Shown here: positions 1 through 64,000 of the stretch, one piece after another
Position numbering within the stretch: position 1 is the first letter of the stretch
Layout: the number at the start of each line of letters is the position of its first letter
Assembly: GCA_963771075.1 (NCBI GenBank)
Contig: CAVYSE010000017.1
Location: forward strand, 32,001 to 96,000
DNA: 64,000 nucleotides
Direction: 5' to 3'
From: a candidate division FCPU426 bacterium
Lineage (GTDB): Bacteria > Oederibacteriota > Muellerivitia > Muellerivitales > Muellerivitaceae
Notes under the pieces: model-generated
Seen by the model: the letters and a program-made list of their open reading frames with translations, nothing else
What the model was told of the DNA's origin: nothing
The model's database searches: none
Made by a program: the position numbers and the translations under genes

Positions 1-570
1 ATCCAAGTCGTAGCCGCTTTTCATACCGTCCTGGTCCATGCTGGTCAGGAGTATCTCCCCTGCGCCCAAACCTACGCCTTCCTTGGCCCATTGGACCGCG
101 TCCTTGCCCGTGGCGATCCGCCCGCCATGGGTGTAAACCTCCCATCCCTTCGCGGGGTCTTGAGGATCCCTTCGTTTCGCATCGATGGCGAGAACAATGC
201 ATTGGGCCCCGAATTTCTCGGCCCCCTCCTTCAAAACGATAGGATTTTCCACCGCGCGGGTGTTCAGCGAAACCTTGTCCGCGCCGGACTTCAGGAGTGT
301 CCGGATATCGTCAGTGGTTCGAACACCCCCGCCCACCGTCAGTGGCATAAATACCGCCTCGGCGGTGCGGGTGACCACATCCAGGAGAATGTCGCGTTTT
401 TCGAAGGAAGCGGTGATATCGAGAAAAACCAGCTCATCGGCCTGCTCGGCGTCGTATTGTTTGGCGATCTCCACCGGATCCCCGGCGTCACGCAAATTCT
501 GGAATTTGACGCCCTTGACCACCCGGCCTTCCTTGACGTCCAGACAGGGGATGATTCTTTTCGCTAACAT
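1..570 (-). CDS. hisF: Imidazole glycerol phosphate synthase cyclase subunit (3' end runs off window)
   Basis: Manual translation from ATG at 570: [34 protein letters not shown]; abuts hisA stop; not in ORF track because it lacks a stop. Confidence 0.95.
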
Positions 571-1347
571 TTAATTCGATTTCTTTTTCTTGGTTTTCGC
601 CTTGGGAGCTTTGGGAGCCGGGGGCTCGGTGGCGATCTTGATGGCCTGTTTCAAATCAATTTTGCCCGTGTAAAGCGCCTTTCCGATGATGACCGAGCTG
701 ATGCCGTACTTTTCAAGCCTCTTGGCATGCTCAATGTCCCGGTAGCTGGAAATACCGCCCGAAACGATCACGGGTATCTGGACCGCGACGGATAGTTCCT
801 TGGTACTTTTGAAATTGGGCCCCTCCAGCATTCCATCCCGCTGGATATCCGTGAAAATAATGGAGCCAACGCCCAAATCGGCCATTTCCTTGGCCAAATC
901 GACCGCGTTGACCTTCGTGACCTGCTTCCAACCCTTGATGGCCACCATTCCCTTTTTGGCGTCGATCCCTGCGATAATGGCTTTTCCATATTCGGCTACG
1001 GCTTCCTTCACGAATTCTTTGTTTTGGACCGCTGAGGTTCCCAGGATCACCGAGGTCACCCCCAGGTTCATGACCTTCTCAATGGTCTTCAAATCGCGGA
1101 TGCCGCCCCCCACCTGCACTTTCATGTCGGTGGCCTTGATGATTTCCTTCACGTATTCCAGGTTGCTGAGTTTTCCGGAAAAGGCCCCATCCAAATCAAT
1201 GACATGCAGCCTTTTGGCGCCCTTAAGCTTCCAGAGCTTGGCGACGGAGACCGGCTCCTGGGAATATACCGTCTCGTCACGCAAATCGCCCTGAACAAGC
1301 CGGACGCAGCGCCCCTTCCTCAGATCGATCGCGGGAATCACGTACAT
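571..1347 (-). CDS. hisA: ProFAR isomerase
   Basis: VIPAIDLRKGRCVRLVQG, HVIDLDGA, QVGGGIR, TDIQRDGML motifs. Confidence 0.96.
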   Translation of the reverse strand: MYVIPAIDLRKGRCVRLVQGDLRDETVYSQEPVSVAKLWKLKGAKRLHVIDLDGAFSGKLSNLEYVKEIIKATDMKVQVGGGIRDLKTIEKVMNLGVTSVILGTSAVQNKEFVKEAVAEYGKAIIAGIDAKKGMVAIKGWKQVTKVNAVDLAKEMADLGVGSIIFTDIQRDGMLEGPNFKSTKELSVAVQIPVIVSGGISSYRDIEHAKRLEKYGISSVIIGKALYTGKIDLKQAIKIATEPPAPKAPKAKTKKKKSN

Positions 1348-1350
1348 AAT

Positions 1351-1959
1351 TTAGCCCACCAATTCCTTGAAATTTTCATAGATGCGCAATCCCGCCTCTT
1401 GGCTCTTCTCGGGGTGGAACTGCGTTCCAAAGATGTTGTCCCGCCAAACCATGCAGGTGAAGTCAACGTCATATTGGCACTTGGCCGCGGTGATGGATTC
1501 ATCATCCGGAACCACGTAATAGGAATGAACGAAATAGAGGTAAGCGCCCTCTTTCAACCCCTTGAGGAGGGGGTTGCCCGGTTTCGTCGCGCGAATCTGG
1601 TTCCAACCCATATGGGGCACCTTCTGGCCCTGGTTGAATTTGACGACCCGGCCCGGGAAAACCCCTAAACCCTTGGACAAGCCAAACTCCTCGCTCTCCG
1701 CGAAGAGCATTTGAAGCCCGACGCATACGCCCAAGAACGGTTTGCCCGAGGCGATGAAATCCTCGATGGCTTTGGCGAGGTCGGATCGGTGCATGGCGTC
1801 CATGGAATCCTTGAAAGCGCCCACGCCGGGCAATACCACTCCGTCCGACCCGGCCACGTCTTTCCAGTCGGAAGTCACGCGGGTTTGGGCGCCCACTTTC
1901 TCGAGCGCCTTCGCCACGCTGTGAAGGTTTCCCACGCCGTAATCGACAACGGTGATCAT
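1351..1959 (-). CDS. hisH: IGP synthase glutamine amidotransferase subunit
   Basis: [32 protein letters not shown]. Confidence 0.96.
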
Positions 1960-1974
1960 CCACCCGCTCCGCTT

Positions 1975-2569
1975 CTAAAGATTGCCCTTGGTCGAAGGAA
2001 CTCCCCTTACCTGTCCATCCCGGGCCACGGCCATCTTGAGGGCCCGCGCGAAACTCTTGAAGGCCGCCTCGACGATGTGGTGGCTGTTTCGCCCGTGAAT
2101 TTTTTCCAGGTGCAGGTTGAACTTGCCGTTGTCGACAACCGCCTTGAAGAAATCCTCCACCAGTTCGGTATCGAAGGTTCCAATGCGCTTCTTGACGTTC
2201 AGGTCGAGGACAAAATTCATGTAACTGCGGCCGCTGAGGTCCACCACGGTGCGCACCAAGGCCTCGTCCAGGGGCACGTAAAAATGTCCGATACCGACCG
2301 ATTCCCGCCTTGTCGCCCAGGGCCTTGTCCAGGGCTGCCCCTAAGCAGATGCCGATATCCTCCACCGTGTGGTGATCGTCGACGTGGGTGTCGCCCTTGG
2401 CGATGACTTTCAAGTCAAATCCGCTGTGTTTGCTGAAGGCTTCCAGCATGTGGGTCAAAAAAGGCACGGGAGTCTTCACCTGGTGGATTCCGGAGCCATC
2501 CAGGTTCAACGTGAGTTCGATGTCGGTTTCTTTGGTTTTGCGTTTGAGGGAAGCGGTTCGTTTGGGCAT
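1975..2569 (-). CDS. hisB: Imidazoleglycerol-phosphate dehydratase, split by a +1 frameshift near 2290
   Basis: N-half RKTKETDI...[10 protein letters not shown]...GIGRY; C-half [11 protein letters not shown]...[11 protein letters not shown]...PSTKG; span 595 = 3n+1. Confidence 0.9.
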
Positions 2570-2594
2570 GGAAAGCTCCAGGGGCCTTCCCTTT

Positions 2595-3668
2595 TTACCG
2601 GCTCTTCAGGAGGCCTTTTAACTCCCGCAGCAGATGGTCGTTCTGGTCGGGGGTTCCCACCGTGACCCGGAAGCATTGTCTTAATCTCGGATGGGGGAAG
2701 TATCTTACCAAAATAAGTTTTCTTTTGAGATTTTTGTAAAGGGCTTCCGCGCGGACGCCCGGGGGGCAATGGGCAAGCAAGAAATTTGCCTGACTCAAGG
2801 GCACCATAAAACCCAGGTCACGCAATTCTTTAATCAGGCGGGTTCTCTCGTTCTTTAAAAGCTTAATTTTCGCTTTTTGCTCCAGAATTCCCTGGTAGCC
2901 CAATGCTTCCAGCGCGAGTCCCTGGGTGATTCGATTCACGTTATAGGAATCCTTGACCTTTAAAAGCTGGACGATGACTTCGGGATGGCCAAAAACATAT
3001 CCCATGCGGGCCCCGGCCAGGGAAAAGGATTTGGACATGGTGCGAAGTACCAAAACATTCGGGTGTTTCTTTGCCAGGGAAAGGCAATCGCTTTCCGCGA
3101 AATCCACATAGGCCTCGTCGATCAAGACCAGGCCTTTTGTTTTCGAGCAAAAGGCGGCCATGTTCATCGCGTCAAAACAATTCCCCACGGGCGGGTTGGG
3201 ATGGCCCCATAGGGTAAGCCGGGCTCGGGGCGAGAATTTTTCAAAGGGCAGTTGATATTTCCCGTCTAACGGGACCTCTTGGATCTTCGCCTCGCTGATC
3301 TCGGCTAAAACAGGGTATAGGCTGTAGGTCAAATCAGGGTATTGGACCAAGTCGCCCTTGCCCACACAGGCCCTAAATAAGATGGAAAGGATCTCGTCCG
3401 ATCCGTTCCCCACCAGAATGCCCTCGGCTGGCCACCGGTAATGTTTGGAAAGGGCTCGGCGAAGAGTATGGGCGGTGGGTTCCGGGTAAAGGCGCAATCG
3501 GAAATCGCCCAATTTTCCAACGGCCTTTTGAACGGCCTTGGCCGGGGCATAGGGATTTTCATTGGTATTAAGTTTGATGGTCCGCAGGTTGGCGGGCTGT
3601 TCGCCAGGTGTGTAACCTTCCATCTTGATGATCGCGGGACGGAACCAATTTTTGAGTTTCTTGTTCAT
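2595..3668 (-). CDS. hisC: Histidinol-phosphate aminotransferase
   Basis: [36 protein letters not shown]. Confidence 0.95.
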
Positions 3669-3742
3669 GGATATACCTTTTATCAGGAAGTTTTAGAGGT
3701 TGAATTCAGCAATCTTTAATAAAACCTCAAGCCAAAGACAAT

Positions 3743-3846
3743 TTTCACCGCCAAGTCGCAAAGTTCGCCAAGAAAGGCAAAAGAAAAGTTTCAAAATTTT
3801 TGTCTCTTACGTTGTTCTTGGCGTCCTTGGCGTCTTGGCGGTTAAA
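3743..3846. repeat. Intergenic inverted-repeat element (copy A)
   Basis: TTTCACCGCCAAGTCGCAAAGTTCGCCAAGAA ... TTCTTGGCGTCCTTGGCGTCTTGGCGGTTAAA around an AT-rich spacer. Confidence 0.8.
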
Positions 3847-3876
3847 TGGTTTTTGTTAGACTTTTGGATCTAGAAG

Positions 3877-5229
3877 TCAATTAACTCTTGCTTTGAGACG
3901 CAAGAGGACGCTTCGGGCGTGCGCGCCCAGGCCTTCCTTTTCGGCAAAATCAGCCGTGGCTTGTCCATAAGCCTTTAAGCCCGCGGGATGCATTTCCAAA
4001 TGGTTAGTTCGCTTGAGAAAGTCATAGACGGAAAGCCCCGAGGCATAGCGTGCCGTACCGCCCGTGGGAAGCACGTGGTTAGGCCCGGCGGTGTAATCGC
4101 CAAAGGCCTCGGCGCTCAAAGCCCCTATGAAAAGGGCCCCGGCATGTCTTAATCCGCCCACCCAAGACCTGGTTTCCCTCACCAACAGTTCCAAGTGCTC
4201 AGGCGCGAAACGGTTGGCAAAATCCATCGCTTGGGCTTTGGAAGAAGCCACCAATATGGCTCCCCGGCTTTTAATGGAAGCGGAGGCGATGAGTTCGCGT
4301 TTTAAGAGTTTCACCTGGCGGTCCACCTCGCGAGAAACTTCTTGGGCATAACTTTCATTCAAGGAAACTAAAAGGGGCATGGCCATCTCGTCATGTTCGG
4401 CCTGGGCCAAAAGGTCAGCCGCGGCCCAGGAGGCGGGCGCGGAACCGTCGGCGATGATTAAAACCTCGCTAGGACCTGGAAACCCATCGATTCCTACCTG
4501 GCCGAAGACCTTGCGTTTGGCCAAGGCCACGAAGAGGTTGCTGGGGCCGGTAATCTTGTCAACCGCCGGAACGGTTTTCGTGCCATAAGCTAGGGCCGCG
4601 ATGGCTTGGGCACCGCCGATTTTGTAAATTTGATCGGCTCCTGAAAGGTAGGCCGCCGCCAATACTGCGGGGGGCACCTTCCCGTCCTTCTTAACGGGCG
4701 TGACAACGATGGTTTCCTTCACCCCGGCCACCTTGGCGGGAACCACATTCATGATGACCGAGGAAGGATAAGCGGCCAGGCCGCCCGGCACATAGAGCCC
4801 CACCCGGTCCAAGGGAATCCACCTTTGGCCCACCATGGCCTCTTTGCCGCCATAGAACCAATCCTTGGGTTTTTCCCTGAGGTGAAAGGCTTTGACGTTC
4901 TTGATGGCGATTCGCAGGGCTTTCATAAGGGAAGGGCTGATGGCATTCAAGGCCGCCTTGATTTCAGCGGGCGCGACCTTGAGGTTGCGGGAATTGGCTG
5001 AAAACCCGTCGAAAGAACGGCAATACTTGAAAAGGGCGGTATCCCCCTTCTTTTTCACGTCCTGGACGATACGCTCGACGGCCTGCTCGGGGGTTAAATC
5101 ACGGCCGAAAACTTTACGAGTCAGGGCCGAGCGGCTCCCCGCGCCCTTGAGTTCCACCAGGGCCTCTCGGCGCACAAGTTTCTCTATGCTTTTGTGATCG
5201 GTTTTTTTATTGAAGTGAAGTATTCGCAT
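3877..5229 (-). CDS. hisD: Histidinol dehydrogenase
   Basis: VGLYVPGG, GGAQAIAALAYG, GPSE, DLLAQAEHD, APEHLEL, GDYTAGPNHVLPT. Confidence 0.96.
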   Translation of the reverse strand: MRILHFNKKTDHKSIEKLVRREALVELKGAGSRSALTRKVFGRDLTPEQAVERIVQDVKKKGDTALFKYCRSFDGFSANSRNLKVAPAEIKAALNAISPSLMKALRIAIKNVKAFHLREKPKDWFYGGKEAMVGQRWIPLDRVGLYVPGGLAAYPSSVIMNVVPAKVAGVKETIVVTPVKKDGKVPPAVLAAAYLSGADQIYKIGGAQAIAALAYGTKTVPAVDKITGPSNLFVALAKRKVFGQVGIDGFPGPSEVLIIADGSAPASWAAADLLAQAEHDEMAMPLLVSLNESYAQEVSREVDRQVKLLKRELIASASIKSRGAILVASSKAQAMDFANRFAPEHLELLVRETRSWVGGLRHAGALFIGALSAEAFGDYTAGPNHVLPTGGTARYASGLSVYDFLKRTNHLEMHPAGLKAYGQATADFAEKEGLGAHARSVLLRLKARVN

Positions 5230-5275
5230 TTCAAGCCTTATTCAAAGTTCTTAAAAACAATTTCTTTTTTCGTCG

Positions 5276-5337
5276 TTCTTGGCGGCCTTGGCGCGATGCA
5301 AGCTTGCCCCCGTAGGGGGCGCATCGTGGCGGTGAAA
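5276..5337. repeat. Single arm of the inverted-repeat element (copy B) interrupted by a nested hairpin
   Basis: TTCTTGGCGGCCTTGGCG-[CGATGC..GCCCCC-GTA-GGGGGC-GCATCG]-TGGCGGTGAAA. Confidence 0.65.
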
Positions 5338-5350
5338 TATGGTTAAAGTC

Positions 5351-6610
5351 TCAATCCACCCGTTGGATATCGGCGCCAAGGGCCGATAACTTGGCTTCGA
5401 TTCTCTCATAACCCCTGTCCAAATGGTAAATGCGTTGGACCAGAGTTTCACCCTCTGCCATCAACCCAGCCAAAATGAGGGCCGCGCTGGCCCGAAGGTC
5501 CGAGGCCATGACGGGCGCGCCGGAAAGTTTCGGCACCCCCTTCACCACCGCGTATGAACGGTCAATGGTAATGTCCGCGCCCATGCGGTTCAGCTCAAAA
5601 ACGTGCATGAAACGGTTTTCCCATATTGTTTCGGTCACCAGGCTGACCCCATCCACCACCGCCAAAAGCGCCATGATCTGGGCCTGCATGTCCGTGGGAA
5701 AACCGGGATAGGGCAAAACCATGATGTTGGCGGGCCGGTATGTCCCATTTCCACTAACGCGAATTCCTTGGGCGGATTCCTCTACCTTTGCCCCAATGGC
5801 CCTCAATCTTTCCGTAACGGCTTCGAGATGCTTGGGTTCGGCCTTGGTCAACAGCACGTCGCCCCGGGTAATAGCCGCGGCGGTCATGAAGGTGCCTGCC
5901 TCCACCCGGTCTGGGATCACGGAATAGAAGACACCCTTCAGGGTTTTTCTACCCGGGATGACCAAACGGGAAGTTCCCCCTCCCTCAATCTGGGCGCCCA
6001 TCGCGTTCAAGAAACGAATGAGTTCTTCCACTTCAGGTTCAGAGGAAGCCCCCTCGATGACGGTAGTCCCTTCGGCAGCAGTGGCAGCCATTGTCACGTT
6101 GACGGTGGCGCCCACACTGGGACCGTGCGGCCCGGCAAGGTGGATAGTAGCTCCCTTCAGCTTGGAAGCCTTGGCGTGAACATAACCATGCTGGATGGTG
6201 ACCTTGGCGCCCAACTGTTCCACACCTTTCAGGTGAAGGTCGATGGGCCGTGCCCCGATGGCACATCCGCCGGGCAGGGAAACCTTGGCTTCTCCCAGCT
6301 TAGCCAGGCAGGCCCCGAGGGAATAAATGGAAGCCCGCATGGTCTTCACGAGTTCATAAGGCGCTTCGAACTGGTTGAACCCGGCGGGGTTGATCTGTAA
6401 CTGATGGTCTTTCATCTCCACATGGGCACCCAGGCGGCGCAACACCTCGGCCATGGTCTTGATGTCATTTAAGAGGGGTATGTTGGAAAGGGAGGAGGGG
6501 CTGTCGGCCAATAGGGCGGCCGTCATAACCGGCAGGGTGGCGTTCTTGGACCCGCTGATTTCGACCGTTCCCCGAAGGGGTTTTCCGCCGCGCACGAGGA
6601 TCTTTTGCAC
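5351..6610 (-). CDS. murA: UDP-N-acetylglucosamine 1-carboxyvinyltransferase
   Basis: SGSKNATLP, KTMRAS, LPGGCAIGARPIDLHLKG, PGFPTDMQ, DLRASAAL, HLDRGYE; probable GTG start at 6610. Confidence 0.96.
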   Translation of the reverse strand: MQKILVRGGKPLRGTVEISGSKNATLPVMTAALLADSPSSLSNIPLLNDIKTMAEVLRRLGAHVEMKDHQLQINPAGFNQFEAPYELVKTMRASIYSLGACLAKLGEAKVSLPGGCAIGARPIDLHLKGVEQLGAKVTIQHGYVHAKASKLKGATIHLAGPHGPSVGATVNVTMAATAAEGTTVIEGASSEPEVEELIRFLNAMGAQIEGGGTSRLVIPGRKTLKGVFYSVIPDRVEAGTFMTAAAITRGDVLLTKAEPKHLEAVTERLRAIGAKVEESAQGIRVSGNGTYRPANIMVLPYPGFPTDMQAQIMALLAVVDGVSLVTETIWENRFMHVFELNRMGADITIDRSYAVVKGVPKLSGAPVMASDLRASAALILAGLMAEGETLVQRIYHLDRGYERIEAKLSALGADIQRVD

Positions 6611-6635
6611 GAAAAGCTCCCAAAAACAAAAAATG

Positions 6636-6770
6636 AACCGCGAAGACGCGAAGGACACGAAGAAAAGCTTTAAATAAAAAAACCGTCCCCATGAGACGGC
6701 CTTTTTAAAAATCGGATTATTTTAAAACCAATCTTCGTCTTTGCCTTAAACTTCGCGTCTTCGCGGTGAA
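6636..6770. repeat. Intergenic inverted-repeat element (copy C)
   Basis: AACCGCGAAGACGCGAAG ... CTTCGCGTCTTCGCGGTGAA. Confidence 0.8.
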
Positions 6771-6780
6771 AAAATAAAAA

Positions 6781-7171
6781 GAAGCAGGTCATAAGCCGAA
6801 TTCTGTCAATGTGATCATTTCTCTGGCGGGAACCGTTACCGGTCCCGTCCTATAGCGATCTTACCCGAAGGCCTCCCTTTCCAGTGAAGGAACGGGATAA
6901 GGCGGACCGCCTTGAAGCCTCCCTATTTGATCTTGCTCCGGATGGGGTTTGCCGTGCCGTCTGCATTGCTGAAGACGCGGTGGGCTCTTACCCCACCTTT
7001 TCACCCTTACCCCAAGAAGCCTTGCGGCCCCTTGCGGCGGTATATTCTCTGTGGCACTTTCCTTCACCTTTTGAGGGGTGACCGGGCGTTACCCGGCATC
7101 CTGTCCTTTGGAGTTCGGACTTTCCTCGGCGGCAGGGGAAACCCCAGCCGACGCGATCACAGACCTGCTTC
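6781..7171 (-). ncRNA. rnpB: RNase P RNA (bacterial type A)
   Basis: Minus strand has GAGGAAAGTCCG, GGAAAGTGCCACAGA, GGTAAGAGCCCAC, GAGCAAG and 3' ACAGAATTCGGCTTA; terminal P1 pairing GAAGCAGGTC/GACCTGCTTC. Confidence 0.96.
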
Positions 7172-7243
7172 CACGGGTCATGATAGGGGGAAAAGAGGGC
7201 AAAATCCAGCGGGAGTAACCTGCGATATCAGGCCCTGGTTGGC

Positions 7244-7651
7244 TCAGTTGCCCGCGAAATGCTTGTCGATGCCTTCATTGGAAAGCCGGTCGGCGTGCTT
7301 ATTTTCTTCCCGGGGCACATGGGTATAGCCATTGCACTTTATAAACTTCAGGTATTCCTTGGCCTTCTGATGAAGGGGAATGATGCCAGGATGCTTCACT
7401 TTGTAGATGCCCTTGAGTTGCCGGATCATCAGCTCGCTGTCGGCATAAATCTCGATGGGTTCCAGCTTTTTCTTCACGCAATAATCCAGCGCCGCCAGTA
7501 GAGCGGAGTATTCAGCCACATTATTGGTGGTTTCCCCAATGTACTCAGCGATCTCATGAACTACCTTGCCGTCTTTGAAGATAACAGCACCGATACCCGC
7601 CGGACCCGGGTTTCCCCGCGAAGCACCGTCACTGTAAATTTGGAATGACAT
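7244..7651 (-). CDS. rnhA: Ribonuclease HI family protein
   Basis: SDGASRGNPGPAG, TNNVAEY, DSEL, HVPREENKHADRL. Confidence 0.9.
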   Translation of the reverse strand: MSFQIYSDGASRGNPGPAGIGAVIFKDGKVVHEIAEYIGETTNNVAEYSALLAALDYCVKKKLEPIEIYADSELMIRQLKGIYKVKHPGIIPLHQKAKEYLKFIKCNGYTHVPREENKHADRLSNEGIDKHFAGN

Positions 7652-7797
7652 TTTCACACCCGCCTTCTTGAACAAACAAGTTCTGGAATAACACCCATAA
7701 GGTTAAGACAAAAATCCAACAAAAAAGAGACTAAAGGTGATAAATTTTAGCCAGCACTATCTTCATCATATTGATTTTGTTATTTTCAAGGCACCCT

Positions 7798-9078
7798 ATG
7801 TCCTACACCACCGATTCAAACGAACTCGATCTCCAACTGATGCTTGAACGTGAATTGGTTGAAGTCCACTTTCAGCCCATTTTTTCCATTCGCGAGAAAA
7901 AAATTGTTGGTTTTGAGGCCCTTTCCAGGGGAATCCTTCCCGTTTCCGGCAAGTTGGTTCCTCCCCTTCCCCTGATGAAACTGGCCCGTGAGGTCGGATT
8001 GGCAATGGAGTTGGACAGGCTCTTTCGCAAAAAAATATTGGAGGCTTTCCGCGACTGCTGTCCCAATCCCCACGATCTTTTCCTGAGCCTCAATTTCGAG
8101 ACGTCGATCCTCAACAAGGAAGTGGGCACCCTGCAACTGATCCATCTTTGCCGGGAGCTTAACCTGGACCCTTCCACCATCATCATTGAAATCCTGGAAT
8201 CGAGGGTGAAAAATCAGGAGGACCTCCGGAAGTTTGTCCATATTCACCGGGAACACGGCTTCCTGATCGCCCTGGACGATGTGGGCAAAGGCCATTCCAA
8301 TTTCGATCGTATCGCCGCCATTCAGCCCGACCTGATCAAAATCGACCGAAGCCTGATTGAAAACTTCCAGGAGGATTACTTCCGCCAGGAAACTTTCAAA
8401 TCCCTCGTGCACTTGTCCCAAAAGATCGGGGCGCTCGTCCTGGCCGAGGGCGTGGAATCCGAGGAAGAGACCTTGAAATCCCTGGAACTGGGTGTCGACC
8501 TGCTCCAGGGCTATTTCTTTTCCAGGCCCCAGGAACCCAGCGTCGATTTCGTGGGTCTCATCACGAGCATATTGGACCCCGTGGCCGATAAATTCAAAAA
8601 AAGGATGGTTGAAAAATACAACATCCGGAAGCTCCAGCACGAGCGGTTCAGCCTCATGGTGGAAAACCTGGTGCACGATTTTTCCAAGATGTCCGAGGGA
8701 GAAATGGACGGAAAATTAGACCAGGCGCTGTCGAACAACCCCTTTGCCAAGGCGGTTTACGTGCTGGATCAAAAGGGCATTCAGTGTTCCCGCATCGCCT
8801 GCTCGGATGGGCCAAAACCGCGCAAGGGAATTTTCCGCCTCTCCGATAAGGGCACCGACTATTCCACCCGGGATTATTGTTATGGATTAATGGACCCGGG
8901 CTCCAAGCGGGAAACCTTCACGAGCGAGCCTTATATTTCTCCCGCGACCGGCCTCTTCTGCCTGACCATTTCCGCTAAGTTCAAGGACAAAAAGGGCACC
9001 CCCTTGATCCTGTGCGTGGACGTGGTGCCCACCTACCTGAAGAACATGAGCCGGATCATGACCCTCTTCGAGGGTTAA
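7798..9078 (+). CDS. EAL-domain c-di-GMP phosphodiesterase with C-terminal sensor-like (YkuI-like) domain
   Basis: FQPI, FEAL, EILE, IALDDVG, KID, AEGVE, QGYFFSRP; C-terminal SEPYISPATG. Confidence 0.85.
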   Translation: MSYTTDSNELDLQLMLERELVEVHFQPIFSIREKKIVGFEALSRGILPVSGKLVPPLPLMKLAREVGLAMELDRLFRKKILEAFRDCCPNPHDLFLSLNFETSILNKEVGTLQLIHLCRELNLDPSTIIIEILESRVKNQEDLRKFVHIHREHGFLIALDDVGKGHSNFDRIAAIQPDLIKIDRSLIENFQEDYFRQETFKSLVHLSQKIGALVLAEGVESEEETLKSLELGVDLLQGYFFSRPQEPSVDFVGLITSILDPVADKFKKRMVEKYNIRKLQHERFSLMVENLVHDFSKMSEGEMDGKLDQALSNNPFAKAVYVLDQKGIQCSRIACSDGPKPRKGIFRLSDKGTDYSTRDYCYGLMDPGSKRETFTSEPYISPATGLFCLTISAKFKDKKGTPLILCVDVVPTYLKNMSRIMTLFEG

Positions 9079-9096
9079 CCCCGCCAGCCTCTTCCC

Positions 9097-9906
9097 TCAA
9101 AATTTCAGGGCCCGCCGTATCACCAACGCCTCTCCCAGGATTTGCCGGAAGGTCTCGAACGTGATCTGGGTGGCAGAATCCGACTTTGCCTTGGGCGGGT
9201 CGGGATGCACTTCCAAAAAGAGCCCATCCACCCCGGCGGCCACGGCCGCCCGTACCAGAACGGGCACATGCTCCCGGGTTCCCCCGGAGGAAGTCCCCCT
9301 TGCGGCGGGCTGTTGCACGCTGTGGGTTCCGTCAAATATCACCGGACATCCGGTTTTTTGCATTTCGGGAATGCCCCGGTAATCCACCACGAGGTTGTGA
9401 TAACCGAAACTGCTACCCCTCTCGGTAAGCCATACCTGATCCGCCCCAAATGCGTTGAGTTTGTCTACCACGTTTTCCATCTCGCCTGGCGCCATAAACT
9501 GGCCCTTTTTCACGTTGATCACCCGCCGGGTCCTGGCGGCGGCCTGGAGCAGGCTGGTTTGCCGGGAAAGAAAGGCCGGGATCTGGAGGACATCCGCCAC
9601 CCTCGAGGCCGCTTTTACTTCGGCCGCCTCATGCACATCGGTCAGGATGGGAAGACCCAGCTTTTCTTTTATCGTCAGCAAATCGCCCAAACCCTTCCGC
9701 AATCCCGGGCCCCGAAATCCCCGCACGGAGGAGCGGTTCGCCTTGTCGTAAGAAGCCTTGAAGACCAGGGGCACGCCCATTTCCCCCGCGATGTCCTTCA
9801 GGGTCTTGGCGGTCTTGAGGAGGAATTCACGGCCCTCGATGACGCAAGGCCCCGCGATGACGAAAAAACGGCCGCTGATTCCCAGGTTCTTGACTTCGTC
9901 GTTCAT
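9097..9906 (-). CDS. kdsA: KDO8P synthase
   Basis: IAGPCVIE, KASYDKANRSS, QIPAFLSRQT, NVKKGQF, FDGTHSVQ, EVHPDP. Confidence 0.96.
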   Translation of the reverse strand: MNDEVKNLGISGRFFVIAGPCVIEGREFLLKTAKTLKDIAGEMGVPLVFKASYDKANRSSVRGFRGPGLRKGLGDLLTIKEKLGLPILTDVHEAAEVKAASRVADVLQIPAFLSRQTSLLQAAARTRRVINVKKGQFMAPGEMENVVDKLNAFGADQVWLTERGSSFGYHNLVVDYRGIPEMQKTGCPVIFDGTHSVQQPAARGTSSGGTREHVPVLVRAAVAAGVDGLFLEVHPDPPKAKSDSATQITFETFRQILGEALVIRRALKF

Positions 9907-9909
9907 GGT

Positions 9910-11666
<1,757 letters not shown>

Positions 11667-11670
<4 letters not shown>

Positions 11671-12876
11671 CGGTTTCTTTTTAAGTATTTCTCCACTTTT
11701 TTCACGTCCCCGGGCACATCCACCGCGATCGAGTTAAACCTTTGAACGGCGGCCCGGATCACAACCCCGTTTTCCATGGCCCGCAATTGTTCCAATTTTT
11801 CAGTTATTTCAAGCGGAGTCGGCTTGAGGGTGGCCATCAATTGCAGCCAGGCCGGCCGATAGCCGTAGAGGCCGATATGCTGGTAGGCTTGGGGCATTCC
11901 GCCTTCCCGTGGATAAGGAATGGGGGAGCGGGAAAAATAAAGGACATCGCCCTTTCGCCCCAGGACCGCCTTCACCACATTTCGGTTTTTCCAGGTCTTT
12001 TCGTCCGTAAGCGGGATCACTACCGTGGACATCAGGATTTTAGGGTCGCTTTGAAGCACTTCCACCACTGCGTCCACGGCCCCCGGGGGCATGACCGGCT
12101 CGTCTCCCTGGATGTTGACCACGATATCGGCCTTCACATTACGCACGGCATAGGCAATTCGATCGGTCCCTGATGGAAGGCGGGCGGGAGTCATCACCGC
12201 CTTGGCACCCGCTTTTTCACTCACCTCCGCGATTCTTTTGTCATCGGTCGCCACCCAGACCTCGGTCAGGCGTTTTGCTTTTTGGACCTGCCGGATCACC
12301 CGGACAATCATCGGCACCCCGGCGATCAATGCCAAAGGCTTGCCGGGAAATCGTTTCGCCCCGTACCGGGATGGTATAACGCCGATGGCCTTCAATTTCT
12401 TCCCATATCTTTCCACGACCATTTGGATGAGGTTCGTGGTAGAACGCCCCTCCACCACGGGGATGTTCATGACCTTGCCGCCCCAGGATTGCACCAGGTC
12501 CCCGCCGATAATCTTATCGACTGCCCAGTCGCCCCCTTTGACCAGCACGTTCGGGCGCAGAATCTTGATGACGTTATAAGGGTTCTCTTCCTCAAAAAAT
12601 GTCGTGTAATCAACGCATTGAAGCGCCAGCAGCATTTCGGCTCTTTCCGCCAAGGGGAAGAAGCGGCTTAAGAGGGCCCTTAATGCGCCGCACGGACTCG
12701 TCGCTGTTCAAGCCCACCACCAAAAGGTCGCCCTGGGAGCGGGCCGCCTGCAGGTAGGTGACATGTCCCAAATGGAGCAAATCAAAGACCCCATTCGTGA
12801 AGACGACTTTTTTGCCTTGTTTTTGGAGGTTCTGAAGGACCGGCGCTAACTGGGAGGCTTCTAAAAAATGTTCCAA
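11667..12876 (-). CDS. kdsB: RfaE2-type heptose-1-phosphate adenylyltransferase fused to CMP-KDO synthetase; +1 frameshift at about 12654-12657
   Basis: [20 protein letters not shown], (shift) ERAEML, VKGGDW, GRSTT, then in frame [47 protein letters not shown]. Confidence 0.85.
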
Positions 12877-12904
12877 TGCGTCTCAACTTTACTCGGGATG
12901 CATA

Positions 12905-12933
12905 ATTATAGGGAAAGCATCCACCGCTGGCAA
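12905..12933 (-). promoter_or_regulatory. Sigma70-type promoter for rfaE2-kdsB/pyrG/kdsA
   Basis: TTGCCA-N17-TATAAT on the minus strand, 28 bp before the TTG start. Confidence 0.7.
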
Positions 12934-12952
12934 GACAAAGACCTGCGCTTGC

Positions 12953-15562
12953 TTAATGCACATTTTGGTAAAGTTTGAGATCCTCGGGACTCAAAAACTT
13001 AGACGCCTCAGGAACGTCGTACGAAGTTGCGTCCGGCTTGTCGGTGAACAAATCCATCATTGGAATGGCGAGGCCGTCCCCGCTGTTCATGGGTTTCAAT
13101 CCCAGGATCATCTCGATCGTTCGAAGCATGCTTTCCTGATCGTAGGGGTTGCTCACCAGCGCGCCCCGCTTCACGAAGGGGCCAGCGGCAAGAGCAACGG
13201 TTCGGGTTGAGTCCACGTGGTCCAACCCGTCCTGGGAATCATCCTCCACCACGAAGATCTGGCTTTCCTTCCAAACATCGCTTTTCGATATGGTTTCTAC
13301 CATGAGCCCCAGGGCCGCGTCGTTCTGGGCGATATATTGTTCCGGCGTGGGCGGCGGGGGCCATCCCATATGGTCATTGGGAAGCCAAAGGTATTCCAGG
13401 GACGGCACCTGATGGGTGTCTACCTGGCGTTTGAAATCTTCCTTCCAAAGGCGGTAACGCTCCAGGTCGGAAATGGTGAGGTCCCAGGCGGGGTAATTCA
13501 TCGAGTAATGAACCAGAAAATCGGCGAAGGCGTTTTTAAGCTTGTCATCCTTGGCCAAGGCGTCGGCCAGGCTGCTATCCGCCAAGTAGTAATCGGAGAA
13601 AAGGGATACGAACTGGGAATCTCCCAGAAGTTTCTTCGCATCCTCCAAGGTTAGGGCTTGCCGGTAGAAGGCCCCGAACTTTTGGGTAAAACGAAGACCC
13701 CGGTCCTTCTCATTGGCGAAGACCAGGGTGTGCTGGTAGTACTTTTTCACCAGGTCGGAATCGGCCCCGTAGGCATTCAGGAGAATGCGGTAAGGCTGGG
13801 TATAGAGATAATAGGGCTCCCCGTAGACCTTGTAATCCAGCCCCTTGTCCGAGCAGGAGTCCCAAAGATATTGCGGCGAGTAAACTGCCGGGATGGTGCC
13901 GTAGGGATAAAGATATTTCACGGGTTCCTTGCCGTCTTCCGGGTCTTTCCAGTTGAATCGGCCCGCATAGGCGATATTGCCGATCCATTCCAAGAAAGGG
14001 CTGGCATAACCCGAGGTCGTGTAACTGTGGCCCAGGGCGCTTATTTCCCCATCGCAGAAAAAATGATCCAGTGTCACGAATTCTTTAGATAGCTTGTGGG
14101 CGTTGGGGCTCTTGGCCTCGGGGAAGACGCACAATTGGGGGTCGCCCTCCCCCGGGGTCAGGTCGCCCAAAATCTGGTCGTAGGTGCGGTTCTCCCGGAT
14201 GATATAAAAGACATGCTGGATGGGCAGTTTAAAGCCCGCTTGGGGGCTCGCCAGGGGGGAACCCCCGGTGACTTGACCCGTCCATCGGTCCAAGTTGTCC
14301 GCCACGTCCGACAGGGGAAGGGTGGAGAGGGTACCGACCAAGAGGTTTAGAATATAGAAGGGGTCGCTGTTTTGGAGGCCCGGAACACCTTTCTCCCGCA
14401 CGGTCGGCCTCAAGGGGCGGATGCCCTTGGCGCTCAAGATATAAAGGTTTTTCTCGTCCAAATAAACTTTCGTGGGATACCAGCCGGCGGGGATCAGCCC
14501 CAGCATCTTCCCGTCTTCCTTGTTCAAAACCGCCACCGCGTTCCACCCGGCGAGCGAGACATAGAGCCGGTCCGAAGTGGCCGCCACCGAATTGGGACCC
14601 GCCCCGAACTTAAAACCCGCTTGCTTCAAGTCAAAGGTCCCCACCACCTGATCCGTTTGCGTATCGATCACCGAAAGATCGTCCGAGTTGGTGTTGACCA
14701 CGTAAAGCATTCCCTGGCTGAAGGCCAGGTTCGTGGGGCTTTTCCCCACCGGGATCGAAGCACCTTCCACAAGCTTGTCTTTCTTCAGAGTATAAACTTG
14801 AATCCGGTCTTCGCCCTCGATCGTGGCATAAAGTTTCCCTTTCCCCCATTGCAGGGCGTAAGGGTAATGGCCGGTTTTCACTTCATCTAAAATTTTTCCC
14901 GAGGCAGTGTCGAGCAGGGCGATTTCGCCCTTTTCCCAGGGCCCGGTTCCCTTTTGATTGACCATAAGATAGGTCAAGGCAAGCCGGTTCTTGCCCGTAA
15001 AAGCCAACCCTCCCGCGTAGCCATTCACCTCATAAAAGGGGTTGTCCTTGGGCGGCTCCAATTTCGAATTGAGGCGGTATACCTTGAAGTCATATCCCCC
15101 GCTGATGTAGAGGTTCCCGTCCGGGCCGGCCTGGGCCGAGGGAAAGAGCGAATGGAAGGGCAGGGTTTTTTCCAATGTGTTCGTCGAGGGGTCCACGATG
15201 GATACTTTGGAATCGGCCTGGGAGGGGTAAAACCCGTTGTTCAAAACCACCAGTTTGTGTGCGTAGGAAACCATTTCCGAGGGCATAGTCCCCAGTTCGA
15301 GAATCTGCCCTGCCGGAGCGATCTTCCAATTATTGGGAAGGGCCACCTCATGGGTTTCCTTCTTTTGCGATTCTTCCTGGGCCTTCTGGGCGTAAGTCAC
15401 CGCTTGGTCATAGGTGTTGCCCATGGCCGCCACCCATAGGTTGCGCTTTAATTCTTCATGCTCGGAAGGTTCATCCAACCCCGTGACCGGTTGGGATAAG
15501 GCCGTGGCTAGGAGGCCGAGATAAAAGATCATGCAGGTTTTTAGGGTGCGGCTAAGATTCAT
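12953..15562 (-). CDS. Secreted YncE/YVTN beta-propeller plus phosphoesterase (alkaline phosphatase-like) protein
   Basis: Signal peptide; LYVVNTNSDDLSVID repeats; IQHVFYIIRENRTYDQILGD, LPNDH, EDDSQDGLDHVDS. Confidence 0.8.
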   Translation of the reverse strand: MNLSRTLKTCMIFYLGLLATALSQPVTGLDEPSEHEELKRNLWVAAMGNTYDQAVTYAQKAQEESQKKETHEVALPNNWKIAPAGQILELGTMPSEMVSYAHKLVVLNNGFYPSQADSKVSIVDPSTNTLEKTLPFHSLFPSAQAGPDGNLYISGGYDFKVYRLNSKLEPPKDNPFYEVNGYAGGLAFTGKNRLALTYLMVNQKGTGPWEKGEIALLDTASGKILDEVKTGHYPYALQWGKGKLYATIEGEDRIQVYTLKKDKLVEGASIPVGKSPTNLAFSQGMLYVVNTNSDDLSVIDTQTDQVVGTFDLKQAGFKFGAGPNSVAATSDRLYVSLAGWNAVAVLNKEDGKMLGLIPAGWYPTKVYLDEKNLYILSAKGIRPLRPTVREKGVPGLQNSDPFYILNLLVGTLSTLPLSDVADNLDRWTGQVTGGSPLASPQAGFKLPIQHVFYIIRENRTYDQILGDLTPGEGDPQLCVFPEAKSPNAHKLSKEFVTLDHFFCDGEISALGHSYTTSGYASPFLEWIGNIAYAGRFNWKDPEDGKEPVKYLYPYGTIPAVYSPQYLWDSCSDKGLDYKVYGEPYYLYTQPYRILLNAYGADSDLVKKYYQHTLVFANEKDRGLRFTQKFGAFYRQALTLEDAKKLLGDSQFVSLFSDYYLADSSLADALAKDDKLKNAFADFLVHYSMNYPAWDLTISDLERYRLWKEDFKRQVDTHQVPSLEYLWLPNDHMGWPPPPTPEQYIAQNDAALGLMVETISKSDVWKESQIFVVEDDSQDGLDHVDSTRTVALAAGPFVKRGALVSNPYDQESMLRTIEMILGLKPMNSGDGLAIPMMDLFTDKPDATSYDVPEASKFLSPEDLKLYQNVH

Positions 15563-15635
15563 GGTTATCTCCGGCAATCATTGAATGCTAAAAAGATTCC
15601 GGGGAAAAGGGCAGGTTATGTTAAATGGGTGCAAA

Positions 15636-16772
15636 TTAAGCGGATACTAACGTTAATTTCACTATTTCAGGAGGGCACAAAGTCCTCACCTGTGGGGTTC
15701 CCCCAATGCCCCGGTTGATGAATACCACCGTTTTTCCATCCCTAAAAAACCCGCCTACGTAATTGCGCCCTTGGTTGGAAGGAACGATCACCGGGCCGAT
15801 GCCTGGGAAACACACTTGCCCCCCATGGCAATGCCCCGAAATTTGAAAATGCACCCCGACCTTCGCCGAAAGATAAAAATGGTCGGGGTTGTGGGCTACC
15901 ATGATCTTTGCGTCCCCACTTGCCGAAAAAAATGGTTTTTCGTTTTTCTCCCCCGTCCATAGGTCGTCCACACCCATCAAAGAAAGGGTCTTACCCTTCC
16001 GCCGGATGGTTTTCACCTCATTGCGCAAAACTTTGATCCCGGCCCGCTCCACTGATTTTTTGACAGCGGAACCCGCCGTCCAATGGTCGTGGTTTCCCAG
16101 CACCGCGTAAACACCCAGGGGCGCCTTGAATCCTTTCAACACCTTTTCCAAATGGGGTATTTCCCTTGCCCGGGAAATGAAATCACCCGTGAGTAGGAAA
16201 AGATCCGGCTTGAGTTTCCGCATTTCGGAAAAGACCAACCCCAAGTATTGCGCGTGGATATACCCGCCAAAATGGATATCCGAAACCTGGGCCAGGGAAA
16301 GGCCGGAGAAGGCCTGGGGCCAGCCCGGAATCTTGACCTCATACTCATTCACTTCCAGGTCCTGGATCTCGTTACCCATGCCTATTTTTTTCAGCCATGG
16401 GTAAGGCACGTTCCATCGGGCGGGGCGGTTCGGATACCGACGGGCAATGAGCTTCACTTCGGCGTTCTTGCGGACAAAGAACCGCCAAAAGACGTGGCGG
16501 CCTAAAACCGCTAACGAAATGAGGACTATGCCTAAGGCCATCACCTGTAAAGCTGGTGGAATTCGCGACCAGTTCATTAACGTAAAATCCCAATATCGGG
16601 ACAAACAAAAGAAAAGGCCTCCAAAAAAAACCACAAAAACGGCCGTCCATCCCACAATCCATTGTGTTTCTGGAAAACGATAACGGGGATGGAAGCTGAC
16701 GCGGTTCGTTAAATAAAGAAAAAGATTTATAAAGCAAAATAGGCAGAGCCAGAAAAAAGGTTGGAGGATCAT
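15636..16772 (-). CDS. Membrane-anchored metallophosphoesterase (YkuE/YaeI-like)
   Basis: N-terminal TM helices; SDIH, TGD, GNHD, AHNPD, SGHCHGGQ. Confidence 0.88.
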   Translation of the reverse strand: MILQPFFWLCLFCFINLFLYLTNRVSFHPRYRFPETQWIVGWTAVFVVFFGGLFFCLSRYWDFTLMNWSRIPPALQVMALGIVLISLAVLGRHVFWRFFVRKNAEVKLIARRYPNRPARWNVPYPWLKKIGMGNEIQDLEVNEYEVKIPGWPQAFSGLSLAQVSDIHFGGYIHAQYLGLVFSEMRKLKPDLFLLTGDFISRAREIPHLEKVLKGFKAPLGVYAVLGNHDHWTAGSAVKKSVERAGIKVLRNEVKTIRRKGKTLSLMGVDDLWTGEKNEKPFFSASGDAKIMVAHNPDHFYLSAKVGVHFQISGHCHGGQVCFPGIGPVIVPSNQGRNYVGGFFRDGKTVVFINRGIGGTPQVRTLCPPEIVKLTLVSA

Positions 16773-16836
16773 GGAAGGTTCTTATGTCTCATTTGCGCAA
16801 TATTACCTGCGATTATCAAAAGAATTTCAAGGCGGA

Positions 16837-17973
16837 TCACAAGGTTTGGGATGGTTTTAAATTGAAAAGGGTCCGGATTCGATTGTTAACCGGGACTTCA
16901 AAATAACGGTATGAAAAATAAGCGGCGGTCCAAACACCAGCCAAAAGCAACAGGAGCGCCCCCAATCCTCCCGTCCAAGCCAAAAGCGGCAATAGGACGA
17001 AAATTACGGCGGGATGTAACAAATAACAGCCGTAACTCAGCTTACCCGGCCAAGACAATAGGCTTCCCCATTTCGAATTGAGAAACGGCAAGTGTAAACC
17101 GCCTAGAATCGCCAAGGCGCATCCCATCGCGAGGAGAGTGGGGGTCAAGATGGTCTCAATCCCGTCGTCAAATGACGTTCCGAGATAAAGCTCCAGGCAA
17201 ATGACTAAACCGGAAAGAAAGAAGAGAAAGCTTATCCAAGGCCTGTTTTGAAGGCTTTTCTTGAGATGTTCCGAAGCAAAAAAGAGAATCCCACCCACCG
17301 CGATCTGGTCAAAAGCGCCGAAGGAAGCCCAATGCATCCAATCCGAACCCGCCTTAAAGCATAAGAAGGAAAAGCCGCGGAAGAATACGGCGATAAGAAT
17401 GATGCTTCCGAGAAAAAATAAAACACGCTTGCGATTGTTCAGGAATCTTAGGGTTACTGGGTAAAAAAAATAGAACTGTTCCTCAATCGCCAGTGACCAC
17501 AGGATACCCCAGTGCATCCCTATGCCGTGGGAATCCAGGGCTAAATACCAGTTAAAGCCGAAAGAAAACAAGGTGAGCCAAAAACCCCAGCCGTATCTCG
17601 CGGCAAATACCCCTGTGTGATAGGGGATCATCGACGCGCTCACGAATGGCTTTAAGCTTTCCATCAGAAGGCCCAAAAAAACAAAAGCCAATAATAAAGG
17701 AAAAATCCTGGCGGCCCTTTTGACATAAAAAGACTTGAGGTTGATGGTCGAAAAATCCTCAGAGGACTGAACCAGCAATTTCGTGATCAAAAAACCGGAA
17801 ACGACGAAGAAAAAGGTGACCCCATAGGCGCCATTCAGGAATGCCCCCAGGATGATTTGACGGATAACGGGCGGATAGGACCAGCTGGCGACCCAGCGGG
17901 GAAAAAAATGTCCCCCAATCACCAAGAAAATGCTGAGAAACCGGAAAAAATCAACCACTGGAATTCTTTTCAT
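16837..17973 (-). CDS. Acyltransferase family 3 (OafA-like O-acyltransferase)
   Basis: DFFRFLSIFLVIGGH, GVTFFFVVSGFLIT, FYVKRAARIFP, WSLAIEEQFY, GKLSYGCYLLH, SYRYFEVP. Confidence 0.9.
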   Translation of the reverse strand: MKRIPVVDFFRFLSIFLVIGGHFFPRWVASWSYPPVIRQIILGAFLNGAYGVTFFFVVSGFLITKLLVQSSEDFSTINLKSFYVKRAARIFPLLLAFVFLGLLMESLKPFVSASMIPYHTGVFAARYGWGFWLTLFSFGFNWYLALDSHGIGMHWGILWSLAIEEQFYFFYPVTLRFLNNRKRVLFFLGSIILIAVFFRGFSFLCFKAGSDWMHWASFGAFDQIAVGGILFFASEHLKKSLQNRPWISFLFFLSGLVICLELYLGTSFDDGIETILTPTLLAMGCALAILGGLHLPFLNSKWGSLLSWPGKLSYGCYLLHPAVIFVLLPLLAWTGGLGALLLLLAGVWTAAYFSYRYFEVPVNNRIRTLFNLKPSQTL

Positions 17974-18328
17974 CGGTGGCCGGCCTTAATTCTTATGAAC
18001 ATTTCTTTTTTAGGCCCGATCAATTAGGGATTTCCGTGTTCGAACATTTATCGCTAGGCTTGATCCATGGGGCATTATCACTAAGCCATTGATGGGGTAA
18101 AGAACAAATTAGGAAATAAGATTGCTAGAAAGGACCCGTTTGATTGGATACCCAAGGGCAATGGCCTGCACCAACGCCTAATTCAAGTTAATTTCACTTG
18201 CGCCGGCTTCAGCACGGTGGCCTTTCCCCTACGGGAAAACCCGGGAATTCAAAGATGCCAAATAGGGATATGGAATTTGCGTTATTTTTCCTTCAAGGCC
18301 CCTTTGGGAAAAGGGGCCCGAAAGGATG

Positions 18329-19957
18329 TTATTTGCCTTGTTGGTACAGGTAATTCGCTAGGTCCTGGATTTGGTTCGGCGTCAACTGATCGGTGAAGCC
18401 CTGCATGGCCGCGTCCTTGTTCAACAGAACTGGGTTCTTGATGTAGGACGCGATGTAGTCCGCGTCGCGGGCCTGGCCGATATGCGAGAGGTCGGGGCCG
18501 ATTTCCTCGCCGACTCCGTGGAACTTGTGGCAGGAGGCGCAGTTGTCCTCGAAAAGCCGGGGCGCCTGGGCCGTGAAGCTCGCCCCGCCCAAACTGCTCA
18601 TATAAGAAACCAGGGCCTCCACTTCGCCGTCCATGAGCTTGAAATTGGGCATCTTGGTGCCCGGGGTGACCTTCTTCGGGTCGCGGAAATGCGCCGCCAG
18701 CCATTCCCGGTCCCTGCGCATGCCCACGTTATCCAAGGCGGGGCCCACCGATCCCCCGTGCCCGTTCAGGATGTGGCAGTATTCGCAATTGAGGGACTGG
18801 AAAAGCCGTTTTCCCTCGGTGATGAGGGGGTCTTTCTTGACCTCCGGGTTGGTCAAGGGCGATTGCGCCCCCAGGATGGTGAAGACGGCCAAGCCCGCGA
18901 TGGTCAGGAGGCCCGCGAGGGTCCATAAGGGCCTTTGAAGCGGATGGCGCAAGGTATTGCGGTCCAAAAAGGGCAGGCCGAATAAAATCCCGAACACGAT
19001 CAAGGGAAGCAGCACGATGGCGAAGGCCTCCAGTGATCCCGGGAAATATTTCAAGAGCTGGAAAACCGCTAGGAAGTACCACTCCGGGCGGGGGTTATAG
19101 GTCGTATCGGTCGGGTTCGCCAGGTCTTCCAGTTCCGCGGGTTTGAAATAAGCCACGAAGGCAAGCACAAGGAAAACCAGCAGGATCGCCAGGATGTCCT
19201 TGAAAATAATGTAGGGGAAGAAGGACAACCCCTGGGCCTTCAGCTGTAGATACCTTTGCTTGAAACGCGATTTCCAGTCCGGGGCCAAGGCTTCCTCTGT
19301 GTTCAATTTTTCGGGCGGGGCCGAAATGCCATGCCAAATGACCAAAAACAGGTGCAAGGCGATGAGGGAAAGGGCGATGGCGGGAAAAACCAGCACATGG
19401 ATGGCGTAAAAACGGGTCAGGGTCACGGCCCCCAGGTCCTGGCTTCCCTTCATGATTTTGGCCAGGTAGGGCCCCAAAATGGGCACCTGTTCCACCATGT
19501 GGGAACCCACGGTCGTGGCCCAATAGGCTTTCTGGTCCCAGGGCAATAGGTAACCGGTAAAGCCAAAACCAATCACGAGGCAGAACAGGCCCACGCCCGT
19601 CAGCCAGGTCACTTCCCGGGGGTACTTGTAGGCCCCCATGAAGAATACCCGAAGCAGGTGCAGGGTCACCGCCACCACCATGCCCGTGGCCCCCCACTTG
19701 TGGATGGCCCGGATCCACTTGCCCATGGGGACGTCGCTGCTGAGAAATTGGACGGAATCGTAGGCATGGTCGGGCGAGGGGGAATAATGCATGGCCAGAA
19801 GGATGCCCGTCACGACCTGGACTGTGAAGAGGAAAAGGGTCACACTCCCGAGCGTGTACCACCAGTTCACGCCCTTGGGGATGTGGCGGTCGAGGATGAC
19901 TTCTTTCACCTTTTTCCAGCCCGTGCGCTCGTCCAGCCAATCGAGGATCTCTTTCAT
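18329..19957 (-). CDS. Cytochrome b (unsplit b6 + subunit IV type) fused to two cytochrome c domains
   Basis: Heme b His pairs AIHKW..TLHLL and AIHVL..ALHLF; TGYLLPWDQ; PEWY; C-terminal CEYCH and CASCH. Confidence 0.92.
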   Translation of the reverse strand: MKEILDWLDERTGWKKVKEVILDRHIPKGVNWWYTLGSVTLFLFTVQVVTGILLAMHYSPSPDHAYDSVQFLSSDVPMGKWIRAIHKWGATGMVVAVTLHLLRVFFMGAYKYPREVTWLTGVGLFCLVIGFGFTGYLLPWDQKAYWATTVGSHMVEQVPILGPYLAKIMKGSQDLGAVTLTRFYAIHVLVFPAIALSLIALHLFLVIWHGISAPPEKLNTEEALAPDWKSRFKQRYLQLKAQGLSFFPYIIFKDILAILLVFLVLAFVAYFKPAELEDLANPTDTTYNPRPEWYFLAVFQLLKYFPGSLEAFAIVLLPLIVFGILFGLPFLDRNTLRHPLQRPLWTLAGLLTIAGLAVFTILGAQSPLTNPEVKKDPLITEGKRLFQSLNCEYCHILNGHGGSVGPALDNVGMRRDREWLAAHFRDPKKVTPGTKMPNFKLMDGEVEALVSYMSSLGGASFTAQAPRLFEDNCASCHKFHGVGEEIGPDLSHIGQARDADYIASYIKNPVLLNKDAAMQGFTDQLTPNQIQDLANYLYQQGK

Positions 19958-19959
19958 GG

Positions 19960-20460
19960 TCAACCCTCCGTGGGCAGGATCGAGACGACTCCGCTTTCCA
20001 CCTTCACGGAGTAGTGGTCCAGGGGCCGGGGAGGGGGGCCGGAAACCACCTTGCCACTCTTGTCGTAAACGCCGTTATGGCAGGGGCAGAGAAAAAGCTT
20101 CTGGTCCGCGTCCCAGCGGTAGGGACAGCCCAAATGGGTGCAATGGGGGTCGAAGGCCGTGAGCTTCCCCTGTTCCTTCAGCATCCAAACGTTGCCGCGG
20201 CTCTCGGTGGTAGCCCACCCGTCCATGATGCGCTGGATGAATTCCTTCTTGACCGGCTGGCCCTCGGGCAGGTCCTTTTCGAGGCCGATCTCGATCCAAT
20301 TTTCCTTCTTCCCCAGCCAGGCCGGGGAAAGGAAATAAACCGCCCCGCTTCCCCCGAGGACAAAAGCGATCACGCCGCCGATAAAGGCGATGGCCGCTCC
20401 CAGGAATTTTCGCCGCTCGGAATTCTCGGGTTCATTGTTTTTTTTATCCAACGGGCACAT
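19960..20460 (-). CDS. Rieske 2Fe-2S subunit of a bc-type complex
   Basis: Tat motif ERRKFL plus TM helix; CTHLGC, CPCH, GPPPRPL. Confidence 0.93.
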   Translation of the reverse strand: MCPLDKKNNEPENSERRKFLGAAIAFIGGVIAFVLGGSGAVYFLSPAWLGKKENWIEIGLEKDLPEGQPVKKEFIQRIMDGWATTESRGNVWMLKEQGKLTAFDPHCTHLGCPYRWDADQKLFLCPCHNGVYDKSGKVVSGPPPRPLDHYSVKVESGVVSILPTEG

Positions 20461-20525
20461 TTAAATCTCCTTGAGGGATCTCGTATCAGCCGGAACTCCA
20501 CTGGGAAAAAAGGACGGCCCGGGCT

Positions 20526-20918
20526 TTACTTCGCGGTGACGCTTTCGTCCGGGTTCCCTTCCCCGATCAAGCTCTTCAAATAAAGGGCCACCTCGTGGAT
20601 TTGATCGTCTGTCAATTTGCCCCGGTAGTTCGGCATCCGGTGTTTGCCCGAATCGACCATCGTCTCGATCTGGAACACGGACATGCGGACGACTTCATCC
20701 CGGTGCAGGTTGATTTTATCCCGGGTCACATTCAAGAGCTTGAGCATCTTGGGGTTTCCCGTGGCGTCCTTGGCATGGCAACGGGCGCATTTACCCTCGA
20801 AGAGTTTCTTTCCGGTCACCAGCTCGTCCCCGAACACCGTTGAAAAAGACAGGACATAACAAAGCAGGGCGAGAATAACCGGTATTGTTGTGGCGAATCC
20901 CCTCTTTGGCCTATTCAT
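20526..20918 (-). CDS. Periplasmic monoheme cytochrome c (paralog 4, divergent)
   Basis: Signal peptide; CARCH; RMPNYRGKLT. Confidence 0.85.
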   Translation of the reverse strand: MNRPKRGFATTIPVILALLCYVLSFSTVFGDELVTGKKLFEGKCARCHAKDATGNPKMLKLLNVTRDKINLHRDEVVRMSVFQIETMVDSGKHRMPNYRGKLTDDQIHEVALYLKSLIGEGNPDESVTAK

Positions 20919-21030
20919 GCGAACCTCCTCATTCTGCGGTTGAAAGGCGGGCATTGCAGCCGAATCCGCCGGCGGTCCAATGCCCATTCCATCCATTAAC
21001 CGGCTCCTTCGCTTCCCAACATTCCCCAAT

Positions 21031-21061
21031 AAAAAAAGCCGGGGGAGAGCACCGGCTTTTT
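21031..21061 (-). terminator. Rho-independent terminator-like hairpin
   Basis: AAAAGCCGG-loop-CCGGCTTTT with A/T tracts on both sides. Confidence 0.6.
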
Positions 21062-21104
21062 AAACTGCCTTGAGTGGGGGAAATGAGACCATGCCCCGCC
21101 AAAC

Positions 21105-21470
21105 TTATTTCGCCGTTTGAAGGCTTTTCACGTACTGGACCACCTGTTGGATCTGGTCCGGGGTCAGCTTCCCCTTGAATTTGGGCATCTTGCCCTTGCC
21201 CGTCGAGACGATAGTGGCCAGGTCTTCCGCCTTCGCGGTGACGGCTGCGCCGCTGGTCAAATCCACCCGGGAAGGATCCACCTTCATGACCTTGGCGATC
21301 TTGGCGTTTCCCTTGGCGTCCTTGCCGTGGCATTGGGCGCACTTGGACTCGAAAAGCTTCTGGTTGGCGGGCACTGCGGCGTCCGCCCCATAAGCGTAGG
21401 TGCAGGTAAAGAGCAGGGCCGAGAAGAATATCCCCAATAGTGCCGCGACTTCCCTTAAGTACTGTTTCAT
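21105..21470 (-). CDS. Periplasmic monoheme cytochrome c (paralog 3)
   Basis: Signal peptide MKQYLRE..AYGAD; CAQCH; KMPKFKGKLT. Confidence 0.9.
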   Translation of the reverse strand: MKQYLREVAALLGIFFSALLFTCTYAYGADAAVPANQKLFESKCAQCHGKDAKGNAKIAKVMKVDPSRVDLTSGAAVTAKAEDLATIVSTGKGKMPKFKGKLTPDQIQQVVQYVKSLQTAK

Positions 21471-21610
21471 TTTTTTCTCCCGCGTGGAATGATGAAAAAA
21501 CGACCGACTACCTGTCTGAAACACCCGCTAACTTTAAACAACCTGTGCCCCGGGTTCAAATCAATTTTCCTGGCGATAGGGTTTTCAGAGTTGTCCGACT
21601 TTCAAAGGAT

Positions 21611-21688
21611 ATTGTGGCTAAAAGGGGGGATTAGGACGTCCGGGAAAAAACCGGGTTTATGCCGGAGGAACTCCGTAAAAAACACGGA
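21611..21688 (-). promoter_or_regulatory. Conserved tandem operator plus -10 element (site 1)
   Basis: TCCGGGAAAAAACCGGG at 21639, TCCGTAAAAAACACGGA at 21672; CACAAT (minus) at 21611-21616. Confidence 0.7.
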
Positions 21689-21719
21689 GATTTCATAGAA
21701 GGAAGGGGAAAATCCCCGT

Positions 21720-22067
21720 CTAATTCATTTTCCTTTTTGGGAGCTTCGCGGAGAAGAGGATCATGTTGAAGATGTGGACGATCCCCACCAACAGGCATTG
21801 CCACCCGAAATAACCGGCGGCCACCTTGATCATTTCATGCGCGTCCTTGAAGTCCTCCTGCCCATAAGCCATGCGGATGAAGATATAGCCGAAATTGATC
21901 AGGTAAAAACCGAGGTCCATCAAGGCCATTAGGGACTGGGACCCTTCCGATTTTTTTGGAAAGATGTAACTCAGGAAATAACTTCCATGCCGCTTCAAAA
22001 GCCTCGAAACAACGATGGTAAAAACGACTCCCAGCACCAGATAACAAAGGTCGAAGTAAATCACCAT
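21720..22067 (-). CDS. Small membrane protein, about 3 TM helices, function unknown
   Basis: Hydrophobic ORF preceded by GGAGG. Confidence 0.7.
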   Translation of the reverse strand: MVIYFDLCYLVLGVVFTIVVSRLLKRHGSYFLSYIFPKKSEGSQSLMALMDLGFYLINFGYIFIRMAYGQEDFKDAHEMIKVAAGYFGWQCLLVGIVHIFNMILFSAKLPKRKMN

Positions 22068-22109
22068 ATCGCCGCCTCCCCCTCTACCACCCCAGGAAAC
22101 CTTATCCAG

Positions 22110-22337
22110 CTAAGACCTTTTCTGGCGTCCCTGAAATACCTTGTGCCTCACCAGGTCCTTCCATACGTTCGCCAGGTAAAGCACCAGCCCGAGCAGCAAC
22201 AGGGGCTGGCCGATGAAAAGATAAATCAAAAGCGTGACGGGTGAATTATACAGCAGCACCGTCAAGGCCGCCGCGGACCCCAAAAAACAGAGGACGAGGG
22301 CGACTTTCAGCCAGGGACCCAGGTCGAAAAAGATCAT
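22110..22337 (-). CDS. Small two-TM membrane protein coupled to the NapC/NirT gene
   Basis: MIFFDLGPWLKVALVLC...; ATGA overlap with the upstream stop. Confidence 0.7.
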   Translation of the reverse strand: MIFFDLGPWLKVALVLCFLGSAAALTVLLYNSPVTLLIYLFIGQPLLLLGLVLYLANVWKDLVRHKVFQGRQKRS

Positions 22338-22936
22338 GGGGCCGCCTCCGTGTTCCCCGGCGTATGGGCCGGCCCGTGACAGTCCAAGCAGGAAGTCCCG
22401 CCGGTCCTCAGGTCTTCCATGATGGCCAGGTGGGTGGGGGCCTCCAGGAACTTCTTGGACTCCCCGTGGCAATGCAGGCAGTTGGAGGTGTTGTAGGGCT
22501 TGTAAAGCTGGATGGGTTCCTTGACTTCCTTGAAGATATTCGCGTAAACGTGCCGGAGCCCATTCATCTTGGCCTTCTCGTCCCCGAAGAGGGAGTAGTC
22601 CGTATGGCAGGTGAAACACTGGTCTTCCCGGATGTAGCGGTTCTTGTAATGCAGGGACGCCAGGCTTTCGCTTTGCGGGTCCTTCATGTCGCGCACCCGG
22701 CTTTCCATGACGTGGCAGGAGGTGCAAAATGCGACGGTTTTGGAGGTTTCAAAGCTGACCCCCGTTCCAAACAGCAGCACGACCAGGGGCGAAATACCCA
22801 AGACCGCCAAAAGAAACCCCTTCAGCCAGTCCAAATTGGGTAGCGGCAAGGGGAACAGTAATACGATGAAACAGAAAAGCATCATCAGGGCCGCCGCGCC
22901 CACGCCTACCCATGTGAAAAAAACGATTTCTGTCAT
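22334..22936 (-). CDS. NapC/NirT (CymA/NrfH-like) tetraheme quinol dehydrogenase
   Basis: N-terminal TM helices; FCTSCHVM, CFTCH, CLHCH, CLDCH; AKMNGLRHV. Confidence 0.88.
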   Translation of the reverse strand: MTEIVFFTWVGVGAAALMMLFCFIVLLFPLPLPNLDWLKGFLLAVLGISPLVVLLFGTGVSFETSKTVAFCTSCHVMESRVRDMKDPQSESLASLHYKNRYIREDQCFTCHTDYSLFGDEKAKMNGLRHVYANIFKEVKEPIQLYKPYNTSNCLHCHGESKKFLEAPTHLAIMEDLRTGGTSCLDCHGPAHTPGNTEAAP

Positions 22937-23052
22937 GTCGGAATCCTGGAACCTTTGGTGAATTTAAAATTTGTTCGAATTCCACCCCGCCCTCAAAAAG
23001 GATCCGAGGAGCGGAAAGGTCCTTTCCCTGATTTTCCCCTTGCCTCCCGCGC

Positions 23053-23331
23053 TTAAACGCGTGAACGGGTGGAACTGGCCCTTCGTTTGGGGGTTTTTTT
23101 TATCCCGGATAAATTGGGGGAAGTGGTGGCTTGGACATCCAGAAGCACCGGTATGACCCCCTGGGGTCCCTCCTGGGCCTGGACGGCGGGGGTTCCCTCC
23201 CCATTAGCGGCCTTCTTGAACTCGCGCATGGCCTCGCCCATGGCCTTTGCCAAATCAGGCAACTTCTGGGGGCCAAAAAGAAGCATGGCCACGATCACCA
23301 AAAGCAGTATTTCTCCGAAGCGTCCGCCCAT
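23053..23331 (-). CDS. tatA: Twin-arginine translocase TatA/E subunit
   Basis: EILLLVIVAMLLFGPQKLPDLAKAMGEAMREFKK. Confidence 0.9.
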   Translation of the reverse strand: MGGRFGEILLLVIVAMLLFGPQKLPDLAKAMGEAMREFKKAANGEGTPAVQAQEGPQGVIPVLLDVQATTSPNLSGIKKTPKRRASSTRSRV

Positions 23332-23430
23332 GTCACACTCCTTCGTTTAATCCACGAGGGGGAGGAGTCACCCAACCCCTTGATTCAGTTGAATTCCAGA
23401 TTGATGGCCGGGGAAACCCCTCCGTCCATG

Positions 23431-23465
23431 AAAAAAAGCGGTTCGCAATGTCGCGAACCGCTTTT
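23431..23465 (-). terminator. Rho-independent terminator after the lipoprotein gene
   Basis: AAAAGCGGTTCGC..GCGAACCGCTTTT; T7 tail on the minus strand. Confidence 0.75.
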
Positions 23466-23483
23466 GAGTTCCATTTTCCCGGC

Positions 23484-25070
23484 TTAATACATCGTCAGGT
23501 TGTCGATGATGAAGTCCGACGTAGGAGTCTGGCCCGACGCACTGGCCTTGATCTCAACACCGATCGCCGTCACATCCGTCGAGTCGGCCGCCCAACTGAC
23601 TGCATCAGGCGCGAGTTTGAGCGTAGTCCACCCAGCATCAATTCCGGTGGGAAGGCTGGTGAAATTGGGATTAATGGCGCCACTGATGGAACCACCGCCG
23701 TAGACATTCCCATTCGCGTTCATATAGATGGCGCCTCCGATCCAACCAGGCCCAGGAACCGCATCAGACATCACCCAAACCACCATGCTCACCCCTGACG
23801 CGTTATATTGCTGGAAATTGATTGGGAATGGGCTACTGCCGCTCGTTTGCGCTTGTATGTCGTTACCCGCCGACGAGTTCATGGTCAAATCCAAACCATA
23901 ATTGTTGGAAGCCGTTGGAGCAGAAATGCCGGCATCTGATCCCTGAAGTGCCGTGTAGAGCTGGACCGCGACGGAATCCCCCGTCGCGGGAGAAGCCACA
24001 CTGAATCCATCCACCGTATTATCCTCAAGGGTCCAGGAATACTTGGGGATATAGGTCGCCGTCACGGTGGGAGTGACGGTCGGTGTAATCGTCGCCGTGG
24101 AAGTCACGGTCGGCGTATTTGTTTTCGTCGGCGTTAGGGTTTTAGTAATGGTGATTGTGGGCGTACTGGTAACCGTCGAGGTGTAACCATCGAGATTCGT
24201 GTTCGTAGGCGTCGCCGTATTGGTGGCGGTATTGGTGCTTGTAGGCGTATTGGTGACCGTAGGCGTATTGGTAACCGTCGGAGTGTTGGTGATGGTCGAG
24301 GTGTATCCACTGAGATTCGTGTTTGTAGGCGTTGGTGAGTTCGTGACAGTCGGGGTCATCGTGATTGTTTTTGTTGAAGTAGCCGTAGCGGTCGGCCCCA
24401 ACTGTGTGATGGTCACGGCATCTATATAGACCAAGCTCGTGTTAAAACTGGTGCCCTCAGGGCCGGTTCCAAAATTAAGGCTGACCTGCTGGACATCCGC
24501 CAGGTTGTTCGGCGGATTATTGTTGAGTGTCAGGGTATAGAGGACCCACCCGCCTGTAGCTGTCGCCGGGAAAGATTGCGACTGAATGACATTATTGCTT
24601 CCGCTTAAAAGCGCGAGCTCAATATAGGGAGTGGCGCCTAGACCCGACGAGAATACCTTGGAAATGGATACGGCCATGCTGAGGGTTCCCGCGTTGATGA
24701 GATTGATGCCGCCGGGAAAAGTGAAGGAATAATTGCCGAACTGACCCGGTCCTTTGAAGGCCAGGGATGCGCCAAAACAGGACGCGCTAGCGCTGTATCC
24801 GCCCGCCACGCTTACCGGACTCACGCTTAACGCGGCGGTTGCACCGTTGGCTGTGGATCCTTTACCCATCCAGGTGATGGGAGCCCCAAAATCAGCCCCG
24901 GCAACGTCGAAATTCCAGGCGATCGGCAGGCTTTGGACCGCCAGCGAGGCCGGCAATTGGGCCTGGGTGGGGCTGGCGCTGGTGGGGCTGTTGTACATTT
25001 TGCAGGCGGGCAGTATCAGCAAGGTTCCGGCGAGAAAAGCGAGAACCAAAGTCGAATTTTTGAATTTCAT
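23484..25070 (-). CDS. Heme-less lipoprotein with two beta-rich domains joined by a Thr/Pro-rich repeat linker
   Basis: Lipobox-like LPAC; domains end VYIDAVTI and FIIDNLTMY (CBM/jelly-roll-like); no CxxCH. Confidence 0.8.
   Translation of the reverse strand: MKFKNSTLVLAFLAGTLLILPACKMYNSPTSASPTQAQLPASLAVQSLPIAWNFDVAGADFGAPITWMGKGSTANGATAALSVSPVSVAGGYSASASCFGASLAFKGPGQFGNYSFTFPGGINLINAGTLSMAVSISKVFSSGLGATPYIELALLSGSNNVIQSQSFPATATGGWVLYTLTLNNNPPNNLADVQQVSLNFGTGPEGTSFNTSLVYIDAVTITQLGPTATATSTKTITMTPTVTNSPTPTNTNLSGYTSTITNTPTVTNTPTVTNTPTSTNTATNTATPTNTNLDGYTSTVTSTPTITITKTLTPTKTNTPTVTSTATITPTVTPTVTATYIPKYSWTLEDNTVDGFSVASPATGDSVAVQLYTALQGSDAGISAPTASNNYGLDLTMNSSAGNDIQAQTSGSSPFPINFQQYNASGVSMVVWVMSDAVPGPGWIGGAIYMNANGNVYGGGSISGAINPNFTSLPTGIDAGWTTLKLAPDAVSWAADSTDVTAIGVEIKASASGQTPTSDFIIDNLTMY
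24055..24395 (-). repeat. Coding tandem repeats (TNTPTV-type; TNTNLxGYTST twice)
   Basis: Seen in translation and as 18-bp periodicity (GTAGGCGTATTGGT..). Confidence 0.85.
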
Positions 25071-25212
25071 GAAACCCTCCCCGAAACTTGATTTTTTAGT
25101 TTACTAGCCCGAGTAAATCCGACCGGCTATTCGGCGTTCTTTAAACCTCATCCTTACTGAAACAGAGTGAACCGGCCTTTTCCCTTTTCAACGGGAAACA
25201 GCCGAACCTTGA

Positions 25213-27573
25213 TTACAATTTTGCCGTTAACGTCAGGCTGGCCATTTGAGCGGTATAGGGCGCGTCCCATCCTCCCAGAAACATATAATTTAAGGCGCCG
25301 GTAGCGGGTACTGATGAAATACTGCCTACACCGTCGGTTTGCCAATCGTTGACGTTATAAACCTCCAGGAGATAGCTTCCCCGCAGGCTCCAGGTCTCGC
25401 TGATGTGGTACGTAACCCCGAAATTGAAATCTTCCTTCCAATACATGGTATTGGGAAGACTTTGGGTGGGTTGATACACGGCCACCGTGACCGGAGCCCC
25501 GCCCTGTTGAATCACTTGGGAGACCGGAACTCCCGCCGCGGTCAAAGGAAATTGGTTGTTATATCCGCTGAAGATATAGTCACCGGTGTTGTTGGTAAGC
25601 GTCCAACGGGCGTCCAAGTCCACCTTCGAGTTCATCTGATAATTGCCCGCAAAGGAAAGATAGGTAGTGTTTTCCTGCTCATTGAGATACCAGACTTCAC
25701 CCGGGTTAAGCGGGTTTGATGGACTTATATTGCTCGGCCCGTTCGCTTGGTTGTAATTGTAGTTTTCCCAATTAACAGTCCCCGACAGGTTCAAATTGTC
25801 CAGAGGCTGCCAGACAGCCGAAAAGGTCGTGATGTCATGGTAATCGCTCAACAAGCCCAATTGAGTGTTCGAGTTGAGGATGGTCGCCGGAGCTCCGAGC
25901 GAGGTAGTGTAAACATCTCCAGTCAAAGCTTCCGAGCCAGGTTGATAATTATCCCCGCCGGTCGTCCAAGCCGCTGACAACCAAAGGTTTTTCGTGACAT
26001 CGAGCTTCACCTTGGTGGTGAACTCATTGACAACACGATCTGCGATATCATAACGCCGGAATGTGCTTGACAAGGCATCCCCATAGTCGAAAGGCGCATT
26101 GACAGTGCCCGCATTCGGTTGAATTTCCAGATCATTCGTCCAGTTCGACTGACTCGCCACCCGGTCGGAATAAGTGTAATCCCCGCTCACATCCAACCCG
26201 TGAAGAGGCTTCAGATCCAAACCACCCTTGGCGGTTTGCTCCGTGGTCGCCGAAATTTCCCGATCCTGATAATTTTCCCAATTGCAATCATAACCGGCAT
26301 TTAACTGAAGACCCCTCATCAGGGTATAGGTCGCCTTACCGCCCAGATCCTGATTGACCCAACCGAAGTTGTTATTGACCACATTACCGGTATTGACAGC
26401 CCAACTCGCGTCTTTGTCCACATAACCGGGGAAATCAAGGAGAGCGGTCATATCCGCCTGCTCGTAATCTTTATACCGTAAACTGACCACCAGATCCTTT
26501 GTGGGCCGGGAGGTCAAGACGTAATTCTGCGTCAAGATTTGGATACAACCATTCAAGGATTGATAAGCCAAACTGTTCGTGTTGGCAAGCGAGGTCGCCC
26601 CCGGCGGCATACCGGCCGCCGGCAAAGGATCCGCCGTATTCGCGGTATAGGGTAAAAAGGGCTGGTCTTGAGTCTCATAGCCCAGTGAAAAATCAGCGTT
26701 CGCGCGGGTTTCATTATTGATATCCAACAATCCGGAGATCTTGAACGTGTTGGCAAGATTGCTCGGCGCCAAGGAGGCTTGTTCGATACTCGAGGTGCCG
26801 GGTATGCTGTTAGCTTGAGCGGGATTTGACCAGATGATACTGGGAAGACTGTTTTCGTAATCCGAAATCTCGTAACTCGCCCTGAGCGCAAATCCTTTTC
26901 CGTCGTACTCCGCTTTGACATCGCTTTGCGTCGTGGTTTCGTTTAATTCCTGAGGAAGCTCCACCGCTGAGTAGAAAGCGATCGGCCGGCTTCCCGTGCG
27001 CCATTTCTGGTTGCCCCCGACCTCAATATCAAATTCCGGGCTGACTTGGTACTTGGCGGTACCCCCCAACACCGTGTCATGGAGGCCCATCGAAACAGGC
27101 TGGCCATTGGTGTTTTGGTAATTAAGCAAATTTTGGTATTCCTGCTGGCTGGACTGTCCCTGGTTTTCCAAAAGGAGCGATTGGGGAAGCAGGTAAAGAT
27201 TGGGCGAGGGATTGGACCAGATCGTCTCGCCGGTATTCGTGTAAAGATGCTGGTACTGCTGGAAGTTCACATCGACCGTCAGGTCATTCTGGTATTGCAT
27301 GTCCAGGCTGGCTTTCCGGTTGAACCCCCCACCGTCGCTAAAATCCAGGCCGAGGATCCCGTCTTCCCCCTCATAATCCAGCCTGCCGTTCATGACGGCT
27401 CCATCCGGCGAGGCCAGGTATTCGTTGAATTTCGCCTGGTCGGTGGGCTGCAGGTTCGCCTGGAACCCGGAGGTCACATCGCCCGACCATTGGTTGTCGG
27501 CAAAAACCGCCGTGGCGCAGGCCGTGAAGACCAACCCCGCCAGACATTTCCAGACCCGAAATTGATTCCCCAT
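25213..27573 (-). CDS. MtrB/PioB-family outer-membrane beta-barrel
   Basis: 786 aa with signal peptide; AKFNEY, LAPSN, QDQPFLPYT, RRYDIADR; directly downstream of the decaheme gene. Confidence 0.88.
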   Translation of the reverse strand: MGNQFRVWKCLAGLVFTACATAVFADNQWSGDVTSGFQANLQPTDQAKFNEYLASPDGAVMNGRLDYEGEDGILGLDFSDGGGFNRKASLDMQYQNDLTVDVNFQQYQHLYTNTGETIWSNPSPNLYLLPQSLLLENQGQSSQQEYQNLLNYQNTNGQPVSMGLHDTVLGGTAKYQVSPEFDIEVGGNQKWRTGSRPIAFYSAVELPQELNETTTQSDVKAEYDGKGFALRASYEISDYENSLPSIIWSNPAQANSIPGTSSIEQASLAPSNLANTFKISGLLDINNETRANADFSLGYETQDQPFLPYTANTADPLPAAGMPPGATSLANTNSLAYQSLNGCIQILTQNYVLTSRPTKDLVVSLRYKDYEQADMTALLDFPGYVDKDASWAVNTGNVVNNNFGWVNQDLGGKATYTLMRGLQLNAGYDCNWENYQDREISATTEQTAKGGLDLKPLHGLDVSGDYTYSDRVASQSNWTNDLEIQPNAGTVNAPFDYGDALSSTFRRYDIADRVVNEFTTKVKLDVTKNLWLSAAWTTGGDNYQPGSEALTGDVYTTSLGAPATILNSNTQLGLLSDYHDITTFSAVWQPLDNLNLSGTVNWENYNYNQANGPSNISPSNPLNPGEVWYLNEQENTTYLSFAGNYQMNSKVDLDARWTLTNNTGDYIFSGYNNQFPLTAAGVPVSQVIQQGGAPVTVAVYQPTQSLPNTMYWKEDFNFGVTYHISETWSLRGSYLLEVYNVNDWQTDGVGSISSVPATGALNYMFLGGWDAPYTAQMASLTLTAKL

Positions 27574-27599
27574 GTCGCTTCCTCCTTAAGTGATTACCG

Positions 27600-28673
27600 T
27601 TACCTCTGGAATACTTGACCGGCTTTTCCCGGGAAATTACTGCCGTGGATGTTGTAGTGACAGTTCACGCAGCTACCGCCAAGCATTTCTTTTTGGCCAG
27701 CGTTCAATTGTTGACAATCCATGGCCGGTTTGTCGCTATGGCAGCGCTGGCAGAGGAAAGGCGCTCTTTGCGACAGCATGTGGTCGTTGTTGGAACCGTG
27801 CGGGTTATGGCAGTTCAGGCAGCTTTCCTGGACCGGCGGATGCTCGAAGAGGAAGGGGCCCCTCTTATCCGCGTGGCACTTCAAGCAGGTTTCCCGGACG
27901 GAGTCCTCGTTCAGGTTCGTGTTGCCGGAGGTTCCATGCATGTCATGGCAGGAGACGCAGGACATCTCGTCCTCATTGAGGGGCATGTGGCCGTTCTGCG
28001 AGATCTGGGCTTTCTTCTCGATATGGCAGGTAAAGCACACGTCCATGATCTTGGCGGCCTTCAGGATGTGCTTGTTGGGGTTCTTGGGGTCCTTCTGGTG
28101 GACCATATGGCAGGAAACGCAGGTGACATTCTTCATGTCATGCGGGCTTCCCTCCCAATGGAATTGCGCCTGGGCCTTGTGGCAGGAAAGACAGATGGCG
28201 TTCGCATCGGGCGCGGGCATATCGGGGGGGAACTTGATCGTTTTGAACCTGGCATCGGCGGTGTTGTCGGCGAATTCCACGTGCAGGCTTCCGGGCCCGT
28301 GGCAGGTTTCGCAAGTCTTATCGGCGGGAACGTGGCTTTTGCTCGTGAAAAGCCTTCCCATCGCGGAATGCTGGAAGCTGTCCCCGTTATCCTGGTGGCA
28401 GGTGATGCAGGTATCGGTTCCCACGAACTTGGGGATGTTCTCCGTATCCTCCTGGGCCGCCACGGTTTGCCCTGCGGCGCTCGCCGGTTCGGAAACCTTG
28501 TCGGCGGCTCCCTCGGCATCCGGCGCGGAGGGGGTGGCCGCGGAAACGGCGCTGGGCGTCGGGGAAGAATCGGCCTTATCGGCCCATACTCCTTGAAGTG
28601 AGCAAAAGGCTAGGATCATTAAACTTCCGGCGAGTGCTTTCGCGATCCCCCGGTTGACCGTTGGCTTTTTCAT
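27600..28673 (-). CDS. MtrA/DmsE/MtoA/PioA-family decaheme cytochrome c
   Basis: 10 CxxCH; KRGPFLFEHPPV, CHNPHGS, IHGSN, C-terminal FQR. Confidence 0.93.
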   Translation of the reverse strand: MKKPTVNRGIAKALAGSLMILAFCSLQGVWADKADSSPTPSAVSAATPSAPDAEGAADKVSEPASAAGQTVAAQEDTENIPKFVGTDTCITCHQDNGDSFQHSAMGRLFTSKSHVPADKTCETCHGPGSLHVEFADNTADARFKTIKFPPDMPAPDANAICLSCHKAQAQFHWEGSPHDMKNVTCVSCHMVHQKDPKNPNKHILKAAKIMDVCFTCHIEKKAQISQNGHMPLNEDEMSCVSCHDMHGTSGNTNLNEDSVRETCLKCHADKRGPFLFEHPPVQESCLNCHNPHGSNNDHMLSQRAPFLCQRCHSDKPAMDCQQLNAGQKEMLGGSCVNCHYNIHGSNFPGKAGQVFQR

Positions 28674-28848
28674 CTGTCTTCCCCCCTTATTGGTTTAAAA
28701 CCCATTTCCCGCTTCAAGTACGCCTTTGCGTTGTACCGGCCGGGAAAAGTATTTGAAGGTTCTCCGGCTCTTTTTCGTTTGCTCTCTCGTCTGAAACCCG
28801 GCAGGTCTGGCCCGGAAGTTTTTTTGGTTTACCCCTTTGTTACGGCTT

Positions 28849-28926
28849 ATCTTGTCCTATCCTGACAAATGGTTCATCCGCAGAAAAAACGGGTTCTTTC
28901 CCCGGCGCCTACGTAAAAAATACTGA
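28849..28926 (-). promoter_or_regulatory. Conserved tandem operator plus -10 element (site 2)
   Basis: TCCGCAGAAAAAACGGG at 28877, TACGTAAAAAATACTGA at 28910; CAAGAT (minus) at 28849-28854. Confidence 0.7.
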
Positions 28927-28981
28927 AAGGCTCTCCTTCCCGCCGCGGTTCACCAGCCCCGTTACTTTTCAACCTTCCCGA

Positions 28982-30184
28982 TTAGGAATGTTTCTTGGCC
29001 GCCGAAAGCCAGGGCGGCAGGAGACGGACCAAGGCCCAAAGGATGAAAATTGGCAAGACCATCAAAACCGCGCTCAAGAGCAGACCCTCACGGCCGATGA
29101 AATCGGGTTTATAGGTGGTAAACCCGGCCAGGCTCTTGGAAAAAAGCTGGCCCCCGATGACCACGTTCCAGCGGACCGCGAAGACACCGATGAGCACCAG
29201 GCAGGCGGAACCTACGTGGAATATCTTCCTGACGTTTTCGGGAAGCTTGAACAACTGGGTGCTGCCCAGGGCGGCGAGGGGCAAGAGCGTACCCAGGCAC
29301 AATTGGATGACGACCAGGGACAGGAAAAGCTTTCCGGCCACCAGCAAGACCAGGATGTCGATGGATTCCTCCGCCTCGTAAAGCCGGTGGAACCAATCCA
29401 GCGATTCCATCGCGAAGTCAAGGATCAGGGCGTAAAAGAGGAATTTCCCCATGGCGTCCAGGCAGGACATCTGGATCTGCACCTTCCGAATCAGGCAGGT
29501 CACGAAGTAAACCACCAGCATCAGGGCGATGCCGGAAACGACGGCGGAAAAGATGAAGATGACCGGCATCAGCACGGTTCCCCACCAGGGGTTGGCCTTG
29601 ATAGAGCCGAAAATGAAGCCCACATAGCCGTGCAGGAAAAAGGCCGAGGGAATGCCGATGACGGTGATGATCTTCCCCGCCTTGTCGTCCACCGCCAGGG
29701 CTTTTTCCGACGTGTCCTTCACGCCCAGGGTGAGAAGCCCGTAAAATTTCCCGACCCAGCCGGGTTTGGTTTGGGAAAACCTCACGATATCCGCCCGGTA
29801 GTCGTACCAAATCTCCAGGAGGAGCACCGCCATCAGGTACCAGGCATAAACGAACCCGAACATGGCCATGGGCGACGACCAGTGGGGGGTAATCAGGACT
29901 TCCAGGCACCGTTCCGGGTGACCCAGGTGAAACAAAAGAGGCAGCGGGGCGACGATCAGGAAGGAAAGGGCGGTCAACAGGGCTAGCCGGTAGATGGGCT
30001 TGATCTCGTGGACCTTAAACACGCGCTCCAGGGAAGCCAGGATGAAGGCGCCCGCCACCAGGCCCGTCAGGTAGGGGTAAATGACGATCAGGATGCTCCA
30101 CTGCAATTCCAATTCGTTGGGGTAAATATAGCCCTTCACCTGCTGGAGGGCCTCCACAATGGTGCGGATGAAATTGGGATCCAT
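28982..30184 (-). CDS. NrfD/PsrC-family membrane subunit (copy 1)
   Basis: Polytopic; YPYLTGLVAGAF, HLGHPER, SPMAMFG, HGYVGFIF, RWNVVIGGQ. Confidence 0.88.
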   Translation of the reverse strand: MDPNFIRTIVEALQQVKGYIYPNELELQWSILIVIYPYLTGLVAGAFILASLERVFKVHEIKPIYRLALLTALSFLIVAPLPLLFHLGHPERCLEVLITPHWSSPMAMFGFVYAWYLMAVLLLEIWYDYRADIVRFSQTKPGWVGKFYGLLTLGVKDTSEKALAVDDKAGKIITVIGIPSAFFLHGYVGFIFGSIKANPWWGTVLMPVIFIFSAVVSGIALMLVVYFVTCLIRKVQIQMSCLDAMGKFLFYALILDFAMESLDWFHRLYEAEESIDILVLLVAGKLFLSLVVIQLCLGTLLPLAALGSTQLFKLPENVRKIFHVGSACLVLIGVFAVRWNVVIGGQLFSKSLAGFTTYKPDFIGREGLLLSAVLMVLPIFILWALVRLLPPWLSAAKKHS

Positions 30185-30969
30185 TATTTCACCGCCATGT
30201 CGAGGCCCACGTAGTAAACCTTCGGATGGGTGTTCAACTGGGGCTTCAAAACCTGGACCTTGTTATCCGTCAGGAAGGCGTGGATCGGGCTTTCCGGGTC
30301 CTTCAGGTCGCCGAATTTCCGCGCGCCCGTGGGGCAGACTTCCACGCAGGCCGGCTGCAGTCCGCGGGTGATGCGATGGTAACAGAGGGTGCATTTTTCG
30401 GCGGTCTGGGTCACCGGGCTGAAGAAACGACAGCCGTAGGGGCAGGCCTGGACGCAAAACCGGCAGCCGATGCAGTAGTTCGGGTCGACCAGGACGACGC
30501 CATCCGGGGAACGGAAGGTGGCGCCCGTCGGGCAAACCTGGGAGCAGGGCGAGTCCTCGCAGTGGTTGCACAATTTCGGGACGAAAAAGGATTTGTCGAC
30601 CCCTTGGATCTCGTCGGTCGGGGGAAACCCGTCGCTCCCCCCGTTGGGCGAGTCGATATAGACCGCCTGGCCGTTCCTCACCCCGTATCTTTCCACCCAT
30701 GTCCGGAAATAACAGGGCTCTTCGGGAACATTGTTTTCGGCCTTGCAGGAGGCCACGCAACGTCCGCATCCAATGCACTTTTCCACGTCGATGGAGATGC
30801 ACCATTTGTGGTCGGTGGGTTTATAGCCTTCCGGAAGCGCGGTGGCGCCCCGGGCCTTGCGCGGGGCCCAAAAGAACAGGCCCGATTGGATGGAGGCCAT
30901 GATCATCATGAACTTCACGGCGACCTTCATGAACTGCCTGCGCGAGAGGGTTTCGAGTGTGGGTTTCAT
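30184..30969 (-). CDS. NrfC/PsrB-type 4x[4Fe-4S] protein, Tat-exported (copy 1)
   Basis: SRRQFMK; CIGCGRCVASC, CNHCEDSPCSQVCP, CIGCRFCVQACP, KCTLC..PACVEVCP. Confidence 0.92.
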   Translation of the reverse strand: MKPTLETLSRRQFMKVAVKFMMIMASIQSGLFFWAPRKARGATALPEGYKPTDHKWCISIDVEKCIGCGRCVASCKAENNVPEEPCYFRTWVERYGVRNGQAVYIDSPNGGSDGFPPTDEIQGVDKSFFVPKLCNHCEDSPCSQVCPTGATFRSPDGVVLVDPNYCIGCRFCVQACPYGCRFFSPVTQTAEKCTLCYHRITRGLQPACVEVCPTGARKFGDLKDPESPIHAFLTDNKVQVLKPQLNTHPKVYYVGLDMAVK

Positions 30970-31412
30970 CGTTTCTCCGGATGGTGGGGATCATGGCACT
31001 TGATGCAATCCTGCCCGGGATAATGGCTCGATAAAGCGACCTGGGGAAACAGCTTGGGCCGGGTCACGTTTTGGCCGTGGCACTTGAGGCACCATTCGTT
31101 CGTTCCGCTTTTGATGGGGGGGGAAATGGAGGGGTCTTCCACATGGGCTTCGGCGGGTCCATGGCAGGTCTCGCAGCTTTGGCTTCCGTGCTTGGAGGCG
31201 TTGAACTCCGCCACCCTTTGGTCATGGCAATCTATGCATACCTTCTTGCCCGCGAAGTGAATGGGCTTGGACGCCAATTCGCCCAGCGCGTCCCCCCGGT
31301 AATGGCCGTACTCATAAAAGGAAGCCGGCCTCACGTAGTTGCGGACCACCAGGAAAACGCCGATAAGCACCAGGAAAATCACGATGGGTTTCCAGACTTG
31401 CTGGGGAATCAT
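30966..31412 (-). CDS. Membrane-anchored tetraheme cytochrome c (copy 1)
   Basis: N-terminal TM helix; CIDCH, CETCH, CLKCH, CIKCH. Confidence 0.88.
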   Translation of the reverse strand: MIPQQVWKPIVIFLVLIGVFLVVRNYVRPASFYEYGHYRGDALGELASKPIHFAGKKVCIDCHDQRVAEFNASKHGSQSCETCHGPAEAHVEDPSISPPIKSGTNEWCLKCHGQNVTRPKLFPQVALSSHYPGQDCIKCHDPHHPEKR

Positions 31413-31517
31413 GTTTTTTCTCCGCCAAGGAAGATGGGTGGTGCCGACGCGGGGGACGGACGTCCCCTTCCCCCGCGCGCGGCGGTCGATCTCCCCATGG
31501 GTGTTTTGAGCTTCTCT

Positions 31518-31886
31518 TTACTTCGCTGCCGGCGGCGCCTGCAGGGTGCGGAGGTATTGGACCACGTCGGCGATTTCCTGCGCCGTCAGCTTGCCGGTGT
31601 ACTTCGGCATTTTCTTCTTGCCGGCTGTGACGATCTTGATGGTGGCGTCATCGGTCAATTTAGCCGCCGTGGAGCTGGTCAGATCCAAGGCCGAGGCGTC
31701 CACTTTTAGCATCTTGGACATTTTGGCCACGCCCTTGCCGTCCTTGCCGTGGCACGAAGTGCACTTGGCGCCGTAATCTTTTTGTGCGGCCGTCATGTCC
31801 GCCCCTTGGGCGTAAGTGGAGGTGAAAAGCAGTACTGAAAAAAGAATGCTTAAGAAAGCCACGATTTCCCTGATATGCTGTTTCAT
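31518..31886 (-). CDS. Periplasmic monoheme cytochrome c (paralog 2)
   Basis: Signal peptide; CTSCH; KMPKYTGKLT. Confidence 0.9.
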   Translation of the reverse strand: MKQHIREIVAFLSILFSVLLFTSTYAQGADMTAAQKDYGAKCTSCHGKDGKGVAKMSKMLKVDASALDLTSSTAAKLTDDATIKIVTAGKKKMPKYTGKLTAQEIADVVQYLRTLQAPPAAK

Positions 31887-31979
31887 GTTTTTCTCCTGTT
31901 AAAAATGATGAATAAACGCGGCCTAAAAGCGCTTGACTTGGGAACGTTCAAAGGCGTTTCGCGCTCTTTAGTTGAACGA

Positions 31980-32057
31980 ATTCTACTTGCGGCTCAAAAG
32001 GAATTCGTCCGTGGAAAATGAGGGTTTGCGGGCCCGTCCCTCCGTAAAAAATACTGA
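31980..32057 (-). promoter_or_regulatory. Conserved tandem operator plus -10 element (site 3)
   Basis: TCCGTGGAAAATGAGGG at 32008, TCCGTAAAAAATACTGA at 32041; TAGAAT (minus) at 31980-31985. Confidence 0.75.
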
Positions 32058-32276
32058 AGACTCTGGAGTTTCATCCCTCTTTTCGTCCCCAAGCGCCCGC
32101 TTCGCCCGGACGCCCGCCATCTAGGAAATCCTTGGCGGAAAACAGTAAGATGAAGGAGCGAAACCCTTTTGCGGGCGAAACGGCTTTTGTGCCTTGGTGG
32201 AGACCGCGGGGTGGGTATGAAGCCGCGAACCGGGGAGTAAGCCCTCACCCCTAGAGATCAAAAAGGTTGAATCGCC

Positions 32277-33326
32277 ATGAAACCCAACGGTCCATCCCCC
32301 GAGCCTTCAGCGCATCCGGCCCGGCCCGGCCTGAAGACGGCCTTCTCCGGTTTTTTCACCCGCCGCAACCTGGTCTGGATCTTTTTGGGTTTCGCGGTGG
32401 GAGGCTTCGCCCTTTTCCAGTCCGTCCGGTATTCCTTTCTTCCCGACGGCCTGAACGAACCCGTCATCCAGGGGCCGCTGGATCTGCAGGAACCCCCGGT
32501 CCAAGCCTCCGCGCCCCCGCCCGGCGTGAACCCGGGGAACAACCCGGCCTTCCGGATGGCCGTGGCGCCCCTGATCTCCCCCGAAAATTCCTTCACCCTC
32601 TATTCACCCTTCGTGAAATACCTGGCGGAACAGTTGGGAAAAAAACCCCAATTGATCCAGCGGCAAACCAACGCGGAGGTGAACGAACTGGTGCGGGACA
32701 ACGACTGCGACATCGCCATCGTCGGCGATTACGCCTACATGCGGGGAGAGCGGGATTTCGGCATGACAGCCTTGGTGGTTCCGCAAATAAAGGGGGCCGT
32801 CACCTACCAATCTTACATCCTGGTCTCCAAATCCTCCCAAGCCCGGTCCCTGCTCGACTTGAAAGGCGAGAAATTCGCCTCGGCGGACATCCTGTCCAAC
32901 ACGGGCTGGCTCTTTCCCGCCGTTTGGTTGAAAGAACACGGGCAGGACCCGGACCATTTCTTCCTCAAACACCTGATCACCGGCAGCAATGACCGGTCGA
33001 TTCAAGCGGTCATGGAGGGCCTGGCGGATGGCGCGGCGGTGAACAGCCAGGTTTACGACCTGGCCGCCGCGAAAAACCCCCTCATCCCATCCTCCACCCG
33101 CATCATTCAAAAATCCCCCCTCTACGGCGCCCCCCCCATCGTCATATCCAGGAACATGGATCCCAAATGGAGGGACGCGATCCTGCAGGCCCTCCTGGGC
33201 ATGCACCTAGACCCGATCGGGCGCATCATTCTTTCCTGCCTCAAGATCGACCGGTACCGGATTCCCGCCCCCGGGCTCTATGACAGCGTTCGCGCCAACG
33301 CGAAATATTTCGAGGCGGCCCCATGA
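32277..33326 (+). CDS. PhnD/SsuA-like periplasmic binding protein (AioX-like sensor accessory)
   Basis: TM anchor; MAVAPLISP, YQSYILV, SNTGW, SNDRSIQAV, DGAAV, SPLYGAPP. Confidence 0.82.
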   Translation: MKPNGPSPEPSAHPARPGLKTAFSGFFTRRNLVWIFLGFAVGGFALFQSVRYSFLPDGLNEPVIQGPLDLQEPPVQASAPPPGVNPGNNPAFRMAVAPLISPENSFTLYSPFVKYLAEQLGKKPQLIQRQTNAEVNELVRDNDCDIAIVGDYAYMRGERDFGMTALVVPQIKGAVTYQSYILVSKSSQARSLLDLKGEKFASADILSNTGWLFPAVWLKEHGQDPDHFFLKHLITGSNDRSIQAVMEGLADGAAVNSQVYDLAAAKNPLIPSSTRIIQKSPLYGAPPIVISRNMDPKWRDAILQALLGMHLDPIGRIILSCLKIDRYRIPAPGLYDSVRANAKYFEAAP

Positions 33327-34783
33327 AGGGCGCTCCCGCGAGAACCCGGCCCCACCTTGGGTGGGTGCGCCGCGTCTTATCGGTTCCCATTTTCTGGAAA
33401 GTCCTGGGCATCGGGATGGTGGTGGCGATGCTGTTCGGGTCCGTGACCTTCTGGCAGTCGCGCACCTCCACGTTGAAAATCCTCCACCGGAATCTCACCC
33501 AGCGTTCGCTCGAGCTGGCCCGCTCCCTGGCCGTCCAGGTGGAATTGCCCCTCTTAATTGACAACACGATGTACATCCAGGAGATCCTGGCCCATTACAT
33601 GGAAACCATACCCGATATCCGCTATATCGTCGTCCACGACACCACGGGAAAAATCGTGGCCCATACCTTCCGCCAGGGCGTTCCGGAAAGCCTGCTCAAG
33701 GCTGAAACCATCCCCCCCGGGCAGGAAAGCCTTTCACGGGTCTTCACCAACTCCAACGGCCTGCTTTTCGATACGGTTTATCCCATCCTCCAGAACCAGG
33801 CGGGCGAGCTCGAGGTGGCGCTGACGGACCAGTCGGTCGTGGGCCAATTGTCCATGTTGAGCCGGGCCATTCTCTGGACCCTGGTTTTTTGCGTGGTCGT
33901 GGGGATCGGCTTGGCCTGGGTCCTGACCCACGTATTGACCCTGCCCCTCCACCACCTGGACCAGGCCGCCCATACCCTGGGCGAGGGAACATTCTCCGCC
34001 AAGTCGGAGATTTTTTACGACGATGAGATTGGGCGTCTGGCCTCCACCTTCAACCAAATGGCGAGCAACCTGGAAAAATACCGCCGGGAAATACTCGAGA
34101 AGGATAAAACCAGGCTCTTCCTTCTGGACAAGATCGTGCGGGCCCAGGAGGAGGAGCGCCGGACGATCTCCCGGGAACTCCACGACCAGATGGGCCAATC
34201 GCTTTCCGCGATCCTTTTCTCCCTTCAATCCGAAGGCAAATCCGGGGACGGCTCCCCCGGCAGCCACAAGCCCTTGGAAGTCAAATTGCGCGCACTCATT
34301 GGGGACGTCCAGAAGCTGGCCTGGAATATGCGCCCTTCCATCTTGGATGATTACGGGTTGGATTCGAGCCTGGCGCGTTACGCCGAGGAAATGTCCCGGC
34401 AGTTGGGAATCCCCATCGATTACCAACACCTGGGCCCCCCGGAGCACCACCGGTTACCGGAGCGCGTGGAAACCACCCTTTACCGCATCACCCAGGAAGC
34501 CGTCACCAACATCGCGAGACACGCGGCCGCCACCCGCGCCAGTATCGTGGTGATCCATCAGCTTGATAATGTGACCCTTTTGGTGGAGGATAACGGCCGC
34601 GGGTTCAAGGCCGACGATAAGGCGAAAGACGGGCTCCATAGCCTGGGGCTCACGGGCATGAGGGAAAGAGCCGGACTTCTGGGCGGGACCTGTGTCGTGG
34701 AGTCCGAGGTGGGAAAGGGTACCGCCGTGCGGATTCAAATACCCCTGGAAAAGGAGATGGGCTCATGGCAATCCGCGTCCTGA
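33323..34783 (+). CDS. Membrane sensor histidine kinase (HAMP, HisKA_3, HATPase)
   Basis: Two TM helices; DEIGRLA; QEEERRTISRELHDQMGQ; QEAVTNIARHA; EDNGRGF; GLTGMRER. Confidence 0.93.
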   Translation: MKGAPARTRPHLGWVRRVLSVPIFWKVLGIGMVVAMLFGSVTFWQSRTSTLKILHRNLTQRSLELARSLAVQVELPLLIDNTMYIQEILAHYMETIPDIRYIVVHDTTGKIVAHTFRQGVPESLLKAETIPPGQESLSRVFTNSNGLLFDTVYPILQNQAGELEVALTDQSVVGQLSMLSRAILWTLVFCVVVGIGLAWVLTHVLTLPLHHLDQAAHTLGEGTFSAKSEIFYDDEIGRLASTFNQMASNLEKYRREILEKDKTRLFLLDKIVRAQEEERRTISRELHDQMGQSLSAILFSLQSEGKSGDGSPGSHKPLEVKLRALIGDVQKLAWNMRPSILDDYGLDSSLARYAEEMSRQLGIPIDYQHLGPPEHHRLPERVETTLYRITQEAVTNIARHAAATRASIVVIHQLDNVTLLVEDNGRGFKADDKAKDGLHSLGLTGMRERAGLLGGTCVVESEVGKGTAVRIQIPLEKEMGSWQSAS

Positions 34784-35418
34784 TCGCCGACGACCATGCG
34801 GTCTTTCGCAGCGGCCTCAAGGCCCTTTTGGAAAAAGAAAAGGATATCACCGTGGTGGGGGAAACGGGGACGGGCCTGGAGACCATCAAGACCGCGGCCA
34901 AGACCCCACTGGACGTGCTTTTACTCGATATCAGCCTTCCCGACATCCCGGGCTCCAAGGTGGCCGAATCGGTTTTGCAGGATCATCCCCAAATGGCGAT
35001 CGTTATCTTGACCATGCACGCGGACGAATATTACCTTCAGGAAATGCTGAAAATCGGGGTTCGAGGTTACATGCTTAAAAAATCATCGGGAGCGGATTTG
35101 ATCCAGGCCATCCGGGCCGCCCACCGGGGCGAATCCTACCTGGACCCCGCCTTGGCTTCCAATGTCATCAACTCTTACGTAGGCGCCGGAAAAGGAAAAA
35201 GAAAAACGGGGCGGTTGGACCTTTTGACCCGCAGGGAGCAGGAAATATGCGCCTTGCTGGCGTTCGGCCACACGAACGGGGAAATTGCCGAAAAACTTTC
35301 CATTTCCGAGCGGACGGTGGAAACTCACCGCGTCAACATCCTTTCGAAACTGGGGCTCAAAAGTCGGGCCGAATTGGTTCGGTTCGCCATCGACAACAGC
35401 CTGGTGAAGTTCACATAG
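34765..35418 (+). CDS. NarL/LuxR-family response regulator
   Basis: IADDH, LLDISLP, LTMH, LTRREQE, TVETHRVNILSKLG. Confidence 0.95.
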   Translation: MAIRVLIADDHAVFRSGLKALLEKEKDITVVGETGTGLETIKTAAKTPLDVLLLDISLPDIPGSKVAESVLQDHPQMAIVILTMHADEYYLQEMLKIGVRGYMLKKSSGADLIQAIRAAHRGESYLDPALASNVINSYVGAGKGKRKTGRLDLLTRREQEICALLAFGHTNGEIAEKLSISERTVETHRVNILSKLGLKSRAELVRFAIDNSLVKFT

Positions 35419-35527
35419 CCGGCTTTTCAATGACAACCTAAAAACCTATTGGAATTGTTTTTTCCGGTGCCACGAACCCTTTCGGGGCGACCCCACAAGG
35501 GTTGGCCCCCGGTTCAAGTCACCCGCC

Positions 35528-36390
35528 TTATTTTTTTATCATAAAAGGCACGATGAGCGAGTCATAGGCTTGGCTCCAAACCCGGTATCGCTCATCCGCG
35601 TCCTTCGAGGTCATCAACTCGTTGACCCTTTCCTCCGGCATGAAATTCTTGTTCGAATTCAAGACGTCGATTTTCAACTGTTCGTTCAGGACGTCGTCTT
35701 GGTAAGGCAGGGATAATTTCTGGCAATGGTTGATCCAGACATTCTCATAAAAATTCCAGGCGTCCTTCCGGGTTTCCTGTTCCACCAGGTCCTGCTCCAG
35801 GATAAACGTATCGCGGCCGATCTTGCCATGCAAGGCCCGCTGGCACACCTTGATGTACGCGGCAGATTTTCTGGCGTTGAAAAGCTCGAAAATCGTTTGG
35901 TACCACAACATGGGGCCGTCTTTGGATTTTCCCTTCAGTTCAGCCTGGTCTTTCAGCGAGCCGACGCCTCCGTAATCTTTGGAAATATAAATGTGGATCT
36001 TGGAATCTGGCGGCCCAAAGGTGACGCCCCCGTCCAGGTCGGCATCCTGCGGGTTGGAAGGCGATGGATCCCACTGAACCTCGACTCGTGAAATTTCCCC
36101 CGCGAATTGCCGGACGGTCCAGTTCCAGAGGTCATCCCCCACGTTGATATAGGGCGCCATGACGGGCCGGTCTTTGAGCATTTTCCGCAATTGCTTTTCC
36201 CCCCACTTCAACCGCTCCGGGGATAAGTCGCGGGGGGTTCCGTAGATGAGTTTGATTTCATCATCGCACCATTGATTGACTTGTTGGGGGCTCAAACCGC
36301 CCCATACCCCCGCTTCTTTGCAAAAAGACGGGTGGGGGAAAAAAGAAGGCCCCCTACACACAAGCCTAATAGAATCGCCGTTCGCTTCAT
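35528..36390 (-). CDS. Secreted hypothetical protein with a probable 1-bp deletion after the signal peptide
   Basis: ATG at 36390 gives MKRTAILLGLCVGGLLFSPTRLFA; the long ORF continues in another frame; span 863 = 3n-1. Confidence 0.6.
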
Positions 36391-36535
36391 TCCAGTACTT
36401 TTCATGATGAATCGCCTCGCTTTCTTGGAACGCTTTTCTAGATTTCTTTCATTCAGAATTTGAGCGGGACCAGATTTCCCATAAACCGCAAGGCCGCGTC
36501 ATATTGTAAACCTGCCGTCCTCGGTCCTTCTTTTT

Positions 36536-37735
36536 TTAAGAGCTTTTCTTGGTTGAAGAAAGCCACGGGGGCAAGAGACGGGTCAAGACCCAAAGAATCA
36601 AGAAGGGCAGGATCAAAAGGAACCCGGCGATCAAAAACCCTTCCCGGCCCCATAATTCGGGTTCAAAGGTTCGAAGGCCCTCCCAACTCTTGGAAAAAAG
36701 CTGGCCTCCGATGACCATATTACAACGGTCCGCGAACACGCCGATGAGCACGAGGAAGGCGGAAACCAAATGGAACCACTCCCGCGTTTTTTCGGGAATT
36801 TTGAAGGCCTGGGTGCTGCCCAAGAGGGCGAGGGGCAAAAGCGTCCCCAGGCCTAATTGGATGACGATCAGGGATTGGAATAACTTCTCAAAAACCAGCT
36901 GGAACAGGATATTAAGGGATTCTTCCGAAGCGTAAAACCGGTGGGCCCCATCCAGCCCTTCCAGGGCAAAATCCACGATCAAGAGGTAAAAAAGAAATTT
37001 CCCCATCACGTCCAGGCAGGGCATTTGGAGGGGCACTTTCCGTATGAGGCTGGTCACAAAATAAACCACCATCATCAGGGCGATGCCCGAAACAATGGCG
37101 GAAAACATGAAGTTCACCGACATCATGGCCGACCCCCACCAGGGGTTGGATTTGACGGTGCTGAAAATGAGGGCCACATAGCCCGGCAGGAATAAGGCCG
37201 CCGGAATGCCGATGGTCCCGATCACCTTTCCCGCCTTTTGGTCGATGGCCAGGGCTTTTTCGGAAGTGTCCTTCACCCCGAGCGTAAGCAGGCCATAAAA
37301 TCGGCCCATCCATCCGGGTTTGGTTTTGGAAAACCCCACCAAGTCCGCCCGGTAGTTGTACCAAATCTCCAGGAACATCACGATCAAATAGGCCCCATAA
37401 ACGAACCCAAACATGGCCATGGGGGATGTCCAATGCGGGGTGATCAGAATTTCAAAACCCCTCAAGGGGTGTTCCAGGTGGAACAAGAGCGGGAGAGGCG
37501 CGACCAGGAGCAGGGAAAGGGAGGTTAGCATCGCCAGGCGTTGAATGGGCCTGATGTCATGAAACTTGAAAACCTTCTCCAGGGAAACCAGGATGAATGC
37601 ACCCGCCTCCAGGCCCACCAAATAGGGATAGATCACGATCAGGATGCTCCAAATCAATACCGACTCATTGGGGTAAATGTAACCCATGATCGGATGGAAA
37701 GGTTCGAAGAGGGACCGCCCCGTTTGGATATCCAT
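36536..37735 (-). CDS. NrfD/PsrC-family membrane subunit (copy 2)
   Basis: Collinear paralog of 28982-30184; true start MDIQTG overlaps the upstream TAA. Confidence 0.88.
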   Translation of the reverse strand: MDIQTGRSLFEPFHPIMGYIYPNESVLIWSILIVIYPYLVGLEAGAFILVSLEKVFKFHDIRPIQRLAMLTSLSLLLVAPLPLLFHLEHPLRGFEILITPHWTSPMAMFGFVYGAYLIVMFLEIWYNYRADLVGFSKTKPGWMGRFYGLLTLGVKDTSEKALAIDQKAGKVIGTIGIPAALFLPGYVALIFSTVKSNPWWGSAMMSVNFMFSAIVSGIALMMVVYFVTSLIRKVPLQMPCLDVMGKFLFYLLIVDFALEGLDGAHRFYASEESLNILFQLVFEKLFQSLIVIQLGLGTLLPLALLGSTQAFKIPEKTREWFHLVSAFLVLIGVFADRCNMVIGGQLFSKSWEGLRTFEPELWGREGFLIAGFLLILPFLILWVLTRLLPPWLSSTKKSS

Positions 37736-38520
37736 TATTTCACCGCCATATCGAGGCCCACGTAGTAAACCTTCGGTTGGGTCCCCATGTAGGGTTTCAA
37801 CACCTGGATCTGGTTCTCCGCCAGGAAGGCATGGATGGGGCTTTGGGGGTCCTTCAGGTCGCCGAATTTCCGGGTGCCTGTGGGACAAACCTCCACGCAG
37901 GCCGGCTGGAGTCCGCGAGTAATCCGGTGGTAGCAAAAGGTGCACTTCTCGGCGGAGTGGGTGATCGGGCTGAAGAACCGGCAGCCGTAAGGACAGGTCT
38001 CCACGCAGAAACCGCAGCCGATGCAGTAATTGGTATCCACCAGGTCCACCCCATCCGGGGAACGGAAGGTGGCTCCCGTCGGACAAACCTGGGAGCAGGG
38101 GGAATTCGCGCAATGGTTGCACATTTTAGGCAGGAAAAAGGTCCGGTCCTCCCCTTGAAGCTTGGCGATGGGCGGAAAGCCATCCTTCCCCCCGTTGGGC
38201 GAGTCGATATAAACCACTTGGCCGTTCCTTGCCTCGTACCTTTCCACCCAGGTCCTGAAATAATGGGGCTCGTCGGGCACGCCATTTTCCGCCTTGCAGG
38301 CGGCCACGCAGCTTCCGCACCCAATGCACTTCTCCACGTCAATGCAGTAGCACCAATTATGGTCCTCGGGTTTGTAGCCTTCCGGAAGGACATCGGCGCC
38401 CCGGGCCTTTCGCGGGGCCCAGAAAAACAAGCCCGAGAGAACGGAAGACACCACTGCGGAACATTTCAAGGCCAACTTCATGAACTGCCTGCGGGAGAGG
38501 GTCTCGGTCACCAGTTTCAT
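37735..38520 (-). CDS. NrfC/PsrB-type 4x[4Fe-4S] protein, Tat-exported (copy 2)
   Basis: SRRQFMK; four Cys clusters; ends VYYVGLDMAVK like copy 1. Confidence 0.92.
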   Translation of the reverse strand: MKLVTETLSRRQFMKLALKCSAVVSSVLSGLFFWAPRKARGADVLPEGYKPEDHNWCYCIDVEKCIGCGSCVAACKAENGVPDEPHYFRTWVERYEARNGQVVYIDSPNGGKDGFPPIAKLQGEDRTFFLPKMCNHCANSPCSQVCPTGATFRSPDGVDLVDTNYCIGCGFCVETCPYGCRFFSPITHSAEKCTFCYHRITRGLQPACVEVCPTGTRKFGDLKDPQSPIHAFLAENQIQVLKPYMGTQPKVYYVGLDMAVK

Positions 38521-38963
38521 GGGTTCTCCGGATGATGGGGATTGTGACAGCTCAGGCAATCCACGTCGGGATTATGCTCGGCCTCGATCACCTGGGGAAA
38601 GGACTTCCGGCGAAATTCGTTCATACCGTGGCACTTGAGGCACCGGATATTCGTTAAGGTCGTGACAGGAGCGGAAACGGTGGGATCCTCCACGTGGGCC
38701 TCGGAAGGCCCATGGCAATTTTCGCAGCTGATGCCGGCGTGCTTGGAATGGTTGATTTCCTTCACCTTTGCGTCATGGCAATCCACGCAGGCTTTTTTGC
38801 CCGCAAAATGGATGGGTTTGGACGCTAGCTCGCCCAAAGCCGCACCCCGGTAATGGCCGTATTGACCAAAGGAAGCCGGATAAAAATAAGCCCGAACCAC
38901 CAGGAAAAGCACAAGCAGGGTCAGCACGATCACGAAGGGTTTCCAGATTTGCTCGGGAATCAT
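38517..38963 (-). CDS. Membrane-anchored tetraheme cytochrome c (copy 2)
   Basis: CVDCH, CENCH, CLKCH, CLSCH; paralog of 30966-31412. Confidence 0.88.
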   Translation of the reverse strand: MIPEQIWKPFVIVLTLLVLFLVVRAYFYPASFGQYGHYRGAALGELASKPIHFAGKKACVDCHDAKVKEINHSKHAGISCENCHGPSEAHVEDPTVSAPVTTLTNIRCLKCHGMNEFRRKSFPQVIEAEHNPDVDCLSCHNPHHPENP

Positions 38964-39050
38964 TTTTACTCCGCCCATAGGGGGTGAATCGGTCTAGGAG
39001 TGGAATAAAGCCCCACCCCAGCGCGACAGCCGACCACCCGATGATTTCGA

Positions 39051-39419
39051 TTACTTCGTAGCCGCTATCCCCTGCAAGGAACGGAGATATTGGACCACAT
39101 CGGCGATTTCTTGCGCTGTCAGCTTGCCCGTGTATTTCGGCATTTTTTTCTTGCCGACGGCGATGGACTTGGCGGTGGCCTCGTCGGTCAATTTCACCAC
39201 GGTGGGCCGGGTCATATCCAAGGACGAGGGGTCCACTTTCAAAAGCGTGGACATCTTGACCACGCCCTTGGCGTCCTTGCCATGGCACGAAGCACACTTG
39301 GCGCCATAATTTTGCTGGGCCGCCGTCAGGTCCGCCCCTTGGGCGTAAGTGGAGTTGAAAAGAAGGACTGATAGAAGAATGCCTAAAAACACCACGATTT
39401 CCCGGATGTGCTGTTTCAT
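39051..39419 (-). CDS. Periplasmic monoheme cytochrome c (paralog 1)
   Basis: CASCH; KMPKYTGKLTAQEIADVVQYLR shared with 31518-31886. Confidence 0.9.
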   Translation of the reverse strand: MKQHIREIVVFLGILLSVLLFNSTYAQGADLTAAQQNYGAKCASCHGKDAKGVVKMSTLLKVDPSSLDMTRPTVVKLTDEATAKSIAVGKKKMPKYTGKLTAQEIADVVQYLRSLQGIAATK

Positions 39420-39505
39420 TTTTTTCTCCTGTTGAAAATGATGTAAACCTTGGATAAAAAGAGCGCGTTTGGTTGAATTAAAAACCTTTGCCTTTTGTTG
39501 AACGA

Positions 39506-39583
39506 ATTCTACTCACGGGAAAAAAAGAATTCGTCCGTGGAAAAGGACGTTTTGTGGCCTGCGCGCTCCGTAAAAAGTACTGA
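39506..39583 (-). promoter_or_regulatory. Conserved tandem operator plus -10 element (site 4)
   Basis: TCCGTGGAAAAGGACGT at 39534, TCCGTAAAAAGTACTGA at 39567; TAGAAT (minus) at 39506-39511. Confidence 0.75.
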
Positions 39584-40014
39584 CCCAGCGGCGTTCGATA
39601 CCTGTTTTCTCCCGAATGGGCTTTCCCGCACGGCCCCGAAGCGTCCCGGAAACCCCTGCGGATCATAATGTGATAAGTGAAAAGGACGAGCTATCGGGAG
39701 CGGCGGGCCTTTTTCCTTCTTTGTATAAATGGCAGGAAGGGAATGAAACCATGGGCCGCGATTAAATGGGTTGTCGCCAGCAGACAGCTAAAAAGCAAAT
39801 GTATGAGCCAAATCCCGATTGATTCCGATATGCAGAGATTTTTCCCACCCATTCTTTTCTTCTCCAGGGTCCGTCTTGATCTTCTCCATTACTTTCTTGA
39901 AACTAATAGCAAGCTTTCGACTGTTGGTTGATAATACCAGCTTCTCATTCGGTTTGCGGCCATGGCCCCCCAAGCAACTGGCCGGTAAATTTCACCTAGG
40001 GAAAGAAGGAAAAA

Positions 40015-41655
40015 ATGAAATTCAAAGCGGTATGGGCATTGTTACTTTTAACCATGCCCCCCCTTTTCGCCGGGGAGCTTGACTTCAAGTCCCTTTCCTT
40101 GGTGCCGATCCAGGAGGGAGGGCGGGTGAAACCACTCGACACCTTCGCGAGGGAAAGCGTCCGTTTGATTACGGGCCATGAGACGTTCGAGGGCCGGCCC
40201 GCGATGGATTTGGCCTGGGATTGGCTTTCCCACCCGCAAGAGTGGGACCGCAAGAATTTTATCCTGGTGGAAAACCTGGATCTCCGGGGCCTTTTGGGTG
40301 TTCCCAAGGATCAAAAATTCGTGTCTCCCCAGGTGTTAAAAAACCAAGAGGATTTCATGGTCTTGGCTCGTTCCAGCTTTGACAAACAGCAGAAAAAAGT
40401 GGCTTTGAACGCCATGGAGCAGGAATCCCTGGAAGTGTTAACGCGTTTAGAGAGTCTGGAGAGCCTGGAATCGGGCGATGCCCTCACCGTGGTCCCTTTT
40501 CCCGATTCTCCTACCCAACCATGGGCCTCCCTGGGGGATTTGCAAAGGGCCCATCAGCAGGACGGCAAAAAGATGCCTGATTCCGCGAGGGAGGTCCTCC
40601 TGGCTTTCGCCGGACTCCTGCAAAGTTATGAAAGCCATGACTTCCCTGAATTTACGAAGAATTCCCATCTTTTTTCCCAGGCCCTGGAAAGGATCGGGGG
40701 CAAGAATTACGCGGATTTCTCGAAAATTTCGCTGGAAGTCCAATTTAACTCATTGAAACCCTTCCAACTGGCCTGGATGATCCACTTGTTCGCCGCCCTT
40801 TTAATGGGGATTTCAGTTCTCTTTCACCTTCCCCGGCTTTTCAAGCCGGGTTTGCTCGTCTTTGCCGCCGGGATTTTGACCAGCGCCTATGGGTTCATCC
40901 TGCGATGCCTGATTGCCGGTCGGCCTCCAGTCTCCAATATGTACGAGTCGCTGATCTGGGTCATCTTCGGAATGACGGTATTCGCGCTCATTTTCGAACT
41001 GGTCACCCATAACCGCCAGTTCGCGCTTTCGGGCGCGATTCTGGCCGTGATCGGTTTCGTGCTGGCCGACAACGTGCCCACCATCATGGATTCCTCCATC
41101 CAGCCGCTCGAGCCGGTATTGCGAAGCAATTTCTGGCTGACCATCCACGTCTTGACCATCACCTTAAGCTACGCCGCATTCTTGCTCTCCCTGGGCATAG
41201 GCCATTTGTGCCTTTGGACGATCTGGAAGCACGGGGAGGACAAAGACAGGCTCCAGAAACAAACCAAAGTCCTTTACCGGGTCGTGCAGGTGGGCGTGGT
41301 GCTGTTGGCGGCAGGAACCATCTTAGGCGGAGTTTGGGCCAGTTACTCCTGGGGAAGGTTTTGGGGTTGGGATCCCAAGGAAACTTGGGCCTTGATCGCC
41401 CTTCTGGGATACGTGGCGATCCTGCATGGCCGCTTGGCGGGATGGCTCCGGGAAGTGGGTTTCACCATCGGCGTGGTGTCGGCATTCCTGGGAGTCCTGA
41501 TGGCCTGGTACGGGGTGAACTTCATTCTCGGCGTGGGTCTTCACAGCTACGGCTTTTCCAAGGGCGGGTTGCCTTACGTCACAACTTTTGTCGCGGTGGA
41601 AATTATTTTAATTGTATTTGTGGGTTTGCAGTCCGCTAAAAAACGGGTTTCCTGA
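40015..41655 (+). CDS. ccsA: System II cytochrome c synthase CcsA/ResC
   Basis: GRVKPLDT, RPPVSNMYES, FWLTIHV, WWD motif WGRFWGWDPKETW, GLHSY. Confidence 0.92.
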   Translation: MKFKAVWALLLLTMPPLFAGELDFKSLSLVPIQEGGRVKPLDTFARESVRLITGHETFEGRPAMDLAWDWLSHPQEWDRKNFILVENLDLRGLLGVPKDQKFVSPQVLKNQEDFMVLARSSFDKQQKKVALNAMEQESLEVLTRLESLESLESGDALTVVPFPDSPTQPWASLGDLQRAHQQDGKKMPDSAREVLLAFAGLLQSYESHDFPEFTKNSHLFSQALERIGGKNYADFSKISLEVQFNSLKPFQLAWMIHLFAALLMGISVLFHLPRLFKPGLLVFAAGILTSAYGFILRCLIAGRPPVSNMYESLIWVIFGMTVFALIFELVTHNRQFALSGAILAVIGFVLADNVPTIMDSSIQPLEPVLRSNFWLTIHVLTITLSYAAFLLSLGIGHLCLWTIWKHGEDKDRLQKQTKVLYRVVQVGVVLLAAGTILGGVWASYSWGRFWGWDPKETWALIALLGYVAILHGRLAGWLREVGFTIGVVSAFLGVLMAWYGVNFILGVGLHSYGFSKGGLPYVTTFVAVEIILIVFVGLQSAKKRVS

Positions 41656-41713
41656 CCGGTTGGATGTTGAAAGCCCCGATGAAAACCCGGCGGCATGATT
41701 CAAGGGGGAACGC

Positions 41714-43120
41714 ATGTTTCGAAACAATGGTTTTTTAAAATCCCTGGCCTCCATCAAACTGGCCGTCACTTTGTTGGCTTTGCTTATCCTCTCCCTGATC
41801 GTTGCCACTACCCTGGAATCGGTTTATTCCACCGAGGCGGCCCAGGCCATGGTGTACGGTTCCCCTTGGTTCAGCTTTTTGCTCGGGTTTTTGGCCGTCA
41901 ATGTCCTCTCATCGGCACTCATCCGTTATCCCTGGAAAGGGCACCAAGCGGGTTTCTTGATGGCCCACCTGGGGATCCTGGTTATCCTGGCCGGTTCCTG
42001 GGCGACGCGCGCCTTTGGCGTCGACGCCCGGATCTCCCTCGCCGAGGGTATGGCCAGTTCGCAAATACTGGAGAACCGCCCTACTTTCTATTTCCAGGAA
42101 GAGAACCAGCCTTATCAAATACGCCCCCTTTCTTTTCCCTGGTTCAAGCCTTCTCCCCAACACCCCTGTGTTTATTCGCCCCAGGAAGGGGTCACCGTTG
42201 CCTTGGATCAATTCTATCCAAACGCGAAGGGCATCGTGGAGGGACGGCCCGTCGACGCAGGAAAAGGTCCCAGCTTGGCGACGGTTCATGTCAAATTGGA
42301 AGGCTCCATGGCCAACCAGGATTTCTGGCTCTTTCTGGGCCATCCCGGAATGGACCGGCTGGTGTTAGGGCCGGCCGCTGTCGTTTTACAGAAAGCTTCG
42401 CACTGGAACCCTTCCAGCTTCGCGGGGCTGAGCCCCAATATCCTGGCCCTTCTTTTGAACAACGACGGAAGCCTGTCATACCGCATCCGCCGCCGGAGCC
42501 AATGGGAACCCGAGAGGAGCCTACCCAAGGGCCAAGCGGAGGACACCGGTTGGGCGGACATGCGCTTTACCTTGGTCGATTTTCTTCCCAGTGCCCTTCC
42601 GGAAACCATTTACGAACCCCAGCCTTTTGGCCACCAACAATCACCCCAACCCGCCCTTCATTACCGCCTCTCCACCTCGACCGGAGCACAAGAAGGATGG
42701 CTAAGTTATGACGGCAGTTCCTCTATCCACCTAGGCGGGCGTTTTTTCACGCTGGCCTATGGTGAAAAACAATCGGAACTGCCCTTCTCGCTTAAACTCT
42801 TGAAATTTCATGTCGGAATGAATCCCGGGACCGACCAACCGGCTTCCTTCCAAAGCTTGGTTCTCGTTGAAACTCCCGGAAAAGAAATGGGGGCCCCTAT
42901 TACCATCGAAATGAATCATCCCCTCAAGCAGGGCGGCTATGTTTTCTATCAGGCCAGCTATCAACCCATGGATAACGGCGGTTATCTCTCGGTTTTATCC
43001 GTGGCCCGGGATCCAGGAATGGAGCTGAAATACGCCGGTTCCCTGATCCTTGTGGCCGGTATCTCCTTCATGTTTTGGTTCAAGAAAACTCTCACCATTA
43101 AGGATTCCGTCCAAGCCTAG
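41714..43120 (+). CDS. System II cytochrome c biogenesis ResB/CcsB-like protein
   Basis: LASIKLAV, AHLG, MNHPL, FYQASY, RDPG. Confidence 0.85.
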   Translation: MFRNNGFLKSLASIKLAVTLLALLILSLIVATTLESVYSTEAAQAMVYGSPWFSFLLGFLAVNVLSSALIRYPWKGHQAGFLMAHLGILVILAGSWATRAFGVDARISLAEGMASSQILENRPTFYFQEENQPYQIRPLSFPWFKPSPQHPCVYSPQEGVTVALDQFYPNAKGIVEGRPVDAGKGPSLATVHVKLEGSMANQDFWLFLGHPGMDRLVLGPAAVVLQKASHWNPSSFAGLSPNILALLLNNDGSLSYRIRRRSQWEPERSLPKGQAEDTGWADMRFTLVDFLPSALPETIYEPQPFGHQQSPQPALHYRLSTSTGAQEGWLSYDGSSSIHLGGRFFTLAYGEKQSELPFSLKLLKFHVGMNPGTDQPASFQSLVLVETPGKEMGAPITIEMNHPLKQGGYVFYQASYQPMDNGGYLSVLSVARDPGMELKYAGSLILVAGISFMFWFKKTLTIKDSVQA

Positions 43121-43308
43121 AATCGTTCCTTATTTCAGGGGATATTCCAGCCCCGGATGCCGGGGGGTGTTTCACCCGAAACCCGTTCAAGTAAAATCCG
43201 ACATCCAACCCATCCGCCAGCGCCTCCCGAATGAAAGTGATATATTGATCCTTCGCCCAGGGGCTAAACCTGTTGAACACAAAATCGGCTTTTGGGAGTG
43301 ACAAGACG

Positions 43309-43518
43309 ATGAATATGAGAATTAACTTGGCCTTGATGCTTGTTTTGAGCCTCATGACGTCCATGGGATGCGGGAACAAGGATGAGGATTAAGGGAGCGG
43401 TGGAAACCCGCCGGCTGTCACGACCCAAATGGAGATGGCTGTCATCAAGGGGAATGTGGTCCTGAACGGCAAGGCCCCGGCCGGGGAAGAGGGCCTATAT
43501 TTCATAAGTATCCTTTGA
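43309..43518 (+). pseudogene. Truncated lipoprotein gene remnant with internal TAA
   Basis: MNMRINLALMLVLSLMTSMGC-GNKDED*GSGGNPPAV..AVIKGNVVLNGKAPA..*. Confidence 0.5.
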
Positions 43519-43573
43519 TTCCGGAAAAACAGCCATGGTTTCTGCGAAGCGGAGAGTTCTCGGGCCGGGGCGG

Positions 43574-44611
43574 TCAGTGGTTGAGTTCTTCGATCAGCCT
43601 CTGCCCCAACTCCTCCGCGGAAACGGTGGCTACCCCGAGCTTTTCCACCTCGATGCCCGCCGCGTAGTTGGCCAGGGCGGCCGCCTGCAAGAGGTCGGCC
43701 CCGGCCGTGAGGGCCAAGGTAAGGGTGGCGATGACGGTGTCGCCGGCCCCGGAAACGTCATACACTTCCCGCGCGACGGTCGGAATGGTTCGGGGAGGAC
43801 GGTTTTTCTCGAAGATGGTCATCCCATGCTCGCTGCGGGTTAAAACCACCGATTGGCAATTGAGCCGCTTCATCACTTTAAAACCGATGGACTCAAAAGA
43901 TTCTCCGACCGCCTCCGTGCCCAAAGCCTCGGTCACTTCCTTCATGTTGGGCTTCATGACGGTAACGCCCTTAAATTCGAAGAAGTTATGAAACTTGGGA
44001 TCCACCGTAATGATCATTTTGTGTTTCTTGGCGTAAGCCACGATCTTGCCGATAACCTTCGGGGTCAGAAGCCCCTTGTTGTAATCCTCGAAGATCACCC
44101 CGTCCGCACCCTTCAGGGCTTTCAAGGCCTTTTGAACCACCCTATCTTGTTGTTTCTCGTTGAGGGCCGTTTTCACTTCCCGGTCAATGCGCACGACCTG
44201 CTGGGTATTGGCGATGACGCGGGTTTTCTCGGTCGTCGGACGGTCCGACAGTGCCAAAAGACCGGTCGTATCCACCTTGAGGGCCTTTAATTCCTGGACC
44301 AATTCCCGGCCCGCGGAGTCCCGGCCCATGGCGCCGATGATGGTGGAGTACCCGCCTAAAGCCGTGATATTGGCTGCCACGTTAGCGGCCCCTCCGGGCA
44401 TTTTCTTGTCTTGCTCGTTGATCTCCACTACGGGAATGGGAGCCTCCGGGGAAATGCGGGCGACCGATCCCTTGATGTAGACATCGAGCATCACATCGCC
44501 AATGACCACGATTTTTTTGCGCTGGATCTTTCCGATCAGGGCCAGGAGGGCCGTCTTATCCACGCTGGTCAAGGCTGGAACCTGGAATTTGAAGGTGGGT
44601 TTTTTGGTCAT
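43574..44611 (-). CDS. rfaE1: D-glycero-beta-D-manno-heptose-7-phosphate kinase (HldE kinase domain)
   Basis: IGDVMLD, RISPEAPIPVV, PGGAANVA, TTEKTRV, DVSGAGDT. Confidence 0.92.
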   Translation of the reverse strand: MTKKPTFKFQVPALTSVDKTALLALIGKIQRKKIVVIGDVMLDVYIKGSVARISPEAPIPVVEINEQDKKMPGGAANVAANITALGGYSTIIGAMGRDSAGRELVQELKALKVDTTGLLALSDRPTTEKTRVIANTQQVVRIDREVKTALNEKQQDRVVQKALKALKGADGVIFEDYNKGLLTPKVIGKIVAYAKKHKMIITVDPKFHNFFEFKGVTVMKPNMKEVTEALGTEAVGESFESIGFKVMKRLNCQSVVLTRSEHGMTIFEKNRPPRTIPTVAREVYDVSGAGDTVIATLTLALTAGADLLQAAALANYAAGIEVEKLGVATVSAEELGQRLIEELNH

Positions 44612-45180
44612 CAGGGGAACATCGCCGATTCTATAAGTTCGCAAAAGATATGCCCCATCATCATATGGCATTCCTGGATGCGGTCGGTCGGCGAGGCGGG
44701 AACAATGATGGCGATATCGCACTCCTTCGCGATCTTTCCCCCGTCGCGGCCGAGTAAGCCAATGGTGTAAACCTTGTTTTTCTTGGCGGCCAGGATTCCC
44801 TGGTATACGTTTTCGGAATTTCCCGAAGTGGACAGGCCCACGGCCACATCACCTTCCTGGCAAATGCCCTCAATTTGGTGGGAATAAACCAGGTCGTAAC
44901 CGTAATCGTTTCCCAAAGCCGTCAAGGTGGATGTATTGGTATGCAGGGCCAGGGAAAGAAGAGCCCGGCGTCGTTTGCGGTAATCCCCCACCAGTTCGGC
45001 GGCGATATGTTGGGCGTCCGCGGCACTTCCTCCATTGCCGAACCAAACCGCCTTTTTCCCTCTTTTGTAGGCATTGACCAGCGCATCGCCGGCTTTCTCA
45101 ATTTGAGGGAGGCATTTGGCCAGGAGGGTTTGCTTGACTTGAATGCTTTCCTCGATGCGGCCACGGATTTTTTCGATCAT
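44611..45180 (-). CDS. gmhA: Phosphoheptose isomerase
   Basis: GNGGSAADAQHIAAEL, NDYGY, STSGNS, RIQECH. Confidence 0.95.
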   Translation of the reverse strand: MIEKIRGRIEESIQVKQTLLAKCLPQIEKAGDALVNAYKRGKKAVWFGNGGSAADAQHIAAELVGDYRKRRRALLSLALHTNTSTLTALGNDYGYDLVYSHQIEGICQEGDVAVGLSTSGNSENVYQGILAAKKNKVYTIGLLGRDGGKIAKECDIAIIVPASPTDRIQECHMMMGHIFCELIESAMFP

Positions 45181-45497
45181 TCGGGTCTCCTGATAAATAC
45201 GACGGACCATTTTAACCGGGGGAACCGGGGAATTCCACGGCGCCTTGGTTAGGCGGGTAATATACTTGAACGCCCTTCATGGGCCAATAATAATAAAGGC
45301 CAGCTCCATCTTCACCTCGAAGACGCGAAGAAATGCTTGATAATTGTTAAGGCAAACCCACTTCAAGCCACGGATGCATGGAAACCATTGGATACCAACA
45401 AACATCAAAATCATTTTTCCTTTGCCGGTCGGTTCCCATTTCCATCCCATGAGTCCCATATATCCGCAGCGTTAATCGCTTTTGGATTTTGTGATCC

Positions 45498-46820
45498 GTG
45501 GTAATTCGACCTCCTTCCCCACGATTCTTGTTCCTCAGTTTCTTTCTTTACATCTTTCTGGTCTTTTTCGGCCTCTGCGAGTCGCTCTGGTGGGAAAGGG
45601 ACGAGATTCAGACCTACACGATCGGTTTGAAATGTTATACCACCCACACCTGGCCCTTCTTTGGGCCGGACGTGAACGGTCCGGAAAATCCCGATTTTCA
45701 AAGGCAGCTTCCAGGCGCACTCGAGGGTCTCTTGATCGGGCTCCCCTTTTATCTCTGCCCCATCCCGGAGGCGCCCTTTCTCCTATTGGGCTTATTGAAC
45801 ATACTCGGGGTGGCACTGTTGGCCTGGTATATTCACAGGCGCCTTCCGGCGCTTCCCCAAAGTTGGCTGATGGTTTGGATATGCGTCACCCCCTGGCTGC
45901 TCGAGAAATGCTGCCATATCATCAACCCCGCCTATGACTTCTTCCCCAGCGTTTTATTTTTTATTGGGTTTTTGGAAGCCTTGCCCGAAATGCGGAAGGA
46001 TATTCTCAATTCCTTCTGGGCAAACGCGGCCATGGGTCTTGGAATTTTTTGGATCATGCAAATTCACTTTTCCTATGTTTTCCTGGTTCCCCTGGCCGCT
46101 TATGCCCTTTATACGCAGGCCCGGGAGGGTAAGGCAGGCCTGGCCTTCGGAGCTTTTCTGTGCGGGGCCGCCCCCATGGTTTCGCTCATCCTACCCACCT
46201 GGATTTTGTATGGGTTTGGAAGGTCCGATGTGGCCTCGGGTTTCACCTCGCCTTTTTTCCTGAAAAATGTCCTGACCCTTCCCACCATCCTGGCCCGATA
46301 CCTGTCCCTGGTCTGTTTTGAGATACCCAGGTATATCGCCGAGCACACCACGGAAAGGATCGCCTTTCTCACCCAAAGGCCGTGGCTCTTAATACCCGGC
46401 TTCTTGCTTTGGGCAGGAGGTTGGGTCCAGGCCCTCCTTCTCCTCCTCTACGCTTTTAAGCGTACCGATCCCGATCCCTTTTGGGTTAAAACCCGCAATC
46501 TCACTTTTATTTGTTTTTTCCTGGTCTATGTCAGTTTTTGGTTCACGAGCAAATCCCCCAATTCGCACATCTATCTGGTCTTTTATCCCTTGATCATGTT
46601 TTATTCCTGTTACGTATGGTCCTTTATCGCGAAATATCCAAAAGTGGGTCTGGGGGCCAAGATCCTTGTCGTCAGCGCCCTCTATTTTCAAATCGGCCTG
46701 GCCGTAGGGCATTTCCCGAATTATTCCATGTACGGGGAGGAGCGGCCCAAAGTGGTCCAGGCCTTACAAAAAATGGATTTCCGCATCTTTCACGAACGCC
46801 GCCCGGGAACCCTTTATTAA
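45498..46820 (+). CDS. Polytopic membrane protein, possible GT-C glycosyltransferase (paralog 1)
   Basis: DEIQTYTIGLK after TM1; many TM helices; paralog of 48242-49549. Confidence 0.65.
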   Translation: MVIRPPSPRFLFLSFFLYIFLVFFGLCESLWWERDEIQTYTIGLKCYTTHTWPFFGPDVNGPENPDFQRQLPGALEGLLIGLPFYLCPIPEAPFLLLGLLNILGVALLAWYIHRRLPALPQSWLMVWICVTPWLLEKCCHIINPAYDFFPSVLFFIGFLEALPEMRKDILNSFWANAAMGLGIFWIMQIHFSYVFLVPLAAYALYTQAREGKAGLAFGAFLCGAAPMVSLILPTWILYGFGRSDVASGFTSPFFLKNVLTLPTILARYLSLVCFEIPRYIAEHTTERIAFLTQRPWLLIPGFLLWAGGWVQALLLLLYAFKRTDPDPFWVKTRNLTFICFFLVYVSFWFTSKSPNSHIYLVFYPLIMFYSCYVWSFIAKYPKVGLGAKILVVSALYFQIGLAVGHFPNYSMYGEERPKVVQALQKMDFRIFHERRPGTLY

Positions 46821-46963
46821 TTGGGCCGATTTTTTTCTTCTCCCCGAAAAGTGAAAAGAAAACCCATTCCACTCCATCCGTCAGCCTTCCATTAATTCCA
46901 CTCTTCCATTTACCAGCGTATAATCAGGGGAAACACAGGGGAGATTTCATCAACGAGGTGACC

Positions 46964-47488
46964 ATGAACTTTACGGATGTTGTAAAAAAAAGGCGTTCAG
47001 TCCGCAACTATGAGGAAAAAAAGATCGTTGAGAAGGACAAATTGAACCAGATACTGGATTCGGCCAATCTCGCCCCCTCCGCGGGGGACAACCAGTGTTT
47101 CGAGATAATCGTCGTGGAAGAGCAATTACTCCTGAATCAGCTATGGGAAAACCTCACGGGCCAAACCTTCGCGCACCCCGCCCACCTGGCGCTGATCTTC
47201 TGCGCCGATGAAAAAAGAAGCGCCGAAATCTACGGTGCCCGCGGCAAGGAACTCTTTTGCACGCAGGACGCCACGATTGCCGCCGCCTACGCCCAACTGG
47301 CCGCCACCGATCTCGGGCTCGCCACGGTCTGGGCCGGTTCCTTCAATGACGCGGAGGTTAAAAAGATCATCCAGGCCCCCGCCCATCTCCGCCCCGTGGT
47401 GATATTGCCCTTGGGCTACGCGGCTGAGGAGCCGCCCCGCACGGTCCGCCGCCAGTTATCCGACATCGTGCACGTGGACCATTTTTAA
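46964..47488 (+). CDS. Nitroreductase family protein
   Basis: KRRSVRNY, APSAGDNQ, LAATDLGLATVW, LPLGY. Confidence 0.9.
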   Translation: MNFTDVVKKRRSVRNYEEKKIVEKDKLNQILDSANLAPSAGDNQCFEIIVVEEQLLLNQLWENLTGQTFAHPAHLALIFCADEKRSAEIYGARGKELFCTQDATIAAAYAQLAATDLGLATVWAGSFNDAEVKKIIQAPAHLRPVVILPLGYAAEEPPRTVRRQLSDIVHVDHF

Positions 47489-47539
47489 GGAATCCTTCGA
47501 CCGCCACCGTTCAGAAAACCTTCTTGTGGGGAGCCAGGA

Positions 47540-48160
47540 TTGTTTGACCGCAAATGGCATTGGGAAACGATTTATAAAGATCAAAGGCCCGAGGACGCAA
47601 GTTGGTTCCAACGCGATCCCGACAAATCCCTGGAATTGATCTTCTCGGTGTGCGTTCCCCAGGAGAGCCGCGTGATTGACGTGGGAGGCGGATCTTCCCT
47701 GCTGGTCGATAAGTTGTTGGAAGCGGGTTACCGTAAAATCGTGGTGCTCGACATATCGGAAAAGGCCCTCCAGCACGTCCAAAACCGATTAGGTTCCAAG
47801 GCCAGTCAGGTTTCCTGGATCACCTGCGACTCCACCCAATTCAAGGCCTTGTCTACCTTCGACCTTTGGCACGATCGCGCGGCGTTCCATTTTTTGACCG
47901 AAAAAACGGACCGGGACAAATATATTTCCTGCCTGAGAAGTTCATTGAAAAGGGAAGGATATTTTATTCTGGCTACCTTTTCCATGGATGGACCGGACCG
48001 ATGCAGCCATTTACCGGTGCGGCGTTATGATAAAAGCCTGGTCGTCGCGGAATTGGGGCCCGGTTTTGAGCTGGTAAGGGAAATGGATGAAATTCATAAA
48101 ACGCCATCGGGCAAAGAACAAAATTTCAGCTATTTCATGTTTAAGAAAACGCGGGATTAG
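47540..48160 (+). CDS. Class I SAM-dependent methyltransferase
   Basis: HWETIY, IDVGGG, LDIS, WHDRAAFHFL, GPDRCS. Confidence 0.88.
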   Translation: MFDRKWHWETIYKDQRPEDASWFQRDPDKSLELIFSVCVPQESRVIDVGGGSSLLVDKLLEAGYRKIVVLDISEKALQHVQNRLGSKASQVSWITCDSTQFKALSTFDLWHDRAAFHFLTEKTDRDKYISCLRSSLKREGYFILATFSMDGPDRCSHLPVRRYDKSLVVAELGPGFELVREMDEIHKTPSGKEQNFSYFMFKKTRD

Positions 48161-48241
48161 GACGAGCTGGCCGTTTTCCCCTTTTTTATCGTTTTGAATC
48201 TTCGAATCCTTTTTTGTTTTAATGTCTTTCAAGGAGCCGTC

Positions 48242-49549
48242 TTGTCCAACCGCGCAAAATTCATATTATTATTCCTTTTTCTCTTCGCTATCCGTCTTTC
48301 ATTCGGGCTGGTTCAAAACTTCTTTGACACCGATGAGATGCAAACCTACCTCATTGGCCTCAAATGCTTCACCACCCACACCTGGCCCTACTTCGGGCCG
48401 GACCTGATCGTAACTGAAACGGGTTTTTATTCCCAAATCCCCGGCCCCTTGGAAGGCCTTTTGATCGGCTTGCCCTTTTATGTCCTGCCCATCCCCGAGG
48501 CCCCCTTTATCCTCTTGAATTTTTTATCCCTAAGCGCTCTGGCGCTCCTGGCCCGCTCCATTTACCGCCGGGTCTCCTCCATTCCCTATCTTTTTATATT
48601 CGCTTTTATTTCCCTGCTTCCCTGGACCCTGCACGAATCCACCAGCATCATTAACCCCACCTATCTTTTATTTGGAAGCACCCTCTTTTTCGTGGGATTC
48701 CTAGAAACCGTCCCGGCCCTATCAACCCATTGGTTCCAACCTCTTTTCGGATTTGCCCTGATGGGATTTGGCCTGTTCTGGGACATGCAGTTTCATTTTT
48801 CCTGGATCCTCCTGCCCCCTTTTGTCCTCTTCGCTTTGATCGCGCGGAAAGAATTAAAATTTCAACCCGTCCTGAAATCCCTACTTTGCTTCACGACCGG
48901 TTTTTTGCCCCTCGCGGCTTTGATTCTTCCGACTTTCATCAAATTCGGTTGGTCCCAGGGTTCCGGCGGAACGGGCACTGCACAGTTTTTTAACCCAGGT
49001 AACTTTTTAGCCTTCTTTACCGTCCTAATCCGGTATTTCTACCTGGCCTGTTATGAACTTCCCCGTTTCGTGGGCCAGCACACCCCGCAAAGGCTGGCAT
49101 TTTTCCGAGAGGCACCCTGGCTCATTCCGCCAGGCGTTTTTCTTCTTTTGATGAGCGCGGTCCAATTCGTTGTTTTGATGGTGGGCGGCTGGAAATTCTG
49201 GAAAAGTGGGAAAAGAACTCCGGTCTATTTGGCCGCGGGGAGCTTCTTCCTGGTCTATTTAAGCTTCTGGTTCACCTACAAGGAACCTCTTGCCCACATT
49301 TACTTTGTGCTAATCCCCCTCATTATCCTCTATTCGTTCCAATGCTATGGCTGGTGGTCGGAAACCAAACTTTGGAGGTGCTTAGGGTTTCTTTGCCTGG
49401 TTGCCAGCGTTTGGTTATGGGTGGGATATGTGGTCCAAGAATTCAAGGCTCCCCTTTCCCTCTATACCCACCGGGAAAAAGTGGTTCAGGCCTTGGGTCA
49501 AATGGATTACCGGATTTTAGGCGAAAGGCGCCCCCAAGCCCTTTATTAA
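48242..49549 (+). CDS. Polytopic membrane protein, possible GT-C glycosyltransferase (paralog 2); start uncertain
   Basis: DEMQTYLIGLKCFTTHTWPYFGPD; ends ERRPQALY. Confidence 0.65.
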   Translation: MSNRAKFILLFLFLFAIRLSFGLVQNFFDTDEMQTYLIGLKCFTTHTWPYFGPDLIVTETGFYSQIPGPLEGLLIGLPFYVLPIPEAPFILLNFLSLSALALLARSIYRRVSSIPYLFIFAFISLLPWTLHESTSIINPTYLLFGSTLFFVGFLETVPALSTHWFQPLFGFALMGFGLFWDMQFHFSWILLPPFVLFALIARKELKFQPVLKSLLCFTTGFLPLAALILPTFIKFGWSQGSGGTGTAQFFNPGNFLAFFTVLIRYFYLACYELPRFVGQHTPQRLAFFREAPWLIPPGVFLLLMSAVQFVVLMVGGWKFWKSGKRTPVYLAAGSFFLVYLSFWFTYKEPLAHIYFVLIPLIILYSFQCYGWWSETKLWRCLGFLCLVASVWLWVGYVVQEFKAPLSLYTHREKVVQALGQMDYRILGERRPQALY

Positions 49550-49631
49550 TTGGGCATGAATTCAGGTTTAAGCCCAAAGATTTTCCCTGTGTCCCTGGGG
49601 TGAAAGCTTGGATTTGGCTTCTTTATCCTTA

Positions 49632-50816
49632 CTATTGACCCATCGGAGGAAAGCTGGCGTCCACCAGGTCGATATCGATGCTGCCTATCACCAGACTGCT
49701 CTTGATCTTGACCGGAAAATGCCTCGGATCAGTCGATATCCATAGGTCGATATCTCCCGTGTTATGGAAAACCGTGTCTTCCTTTACGATCGGCCTCACC
49801 TTGAAACAATCGAAAGTCCCCGCCGGCACGGTAACGGACTCGCGGCCTCGCACTTCCACGATCAACTGGTAATTCTTTCCGCCCGATTGGGTGGGGATGG
49901 AGTAGGTCTTACCCACTTCGACGGGCAAAAGCCTGAAATAGTAAAAACAGGAGATCAAATCCTGGCTGAAGGGCGCCAGGGGTTTCGTCTCAGGGGGATC
50001 CTGTTTATGCTGATGCCAGAAGGTATGCCCGATCTGGTCATAAAGTTCCAGGTTGGAGGCGTGATAGCCCCCCTCGTTCACGTGATTCTCGAATTTCCAG
50101 GTCAAAAAATTCACCGAGTCGAAATAACTGCTTTGGACGTCCTTGACGGGAAAGAGGGCGCTGAACGGGAAAACGGAGTTGGCCCGGGCGGTCAGGACCA
50201 TACAGGGACGGCCTGCCACGGTGGTGTAGTTTTCCACCTCAAGGGTCGCGTAACCCCCCAGCATGGACAAGGCCCGCACCTCGAATTTCATTTTCTCACC
50301 CGGCCCGAAAGCTTGGTTGATCCTGGGTCGGGGAACCCGGGCGATGGAAAGATCCGGCACGGGGATAGTCGGCTGGGGCGAAAAGAGGCCATTGGTTTTC
50401 TCCTCTGGCGGACGGGTGCCGTTTGAAACTTGGCTTTTGGTTTTGGCCAGGGCAGGCAAATGGATGAGATCGGGTGATTCGTCCGGGTTTAAAATTTTGA
50501 GGCGGGTACCGGGTTTCAATTTTTTCTTGGGAGAGAGATGATTCCACTGGGCAATGGACCTGGCCTGGGAATCGTCCCCGAAAAACAATTCCGATACGGA
50601 ACTGAACGTTTCCCGGGGACGGGTTTTGAACATCACGATGACGGGGGCATCGATTTGCCGGGTCAAATCCTCCGCCACGGGGACGGAGGCTTGTTTACCC
50701 TTGTCCATTCGGGTACTGCCCTTGGCGACGAACAGAAGCGAACAGCCGGATAGGCCCATCATGGCGGAAGCCATCATCAGTGGAACCAAGGCCCGACAGG
50801 CCCCCCTTGAACTCAT
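49632..50816 (-). CDS. Lipoprotein with LysM-like and DUF3108-like domains
   Basis: LSGC lipobox; IAQWN..LKPGTRLKI; FGPGEKM, VTVPAGTFDC, LWISTD. Confidence 0.75.
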   Translation of the reverse strand: MSSRGACRALVPLMMASAMMGLSGCSLLFVAKGSTRMDKGKQASVPVAEDLTRQIDAPVIVMFKTRPRETFSSVSELFFGDDSQARSIAQWNHLSPKKKLKPGTRLKILNPDESPDLIHLPALAKTKSQVSNGTRPPEEKTNGLFSPQPTIPVPDLSIARVPRPRINQAFGPGEKMKFEVRALSMLGGYATLEVENYTTVAGRPCMVLTARANSVFPFSALFPVKDVQSSYFDSVNFLTWKFENHVNEGGYHASNLELYDQIGHTFWHQHKQDPPETKPLAPFSQDLISCFYYFRLLPVEVGKTYSIPTQSGGKNYQLIVEVRGRESVTVPAGTFDCFKVRPIVKEDTVFHNTGDIDLWISTDPRHFPVKIKSSLVIGSIDIDLVDASFPPMGQ

Positions 50817-51868
50817 CTTTTCATGCCCGCCTTTTGGAGGTGCTTGTTCACGGCCGCAAGGACGTCGGAAACGGTGATGTTATCCATCGGGTCATGCCGG
50901 GAACATTCCCCCCGGTCGCAATCCGCGCACCCCCCTTTTGGGGGTAATAATACGGTGGAATCGTTTCCCCAAGGTCCCCAACGCACCGGAGTCGTCGAGG
51001 GTATATTGCAAAAGAGTGAAACGGTCGGCGTTCCCGCCGCGGCGGCGATATGCATGGTGCCCGTCGAACCGGATAAAAAGCAGGAGGCCCCCTGGTAAAG
51101 CGCGGCCAGTTGTTTGAGGCCCAGTTCGCCGATCACCAAAACCGGCCTTTTTTCCAGGGGAAGACCCTCCAGGAAAGCCGTCACCTTCGATACCAGCGGA
51201 GTCTCTTCGGGCCCAGCGCTTAAGACGACGCGCAAGTTCTTCACGACCGCCAATTGCCGGATGGCCTCCCCATACCGTGCGGGGCTCCAGTTCAAGGATG
51301 AACCCCGGTGCCCGGGATGCACGACCACATATCGGGTCTTGGGATTGAGGCCCTTTTCTTGGAGGAATTCCTGGACAAAATCTTTATCTTTGGCCGAAAT
51401 TGGAAAATCAATTTTTTGGGCGAACCGGGTCACGCCTAGGGGTTTGGCCAGATCCAGGTTGAACTCCGCCTCATGCCGTTCACCGCCATGCCGGTGCACC
51501 GCTATCTTTTCGTTAAAAAGAAAACTGTACCAACGGTAAGCCGTTCCGATCCGACGGGGAATTCCCGCCAAGGCGGAGGCAAATGCGATTCCTGGGCGAG
51601 GATAAACGGCCAAAAAAACATCCGGTTTTACTCGTTTGAGACGGTTCGTGAGCGCCATCACACCTTCCCCTTTTTCGATTGTTTCCACCGAGTCCACCGC
51701 GGGATGCCCGTCGACGATTTCCCTCGTATAGGAACTGACCAGGGCGGTTAAGTGGGTTTGGGGAAATGCGGCCTTGAGGCTTTGAACCAGGGGAAGGGTC
51801 AAGATCAAATCGCCGATCTTGTCGGTTCGGGAGACGAGAATGTGTTTGGGAGGAGTCTTTAGGTTCAT
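50813..51868 (-). CDS. Glycosyltransferase family 9 (LPS heptosyltransferase)
   Basis: DKIGDLILTLP, VHPG, STGTMHIAAAAGTP, RWGP. Confidence 0.9.
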   Translation of the reverse strand: MNLKTPPKHILVSRTDKIGDLILTLPLVQSLKAAFPQTHLTALVSSYTREIVDGHPAVDSVETIEKGEGVMALTNRLKRVKPDVFLAVYPRPGIAFASALAGIPRRIGTAYRWYSFLFNEKIAVHRHGGERHEAEFNLDLAKPLGVTRFAQKIDFPISAKDKDFVQEFLQEKGLNPKTRYVVVHPGHRGSSLNWSPARYGEAIRQLAVVKNLRVVLSAGPEETPLVSKVTAFLEGLPLEKRPVLVIGELGLKQLAALYQGASCFLSGSTGTMHIAAAAGTPTVSLFCNIPSTTPVRWGPWGNDSTVLLPPKGGCADCDRGECSRHDPMDNITVSDVLAAVNKHLQKAGMKR

Positions 51869-52365
51869 CAATGTTTGGGTTGGGCAGGCCCATACTTGCG
51901 TAATATTTCACCGATGAGATTTTTTGAAGCGTGGTCTTTCGGATCGCCTACCACCTTCACCTGGCCTCCATAGGAAGCCACGGTATCCCTCTCCGGCACC
52001 GTTTCGGGCGTATAGTCGGTGCCCTTGGCATGAATATCGGGTTTTAATTTAAGAAGCAAAGGCGTCACCGTGTCGTCATCAAAGGCGGTGACGAAATCCA
52101 CCATTTCAAAAGCGGAGAGGACACCCAGGCGGTCCTCCAAAGGGAGCAGGGGCCGCTCGGGCCCTTTCAACCGGCGGATGGAGTCGTCGGAATTCAAGGC
52201 CAGGACCATCACATCCCCCAGGGCTTTCGCCCCCCGCAGGTAGCGCACGTGGCCCACGTGCAAAAGGTCGAAACAGCCGTTGGTAAAAACGACCCTTTGG
52301 CCTTTAGCTTTCAGGGCGGCGATCTTTTGGGAAAGTTCTTCATGATTTAAGACCACTTCAGCCAT
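51868..52365 (-). CDS. RfaE2-type heptose-1-phosphate adenylyltransferase (stand-alone)
   Basis: FTNGCFDLLHVGH, ALNSDDS, HAKGTDY. Confidence 0.9.
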   Translation of the reverse strand: MAEVVLNHEELSQKIAALKAKGQRVVFTNGCFDLLHVGHVRYLRGAKALGDVMVLALNSDDSIRRLKGPERPLLPLEDRLGVLSAFEMVDFVTAFDDDTVTPLLLKLKPDIHAKGTDYTPETVPERDTVASYGGQVKVVGDPKDHASKNLIGEILRKYGPAQPKH

Positions 52366-52375
52366 GGATTTTTCC

Positions 52376-53386
52376 TTATCTGGGTTTCAAGGCCTTGAGG
52401 ATCTCCTCCGGCGACGTGGTTGCGGTTCCCCGCTTGCCCACCACAATCCCCGCGGCAACCGTGGCCAAGGCCCCGGCGGTTAAAAGATCGGCGCCCGAGG
52501 CCAAAGCCAAGGTCGCGGTCACCGCCACGGTGTCGCCCGCCCCGGTTGGATCGACGGGTTGATCCGCCCCAAAAACGGGTAGATGCATCTTCTCGTTTAG
52601 TTCCCCAAATAAGGCCATCCCTTGGGGCCCTTGCGTGATGAGCACCCGACAGCCCAATCTTTCTTGCAGGGCACGGCCCGCCTTTTGAAGGCTATCCTCA
52701 TCCACGATTTCGATTCCCGCGGCGGGACCGGCTTCCGCCACATTGGGAGTGATCAGGCTGGCTCCCACATAATCACCCAGGTGATAGCGGGAATCGACCG
52801 TGATGATCTTGCCAGCGAAGGCGGAAAGGAGTGAGCGTCGAACCGCTTCGGTCATGACACCCAGCCCATAATCGGAAATGAGCAGGGCGTCCATCTTGGG
52901 AGCCAAAGCGGTGATGCGCCCCACCAGCTTGGCCTCAACGGCCCTGGAAACGTCCATATCTTCCAGCTTGTCGATGCGGATGACCTGTTGTTTGGCGGTA
53001 TGGTGCGCACCCGCCATGATGCGGCTCTTGACGGTAGTGTGGCGGTGCTTCACCGTAAGAATGCCGGTGGTATCGACCCCTTTTCCCTTGAAATATTGGA
53101 GAAGTTGGGCGCCCTGAGCATCCTCTCCCACAACACCCAAGGGGAAAACCTGGGATTTCAAATCCGAGGCGTTATTGGCGGCGTTGGCGGCCCCGCCCGG
53201 GGTCAAGTCAGTATGGGTATAGCGCAGAATGAGGACTGGAGCCTCGCGGGAAATACGGTCGGTATCCCCGTAAATGGCCTCATCCACCACCAAATCCCCA
53301 GCCACCATTAACTTCACCTTGGCCATTTTTTTCAGGAGACCGGGACAGCGGGAAGCGAAGTTGGGGGGGAAGTAGGTTTTTTTCAC
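52376..53386 (-). CDS. Second RfaE1/HldE-like PfkB kinase
   Basis: RISREAPV, PGGAANAA, TTVKSRI, DPTGAGDT. Confidence 0.85.
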   Translation of the reverse strand: MKKTYFPPNFASRCPGLLKKMAKVKLMVAGDLVVDEAIYGDTDRISREAPVLILRYTHTDLTPGGAANAANNASDLKSQVFPLGVVGEDAQGAQLLQYFKGKGVDTTGILTVKHRHTTVKSRIMAGAHHTAKQQVIRIDKLEDMDVSRAVEAKLVGRITALAPKMDALLISDYGLGVMTEAVRRSLLSAFAGKIITVDSRYHLGDYVGASLITPNVAEAGPAAGIEIVDEDSLQKAGRALQERLGCRVLITQGPQGMALFGELNEKMHLPVFGADQPVDPTGAGDTVAVTATLALASGADLLTAGALATVAAGIVVGKRGTATTSPEEILKALKPR

Positions 53387-53973
53387 GCTTGTTCCCTTAG
53401 GCGGATGATCTTTTTCGCGGCCTGGAGCAGGTTGGACGCGACCCAGGTTCGGGGCACCGGTTTACTTTTTAATTCTTTTTCGCTTGTCCGGCCATTCCCG
53501 GTTCGAACCAGGATTCCTCCCGCTAAGCGGGCATTTACGGAAAGCATCAGGTCGTCCATTTTATCGCCCACCATGAAACTCCTCTTCAAATCGATGGGTA
53601 GAGACTTGAGTGCTTGTTTTACCATGCCTGTTTTCGGTTTCCGGCAATGACAAACCCGGCTGAAGGATTTTACTTTTCCCCCGGGGTAATGGGGACAATA
53701 AAAGAACGCATCGGGGGCGGCTTTTTGTTTTAACAAGTCCCCTTTGATCTGGGTGTGTATGATTTTGATGTCATTTTCGGCGAAATAGCCCCGCGCCACG
53801 CCCGATTGATTGGTGACAACAACTAAAAGAAAACCTGCCTTTTTAAGCAGCTTGAGGGCTTCCACGGTGTTTGAAAAATAATCGATCTTTTTCGGGTCAC
53901 TTAAGTATCCCTTGTCATGAATGATTGTGCCGTCCCTATCGAGAAAAACAGCGGGCCTAAGCTTGGATTTCAC
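53383..53973 (-). CDS. gmhB: Heptose-1,7-bisphosphate phosphatase
   Basis: FLDRDGT, TNQSGVARG, CPH..CHCRKP, GDK. Confidence 0.9.
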   Translation of the reverse strand: MKSKLRPAVFLDRDGTIIHDKGYLSDPKKIDYFSNTVEALKLLKKAGFLLVVVTNQSGVARGYFAENDIKIIHTQIKGDLLKQKAAPDAFFYCPHYPGGKVKSFSRVCHCRKPKTGMVKQALKSLPIDLKRSFMVGDKMDDLMLSVNARLAGGILVRTGNGRTSEKELKSKPVPRTWVASNLLQAAKKIIRLREQA

Positions 53974-55775
53974 TCTTTAGCCTCGTTGGCGTTTCCCGGC
54001 GTGCGAAACTGCATCTTGTAGAGCTTGGCGTAAAGGCCGCCCTTGGCCAGCAGGGCGGAATGCTTCCCCTGTTCCACAATACGGCCTTTGTCGATGACCA
54101 TGATACGATTCGCCCGGCGCACGGTGGAAAGACGGTGAGCAATGACCAGGGTCGTGCGGGTACCCATAAGTCCGTTGAGGGCCTTCTGGACCAGATGTTC
54201 ACTTTGGGTATCGAGGGCGGAAGTAGCCTCATCCAGGATCATGAGTGGAGGGTCTTTTAAAAGGGCGCGGGCGATTGCGAGACGCTGGCGCTGTCCACCC
54301 GAAAGTTTCACTCCTCGGTCGCCCACCAGGGTATTGAACCCCTGGGGAGTATTGTCGATAAATTCCTTGGCGAAAGCGCCCTTGGCCGCTTCCTGCACGT
54401 CCCAAAATGTTGCGCCGGGACGGCCATAGGCGATGTTCTTCTGGATGCTGTCATGGAAGAGAATAGTTTCCTGGGTAACGATGCCAATATGGGAGCGTAG
54501 ACTTTCAATCTTGATCTTGGACAGATCTTTTCCATCCCAAAGAATCTGGCCTTCGGTGGGCTGATAAAAGCGTGGGATAAGGTCTACCAAGGTGGTTTTG
54601 CCCCCGCCGGAGGGCCCAACCAGAGCCAGCACTTCGCCTTTTTTGAGGGTAAAGGAAATATTCCGCAGCACGGGATGGCCGGGCAGGTAATGGAAGCTGA
54701 CGTTTTTAAACTCCAGCCCCTTTTTGAGGGGTGCGACCTCCACCGCCCCCGAGGCATCGGCCAAGGGGTCCTTCGTATCTAATATCTCGAAACAGCGCTC
54801 AGCCGAGGCCATGGCATGCTGGAGCCCGGACCAAAGCCCGTTAAAATTTTTCAGCTGGGGATATAGTGTTCCCGTGGCGCCAAAAAAGGCCACAAATTGA
54901 CCCACAGTCATGTCGTGCGGGGGAAATAGCGCGCGATAAGCCAGCCAGACGATCAAGCCTAAAAGGGAGAGGGTGGCCAGGGTTTCCACGATGGGGGAGG
55001 AGGCCGCGAAAGCCTGGATAGATTTCATGGCGGTGGACATGAATTGATCATTCGTCTTCTCAAACTTATTTTTCTCGTATTTCTCCATTCCAAAAGCTTT
55101 CACGACCCGGATGCCCGCAAGTGTTTCATGAACCTGGGAATTTAAATCCGCCAGGTATTGCTGGCCGTCCCCGGAAGCACGGCGAATTCTGCGGCCAAAA
55201 CGGTAAATGGGAAAAAGCGCGAATGGAAAAAAGACAAGCGCTAGAACCGCCAGTTTCCAATCGAGATAAACCAGGACGCCCACCAGTGAAAGTGCGGTGA
55301 GAGTGGAGGTAAGCCCTCCACCGACCACGTTGGGGATGGAATCCTGCAAGACTTGGACATCCGAGGTTATCCGGGCTGCCAAGGCACCGGTACGCTGGGA
55401 ATTGAAATAGCTCATGGGCAAAGTCAAAAAATGCCCATAAAGATTATTGCGAAGCTTTTGGATGACATGCTGGCCGATGTAACCAATGAAATAAGCCTGG
55501 CCATATCCGGATAGGGCACGTAGGACCGCCGCAAGGAAAGTAATGGGTAGGGTAACCGCCCAAAGGGTTCGAAAAGTTTCCTCTGGATGGTCGGTAACAA
55601 TAAAAGCCCCATTGATGATTGGCTTCAATTGATACATGACGTATCCGGTGGCAAGCGCGGAAAGGATCATGCAAAGCCACATGAGGTAAACCCGGCCCTG
55701 AAATTCCTTGGCATAGGACAGGAGACGGAAGTAAAGCTTGAATGAGTCTTTTTTCGGGGCGGTCACGGAGGCCAC
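53970..55775 (-). CDS. msbA: Lipid A flippase-type ABC transporter
   Basis: TMD plus NBD; GPSGGGKTT, LSGGQRQR, ILDEATSALD; LPS gene context. Confidence 0.85.
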   Translation of the reverse strand: MASVTAPKKDSFKLYFRLLSYAKEFQGRVYLMWLCMILSALATGYVMYQLKPIINGAFIVTDHPEETFRTLWAVTLPITFLAAVLRALSGYGQAYFIGYIGQHVIQKLRNNLYGHFLTLPMSYFNSQRTGALAARITSDVQVLQDSIPNVVGGGLTSTLTALSLVGVLVYLDWKLAVLALVFFPFALFPIYRFGRRIRRASGDGQQYLADLNSQVHETLAGIRVVKAFGMEKYEKNKFEKTNDQFMSTAMKSIQAFAASSPIVETLATLSLLGLIVWLAYRALFPPHDMTVGQFVAFFGATGTLYPQLKNFNGLWSGLQHAMASAERCFEILDTKDPLADASGAVEVAPLKKGLEFKNVSFHYLPGHPVLRNISFTLKKGEVLALVGPSGGGKTTLVDLIPRFYQPTEGQILWDGKDLSKIKIESLRSHIGIVTQETILFHDSIQKNIAYGRPGATFWDVQEAAKGAFAKEFIDNTPQGFNTLVGDRGVKLSGGQRQRLAIARALLKDPPLMILDEATSALDTQSEHLVQKALNGLMGTRTTLVIAHRLSTVRRANRIMVIDKGRIVEQGKHSALLAKGGLYAKLYKMQFRTPGNANEAKE

Positions 55776-55895
55776 TTGTTTCCTTGATGAAACAAAAAGG
55801 CCCGGGCTTTTTAGCCCGGGCTTTCTAATAACAAACCTATTTTACCGAAGGGACCTCGCGATGGGTGCAAAAACCCTTCCCACGGTCCCGGAAGC

Positions 55896-56960
55896 TTAGT
55901 GGGACGTTTGCACATCCACCTTAAACGTGGGCATTTCGTTATCGTTGGTATTGACCACCACTTCATCTTTCCCATCGCTGTCTTTGGGGATGCTTTTCAC
56001 CGGAAGGATGCTCAATTGATAGCTCACCGTACCGTCAGGATTGTTCACCGATTTGATCGAAGGACGGCATAGGTGCTTTTCCGTGGAAACGCTTCTTACC
56101 GCAAAACCCTGGGGAGGATTGGCGGTTATATTGACGAACACCGGCTGTTCCTGACGGGGAGCGAAATAAACGTTCTTGGGGCTCCATTGAACCCGCCCCA
56201 CGACCTCCCCCATGACCTGGATTTCGATTTCAGGTTTCTTGAGGTCATCGGTCTTGACCACCACGTTATCCGATATACTGCCGATGGGCTGGGTGGCCGG
56301 AAGAACCACATTCAAGGTGACTCCCATTCGTTTATTCGTCCCGTCCCCTTCCGAATAGGGGGCGGACGTGACCGCGACCACCTTATTGTTGGAAGTAACG
56401 GAAAGGATATTCAGCTTTTTCCCGGGCTTGCCCAAGATCTTGACTTGAGTGTCTTTTTCCTCGCCATGCTTGACCGCGTAAAGATAAACCCGGTCCGGAG
56501 TGACGTCGATCTCACGAACGACGGTCATGTCGATTTTCACCTGGAAATTGGGGTTCGTCGGGTCGTTGGAGGTCACGGTAATGATCTTGGTAGCGTGCCC
56601 CGGGCGGCCTGAGGTGTGGTAAGTTACCTTGATGGTGCCTTTTCCCCCTGGCGCGATATCTTTTTTGTCACCCACGGCCGCCGTGCAACCGCAGGAGGTT
56701 CCCACGTTGTTGATATGCAGGGTGGATTTTCCGCGGTTATGAAAAACGAACTCATGCGTGATATCCGGCCCTTCTTCCACGTCGCCGAAATTGAAGGCTG
56801 TTTCCTTGAAAACGATCTTGGGTGCCATCGCCGCCGAAATTGTTGGTGTGGGCACAGGTTGATCTGGAGCCACTGCCCCCGGCGCAGAGGCCGGGGTACC
56901 ATCGGCCGAAACTAAAAGAGGCAGGGTAAAGGCAAAGGCTAAAAACAATAATTGGCGCAT
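55896..56960 (-). CDS. Secreted DUF1573-domain protein
   Basis: Signal peptide; FNFG, TSCGCT, IAPG, VTSNDP. Confidence 0.8.
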   Translation of the reverse strand: MRQLLFLAFAFTLPLLVSADGTPASAPGAVAPDQPVPTPTISAAMAPKIVFKETAFNFGDVEEGPDITHEFVFHNRGKSTLHINNVGTSCGCTAAVGDKKDIAPGGKGTIKVTYHTSGRPGHATKIITVTSNDPTNPNFQVKIDMTVVREIDVTPDRVYLYAVKHGEEKDTQVKILGKPGKKLNILSVTSNNKVVAVTSAPYSEGDGTNKRMGVTLNVVLPATQPIGSISDNVVVKTDDLKKPEIEIQVMGEVVGRVQWSPKNVYFAPRQEQPVFVNITANPPQGFAVRSVSTEKHLCRPSIKSVNNPDGTVSYQLSILPVKSIPKDSDGKDEVVVNTNDNEMPTFKVDVQTSH

Positions 56961-57068
56961 GGTATTTCCTCCGAAATAATAACGGGAAAAAATCAACGGA
57001 AGTTTAGCAAAAATCAAACCTTTTTGCCCCTCAAAAATCCGAGCGGCCTGAAATCCCGACCCAATACC

Positions 57069-58010
57069 CTAAGGATGCACCGAAAAAACGCCCGGACAGA
57101 CAGCCAACGCCAAAATAACACCAAAGATAAACCAAACCCACCGGGAGGCCGGACTTTTATCCAAAACCTGGCGTCGAAAACCCTCCAAGCCCACTCCCGC
57201 CCATAACTGCAAAAGCCATCCGTAAGCCTGGTCATCCACCGAAAAAGGGGTGTAGAAAGGCGCCCAAAGAAAATAACCCAGGGTGACCCAAAACAAACTA
57301 GATGCGGCCGCTCGTTCTCTTCCCCTGCCAGGAAGTATCGACCAGCCAAACAAGCCAAGTATCAGAAAAATAAAAATCCTTTTTTGAAAAAGAATCTCAT
57401 AAAGGCCCAATTCATTCCAAGTTAAGTGGCTCCAAGCCTTTTGGGAAACGGTCAAAATCGCGAGGCAGATGATTCCCGCCGCACAAGCCCAACTTTTCGC
57501 CCGCACCCGGCTTCGGGAAAAACCCAGGAAAGCCAGAACCAAGGGGATAGAACTATTCCAAACCATTCCCAAACCGATCCAAAGAGGGGAAAGAAGAAAG
57601 GCCAGTTTTTTCCCGTCACGAACCGCGAGGATCAGGAGAAGCCAAACCAAATAAAGAATTGCCCATAGCCAAGCCCGATGGTCCATGGTTTCGCATAAAT
57701 TCCATTGGAAGCGGGAAAGGCCCAGCCAGAGAAGCGGAAAAAATCCCATCCAGGAATTGGCGGACCGATCCACCCAAGAATAAAAAATAGCGGCCCCGGC
57801 CAAAAGCGGGATGCCTTTAAAAGTTACGGCCCAGGAAAAGAAAATTCCGAAGTGGAATTGCCACACCTGCAGAAAAAACCAGGCGAGGAGGCCGGCGCAA
57901 AACCAAGGAATGGCCTTGCGATGCCATTGAAATTTTAAACGAGGTCGCGTAGCCGGAATTTCCGTTTGGTTCATTTCCTGAAATTGTAACAAGCCAAAAG
58001 ACCGCCCCAT
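57069..58010 (-). CDS. Hypothetical polytopic membrane protein; start uncertain
   Basis: 313-aa hydrophobic Trp/Leu-rich ORF. Confidence 0.6.
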   Translation of the reverse strand: MGRSFGLLQFQEMNQTEIPATRPRLKFQWHRKAIPWFCAGLLAWFFLQVWQFHFGIFFSWAVTFKGIPLLAGAAIFYSWVDRSANSWMGFFPLLWLGLSRFQWNLCETMDHRAWLWAILYLVWLLLILAVRDGKKLAFLLSPLWIGLGMVWNSSIPLVLAFLGFSRSRVRAKSWACAAGIICLAILTVSQKAWSHLTWNELGLYEILFQKRIFIFLILGLFGWSILPGRGRERAAASSLFWVTLGYFLWAPFYTPFSVDDQAYGWLLQLWAGVGLEGFRRQVLDKSPASRWVWFIFGVILALAVCPGVFSVHP

Positions 58011-58102
58011 AGCGGAATCAATTAGGCCAATTCTCTACTTGGCGTGTTTAACTCCGGAAAATGTTTTGATTTAAGGGAAGCCAGGTTGTTAATATACACC
58101 GC

Positions 58103-59257
58103 ATGAAAAAGTTACTCCTTCTTTGCCTTTTCCTTTGGGGGTTCGCTTGCTTCCCATCTTCGGCCCAAGACGCCCATAGCATGGCGATCGGAGGGGCCTC
58201 AACCTCAGCCCCGATGGATGTGTTCGCCATGATTTGGAATCCCTCCTTAATCGCCCTTCCAGGCAATCCCACTTCCTGGACCCTGGCCTCCGGTTATTCG
58301 GCCTTTGATACAAGTAATTCCAATACGCCCATCCTGAGACTGAACCAGGACGAAGCCATACAATCCGCCGTGGATCCGGTGAACCGCTATCAGGATTACA
58401 CTGGGTTGTTCGCTGTTCGTTATTTTACGGGCGAGGGAGGTGTTCTTTTCGACCAAAGCCTGAATACCCAAACCTCGCAGAGCGCCTACCAGTTTTTTCA
58501 AGATCGATCAAACGGTTTACCTATTAACGGACAAACATATACCAACCTCAATTACCAAGAAACCGAACAACAGATAGCCAGTCTGATCCTTAGCTACGGA
58601 CAATCCCTTCCTTTCGGAACGATGCCGGTTTATGTTGGTGGAAGCTTGAAATATGAGGATGGGATTCAATACCTGCAAAATTCATTGACGGGTAATTATA
58701 CCCAGGGCGTGACGACCGTCGGCTATCAATACACTCGAACAACCTCATCGAATGGTCTGGGTTTAAGCATCGACGCGGGTTTCCTGGCCCAGCTTACCGA
58801 TTCCCTACAACTGGGCATGATGTTTGAGAACATTCAATCGAATTTTAGTTGGACGGCCACCCAGCAAACCATCGCTTTAAATCAAACGAACGGCCAGGAA
58901 ATTGTCACCTCCACCGTGCCCAACCAAACGATTGTCGCCAACCTTCCCTATATCACCCGCCTGGGGCTAACGGCTGATCCCCAAGGTAAAAACATTTATC
59001 TGATTGGAGAAGTGGAATGGGCGCCGAATCAAACCAACTGGAAATTCGGCCTGGAGCGGTATTACCCGGAGAACAACATGGTCGTGAGGTTTGGAACCTT
59101 CTATGACAACATCTCCCAATCCCAGTTATATAGCTTCGGCTGGGGAGTCTTGACCAAGGTTTTTACCCTGGATATAGCATTCGAAACCCGCAGCCTCCCC
59201 GCTATTCAAGATTCCATCGCGGTAGGAGGCGCCTTGGACGCCGAAGTTAGGTTCTAA
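58103..59257 (+). CDS. Outer-membrane beta-barrel (FadL/TraF/PorV-like)
   Basis: Signal peptide; AHSMAIGGA..AMIWNPS N-terminal plug motif; C-terminal Phe. Confidence 0.7.
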   Translation: MKKLLLLCLFLWGFACFPSSAQDAHSMAIGGASTSAPMDVFAMIWNPSLIALPGNPTSWTLASGYSAFDTSNSNTPILRLNQDEAIQSAVDPVNRYQDYTGLFAVRYFTGEGGVLFDQSLNTQTSQSAYQFFQDRSNGLPINGQTYTNLNYQETEQQIASLILSYGQSLPFGTMPVYVGGSLKYEDGIQYLQNSLTGNYTQGVTTVGYQYTRTTSSNGLGLSIDAGFLAQLTDSLQLGMMFENIQSNFSWTATQQTIALNQTNGQEIVTSTVPNQTIVANLPYITRLGLTADPQGKNIYLIGEVEWAPNQTNWKFGLERYYPENNMVVRFGTFYDNISQSQLYSFGWGVLTKVFTLDIAFETRSLPAIQDSIAVGGALDAEVRF

Positions 59258-59277
59258 CGCCTAAATTAAGTTTCATT

Positions 59278-60990
59278 TCACTCGTCAATTTCCAAGTCAA
59301 AAATAAGTTCCTTAAGCGCACTCCTATTGACCCAATCCTTGACATATTTCGGGTAGAAGGGACTGCGAACCTTGTAAAGCCCCCATTGGGGCGGATTAGC
59401 GCCGCTATATCCATTCAAGGTTGGAATTCCCCGTACCGCTGATATCAGCATTGCGTCGATTTGAACGTCCGTGGCGGAAAGCGGACCGCCGTAAGATCCT
59501 GTCATAAGGCCCGGTTTGACGGTCACGTAAAATGGGCCCGCGTTCGAAGGAAGTTTTTCACTCAACCGCTCCAAGCGGGCCAATTCCGAATGCTTGGAGA
59601 AACCGGGCGTGGGCGGAAAAGCCGTTTGCTCATACAGAACACAAAGTGCAAAAAAAACAACCAGTCCTTTCCCAATCCACTGAATTTTTAACTCTTTGAT
59701 AAATCCCATCTTTCCCCAGGACCAATCCATAAAAGCGGAGAAAAGTATCGACAGGGGCAAGGCCAAGACCACGGACCAACGGCCCAGCGCCCTTACCGCT
59801 GAAGCCCCCGGCACATATTCGTAAATCCATTTCCAGGGGGAAAACCCATCGTAGTCGAAAGCCAGCAAACAAAAAATAGCTGTGCCAAAAAAGGCCGCGG
59901 CTCCGATAGAATACCGCGGTGCTTTGTCCGATTCCCAATCCATCCATTGTTTTTTAAATAGCATCCCCGTCATTGCGAAGAAAGCTACCACTACAAGAAG
60001 GCTTAAAGCCAGGCCAAAACCCATGCGCATTTCACCTTCCACAGGCAGTAATTGGAGTGCGGGTATCCGGTCCCAAAGCCATCCCCACCAGGCGTGGCGG
60101 GGCCCCATCCAAAGATAGGTCCAAAGATTCGGCGTCATCATTTGAACTTCGGTATAGGGTTTTCCCCCGACCATTAAATAGGCCGGACCATAAATGACCC
60201 CAAAGGGGATCAATCCCAAAATTGTCATCCCCATCGCCCAAAGAAGAGGACCACGCTTTCGATTCCACACTCCACAAATAAAGGTGCGGATGTTTGAAAA
60301 ACACAGGCTTAACCCCAGGCAAAGGATGGACCAAAAAAGGAATAACCACCCCGGATAAAACGCCGTGAGCAGCTGAAAAGAAAAGATCCACCCCGCCGTG
60401 GAAATCCTGAGAAAAAACCGTCGATTGGAAAGGCTTTCCATTTCCCTCAAGGTCGAGGCCAGGATCCAAAGGATCAGGGGCAATCCGCATAAAAATTGCA
60501 ACTGTGTGTGGCTCCATTGGTTGAACTTTGGCGCGTTGAAAGCAAAGACAAAGGCGCCCAAGGCGGAAGAAAAGCGAGAAAACCTGAATCCCAGGCGGAG
60601 CATCAGATAGGCGAAAATATAATTTAGTGCATTGAAAAACAGGACCCACCACTGGAACGCGGTGAAGGGATCCTCTCCTAAAGCCCGAAGCAGGTGGTAA
60701 CCGAGGGCGTGGGCCAGGTACGCATCCGAATAACCAAGGACATCCCGAGCGGGAAAATAATAAGCCGGAGACAAAACGGATCCCATTCCCAGAAGGGCCT
60801 GATGCCAATATTCCAACTGGGCCGTCACCATACGGTTATCACCCCGGCCGCCGGGCACCAGCTCAAAACCCGTCTGGAACTCGCAGGCGTGGAATTGGAA
60901 AAGGCCCCATAGGCCCAACATGACGGCAAATGCCAAGCCCAACACTGTCACTAGTCGGCTTGAGGGAAAGCGGGCGGGGCTTGGGTTCAT
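59278..60990 (-). CDS. Polytopic membrane protein (YfhO/GT-C-like)
   Basis: YYFP..LGYSD, many TM helices, VPG..VRALGR, PTLNGYSG. Confidence 0.65.
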   Translation of the reverse strand: MNPSPARFPSSRLVTVLGLAFAVMLGLWGLFQFHACEFQTGFELVPGGRGDNRMVTAQLEYWHQALLGMGSVLSPAYYFPARDVLGYSDAYLAHALGYHLLRALGEDPFTAFQWWVLFFNALNYIFAYLMLRLGFRFSRFSSALGAFVFAFNAPKFNQWSHTQLQFLCGLPLILWILASTLREMESLSNRRFFLRISTAGWIFSFQLLTAFYPGWLFLFWSILCLGLSLCFSNIRTFICGVWNRKRGPLLWAMGMTILGLIPFGVIYGPAYLMVGGKPYTEVQMMTPNLWTYLWMGPRHAWWGWLWDRIPALQLLPVEGEMRMGFGLALSLLVVVAFFAMTGMLFKKQWMDWESDKAPRYSIGAAAFFGTAIFCLLAFDYDGFSPWKWIYEYVPGASAVRALGRWSVVLALPLSILFSAFMDWSWGKMGFIKELKIQWIGKGLVVFFALCVLYEQTAFPPTPGFSKHSELARLERLSEKLPSNAGPFYVTVKPGLMTGSYGGPLSATDVQIDAMLISAVRGIPTLNGYSGANPPQWGLYKVRSPFYPKYVKDWVNRSALKELIFDLEIDE

Positions 60991-61074
60991 TCCAACTCCT
61001 GAAATAAAAAAGGGGCAAGCCCTTTCGGGCCCGCCCCTGATTTTACACTTTTTAATAGGGTTGGGATGGTTCTC

Positions 61075-62364
<1,290 letters not shown>

Positions 62365-62370
62365 TCAGTT

Positions 62371-62407
62371 AAAAAAATTCCAGCCTCCCGAAAAACCGGG
62401 AGGCTGG
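62371..62407 (-). terminator. Terminator-like hairpin after metK
   Basis: CCAGCCTCCCG/CGGGAGGCTGG stem followed by a T tract on the minus strand. Confidence 0.65.
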
Positions 62408-62418
62408 TTTAAAGCTTC

Positions 62419-63588
62419 CTACTTCAGGCCCGCAGCCTTCCGAAGGGCTGCAGCTTTGTCCGTTTTCTCCCAGGTGAAATCCTTGTCATTGCGGCCAAAG
62501 TGGCCGTATGCCGAGGTCTTCTGGAAAATCGGCCTGCGCAACTTGAGCGCCTGCATGATTCCTCGGGGTTTCAGGTCGAACACCTTTCGGACCAGTTGTG
62601 TGATCTTCTCCTCGGGCAATTTGCCAGTTCCAAAGGTTTCAACCAATACGGAAGTGGGTTCCGCCACGCCGATGGCGTAGGAGATCTGGACTTCGCACTT
62701 GTCGGCCAGCCCGGCTGCCACGATGTTCTTTGCTACCCAGCGGGCCGCGTAAGCCGCCGAACGGTCTACTTTGGAAGGATCCTTGCCCGAGAAGGCGCCG
62801 CCGCCGTGACGGCCATAGCCTCCATAGGTATCAACGATGATCTTGCGGCCAGTAAGGCCGGTGTCGCCCAGGGGCCCGCCGATCTCGAATCGTCCGGTGG
62901 GATTTACGAAGATCTTGGTCTTGGAATCGATCATGTGGGACGGGATCACCGGCTTGATGACATGGGCGATCACTTCCTTTCGGAGCTTGGCCTGGGAAAC
63001 GGGCGCGTGCTGGGTAGAAACCACCACCGCGTCCACCCGGGCCGGCTTGCCGCCGATATATTCGACCGAAACTTGGCTCTTGCCGTCTGGACGGAGATAC
63101 TTGATTTTTCCGCTCTTGCGGACCGCGGTGAGTTTTTCCACCAACCGATGGGCAAGCATGATGGGCAGGGGCATCAATTCGGGGGTTTCGCGACAGGCGA
63201 ACCCGAACATCATGCCCTGGTCGCCGGCTCCGCCCGTGTCCACGCCCATGGCGATATCCGGGGATTGGCGATTGATGGCCACTGAAACTCCAGCTGTGTC
63301 GGCGTCCAGCCCCGCCTTGGCGTCCACGTAGCCGATGCGGCGAATGGTTTGACGGATCACCTGCGGCCAGTTGACTGAGGCTTTGGTGGTGATTTCGCCC
63401 GCCACGACCACCCAGTTGCAGGTCAGGAGGGTCTCGCAAGCCACTCGACTAAAGGGGTCCTGTTCCAGACAAGCATCCAAGATGGCGTCCGAGATGGCGT
63501 CCGCGACCTTGTCCGGATGCCCTTCGGTGACCGATTCGGAAGTGAAAAAAAACTTTTCTTTGCCTAGTGGGGAAAGCGCGGTCTTCAT
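62419..63588 (-). CDS. metK: S-adenosylmethionine synthetase
   Basis: [34 protein letters not shown]. Confidence 0.98.
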
Positions 63589-63690
63589 GAAACCATTCTC
63601 CTTCGAATTAAAATGATCGGCCAAGCGTCAAACTCATGGAAGCGTGGGGAGGTGTGGTCAAGGCCGGATTAGCTTTTAGTCCCAACCCGT

Positions 63691-63726
63691 AAAAACAAAG
63701 CCCTTGTTCCAACCGGAACAAGGGCT
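63691..63726 (-). terminator. Rho-independent terminator after the ABC permease
   Basis: AGCCCTTGTTCC/GGAACAAGGGCT stem plus TTGTTTTT. Confidence 0.75.
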
Positions 63727-63744
63727 CGTGAATATCGTATGCGT

Positions 63745-64000
63745 TTACTTCAGGCCCGTGGTGGCGATACCCTGAATAAAATAACGTTGTCCCACCAGGA
63801 AAATCAACGCGATTGGGATGGAGATCAAAAGGGATGCCGCCATCAACAGGTGGTAATCCTGCCCATACAGTGAAATGAAATTCGTCAAACCCAAGGCCAG
63901 GGTCTTTTTGCTGTTGGAGTCCAAGTAGATCAAAGGATTCATGAAGTCGTTCCAGTTATAGACGAAGGAAAAAACCGCCACCGTCGTCAGGGCAGGCTTA
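63745..64000 (-). CDS. Carbohydrate ABC transporter permease (MalG-like), 5' part outside window
   Basis: WNDFMNPLIYL, LMAAS, QRYFIQGI. Confidence 0.88.
   Translation of the reverse strand, partial: KPALTTVAVFSFVYNWNDFMNPLIYLDSNSKKTLALGLTNFISLYGQDYHLLMAASLLISIPIALIFLVGQRYFIQGIATTGLK

Follow-up and report, generated by a model that had tools for sequence, protein, structure and literature searches.

A probably co-regulated MtrAB locus with several quinone-linked modules in an uncultured soil bacterium, and the varying outer-membrane partner of its Rieske/cytochrome b operon among relatives

Gene content of the locus

In which direction do electrons cross the envelope of an uncultured soil bacterium that encodes an MtrAB pair beside several modules facing the quinone pool? 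Cyc2 and MtrAB without MtrC serve as genomic markers of iron oxidation. The window is the whole stretch of DNA that was analysed, 64,000 nucleotides (assembly GCA_963771075.1, contig CAVYSE010000017.1, positions 32,001 to 96,000 of the forward strand), and all positions refer to it. The genome of the source bacterium is labelled G000, its relatives G0xx and contigs Cxx. Profile searches and open reading frames recovered every gene that a sequence-only reading had listed at 18329..43120 (Table 1), as well as its total of 28 CxxCH motifs, all of them in frame in nine minus-strand genes (2+1+1+4+10+4+1+4+1). NrfD, 4Fe-4S, NapC/NirT, Rieske, cytochrome b with two c haems, TatA, CcsA, ResB, the HisKA_3 kinase and the LuxR-type regulator all scored above the Pfam cut-offs. 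That reading had not listed a lipoprotein without haem motifs downstream of mtrB, three ORFs that are small or uncharacterised, a PhnD-like sensor subunit and the four copies of an upstream motif.

Table 1. Genes and upstream motif copies of the locus, in window coordinates
Feature	Position	Strand	Evidence
Cytochrome b fused to two class I c haems (cyt b-cc), 544 aa	18329..19963	-	PF00033/PF00032/PF00034
Rieske 2Fe-2S protein, twin-arginine signal	19960..20460	-	PF00355, PDB matches, sequence
Monoheme cytochrome c c1a, His/Met type	20526..20921	-	PF13442/PF00034, distal Met motif
Monoheme cytochrome c c1b, His/Met type	21105..21470	-	Pfam, distal Met motif
Bipartite motif copy 1, before c1b-c1a-Rieske-cyt b	21635..21689	.	
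115-aa membrane protein	21720..22067	-	no Pfam match
76-aa two-helix membrane protein, 3' of napC	22110..22340	-	hydropathy
NapC/NirT-family tetraheme, two N-terminal helices, CymA/ImoA/NrfH-like	22334..22936	-	PF03264
TatA	23053..23331	-	PF02416, TIGR01411
Haem-less predicted lipoprotein, lipobox-like LPAC	23484..25070	-	
MtrB/PioB-family outer-membrane porin, 786 aa	25213..27573	-	Pfam MtrB_PioB
DmsE/MtrA-family decaheme, 357 aa	27600..28673	-	TIGR03508
Bipartite motif copy 2, before mtrA	28873..28927	.	
NrfD-family membrane subunit, module 1, CbcU-like	28982..30184	-	PF03916
Tat-exported 4Fe-4S protein, module 1, CbcT/NrfC-like	30184..30969	-	sequence, Pfam, NCBIfam
Membrane-anchored tetraheme, module 1, CbcS-like	30966..31412	-	4 CxxCH, one N-terminal helix
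Monoheme cytochrome c c1c, head of module 1	31518..31886	-	Pfam
Bipartite motif copy 3, before module 1, divergent from sensor genes	32004..32058	.	
ArrX/AioX-like periplasmic binding protein without arsenic-binding Cys	32277..33326	+	ArrX match
Sensor histidine kinase: sCache, HAMP, HisKA_3	33323..34783	+	Pfam
NarL/LuxR-type response regulator	34765..35418	+	Pfam, NCBIfam
277-aa ORF	35528..36361	-	no Pfam or NCBIfam match
NrfD-family subunit, module 2	36536..37735	-	68% identity to module 1
Tat-exported 4Fe-4S protein, module 2	37735..38520	-	78% identity to module 1
Membrane-anchored tetraheme, module 2	38517..38978	-	CxxCH; 65% identity to module 1
Monoheme cytochrome c c1d, head of module 2	39051..39419	-	75% identity to c1c
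Bipartite motif copy 4, before module 2, divergent from ccsA	39530..39584	.	
CcsA-type cytochrome c maturation protein, system II	40015..41655	+	PF01578
ResB-type cytochrome c maturation protein	41714..43120	+	PF05140

The lack of MtrC, NrfA and a catalytic molybdoenzyme, noted earlier for the window, extended to the whole genome, which is 96.7% complete and to which our statements of absence apply. Further ORFs with 9-10 haem motifs (MtrC/OmcA type) were not found in it; the only ORF with three or more such motifs outside the locus was an octaheme adjoining a second Rieske/cytochrome b on contig C28, among oxidase-assembly genes. The NrfA pattern was absent from the genome, and the sole molybdopterin-family match was to a fragment of NuoG within the nuo operon. 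Genes for aa3 and bd oxidases lie elsewhere. The locus is not self-contained, as had been proposed: tatC occurs once in the genome, on a different contig, the futalosine menaquinone genes are located away from the locus, and the genome has a second ccsA/resB, with a CcsA paralog (65%) on contig C28.

The decaheme-porin pair

The decaheme passed the TIGR03508 DmsE model (258.7 bits, cut-off 192.2), matched Shewanella MtrA (6R2Q_A) with an E value of 5.5e-54 and lacked the long N-terminal extension of PioA. The identification of the 786-aa protein as MtrB-like was borne out by Pfam MtrB_PioB (PF11854; 222.5 bits, cut-off 23) and by an alignment with MtrB 6R2Q_B (E 9.6e-16). This MtrB is divergent, since its score of 153.8 bits against TIGR03509 was under the cut-off of 240. 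Judged by sequence, the decaheme and the adjoining MtrB-family beta-barrel gene are an MtrAB/MtoAB/PioAB porin-cytochrome pair. In a quick MtrA tree, the decaheme fell into its own clade of four family rows (SH-aLRT 97), the closest rows outside being from Elusimicrobiota; it stood apart from the Gallionellaceae and Rhodopseudomonas rows and lay outside the proteobacterial MtoA and PioA clades. Single-sequence locus searches returned no close loci for MtrB or MtrA.

The haem-less lipoprotein comprises two domains linked by a Thr/Pro stretch and follows mtrB in G000 and G014. We considered it as an MtrC substitute, but only one homolog was found and none follows mtrB in G075, indicating that it is not required. 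Its look-alikes in a protein atlas are carbohydrate-binding-like, which is a lead only. In one run of a peat metatranscriptome, two short near-identical contigs (241 and 166 letters; word share 0.05) fell in mtrB and mtrA; as these were contigs alone and may stem from DNA, they were rejected as evidence of expression.

Modules facing the quinone pool

The hallmarks of a Rieske/cytochrome b complex were all present, namely the four haem b ligands (His88/102/189/204) and PEWY in cyt b-cc, the Rieske boxes and a c-type subunit; cyt b-cc also showed two CxxCH..M. Box 2 of the Rieske protein is CPCHNGVY and lacks the Ser that marks high-potential Rieske proteins, so the protein is likely of the menaquinol type. 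An ortholog of the 115-aa membrane protein precedes the bc operon in G013 (53% identity). The NapC/NirT tetraheme exceeded PF03264 (56.7 bits, cut-off 24.1), remained under the NrfH and NapC equivalog cut-offs and matched NrfH 2J7A weakly (E 1.7). At what we take, from its spacing, to be the quinol site of CymA/NrfH, Lys is present and His replaces Asp. The 76-aa protein had a weak match (18 bits) 3' of napC in G043. The four monohemes are His/Met, cytochrome c6-like proteins, a type usually too positive for efficient decaheme reduction.

The two tetraheme-FeS-NrfD modules have the make-up of Cbc4, with an anchored tetraheme, a 4Fe-4S protein and an NrfD-type subunit but no catalytic subunit. 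They are 65-78% identical to each other and thus represent one duplication, which reduces the four alternative ports of the sequence-only reading to three kinds. The module 2 NrfD has Pro at a position that is His in all 39 other rows of a 40-row alignment. The NrfD of the locus scored far under the TIGR03148 cut-off, and that of module 1 has at least 8000 homologs, the best among the matches listed being 60-83% identical.

Within the family, Cbc4-like modules occurred in 3/4 MtrAB genomes and 0/27 others. Across the phylum, MtrB was found in 10 genomes, the NrfD subfamily in 9 and both in 8. In other phyla, however, MtrAB is usually absent where the module occurs: neither MtrA nor MtrB lay within 10 kb of any of the 80 nearest NrfD loci of other lineages, and the module was mostly unlinked to MtrAB (0/80 loci, 5/50 genomes), ruling it out as a general marker of MtrAB systems.

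Sensor system and upstream motif

The best match of the sensor binding protein in the structural database was ArrX (E 4.6e-47), and the gene order of binding protein, kinase and regulator is that of the three-component arsenic sensors AioXSR and ArrXSR. However, only two of the seven pocket residues compared with ArrX/AioX/ArxX (Tyr88, Cys106, Tyr131, Ser161, Ser163, His192, Asp210) were identical, one Ser being replaced by Thr and Cys106 by Gly, and arsenic sensing was ruled out on this basis. The regulator is also of the NarL/LuxR type, and the genome has no arsenic molybdoenzyme.

A bipartite motif of 55 bp occurs four times in the genome, always in the locus, at the head of its four transcription units. 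Because one motif precedes all four units, a single inducing condition is suggested. Among relatives it recurred only in the two with a close kinase ortholog, G021 and G011; that of G053 is distant. Scans for sigma-70 promoters and terminators did no better than chance.

A varying outer-membrane partner among relatives

The Rieske/cytochrome b operon is family-wide, whereas its outer-membrane partner varies. The partner beside it was a Cyc2-like monoheme porin in 13 of 18 genomes and MtrAB in three, with no call in two; Fisher tests on the family are descriptive only, as kin are not independent. In a genome of the same genus, the Cyc2-like version occupies the identical chromosomal slot. MtrB was not found in the three other genomes of the genus, and the bc gene of G000 grouped with another genus instead of its own.

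The slot proteins are 420-470 residues long and end in an aromatic residue; they carry a signal peptide and a single CxxCH, immediately preceded by AxPxF[AS]R. Compared with the Cyc2 consensus (AXPXFAR[QK][TY] before CxxCH, PXL after), type A has one substitution (Ser for Ala) and type B matches partially, without PXL; the full consensus is present in a Cyc2-like gene on G000 contig C24, beside cupredoxin-cytochrome genes. In motif and layout, the slot proteins resemble the fused cytochrome-porins of Mariprofundus, Acidithiobacillus and Leptospirillum (Cyt572). They are a feature of the relatives and are not encoded in the 64-kb window.

G014 holds a nearly identical package in a rearranged gene order, and co-location of the modules was repeated in G014, G028, G041, G042 and G043 and at 9/80 MtrA loci of other lineages. 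The proposed co-conservation of the modules therefore stood among relatives, in G014 and in the eight phylum genomes sharing MtrB and the NrfD subfamily, but not their specificity to MtrAB, given the NrfD loci above and a bc complex in many relatives without MtrB. No oxidase was found in the annotated conduit-bc loci; nearby were only a bd-like gene in G024 and a COX1-family piece 8 kb off in G021. A join of G075 contigs C189 and C151 via ccsA was discarded, as there was no exact overlap and G075 has further CcsA matches.

Direction of electron flow

The cell-surface-to-quinone circuit proposed earlier remained the best reading, with modules co-conserved in relatives and one motif heading four transcription units. 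On balance we put at about even the chance that the locus works, when oxygen is short, as a co-regulated route for the anaerobic export of menaquinol electrons to outside acceptors such as humic quinones and Fe(III) in soluble or colloidal complexes. Menaquinone would be reduced by complex I and other dehydrogenases. Its reoxidation in a Q-cycle by the Rieske/cytochrome b-cc complex would serve acceptors of higher potential, and the Cbc4-like modules and NapC would provide exits at lower potential, fit for the decaheme. Monoheme cytochromes or anchored tetrahemes could relay electrons to MtrA, which inside MtrB would reduce whatever acceptors have access to its terminal haem in the absence of MtrC. 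The bipartite motif is presumably bound by the response regulator. Oxidase-assembly genes surround the other Rieske/cytochrome b on C28 and the oxidases are elsewhere, so the bc complex of the locus appears to be transcribed with a conduit instead of an oxidase, an arrangement to be expected if the conduit were its terminal module.

Export is favoured by a genome that offers the modules no catalytic sink in the periplasm, the futalosine menaquinone genes, the Cbc4-like modules of the MtrAB genomes, the outward electron transfer by Geobacter CbcS and the tracking of the locus-unique motif with the kinase ortholog. CdhC was not found in the genome and the RuBisCO search gave only a form IV RuBisCO-like sequence, suggesting little need for reverse electron flow; the ATP-citrate-lyase search gave no signal in any control. 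Transcription of Mtr-like clusters is also reported for heterotrophs of anoxic peat that have a comparable set of aa3 and bd oxidases and group 3 hydrogenase (Fiorito 2026, preprint). Against export stand the Cyc2-like partner in most family genomes, the tested Cyc2 proteins being iron oxidases, and the combination of MtrAB without MtrC, monohemes and NapC, which is the uptake layout of Sideroxydans. The His/Met monohemes, the NrfD module mostly unlinked to MtrAB and the unimpaired metal reduction of Geobacter after cbcS deletion also count against it.

Electron uptake, toward which the sequence-only reading leaned, is a possibility to which we give less weight. In a mixotrophic iron oxidiser, MtrAB (Cyc2 in relatives) would oxidise Fe(II), mixed-valent minerals or reduced humics, with monohemes feeding the aa3 oxidase in the downhill direction and, uphill, menaquinone via NapC, a Cbc4-like module or a reversed bc complex. 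The aa3 oxidase is present, a Cyc2-like porin fills the same slot in relatives, and G000 has its full-consensus gene on C24. Cyc2 of PV-1 is a validated oxidase (+208 mV), strain ES-1 is described as applying Cyc2 to dissolved and MtoA to solid Fe(II), and a model exists for MtoA-PmcA-ImoA and MtoD-to-oxidase transfer. However, the conduit-bc loci lack an oxidase, no CO2-fixation marker was found in the CdhC and RuBisCO searches, the decaheme is apart from Gallionellaceae and Rhodopseudomonas in the quick tree, and the slot proteins deviate from the consensus, the function of divergent Cyc2 being termed uncertain in the literature. According to Baker 2022, the absence of MtrC leaves direction unfixed, so the lean was not established.

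A bidirectional redox buffer, in which an outside pool of humic quinones and Fe is charged and discharged as oxic and anoxic conditions alternate in the soil, appears improbable: three port kinds, likely of different potentials, a facultative oxidase set and the either-way working of MtrCAB and ImoA would suit it, but the motif before all four units suggests a single inducing condition. Equally improbable are independent respiratory cassettes gathered at one insertion site, with the Cbc4-like modules, NapC and bc serving other periplasmic partners; every module occurs alone elsewhere, gene order differs between G000 and G014, MtrB was not found in the other genomes of the genus and the bc gene groups with another genus, but the common motif, the repeated co-location and the lack of another periplasmic sink in the genome argue against it.

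Extending the export reading, we tentatively suggest that in this family the outer-membrane end of a menaquinol-oxidising bc complex may be a plug-in (either of two Cyc2-like porins or MtrAB), swapped repeatedly, in some genomes under one regulator, with the whole set exporting electrons in these heterotrophs; the Cyc2-like proteins might then be terminal reductases and the Cbc4-type module the low-potential adaptor of the decaheme. The alternation of Cyc2 and MtrAB with the same bc complex, site and motif offers a natural experiment on conduit direction, and the Cbc4-type module gains a concrete candidate partner. The locus also marks an uncultured soil lineage as one that might use iron or humic matter as electron acceptor, and such use is considered to keep methane down in peat.

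Comparison with known systems

The combination had been called unfamiliar from model organisms, which does not apply to the tetraheme-FeS-NrfD module, already named in Geobacter; MtrAB without MtrC is likewise a known kind. New are the family-wide bc operon with a varying partner, the restriction of Cbc4-like modules to MtrAB genomes in the family, and the locus-only motif. As in Sideroxydans lithotrophicus ES-1 (MtoA, MtoB, MtoD, PmcA, ImoA), a decaheme and porin without MtrC share one cluster with monohemes and a NapC-family protein. However, ES-1 is an autotroph with ubiquinone, whereas G000 has menaquinone genes and no CO2-fixation marker was found in it; the G000 locus adds Cbc4-like modules and a bc complex, and its decaheme is in a separate clade.

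Shewanella MtrCAB includes a surface decaheme, MtrC/OmcA, absent from the G000 genome. NetBCD, an Nrf-like inner-membrane module, is found in Aeromonas. It is named in Baker 2022 as clustered with an MtrCAB conduit; that system has MtrC and PdsA, both absent here, and its direction was shown to be reductive. The NrfA or molybdopterin catalytic subunit of the Nrf/Psr/Ttr terminal reductases was not found in G000. The closest parallel to the modules, drawn from the description of the Geobacter proteins, is Cbc4 of Geobacter sulfurreducens (CbcS/CbcT/CbcU, GSU0068-0070), with an anchored tetraheme, a 4Fe-4S protein and an integral subunit in the same order and likewise without a catalytic subunit. 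CbcS (Eapp -151 mV) hands electrons outward to PpcA, one of the triheme Ppc partners, whereas the locus has monohemes, and its modules are monoheme-headed, duplicated and adjoining MtrAB.

Composition of the locus and its host

Every part of the locus is of a known kind, and the locus is real. A six-frame scan found 28 CxxCH motifs, all within nine minus-strand genes, in agreement with the sequence-only reading, and family searches confirmed each gene assignment made there. The decaheme cytochrome scored over the DmsE model cut-off, and its alignment to Shewanella MtrA spanned all ten haems. The 786-aa porin passed Pfam MtrB_PioB and matched MtrB of 6R2Q in a four-row alignment, so it is MtrB-like as proposed; it scored under the stricter TIGR03509 cut-off. 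The GC content of the locus was similar to that of the flanking DNA.

The two tetraheme-4Fe-4S-NrfD (Cbc4-like) modules and their monohemes were 65-78% identical between copies. The two modules are therefore one duplication, and the four quinone-linked inner-membrane ports originally counted become three kinds. At one position in an alignment of 40 NrfD rows, copy 2 has Pro and all 39 others keep His. The description of the locus as self-contained had to be dropped, since the sole tatC sits on a different contig and a second ccsA/resB exists in the genome.

The source genome (4.39 Mb, 96.7% complete) carries lipid A and Kdo genes. The closest named match of its PyrG was Ca. Firestonebacteria (66%), the closest MtrA rows outside the family were from Elusimicrobiota, and near-identical DNA to the window was present in metagenomes of three studies, from soil or unlabelled. 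The host is probably FCPU426-like. Complex I, an aa3-type oxidase, a bd oxidase, NiFe hydrogenases and futalosine menaquinone genes are encoded elsewhere in the genome, as is a 751-aa protein that in our own reading may be qNOR-like. The absence of MtrC, NrfA and a catalytic molybdoenzyme, noted earlier for the window, extends to the whole genome. No CdhC was found in the genome, and its RuBisCO match appears to be of form IV. We infer a facultatively aerobic heterotroph as the host.

Probable exchange of the outer-membrane partner at the Rieske/cytochrome b operon

Close orthologs (at least 62%; two split) of the cytochrome b fused to two c haems (cyt b-cc) occur in 18 family genomes including the source genome, most without MtrB, and neighbourhoods were annotated for all 18. 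In 13 of them, a monoheme and a 420-470-aa Cyc2-like protein lie upstream of the Rieske gene on the same contig, the latter being of type A in G024, G003, G074, G001 and G018 and of type B in G015, G021, G071, G076, G005, G007, G009 and G004. Each carries a signal peptide, has an AxPxF[AS]R motif and a single CxxCH, and ends in an aromatic residue; by the motif set out in a passage of Keffer 2021 these proteins appear to resemble Cyc2, with deviations. MtrAB is the neighbour in three genomes, namely the source genome, G014 and G013 (at 10.6 kb); their bc regions showed no Cyc2-like gene. Contig breaks kept two genomes from being assigned to a partner: a different contig carries the type B gene in G011 and MtrAB in G075.

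In G003, a 99% complete genome of the same genus, two contigs overlap by 55 bases, giving the joined order rfaE, monoheme, Cyc2-like gene, Rieske, cytochrome b and then the window's downstream genes. This Cyc2-like version occupies a chromosomal slot identical to that of the window's MtrAB locus. On an unrooted cyt b-cc tree of 17 rows (two split genes omitted, one row from outside the family added), at least three changes were needed to account for the MtrAB label, and a single MtrAB group appeared in 0% of bootstrap trees. The window cyt b-cc did not group with its own genus but fell in a clade (support 100/99) with one MtrAB, one type A and one type B genome, all of other genera. The simplest reading of these sequences would be repeated exchange of the outer-membrane conduit, together with lateral replacement of the resident operon in the source genome.

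A shared upstream motif and the sensor genes

Four transcription units are each preceded by a 55-bp bipartite direct-repeat element: the Rieske/cytochrome b operon headed by the monohemes c1b and c1a, mtrA-mtrB, module 1 and module 2. With each copy left out in turn, scores were 30-40 bits, a level reached at only these four genome positions; the next best was 20. Three of the copies stand before paralogous monoheme genes and may have a common origin; this does not hold for the copy before mtrA. Besides the source genome, close orthologs of the kinase within the family were confined to G021 and G011. In both, the motif immediately precedes a type B Cyc2-like gene that is divergent from the kinase, with scores of 35.7 and 24.3 bits. 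The scan of 24 other stretches gave at most 15.8. The response regulator presumably binds this motif. The periplasmic binding protein is closest to ArrX/AioX but retains two of seven pocket residues and not the arsenic-binding Cys; it was not found in any of the five relatives tested. A complete sensor set in another family (G053:C27, see table) shows that this sensor type travels with multiheme clusters.

Co-occurrence of the modules with MtrAB

The proposed co-conservation of the modules stood within the phylum but not as a general rule beyond it. Among 99 phylum genomes, MtrB occurred in 10, the NrfD subfamily in 9 and both in 8; CcsA occurred in 53, so the overlap does not merely reflect cytochrome-making capacity, with the caveat that kin are not independent. 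Within the family (31 genomes), the module was present in three of four MtrAB genomes and in none of the other 27. G014, of another genus, has one rearranged locus with mtrA-mtrB-lipoprotein, one module, Rieske/cyt b-cc, monohemes, ccs, tatA and tatC, without NapC or sensor; its second module lies elsewhere. The gene order is mtrA-mtrB-napC-pentaheme-Rieske-cyt b in G042 and, in a single run, monoheme-napC-module-pentaheme-Rieske-cyt b in G043. In G028 and G041 no more than 16 kb separates the module from mtrAB, with larger multihemes around them.

Module NrfD has at least 8000 homologs. Of the 80 NrfD loci closest to it in other lineages (full 10-kb flanks in 44), none had MtrA or MtrB nearby and 11 had Rieske and cytochrome b; of these genomes 50 were tested for MtrB, and 5 had it anywhere. 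The module is therefore no general marker of MtrAB. The 80 nearest MtrA loci of other lineages had the NrfD subfamily within 10 kb in 9, Rieske plus cytochrome b in 10 and both in 2, a recurrent minority pattern.

Location and content of the locus and of further features
Location	Feature	Remark
Window 18329-43120	Electron transfer locus	
Window 31970-31990 and 39496-39516	Short imperfect palindrome in the promoters of modules 1 and 2, 3' of the motif	Possible second regulator site
Window 58103-59257	PorV/PorQ-like protein	With 74 Thr/Pro-repeat ORFs in the genome, suggests a T9SS-like surface protein export route
Source genome, C28:83729-89296	Rieske, cytochrome b, membrane protein, 933-aa octaheme	Precedes genes for haem A and oxidase assembly
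Source genome, C7:261116-264126	Third Rieske/cytochrome b pair, then bd-oxidase-like subunit	Subunit has C-terminal haem c
Source genome, C11:59294-66868	Several nuo genes as split ORFs in the assembly	Sequencing frameshifts possible
Source genome, C11:440572-445386 (L210)	362-aa signal-peptide protein, one CxxCH, porin-like C-terminus; no Pfam/NCBIfam match	Adjoins Thr/Pro-rich proteins bearing a C-terminal haem motif
Source genome, C24:105932-110848 (L209)	Cupredoxin, rubrerythrin-like, polyferredoxin membrane protein, cupredoxin-dihaem cytochrome and Cyc2-like gene in a single run	Cyc2-like gene has full consensus motif; same run in G004
L208:1-4840 (G001:C37)	Cyc2-like gene after rfaE, running into exosortase-like sequence	Other half on C136; contig may be chimeric
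L308:5906-17418 (G053:C27, another family)	Full binding protein-kinase-regulator set	Neighbours are tatA and 13-, 11- and 19-haem cytochromes
L137:11222-12949 (example)	570-610-aa multi-helix membrane protein after Cbc4-like module, no Pfam match	In 24 of the 80 NrfD loci, mostly Acidobacteriota; absent from source genome

Direction of electron flow

MtrA and MtrB trees cannot reveal the direction of electron flow, as a passage of Baker 2022 states. Our best reading, held with about even confidence, is export from menaquinol to the exterior through MtrA. Electrons would leave menaquinol at the bc complex, at the Cbc4-like modules or at NapC, be relayed through monohemes or anchored tetrahemes to MtrA, and pass from there to soluble or colloidal acceptors outside the cell. 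Export is favoured because the bc complex is consistently paired with the conduit rather than with an oxidase, and because the aerobic chain appears to own a separate bc complex, which the Rieske/cytochrome b set on contig C28 probably is. It is also favoured because a carbon-fixation marker was not found in the source genome and because the Cbc4-like modules arrive with the decaheme, matching outward donation by CbcS (at -151 mV in a review excerpt). Other points weigh against export: Cyc2 proteins tested so far oxidise iron, the same MtoAB-monoheme-NapC layout is described as serving uptake in Sideroxydans lithotrophicus ES-1, and the potentials of the His/Met monohemes may be too high for electron delivery to the decaheme. 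We regard electron uptake through the conduit as a less likely alternative. A two-way redox buffer and an unlinked gathering of gene modules both seem improbable.

Comparison with known systems

In searches of openly accessible full texts we found no description of MtrAB combined with Cbc4-like modules, bc and NapC in this lineage, nor of Cyc2/MtrAB exchange at the bc operon. The conduit swap, the co-occurrence of Cbc4-like modules with MtrAB and the upstream motif were worked out here. Fiorito 2026 treats electron transfer clusters from peat, its main text as excerpted being without NrfD, Rieske or FCPU426; its supplements may list such loci. Among the nearest precedents is the MBNT15 peat genome paper, in parts of which FeS/NrfD/multiheme modules are proposed for iron reduction; He 2017, Zhong and Shi 2018 and a Desulfobacterota paper, judged by excerpts, also come near. 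The make-up of the modules is as in Geobacter Cbc4/CbcSTU, as described in a section of the Fernandes 2025 preprint.

Follow-up and report, generated by a model that had tools for sequence, protein, structure and literature searches.

To our knowledge, the switching-on of porin-cytochrome conduits and multihaem respiratory modules is known for only a few model organisms. By gene content, the closest described systems are presumably the MtrAB/MtoAB conduits of the Shewanella/Gallionella type and the Cbc quinol oxidoreductases of Geobacter. The gene cluster in the window (the whole 64,000-nucleotide stretch of DNA analysed here) resembles them in its decahaem cytochrome and porin, its NapC/CymA-like tetrahaem cytochrome, and its NrfCD-type and Rieske/cytochrome b inner-membrane modules. 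Unlike them, it has a dedicated local two-component system with a predicted tandem operator, and it encodes no MtrC.

For the regulation of these genes, a close comparison is provided by NarL of Escherichia coli. The promoter descriptions in PMC7419079 and PMC10853779 give two NarL sites at ogt (-77.5/-44.5) and one at yeaR (-43.5), and the portion of PMC10853779 on the latter position has NarL contacting alphaCTD, not sigma4. By analogy with ogt as described there, the window layout mirrors this arrangement and would be of the non-canonical class II kind: a NarL/FixJ-family regulator is paired with a HisKA_3 kinase, the putative dimer sites are spaced by 33 bp, a weak -35 follows closely on the proximal site, and the predicted centres of the two are -76/-43, compared with -77.5/-44.5. 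The class II-like activator proposed in the first-pass annotation holds only in this NarL-like sense, the proximal box ending at about -35. Several features set the window system apart. Its box is a 17-bp 6-5-6 element (TCCGTA-N5-TACGGA), whereas the NarL site given for yeaR in PMC10853779 is a 16-bp 7-2-7 element; the 5-nt T-rich centre of the window boxes departs from the inverted heptamers of E. coli NarL/NarP. Unlike at ogt, the distal box is the stronger one. An sCache domain and an accessory binding protein distinguish the sensor from that of NarL, and the targets are porin-cytochrome and quinol-oxidoreductase genes.

The second system for comparison is ArrXSR of Chrysiogenes arsenatis, of the AioXSR/ArxXSR family, with which the window shares co-oriented X-S-R genes (32277-35418, plus strand) and an X protein whose best solved relative is ArrX. 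ArrR, like the window regulator, is described as FixJ-like and without an AAA+ domain. The section of PMC5908839 on the putative ArrR site prints a single 16-mer, tcaggtttttccctga, and gives no second box or spacing; PMC5492636, in its part on this system, merely restates ArrTSR. A search of mainly open-access literature on the motif or the system yielded a related site only in PMC5908839. Unlike the arsenic-sensing ArrXSR and AioXSR, the window module has an X protein with a mostly lost pocket and no adjacent arsenic molybdoenzyme.

The X-S-R module

The module beside the sites comprises the following genes.

32277..33326, plus strand: ArrX/AioX-like periplasmic binding protein (X), PF12974; best solved relative ArrX, E 4.6e-47
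33323..34783, plus strand: sensor kinase with sCache_3_2, HAMP, HisKA_3 (PF07730, His287) and HATPase domains
34765..35418, plus strand: NarL/FixJ-family response regulator, the predicted binder, with PF00072 REC (D55, T83, K105) and PF00196 GerE helix-turn-helix

The regulator has the phospho-acceptor Asp and helix-turn-helix of the NarL/FixJ family, lacks an AAA+ domain and adjoins the HisKA_3 kinase. The solved structures closest to it are VraR, NarL and DevR. At E 1e-10 it is the sole full-length match to itself in the genome, which has a second GerE domain on C3.

Comparison of the X protein with AioX showed N132, G150, N238 and N256 where AioX has Y88, C106, H192 and D210. Over the seven AioX pocket residues (Tyr88, Cys106, Tyr131, Ser161, Ser163, His192 and Asp210), window X has N, G, Y, S, T, N and N and thus retains 2/7; its 119 nearest homologues keep Tyr88 in 118, Cys106 in 109 and His192 in 119. 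No arsenic-metabolising molybdoenzyme (Arr, Arx or Aio) was found adjacent to the module. The genome, which is 96.7% complete, yielded no arsenate reductase and no full-length molybdopterin reductase, only one 87-residue PF00384 match on C11. With four pocket residues lost from the ArrX-like protein, the signal for the kinase is probably not arsenic.

Four box pairs and the genes behind them

The sites and the units behind them, all on the minus strand, are as follows.

21672..21688, minus strand: site 1 distal box TCCGTAAAAAACACGGA, predicted centre about -76; rank 1, pair 39.4 bits
21639..21655, minus strand: site 1 proximal box, predicted centre about -43
21611..21616, minus strand: site 1 -10-like hexamer CACAAT, predicted start near 21604
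28910..28926, minus strand: site 2 distal box TACGTAAAAAATACTGA, 55 nt past the stop codon of nrfD copy 1; rank 3
28877..28893, minus strand: site 2 proximal box
28849..28854, minus strand: site 2 -10-like hexamer CAAGAT, weakest of the four, predicted start near 28842
32041..32057, minus strand: site 3 distal box TCCGTAAAAAATACTGA; rank 2
32008..32024, minus strand: site 3 proximal box
31980..31985, minus strand: site 3 -10 hexamer TAGAAT, predicted start near 31973
39567..39583, minus strand: site 4 distal box TCCGTAAAAAGTACTGA; rank 4
39534..39550, minus strand: site 4 proximal box, most degenerate of the four
39506..39511, minus strand: site 4 -10 hexamer TAGAAT, predicted start near 39499
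18329..21470, minus strand: unit behind site 1, two monohaem cytochromes c, Rieske protein, cytochrome b fused to dihaem cytochrome c
21720..28673, minus strand: unit behind site 2, the next two genes plus a Thr-rich lipoprotein-like protein, TatA, a NapC/NirT-like tetrahaem cytochrome and a small protein without family
27600-28673, minus strand: MtrA/DmsE decahaem cytochrome, TIGR03508 258.7 bits (cut-off 192.2)
25213-27573, minus strand: MtrB/PioB-like porin, TIGR03509 153.8, below its cut-off of 240
28982..31886, minus strand: unit behind site 3, monohaem and tetrahaem cytochromes c, NrfC-like Fe-S protein, NrfD-like membrane protein
36536..39419, minus strand: unit behind site 4, a second copy of the unit behind site 3, with 65-78% amino-acid identity

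All boxes and hexamers reported in the first-pass annotation were present, ahead of the genes it had named: cytochrome c/Rieske/cytochrome b, the mtrAB-like genes and both NrfCD modules. At each site a proximal box starting with TCCG lies exactly 33 bp from the distal box, and 22 nt separate the proximal box from the hexamer, which makes 23 bp in coordinates. The distal boxes follow a 17-bp consensus, TCCGTA-N5-(T/C)(A/C)CGGA, with a T-rich core, and the proximal boxes are weaker. The distal box is conserved at 14-16 of 17 positions, versus 6-9 of 16 in the spacer. With the hexamer at -12 to -7, the last base of the proximal box would fall at about -35. The would-be -35 hexamers (ACGTCC, ATGAAC, ACGAAT and ACGAAT) are far from consensus, and no consensus -35/-10 pair was found at the four window promoters. 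The hexamers of sites 1 and 2 begin with C; 5 of 31 orthologue promoters have CAnnnT, the site 1 type, at this gap.

Three further candidates were rejected. High pair scores at spacing 30/31, which might have indicated a third box, came from the site 1 distal box together with a poor match of 3-4 bits upstream of it. Site 3 as a promoter for autoregulation of X-S-R, and site 4 as one for ccsA/resB, found no support, the plus-strand side having neither a proximal box nor a -10 in either case.

Sites 3 and 4 lie within a duplication offset by about 7.5 kb and share 16 of the 22 nt between box and hexamer. The first-pass annotation placed sites 1 and 2 outside this duplication. Site 2 alone precedes an unrelated gene, and its flanks match only at background level. 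The gene behind site 1 is a third paralogue of the cytochrome c at sites 3 and 4 (families D6/D7, 56-57% identical at the amino-acid level). Judging from these similarities, sites 1, 3 and 4 probably go back to a single ancestral promoter.

We examined how rare the motif is in its own genome. The genome-wide search called for in the first-pass annotation showed that the motif is not frequent elsewhere: in 4,394,442 bp, its distal consensus matched only these four places when at most one mismatch was allowed, and two mismatches gave 11 places. This consensus was built from the four sites themselves; the independent test is a matrix learned from other organisms. With a matrix derived from DNA behind regulator orthologues, the window excluded, the four sites ranked 1-4 genome-wide, with pair scores of 39.4, 34.0, 30.4 and 24.0 bits and the next in the genome at 18.3. 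Site 4 alone (24.0 bits) is only at the edge of chance, because the best wrong-spacing pairs outside the four promoters reach 22-24 bits (top 24.1).

The motif in other genomes

An unmasked palindrome count around regulator orthologues was swamped by palindromes within the regulator and kinase coding sequences that the loci have in common, and the search was rerun on intergenic DNA. In this unseeded search of 69 orthologue loci, CGTA-N5-TACG was the top 4-mer inverted repeat of 3584 tested, occurring in 9 loci versus 0.47 expected; the same search in 18 distant-NarL loci found nothing comparable. Expectation maximization on 52 of 55 orthologue clusters gave TCCGTatTTTtccCGGA and a two-box composite, with a log-likelihood of 276 versus 61 for shuffles. 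The distal box was stronger than the proximal in 28/31 orthologue promoters, and 24 of the 55 clusters had no nearby pair of at least 20 bits. The spacing was mostly 33 or 34 bp and sometimes 32, so the exact 33 bp noted earlier holds for all four window sites but not for the orthologues.

Held-out loci were then scored. Pairs of at least 20 bits were present near 12 of 27 new regulator loci (absent near the other 15) and in 0 of 600 shuffles, counts that overstate independence since the held-out genomes belong to one class and are kin to some training loci. All 12 pairs lay on the regulator's strand, behind the regulator, with TAnnnT at a gap of 21-23. The motif sits a few to about 100 nt behind the regulator stop codon, ahead of many unrelated target genes; at L022 the gene it precedes is ArrA-like and scores 1117 bits against a cut-off of 1600. 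Loci with the motif encode a recognition helix that hardly varies and reads S-[ED]-R-T-V-E-[TS]-H-R in most rows. Among the distant controls, L078 alone has the motif, together with the same recognition helix, and the 17 others lack a pair. The three-part layout recurs with regulator orthologues in at least two other phyla. Nitrospirota was rejected as a further phylum: L006 and L008, labelled Nitrospiraceae, share a class with a Hydrogenedentales genome. The L018 promoter has a -35-like hexamer, TTGATC, right behind the box and 17 nt before TATAAC.

Co-occurrence was assessed genome by genome. In the held-out class, 29 genomes have the regulator, and 14 of them matched the composite pattern, compared with 2 of the 104 in which no regulator was detected; a reversed control matched 2 of 133. 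In the window's own phylum the regulator is present in 2 of 99 genomes, and exact composite matches were confined to those two, with a pattern widened at one position after the G021 site had been seen. Ten mtrA loci in same-phylum genomes without the regulator had no pair above 16.7 bits. The strict pattern matched none of five orthologue genomes; at 3 mismatches there were 8 matches in 4 of the 5, two of which look like chance and lack a -10. Matches at 1 and 2 mismatches in 8 other own-phylum genomes were dismissed as background (9 versus 11 for the reversed control); two of the nine, L098 and L101, are homologous to each other and lie inside stop-free frames.

Away from the regulator's own promoter, 12 of 15 sites have TAnnnT at gap 22/23, the -10 being absent from the search pattern. 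Nine of the 15 precede multihaem cytochromes, HybA/HmcB-like or formate-dehydrogenase-like genes, and six precede genes without a respiratory label. The G021 target gene encodes one N-terminal CxxCH and a porin-like predicted fold, belongs to no Pfam/NCBIfam family at the thresholds used, and may by its motif be Cyc2-like, Cyc2 being an N-terminal monohaem cytochrome fused to a beta-barrel porin.

Predicted mode of action

The four box pairs are probably operators of the 34765-35418 regulator, which, once phosphorylated, would activate four sigma70-type promoters. The earlier proposal that this local NarL-family protein is the binder is well supported by the unseeded re-derivation, the co-occurrence, the absence of pairs at regulator-less mtrA loci and the fixed -10. 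The kinase would phosphorylate the regulator, which would bind as two dimers and activate promoters without a consensus -35 element. The distal box (about -76) may be a high-affinity anchor that helps load the proximal box (about -43), from where the regulator would recruit RNA polymerase, like NarL at ogt. Since the alphaCTD-contacting K174 and R178 of NarL align to G and K in the window regulator, the NarL contact surface appears not to be simply conserved. The regulon would join the quinone pool, through NrfCD-type and Rieske/cytochrome b complexes and the NapC-like protein, to periplasmic cytochromes c and on to the MtrAB-type outer-membrane conduit, whichever way the electrons run. The signal would come in from the periplasm through the sCache domain of the kinase. 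The motif is mostly undescribed and of a well-known kind, and the mechanism itself is familiar.

It is very improbable that the regulator binds the boxes but represses, with proximal-box occupancy blocking RNA polymerase at -35. The position of the last proximal base (about -35) and the fair -35 hexamer right behind the box in some orthologue promoters (TTGATC in L018) would fit such a block; however, the window -35 hexamers are so far from consensus that the promoters look activator-dependent, the boxes lie upstream of -35 at a constant distance, clear of the -10 and +1, and NarL activates from the same positions at the promoters described in PMC7419079 and PMC10853779. The boxes might instead be read by another factor, for example one of the CRP/FNR family or the second GerE-domain protein, with the two-component system merely travelling with cytochrome islands. 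Candidates exist in a Crp-family gene 5.5 kb from the regulator in G021 and the GerE domain on C3, and two genomes have matches without a detected regulator. Against this, the motif sits just behind the regulator stop codon ahead of varied targets, and so follows the regulator rather than the target, and the near-invariant recognition helix accompanies it even at L078 while the other 17 distant controls lack a pair; we regard another reader as very improbable.

That the boxes are remnants of duplicated promoters, or else short hairpins or terminators that no protein reads, is barely credible. The paralogous genes behind sites 1, 3 and 4, the 16/22 nt shared by sites 3 and 4, the box directly after the stop codon in many orthologue loci and the listing of the site 4 proximal box as terminator-like all point that way. 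Site 2 does not fit, with its unrelated gene and background-level flanks; the stem is broken in common variants such as TCCGTAGTTTTCCCGGA, terminators in the region are at shuffle level (25 versus 28.3), and other contigs and other phyla carry the motif too, with the -10 at a fixed position. The held-out and cross-genome results largely refute this explanation.

Beyond activation by the local regulator, we tentatively consider, as possible rather than probable, that a widespread regulator subfamily (766 protein clusters at E 1e-60) acts as an interchangeable anaerobic-respiration switch in many uncultured phyla, and that here an arsenate-sensor-like module was rewired to extracellular electron transfer. 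The two-box promoter would then front ArrA-like/Psr-like reductases, HybA/HmcB-NrfD complexes, MtrA, MtrC and a Cyc2-like cytochrome-porin. The binding protein would have shed its oxyanion pocket stepwise (Cys is lost in the nearest relative, and Tyr and His too in window X; no binding-protein gene was found in G021), and the kinase would read a new periplasmic signal.

A compact operator of fixed geometry with a predicted cognate regulator makes regulons readable from uncultured genomes, as the 15 distant sites were found in this way, and in such bacteria the motif would flag genes for respiration and electron export. The locus also offers a ready kinase-regulator-promoter set for seeking the inducing signal in a heterologous reporter. 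The operator further suggests a role for ArrX-like sensors well beyond arsenic respiration. Finally, the ArrR site, as printed in the section of PMC5908839 cited above, scored 10.2 bits in register on the orthologue matrix and, once a single base is inserted, as much as 18.0 out of an attainable 25.3; this lone putative site may be a variant of the two-box operator.

Promoter layout and target genes

The first-pass annotation had described four minus-strand promoters, each with two boxes 33 bp apart and a -10-like hexamer, and all four distal boxes, proximal boxes and hexamers were present at the coordinates it claimed. Each promoter runs, on the minus strand, through a 17-nt distal box, a 16-nt spacer, a 17-nt proximal box and 22 nt to the hexamer, which lies 80-170 nt from a start codon with a ribosome-binding site. 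The target genes of all four sites are on the minus strand.

Site 1 (distal box 21672), minus strand: two cytochromes c, Rieske protein, cytochrome b with two c-haem motifs
Site 2 (28910), minus strand: MtrA/DmsE, MtrB-like porin, Thr-rich protein, TatA, NapC-like tetrahaem protein
Site 3 (32041), minus strand: cytochrome c, tetrahaem cytochrome c, NrfC-like, NrfD-like
Divergent from site 3: AioX/ArrX-like binding protein (X), sCache-HAMP-HisKA_3 kinase, REC-GerE regulator
Site 4 (39567), minus strand: cytochrome c, tetrahaem cytochrome c, NrfC-like, NrfD-like

The annotated distal consensus is not frequent at random genome positions: at one mismatch or fewer it matched only sites 1-4 in the 4.39-Mb genome, and at two mismatches it gave 11 matches. 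Across the sites, including that of G021, a same-phylum genome with the regulator, conservation was 14-16/17 in the distal box, 10-14/17 in the proximal box, 6-9/16 in the spacer and 3-9/20 in the 20 nt upstream; the boxes resemble each other more than the spacers do. The -35 hexamers of the window promoters are non-consensus.

The units behind sites 3 and 4 are a duplication offset by ~7.5 kb. Sites 1 and 2 had been placed outside it, but the first-gene cytochrome c behind site 1 is a paralogue of that behind sites 3 and 4, and the window therefore contains about two independent motif origins, not four.

Directly behind mtrB lies a gene with 18-nt repeats for a Thr/Pro-rich, lipoprotein-like protein (528 aa, 23484-25070), which matched no Pfam or NCBIfam family. 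Divergent from site 4 are CcsA-/ResB-like cytochrome c biogenesis genes (40015-43120), of which a second copy (65% and 44% identity) is on another contig of this genome, C28; such genes also lie near the regulator in three other loci (L007, L044 and L061).

The motif in orthologue loci

The regulator is one of a tight subfamily, with 766 clusters at E 1e-60 (120 among the matches listed). We compared 69 orthologue loci (56-72% identity to the regulator, 55 clusters at 90%) with 18 more distant NarL-type loci. In intergenic DNA of the orthologue loci, CGTA-N5-TACG ranked highest among the 4-mer inverted repeats (9 loci vs 0.47 expected), and no comparable repeat was found in that of the controls. 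Expectation maximization (EM) on the 300 nt behind the regulator stop codon, in the 52 of 55 clusters where enough DNA was available, yielded TCCGTatTTTtccCGGA, and wider models gave two boxes, then a TA-rich element.

The genome scan proposed by the annotation was carried out with this orthologue matrix. At spacings of 33/34, the four window sites took ranks 1-4 (39.4 bits for site 1, 34.0 for site 3, 30.4 for site 2 and 24.0 for site 4), followed by 18.3 bits; as single boxes they ranked 1, 2, 6 and 7. Pairs at wrong spacings reached 22-24 bits elsewhere, and context is therefore needed for site 4. A pair scoring 20 bits or more occurred in 37/69 orthologue loci (31/55 clusters, training set included) vs 1/18 controls; the one control locus with a pair (L078) carries the subfamily's recognition helix.

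After rows with a proximal score <2.5 or a distal score <10 were dropped, the distal box was the stronger in 28 of 31 non-redundant pairs. The 33-bp spacing had been called exact, which is true of the four window sites but not of the 31 pairs, where it was mostly 34 (17), otherwise 33 (8) or 32 (6). TAnnnT followed at gap 22 in 11 pairs and gap 23 in 4, no other single gap having more than 2; when C was also allowed at its first place, as in the hexamers of sites 1 and 2, the count rose to 20/31.

Targets in the orthologue set include ArrA-like, Psr/Phs-like, HybA/HmcB-NrfD, DmsE/MtrA and MtrC genes, ferredoxin with 2-oxoacid oxidoreductase, and YceI genes. In L005 (1261-1297) and L063 (10757-10793), further boxes with a spacing of 20 bp stand upstream of the usual pair, ahead of ferredoxin and 2-oxoacid oxidoreductase genes. 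Four loci (L030, L043, L050 and L071) have apparent three-box arrays behind the regulator (strong, weak, strong; ~32 and 33 bp), preceding multihaem cytochrome genes. In L068 a box pair (1702) lies 82 nt upstream of the regulator's own gene, which suggests autoregulation in that genome.

Held-out genomes

Of 133 genomes in the class to which the Hydrogenedentales genome belongs, 29 had the regulator. A pair scoring 20 bits or more was present in 12/27 new regulator loci (0/600 shuffles), spaced at 33 bp in 9, 34 in 2 and 32 in 1, with TAnnnT at gap 21-23 in 12/12. The composite pattern occurred in 14/29 genomes with the regulator and 2/104 without it (reversed pattern, 2/133), given as counts without a P value because these genomes are non-independent kin and some are close to training loci. 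Fifteen matches (up to two mismatches), 13 in this class and 2 in a Planctomycetota genome, were at sites other than the regulator's own promoter, and 12 of them had TAnnnT at gap 22/23 although the search pattern contained no -10. The genes behind them encode multihaem cytochromes (5, two MtrC/OmcA-like), HybA/HmcB-like Fe-S proteins (3) and a formate dehydrogenase-like subunit (1); 6 had another or no label. The motif, re-derived at the orthologue loci, is real, and its link to the regulator is well supported. In G198 (L183) a metallopeptidase gene follows a good distal box that has TAnnnT at gap 21; the regulator was not found in that genome, reflecting either an incomplete assembly or a chance match.

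In the window's own phylum the regulator was found in 2/99 genomes, and exact composite matches, with one position widened after the G021 site was seen, occurred only in these two (4 and 1). In 8 other genomes, looser matches occurred at the level of the reversed control, and no pair exceeded 16.7 bits in the mtrA-family loci of ten genomes of the phylum that lack the regulator. Sites 3 and 4 have a homologue in the G021 promoter (16-18/22 nt shared between box and hexamer), but the first gene there differs from the window's: a monohaem cytochrome-porin fusion (L011:17663-18931) replaces the plain cytochrome c and is followed by cytochromes c, Rieske protein and cytochrome b. We take the N-terminus of this fusion to be Cyc2-like. 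G021 gave no MtrA-family match and would therefore have a different conduit under the same switch.

Comparison with NarL and arsenic-sensing systems

With the hexamer at -12 to -7, the box centres fall at -43 and -76. According to PMC7419079, Escherichia coli NarL requires two sites at ogt, at -44.5 and -77.5; at yeaR, according to PMC10853779, NarL at -43.5 recruits polymerase through alphaCTD, leaving sigma4 untouched. At the positions aligned with the NarL alphaCTD-contact residues K174 and R178, the window regulator has G and K. By analogy, the regulator, phosphorylated at D55, would occupy the strong distal box as a dimer, the weak proximal box would then be filled cooperatively, and RNA polymerase recruitment and activation would follow. 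We infer binding, activation and start sites at the four promoters. The annotated label "class II-like" fits only in the non-canonical NarL sense, alphaCTD without sigma4.

NarL already shows this architecture, and XSR systems (binding protein, sensor kinase, regulator) the three-gene module; literature searches, covering mainly open-access papers, did not find the 17-bp two-box operator with its cognate subfamily and respiratory/electron-export targets. A site related to our box has been proposed once before: for the FixJ-like ArrR of C. arsenatis, PMC5908839 gives a single putative 16-nt site, upstream of arrA. Its right two-thirds are common with our box, and it scores 10.2 bits in register and 18.0 with one inserted base. 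ArrR may lie within, or border, the regulator's subfamily.

The best solved relative of X (32277-33326) is ArrX of C. arsenatis, and X is present in 10/22 orthologue clusters with enough upstream DNA; a search with window X found none in G021. By the tests available, the window module is not an arsenic sensor. The seven AioX pocket positions are occupied in window X by N, G, Y, S, T, N and N, and among 120 listed homologues this protein alone lacks both the Tyr88-like and His192 residues; the other 119 have Tyr in 118 (one Phe), His in 119 and Cys in 109. Of the Tyr88, Cys106 and His192 equivalents, its nearest relative has lost the Cys alone. Loss of all three in X points either to decay or to a new ligand. 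The window's genome yielded no full-length molybdopterin reductase.

Three distant NarL-type loci (L003, L076 and L091, the latter two also with X-like genes) have a different, shorter inverted repeat of the TAGGG-N4-CCC type behind the regulator, possibly a sister operator. A recurrent neighbour of the two-component system (L011:11763-14043, L018 and L035) is a YceI-like gene with one for a protein of no family after it; in L018 and L035 the motif lies immediately ahead of them.
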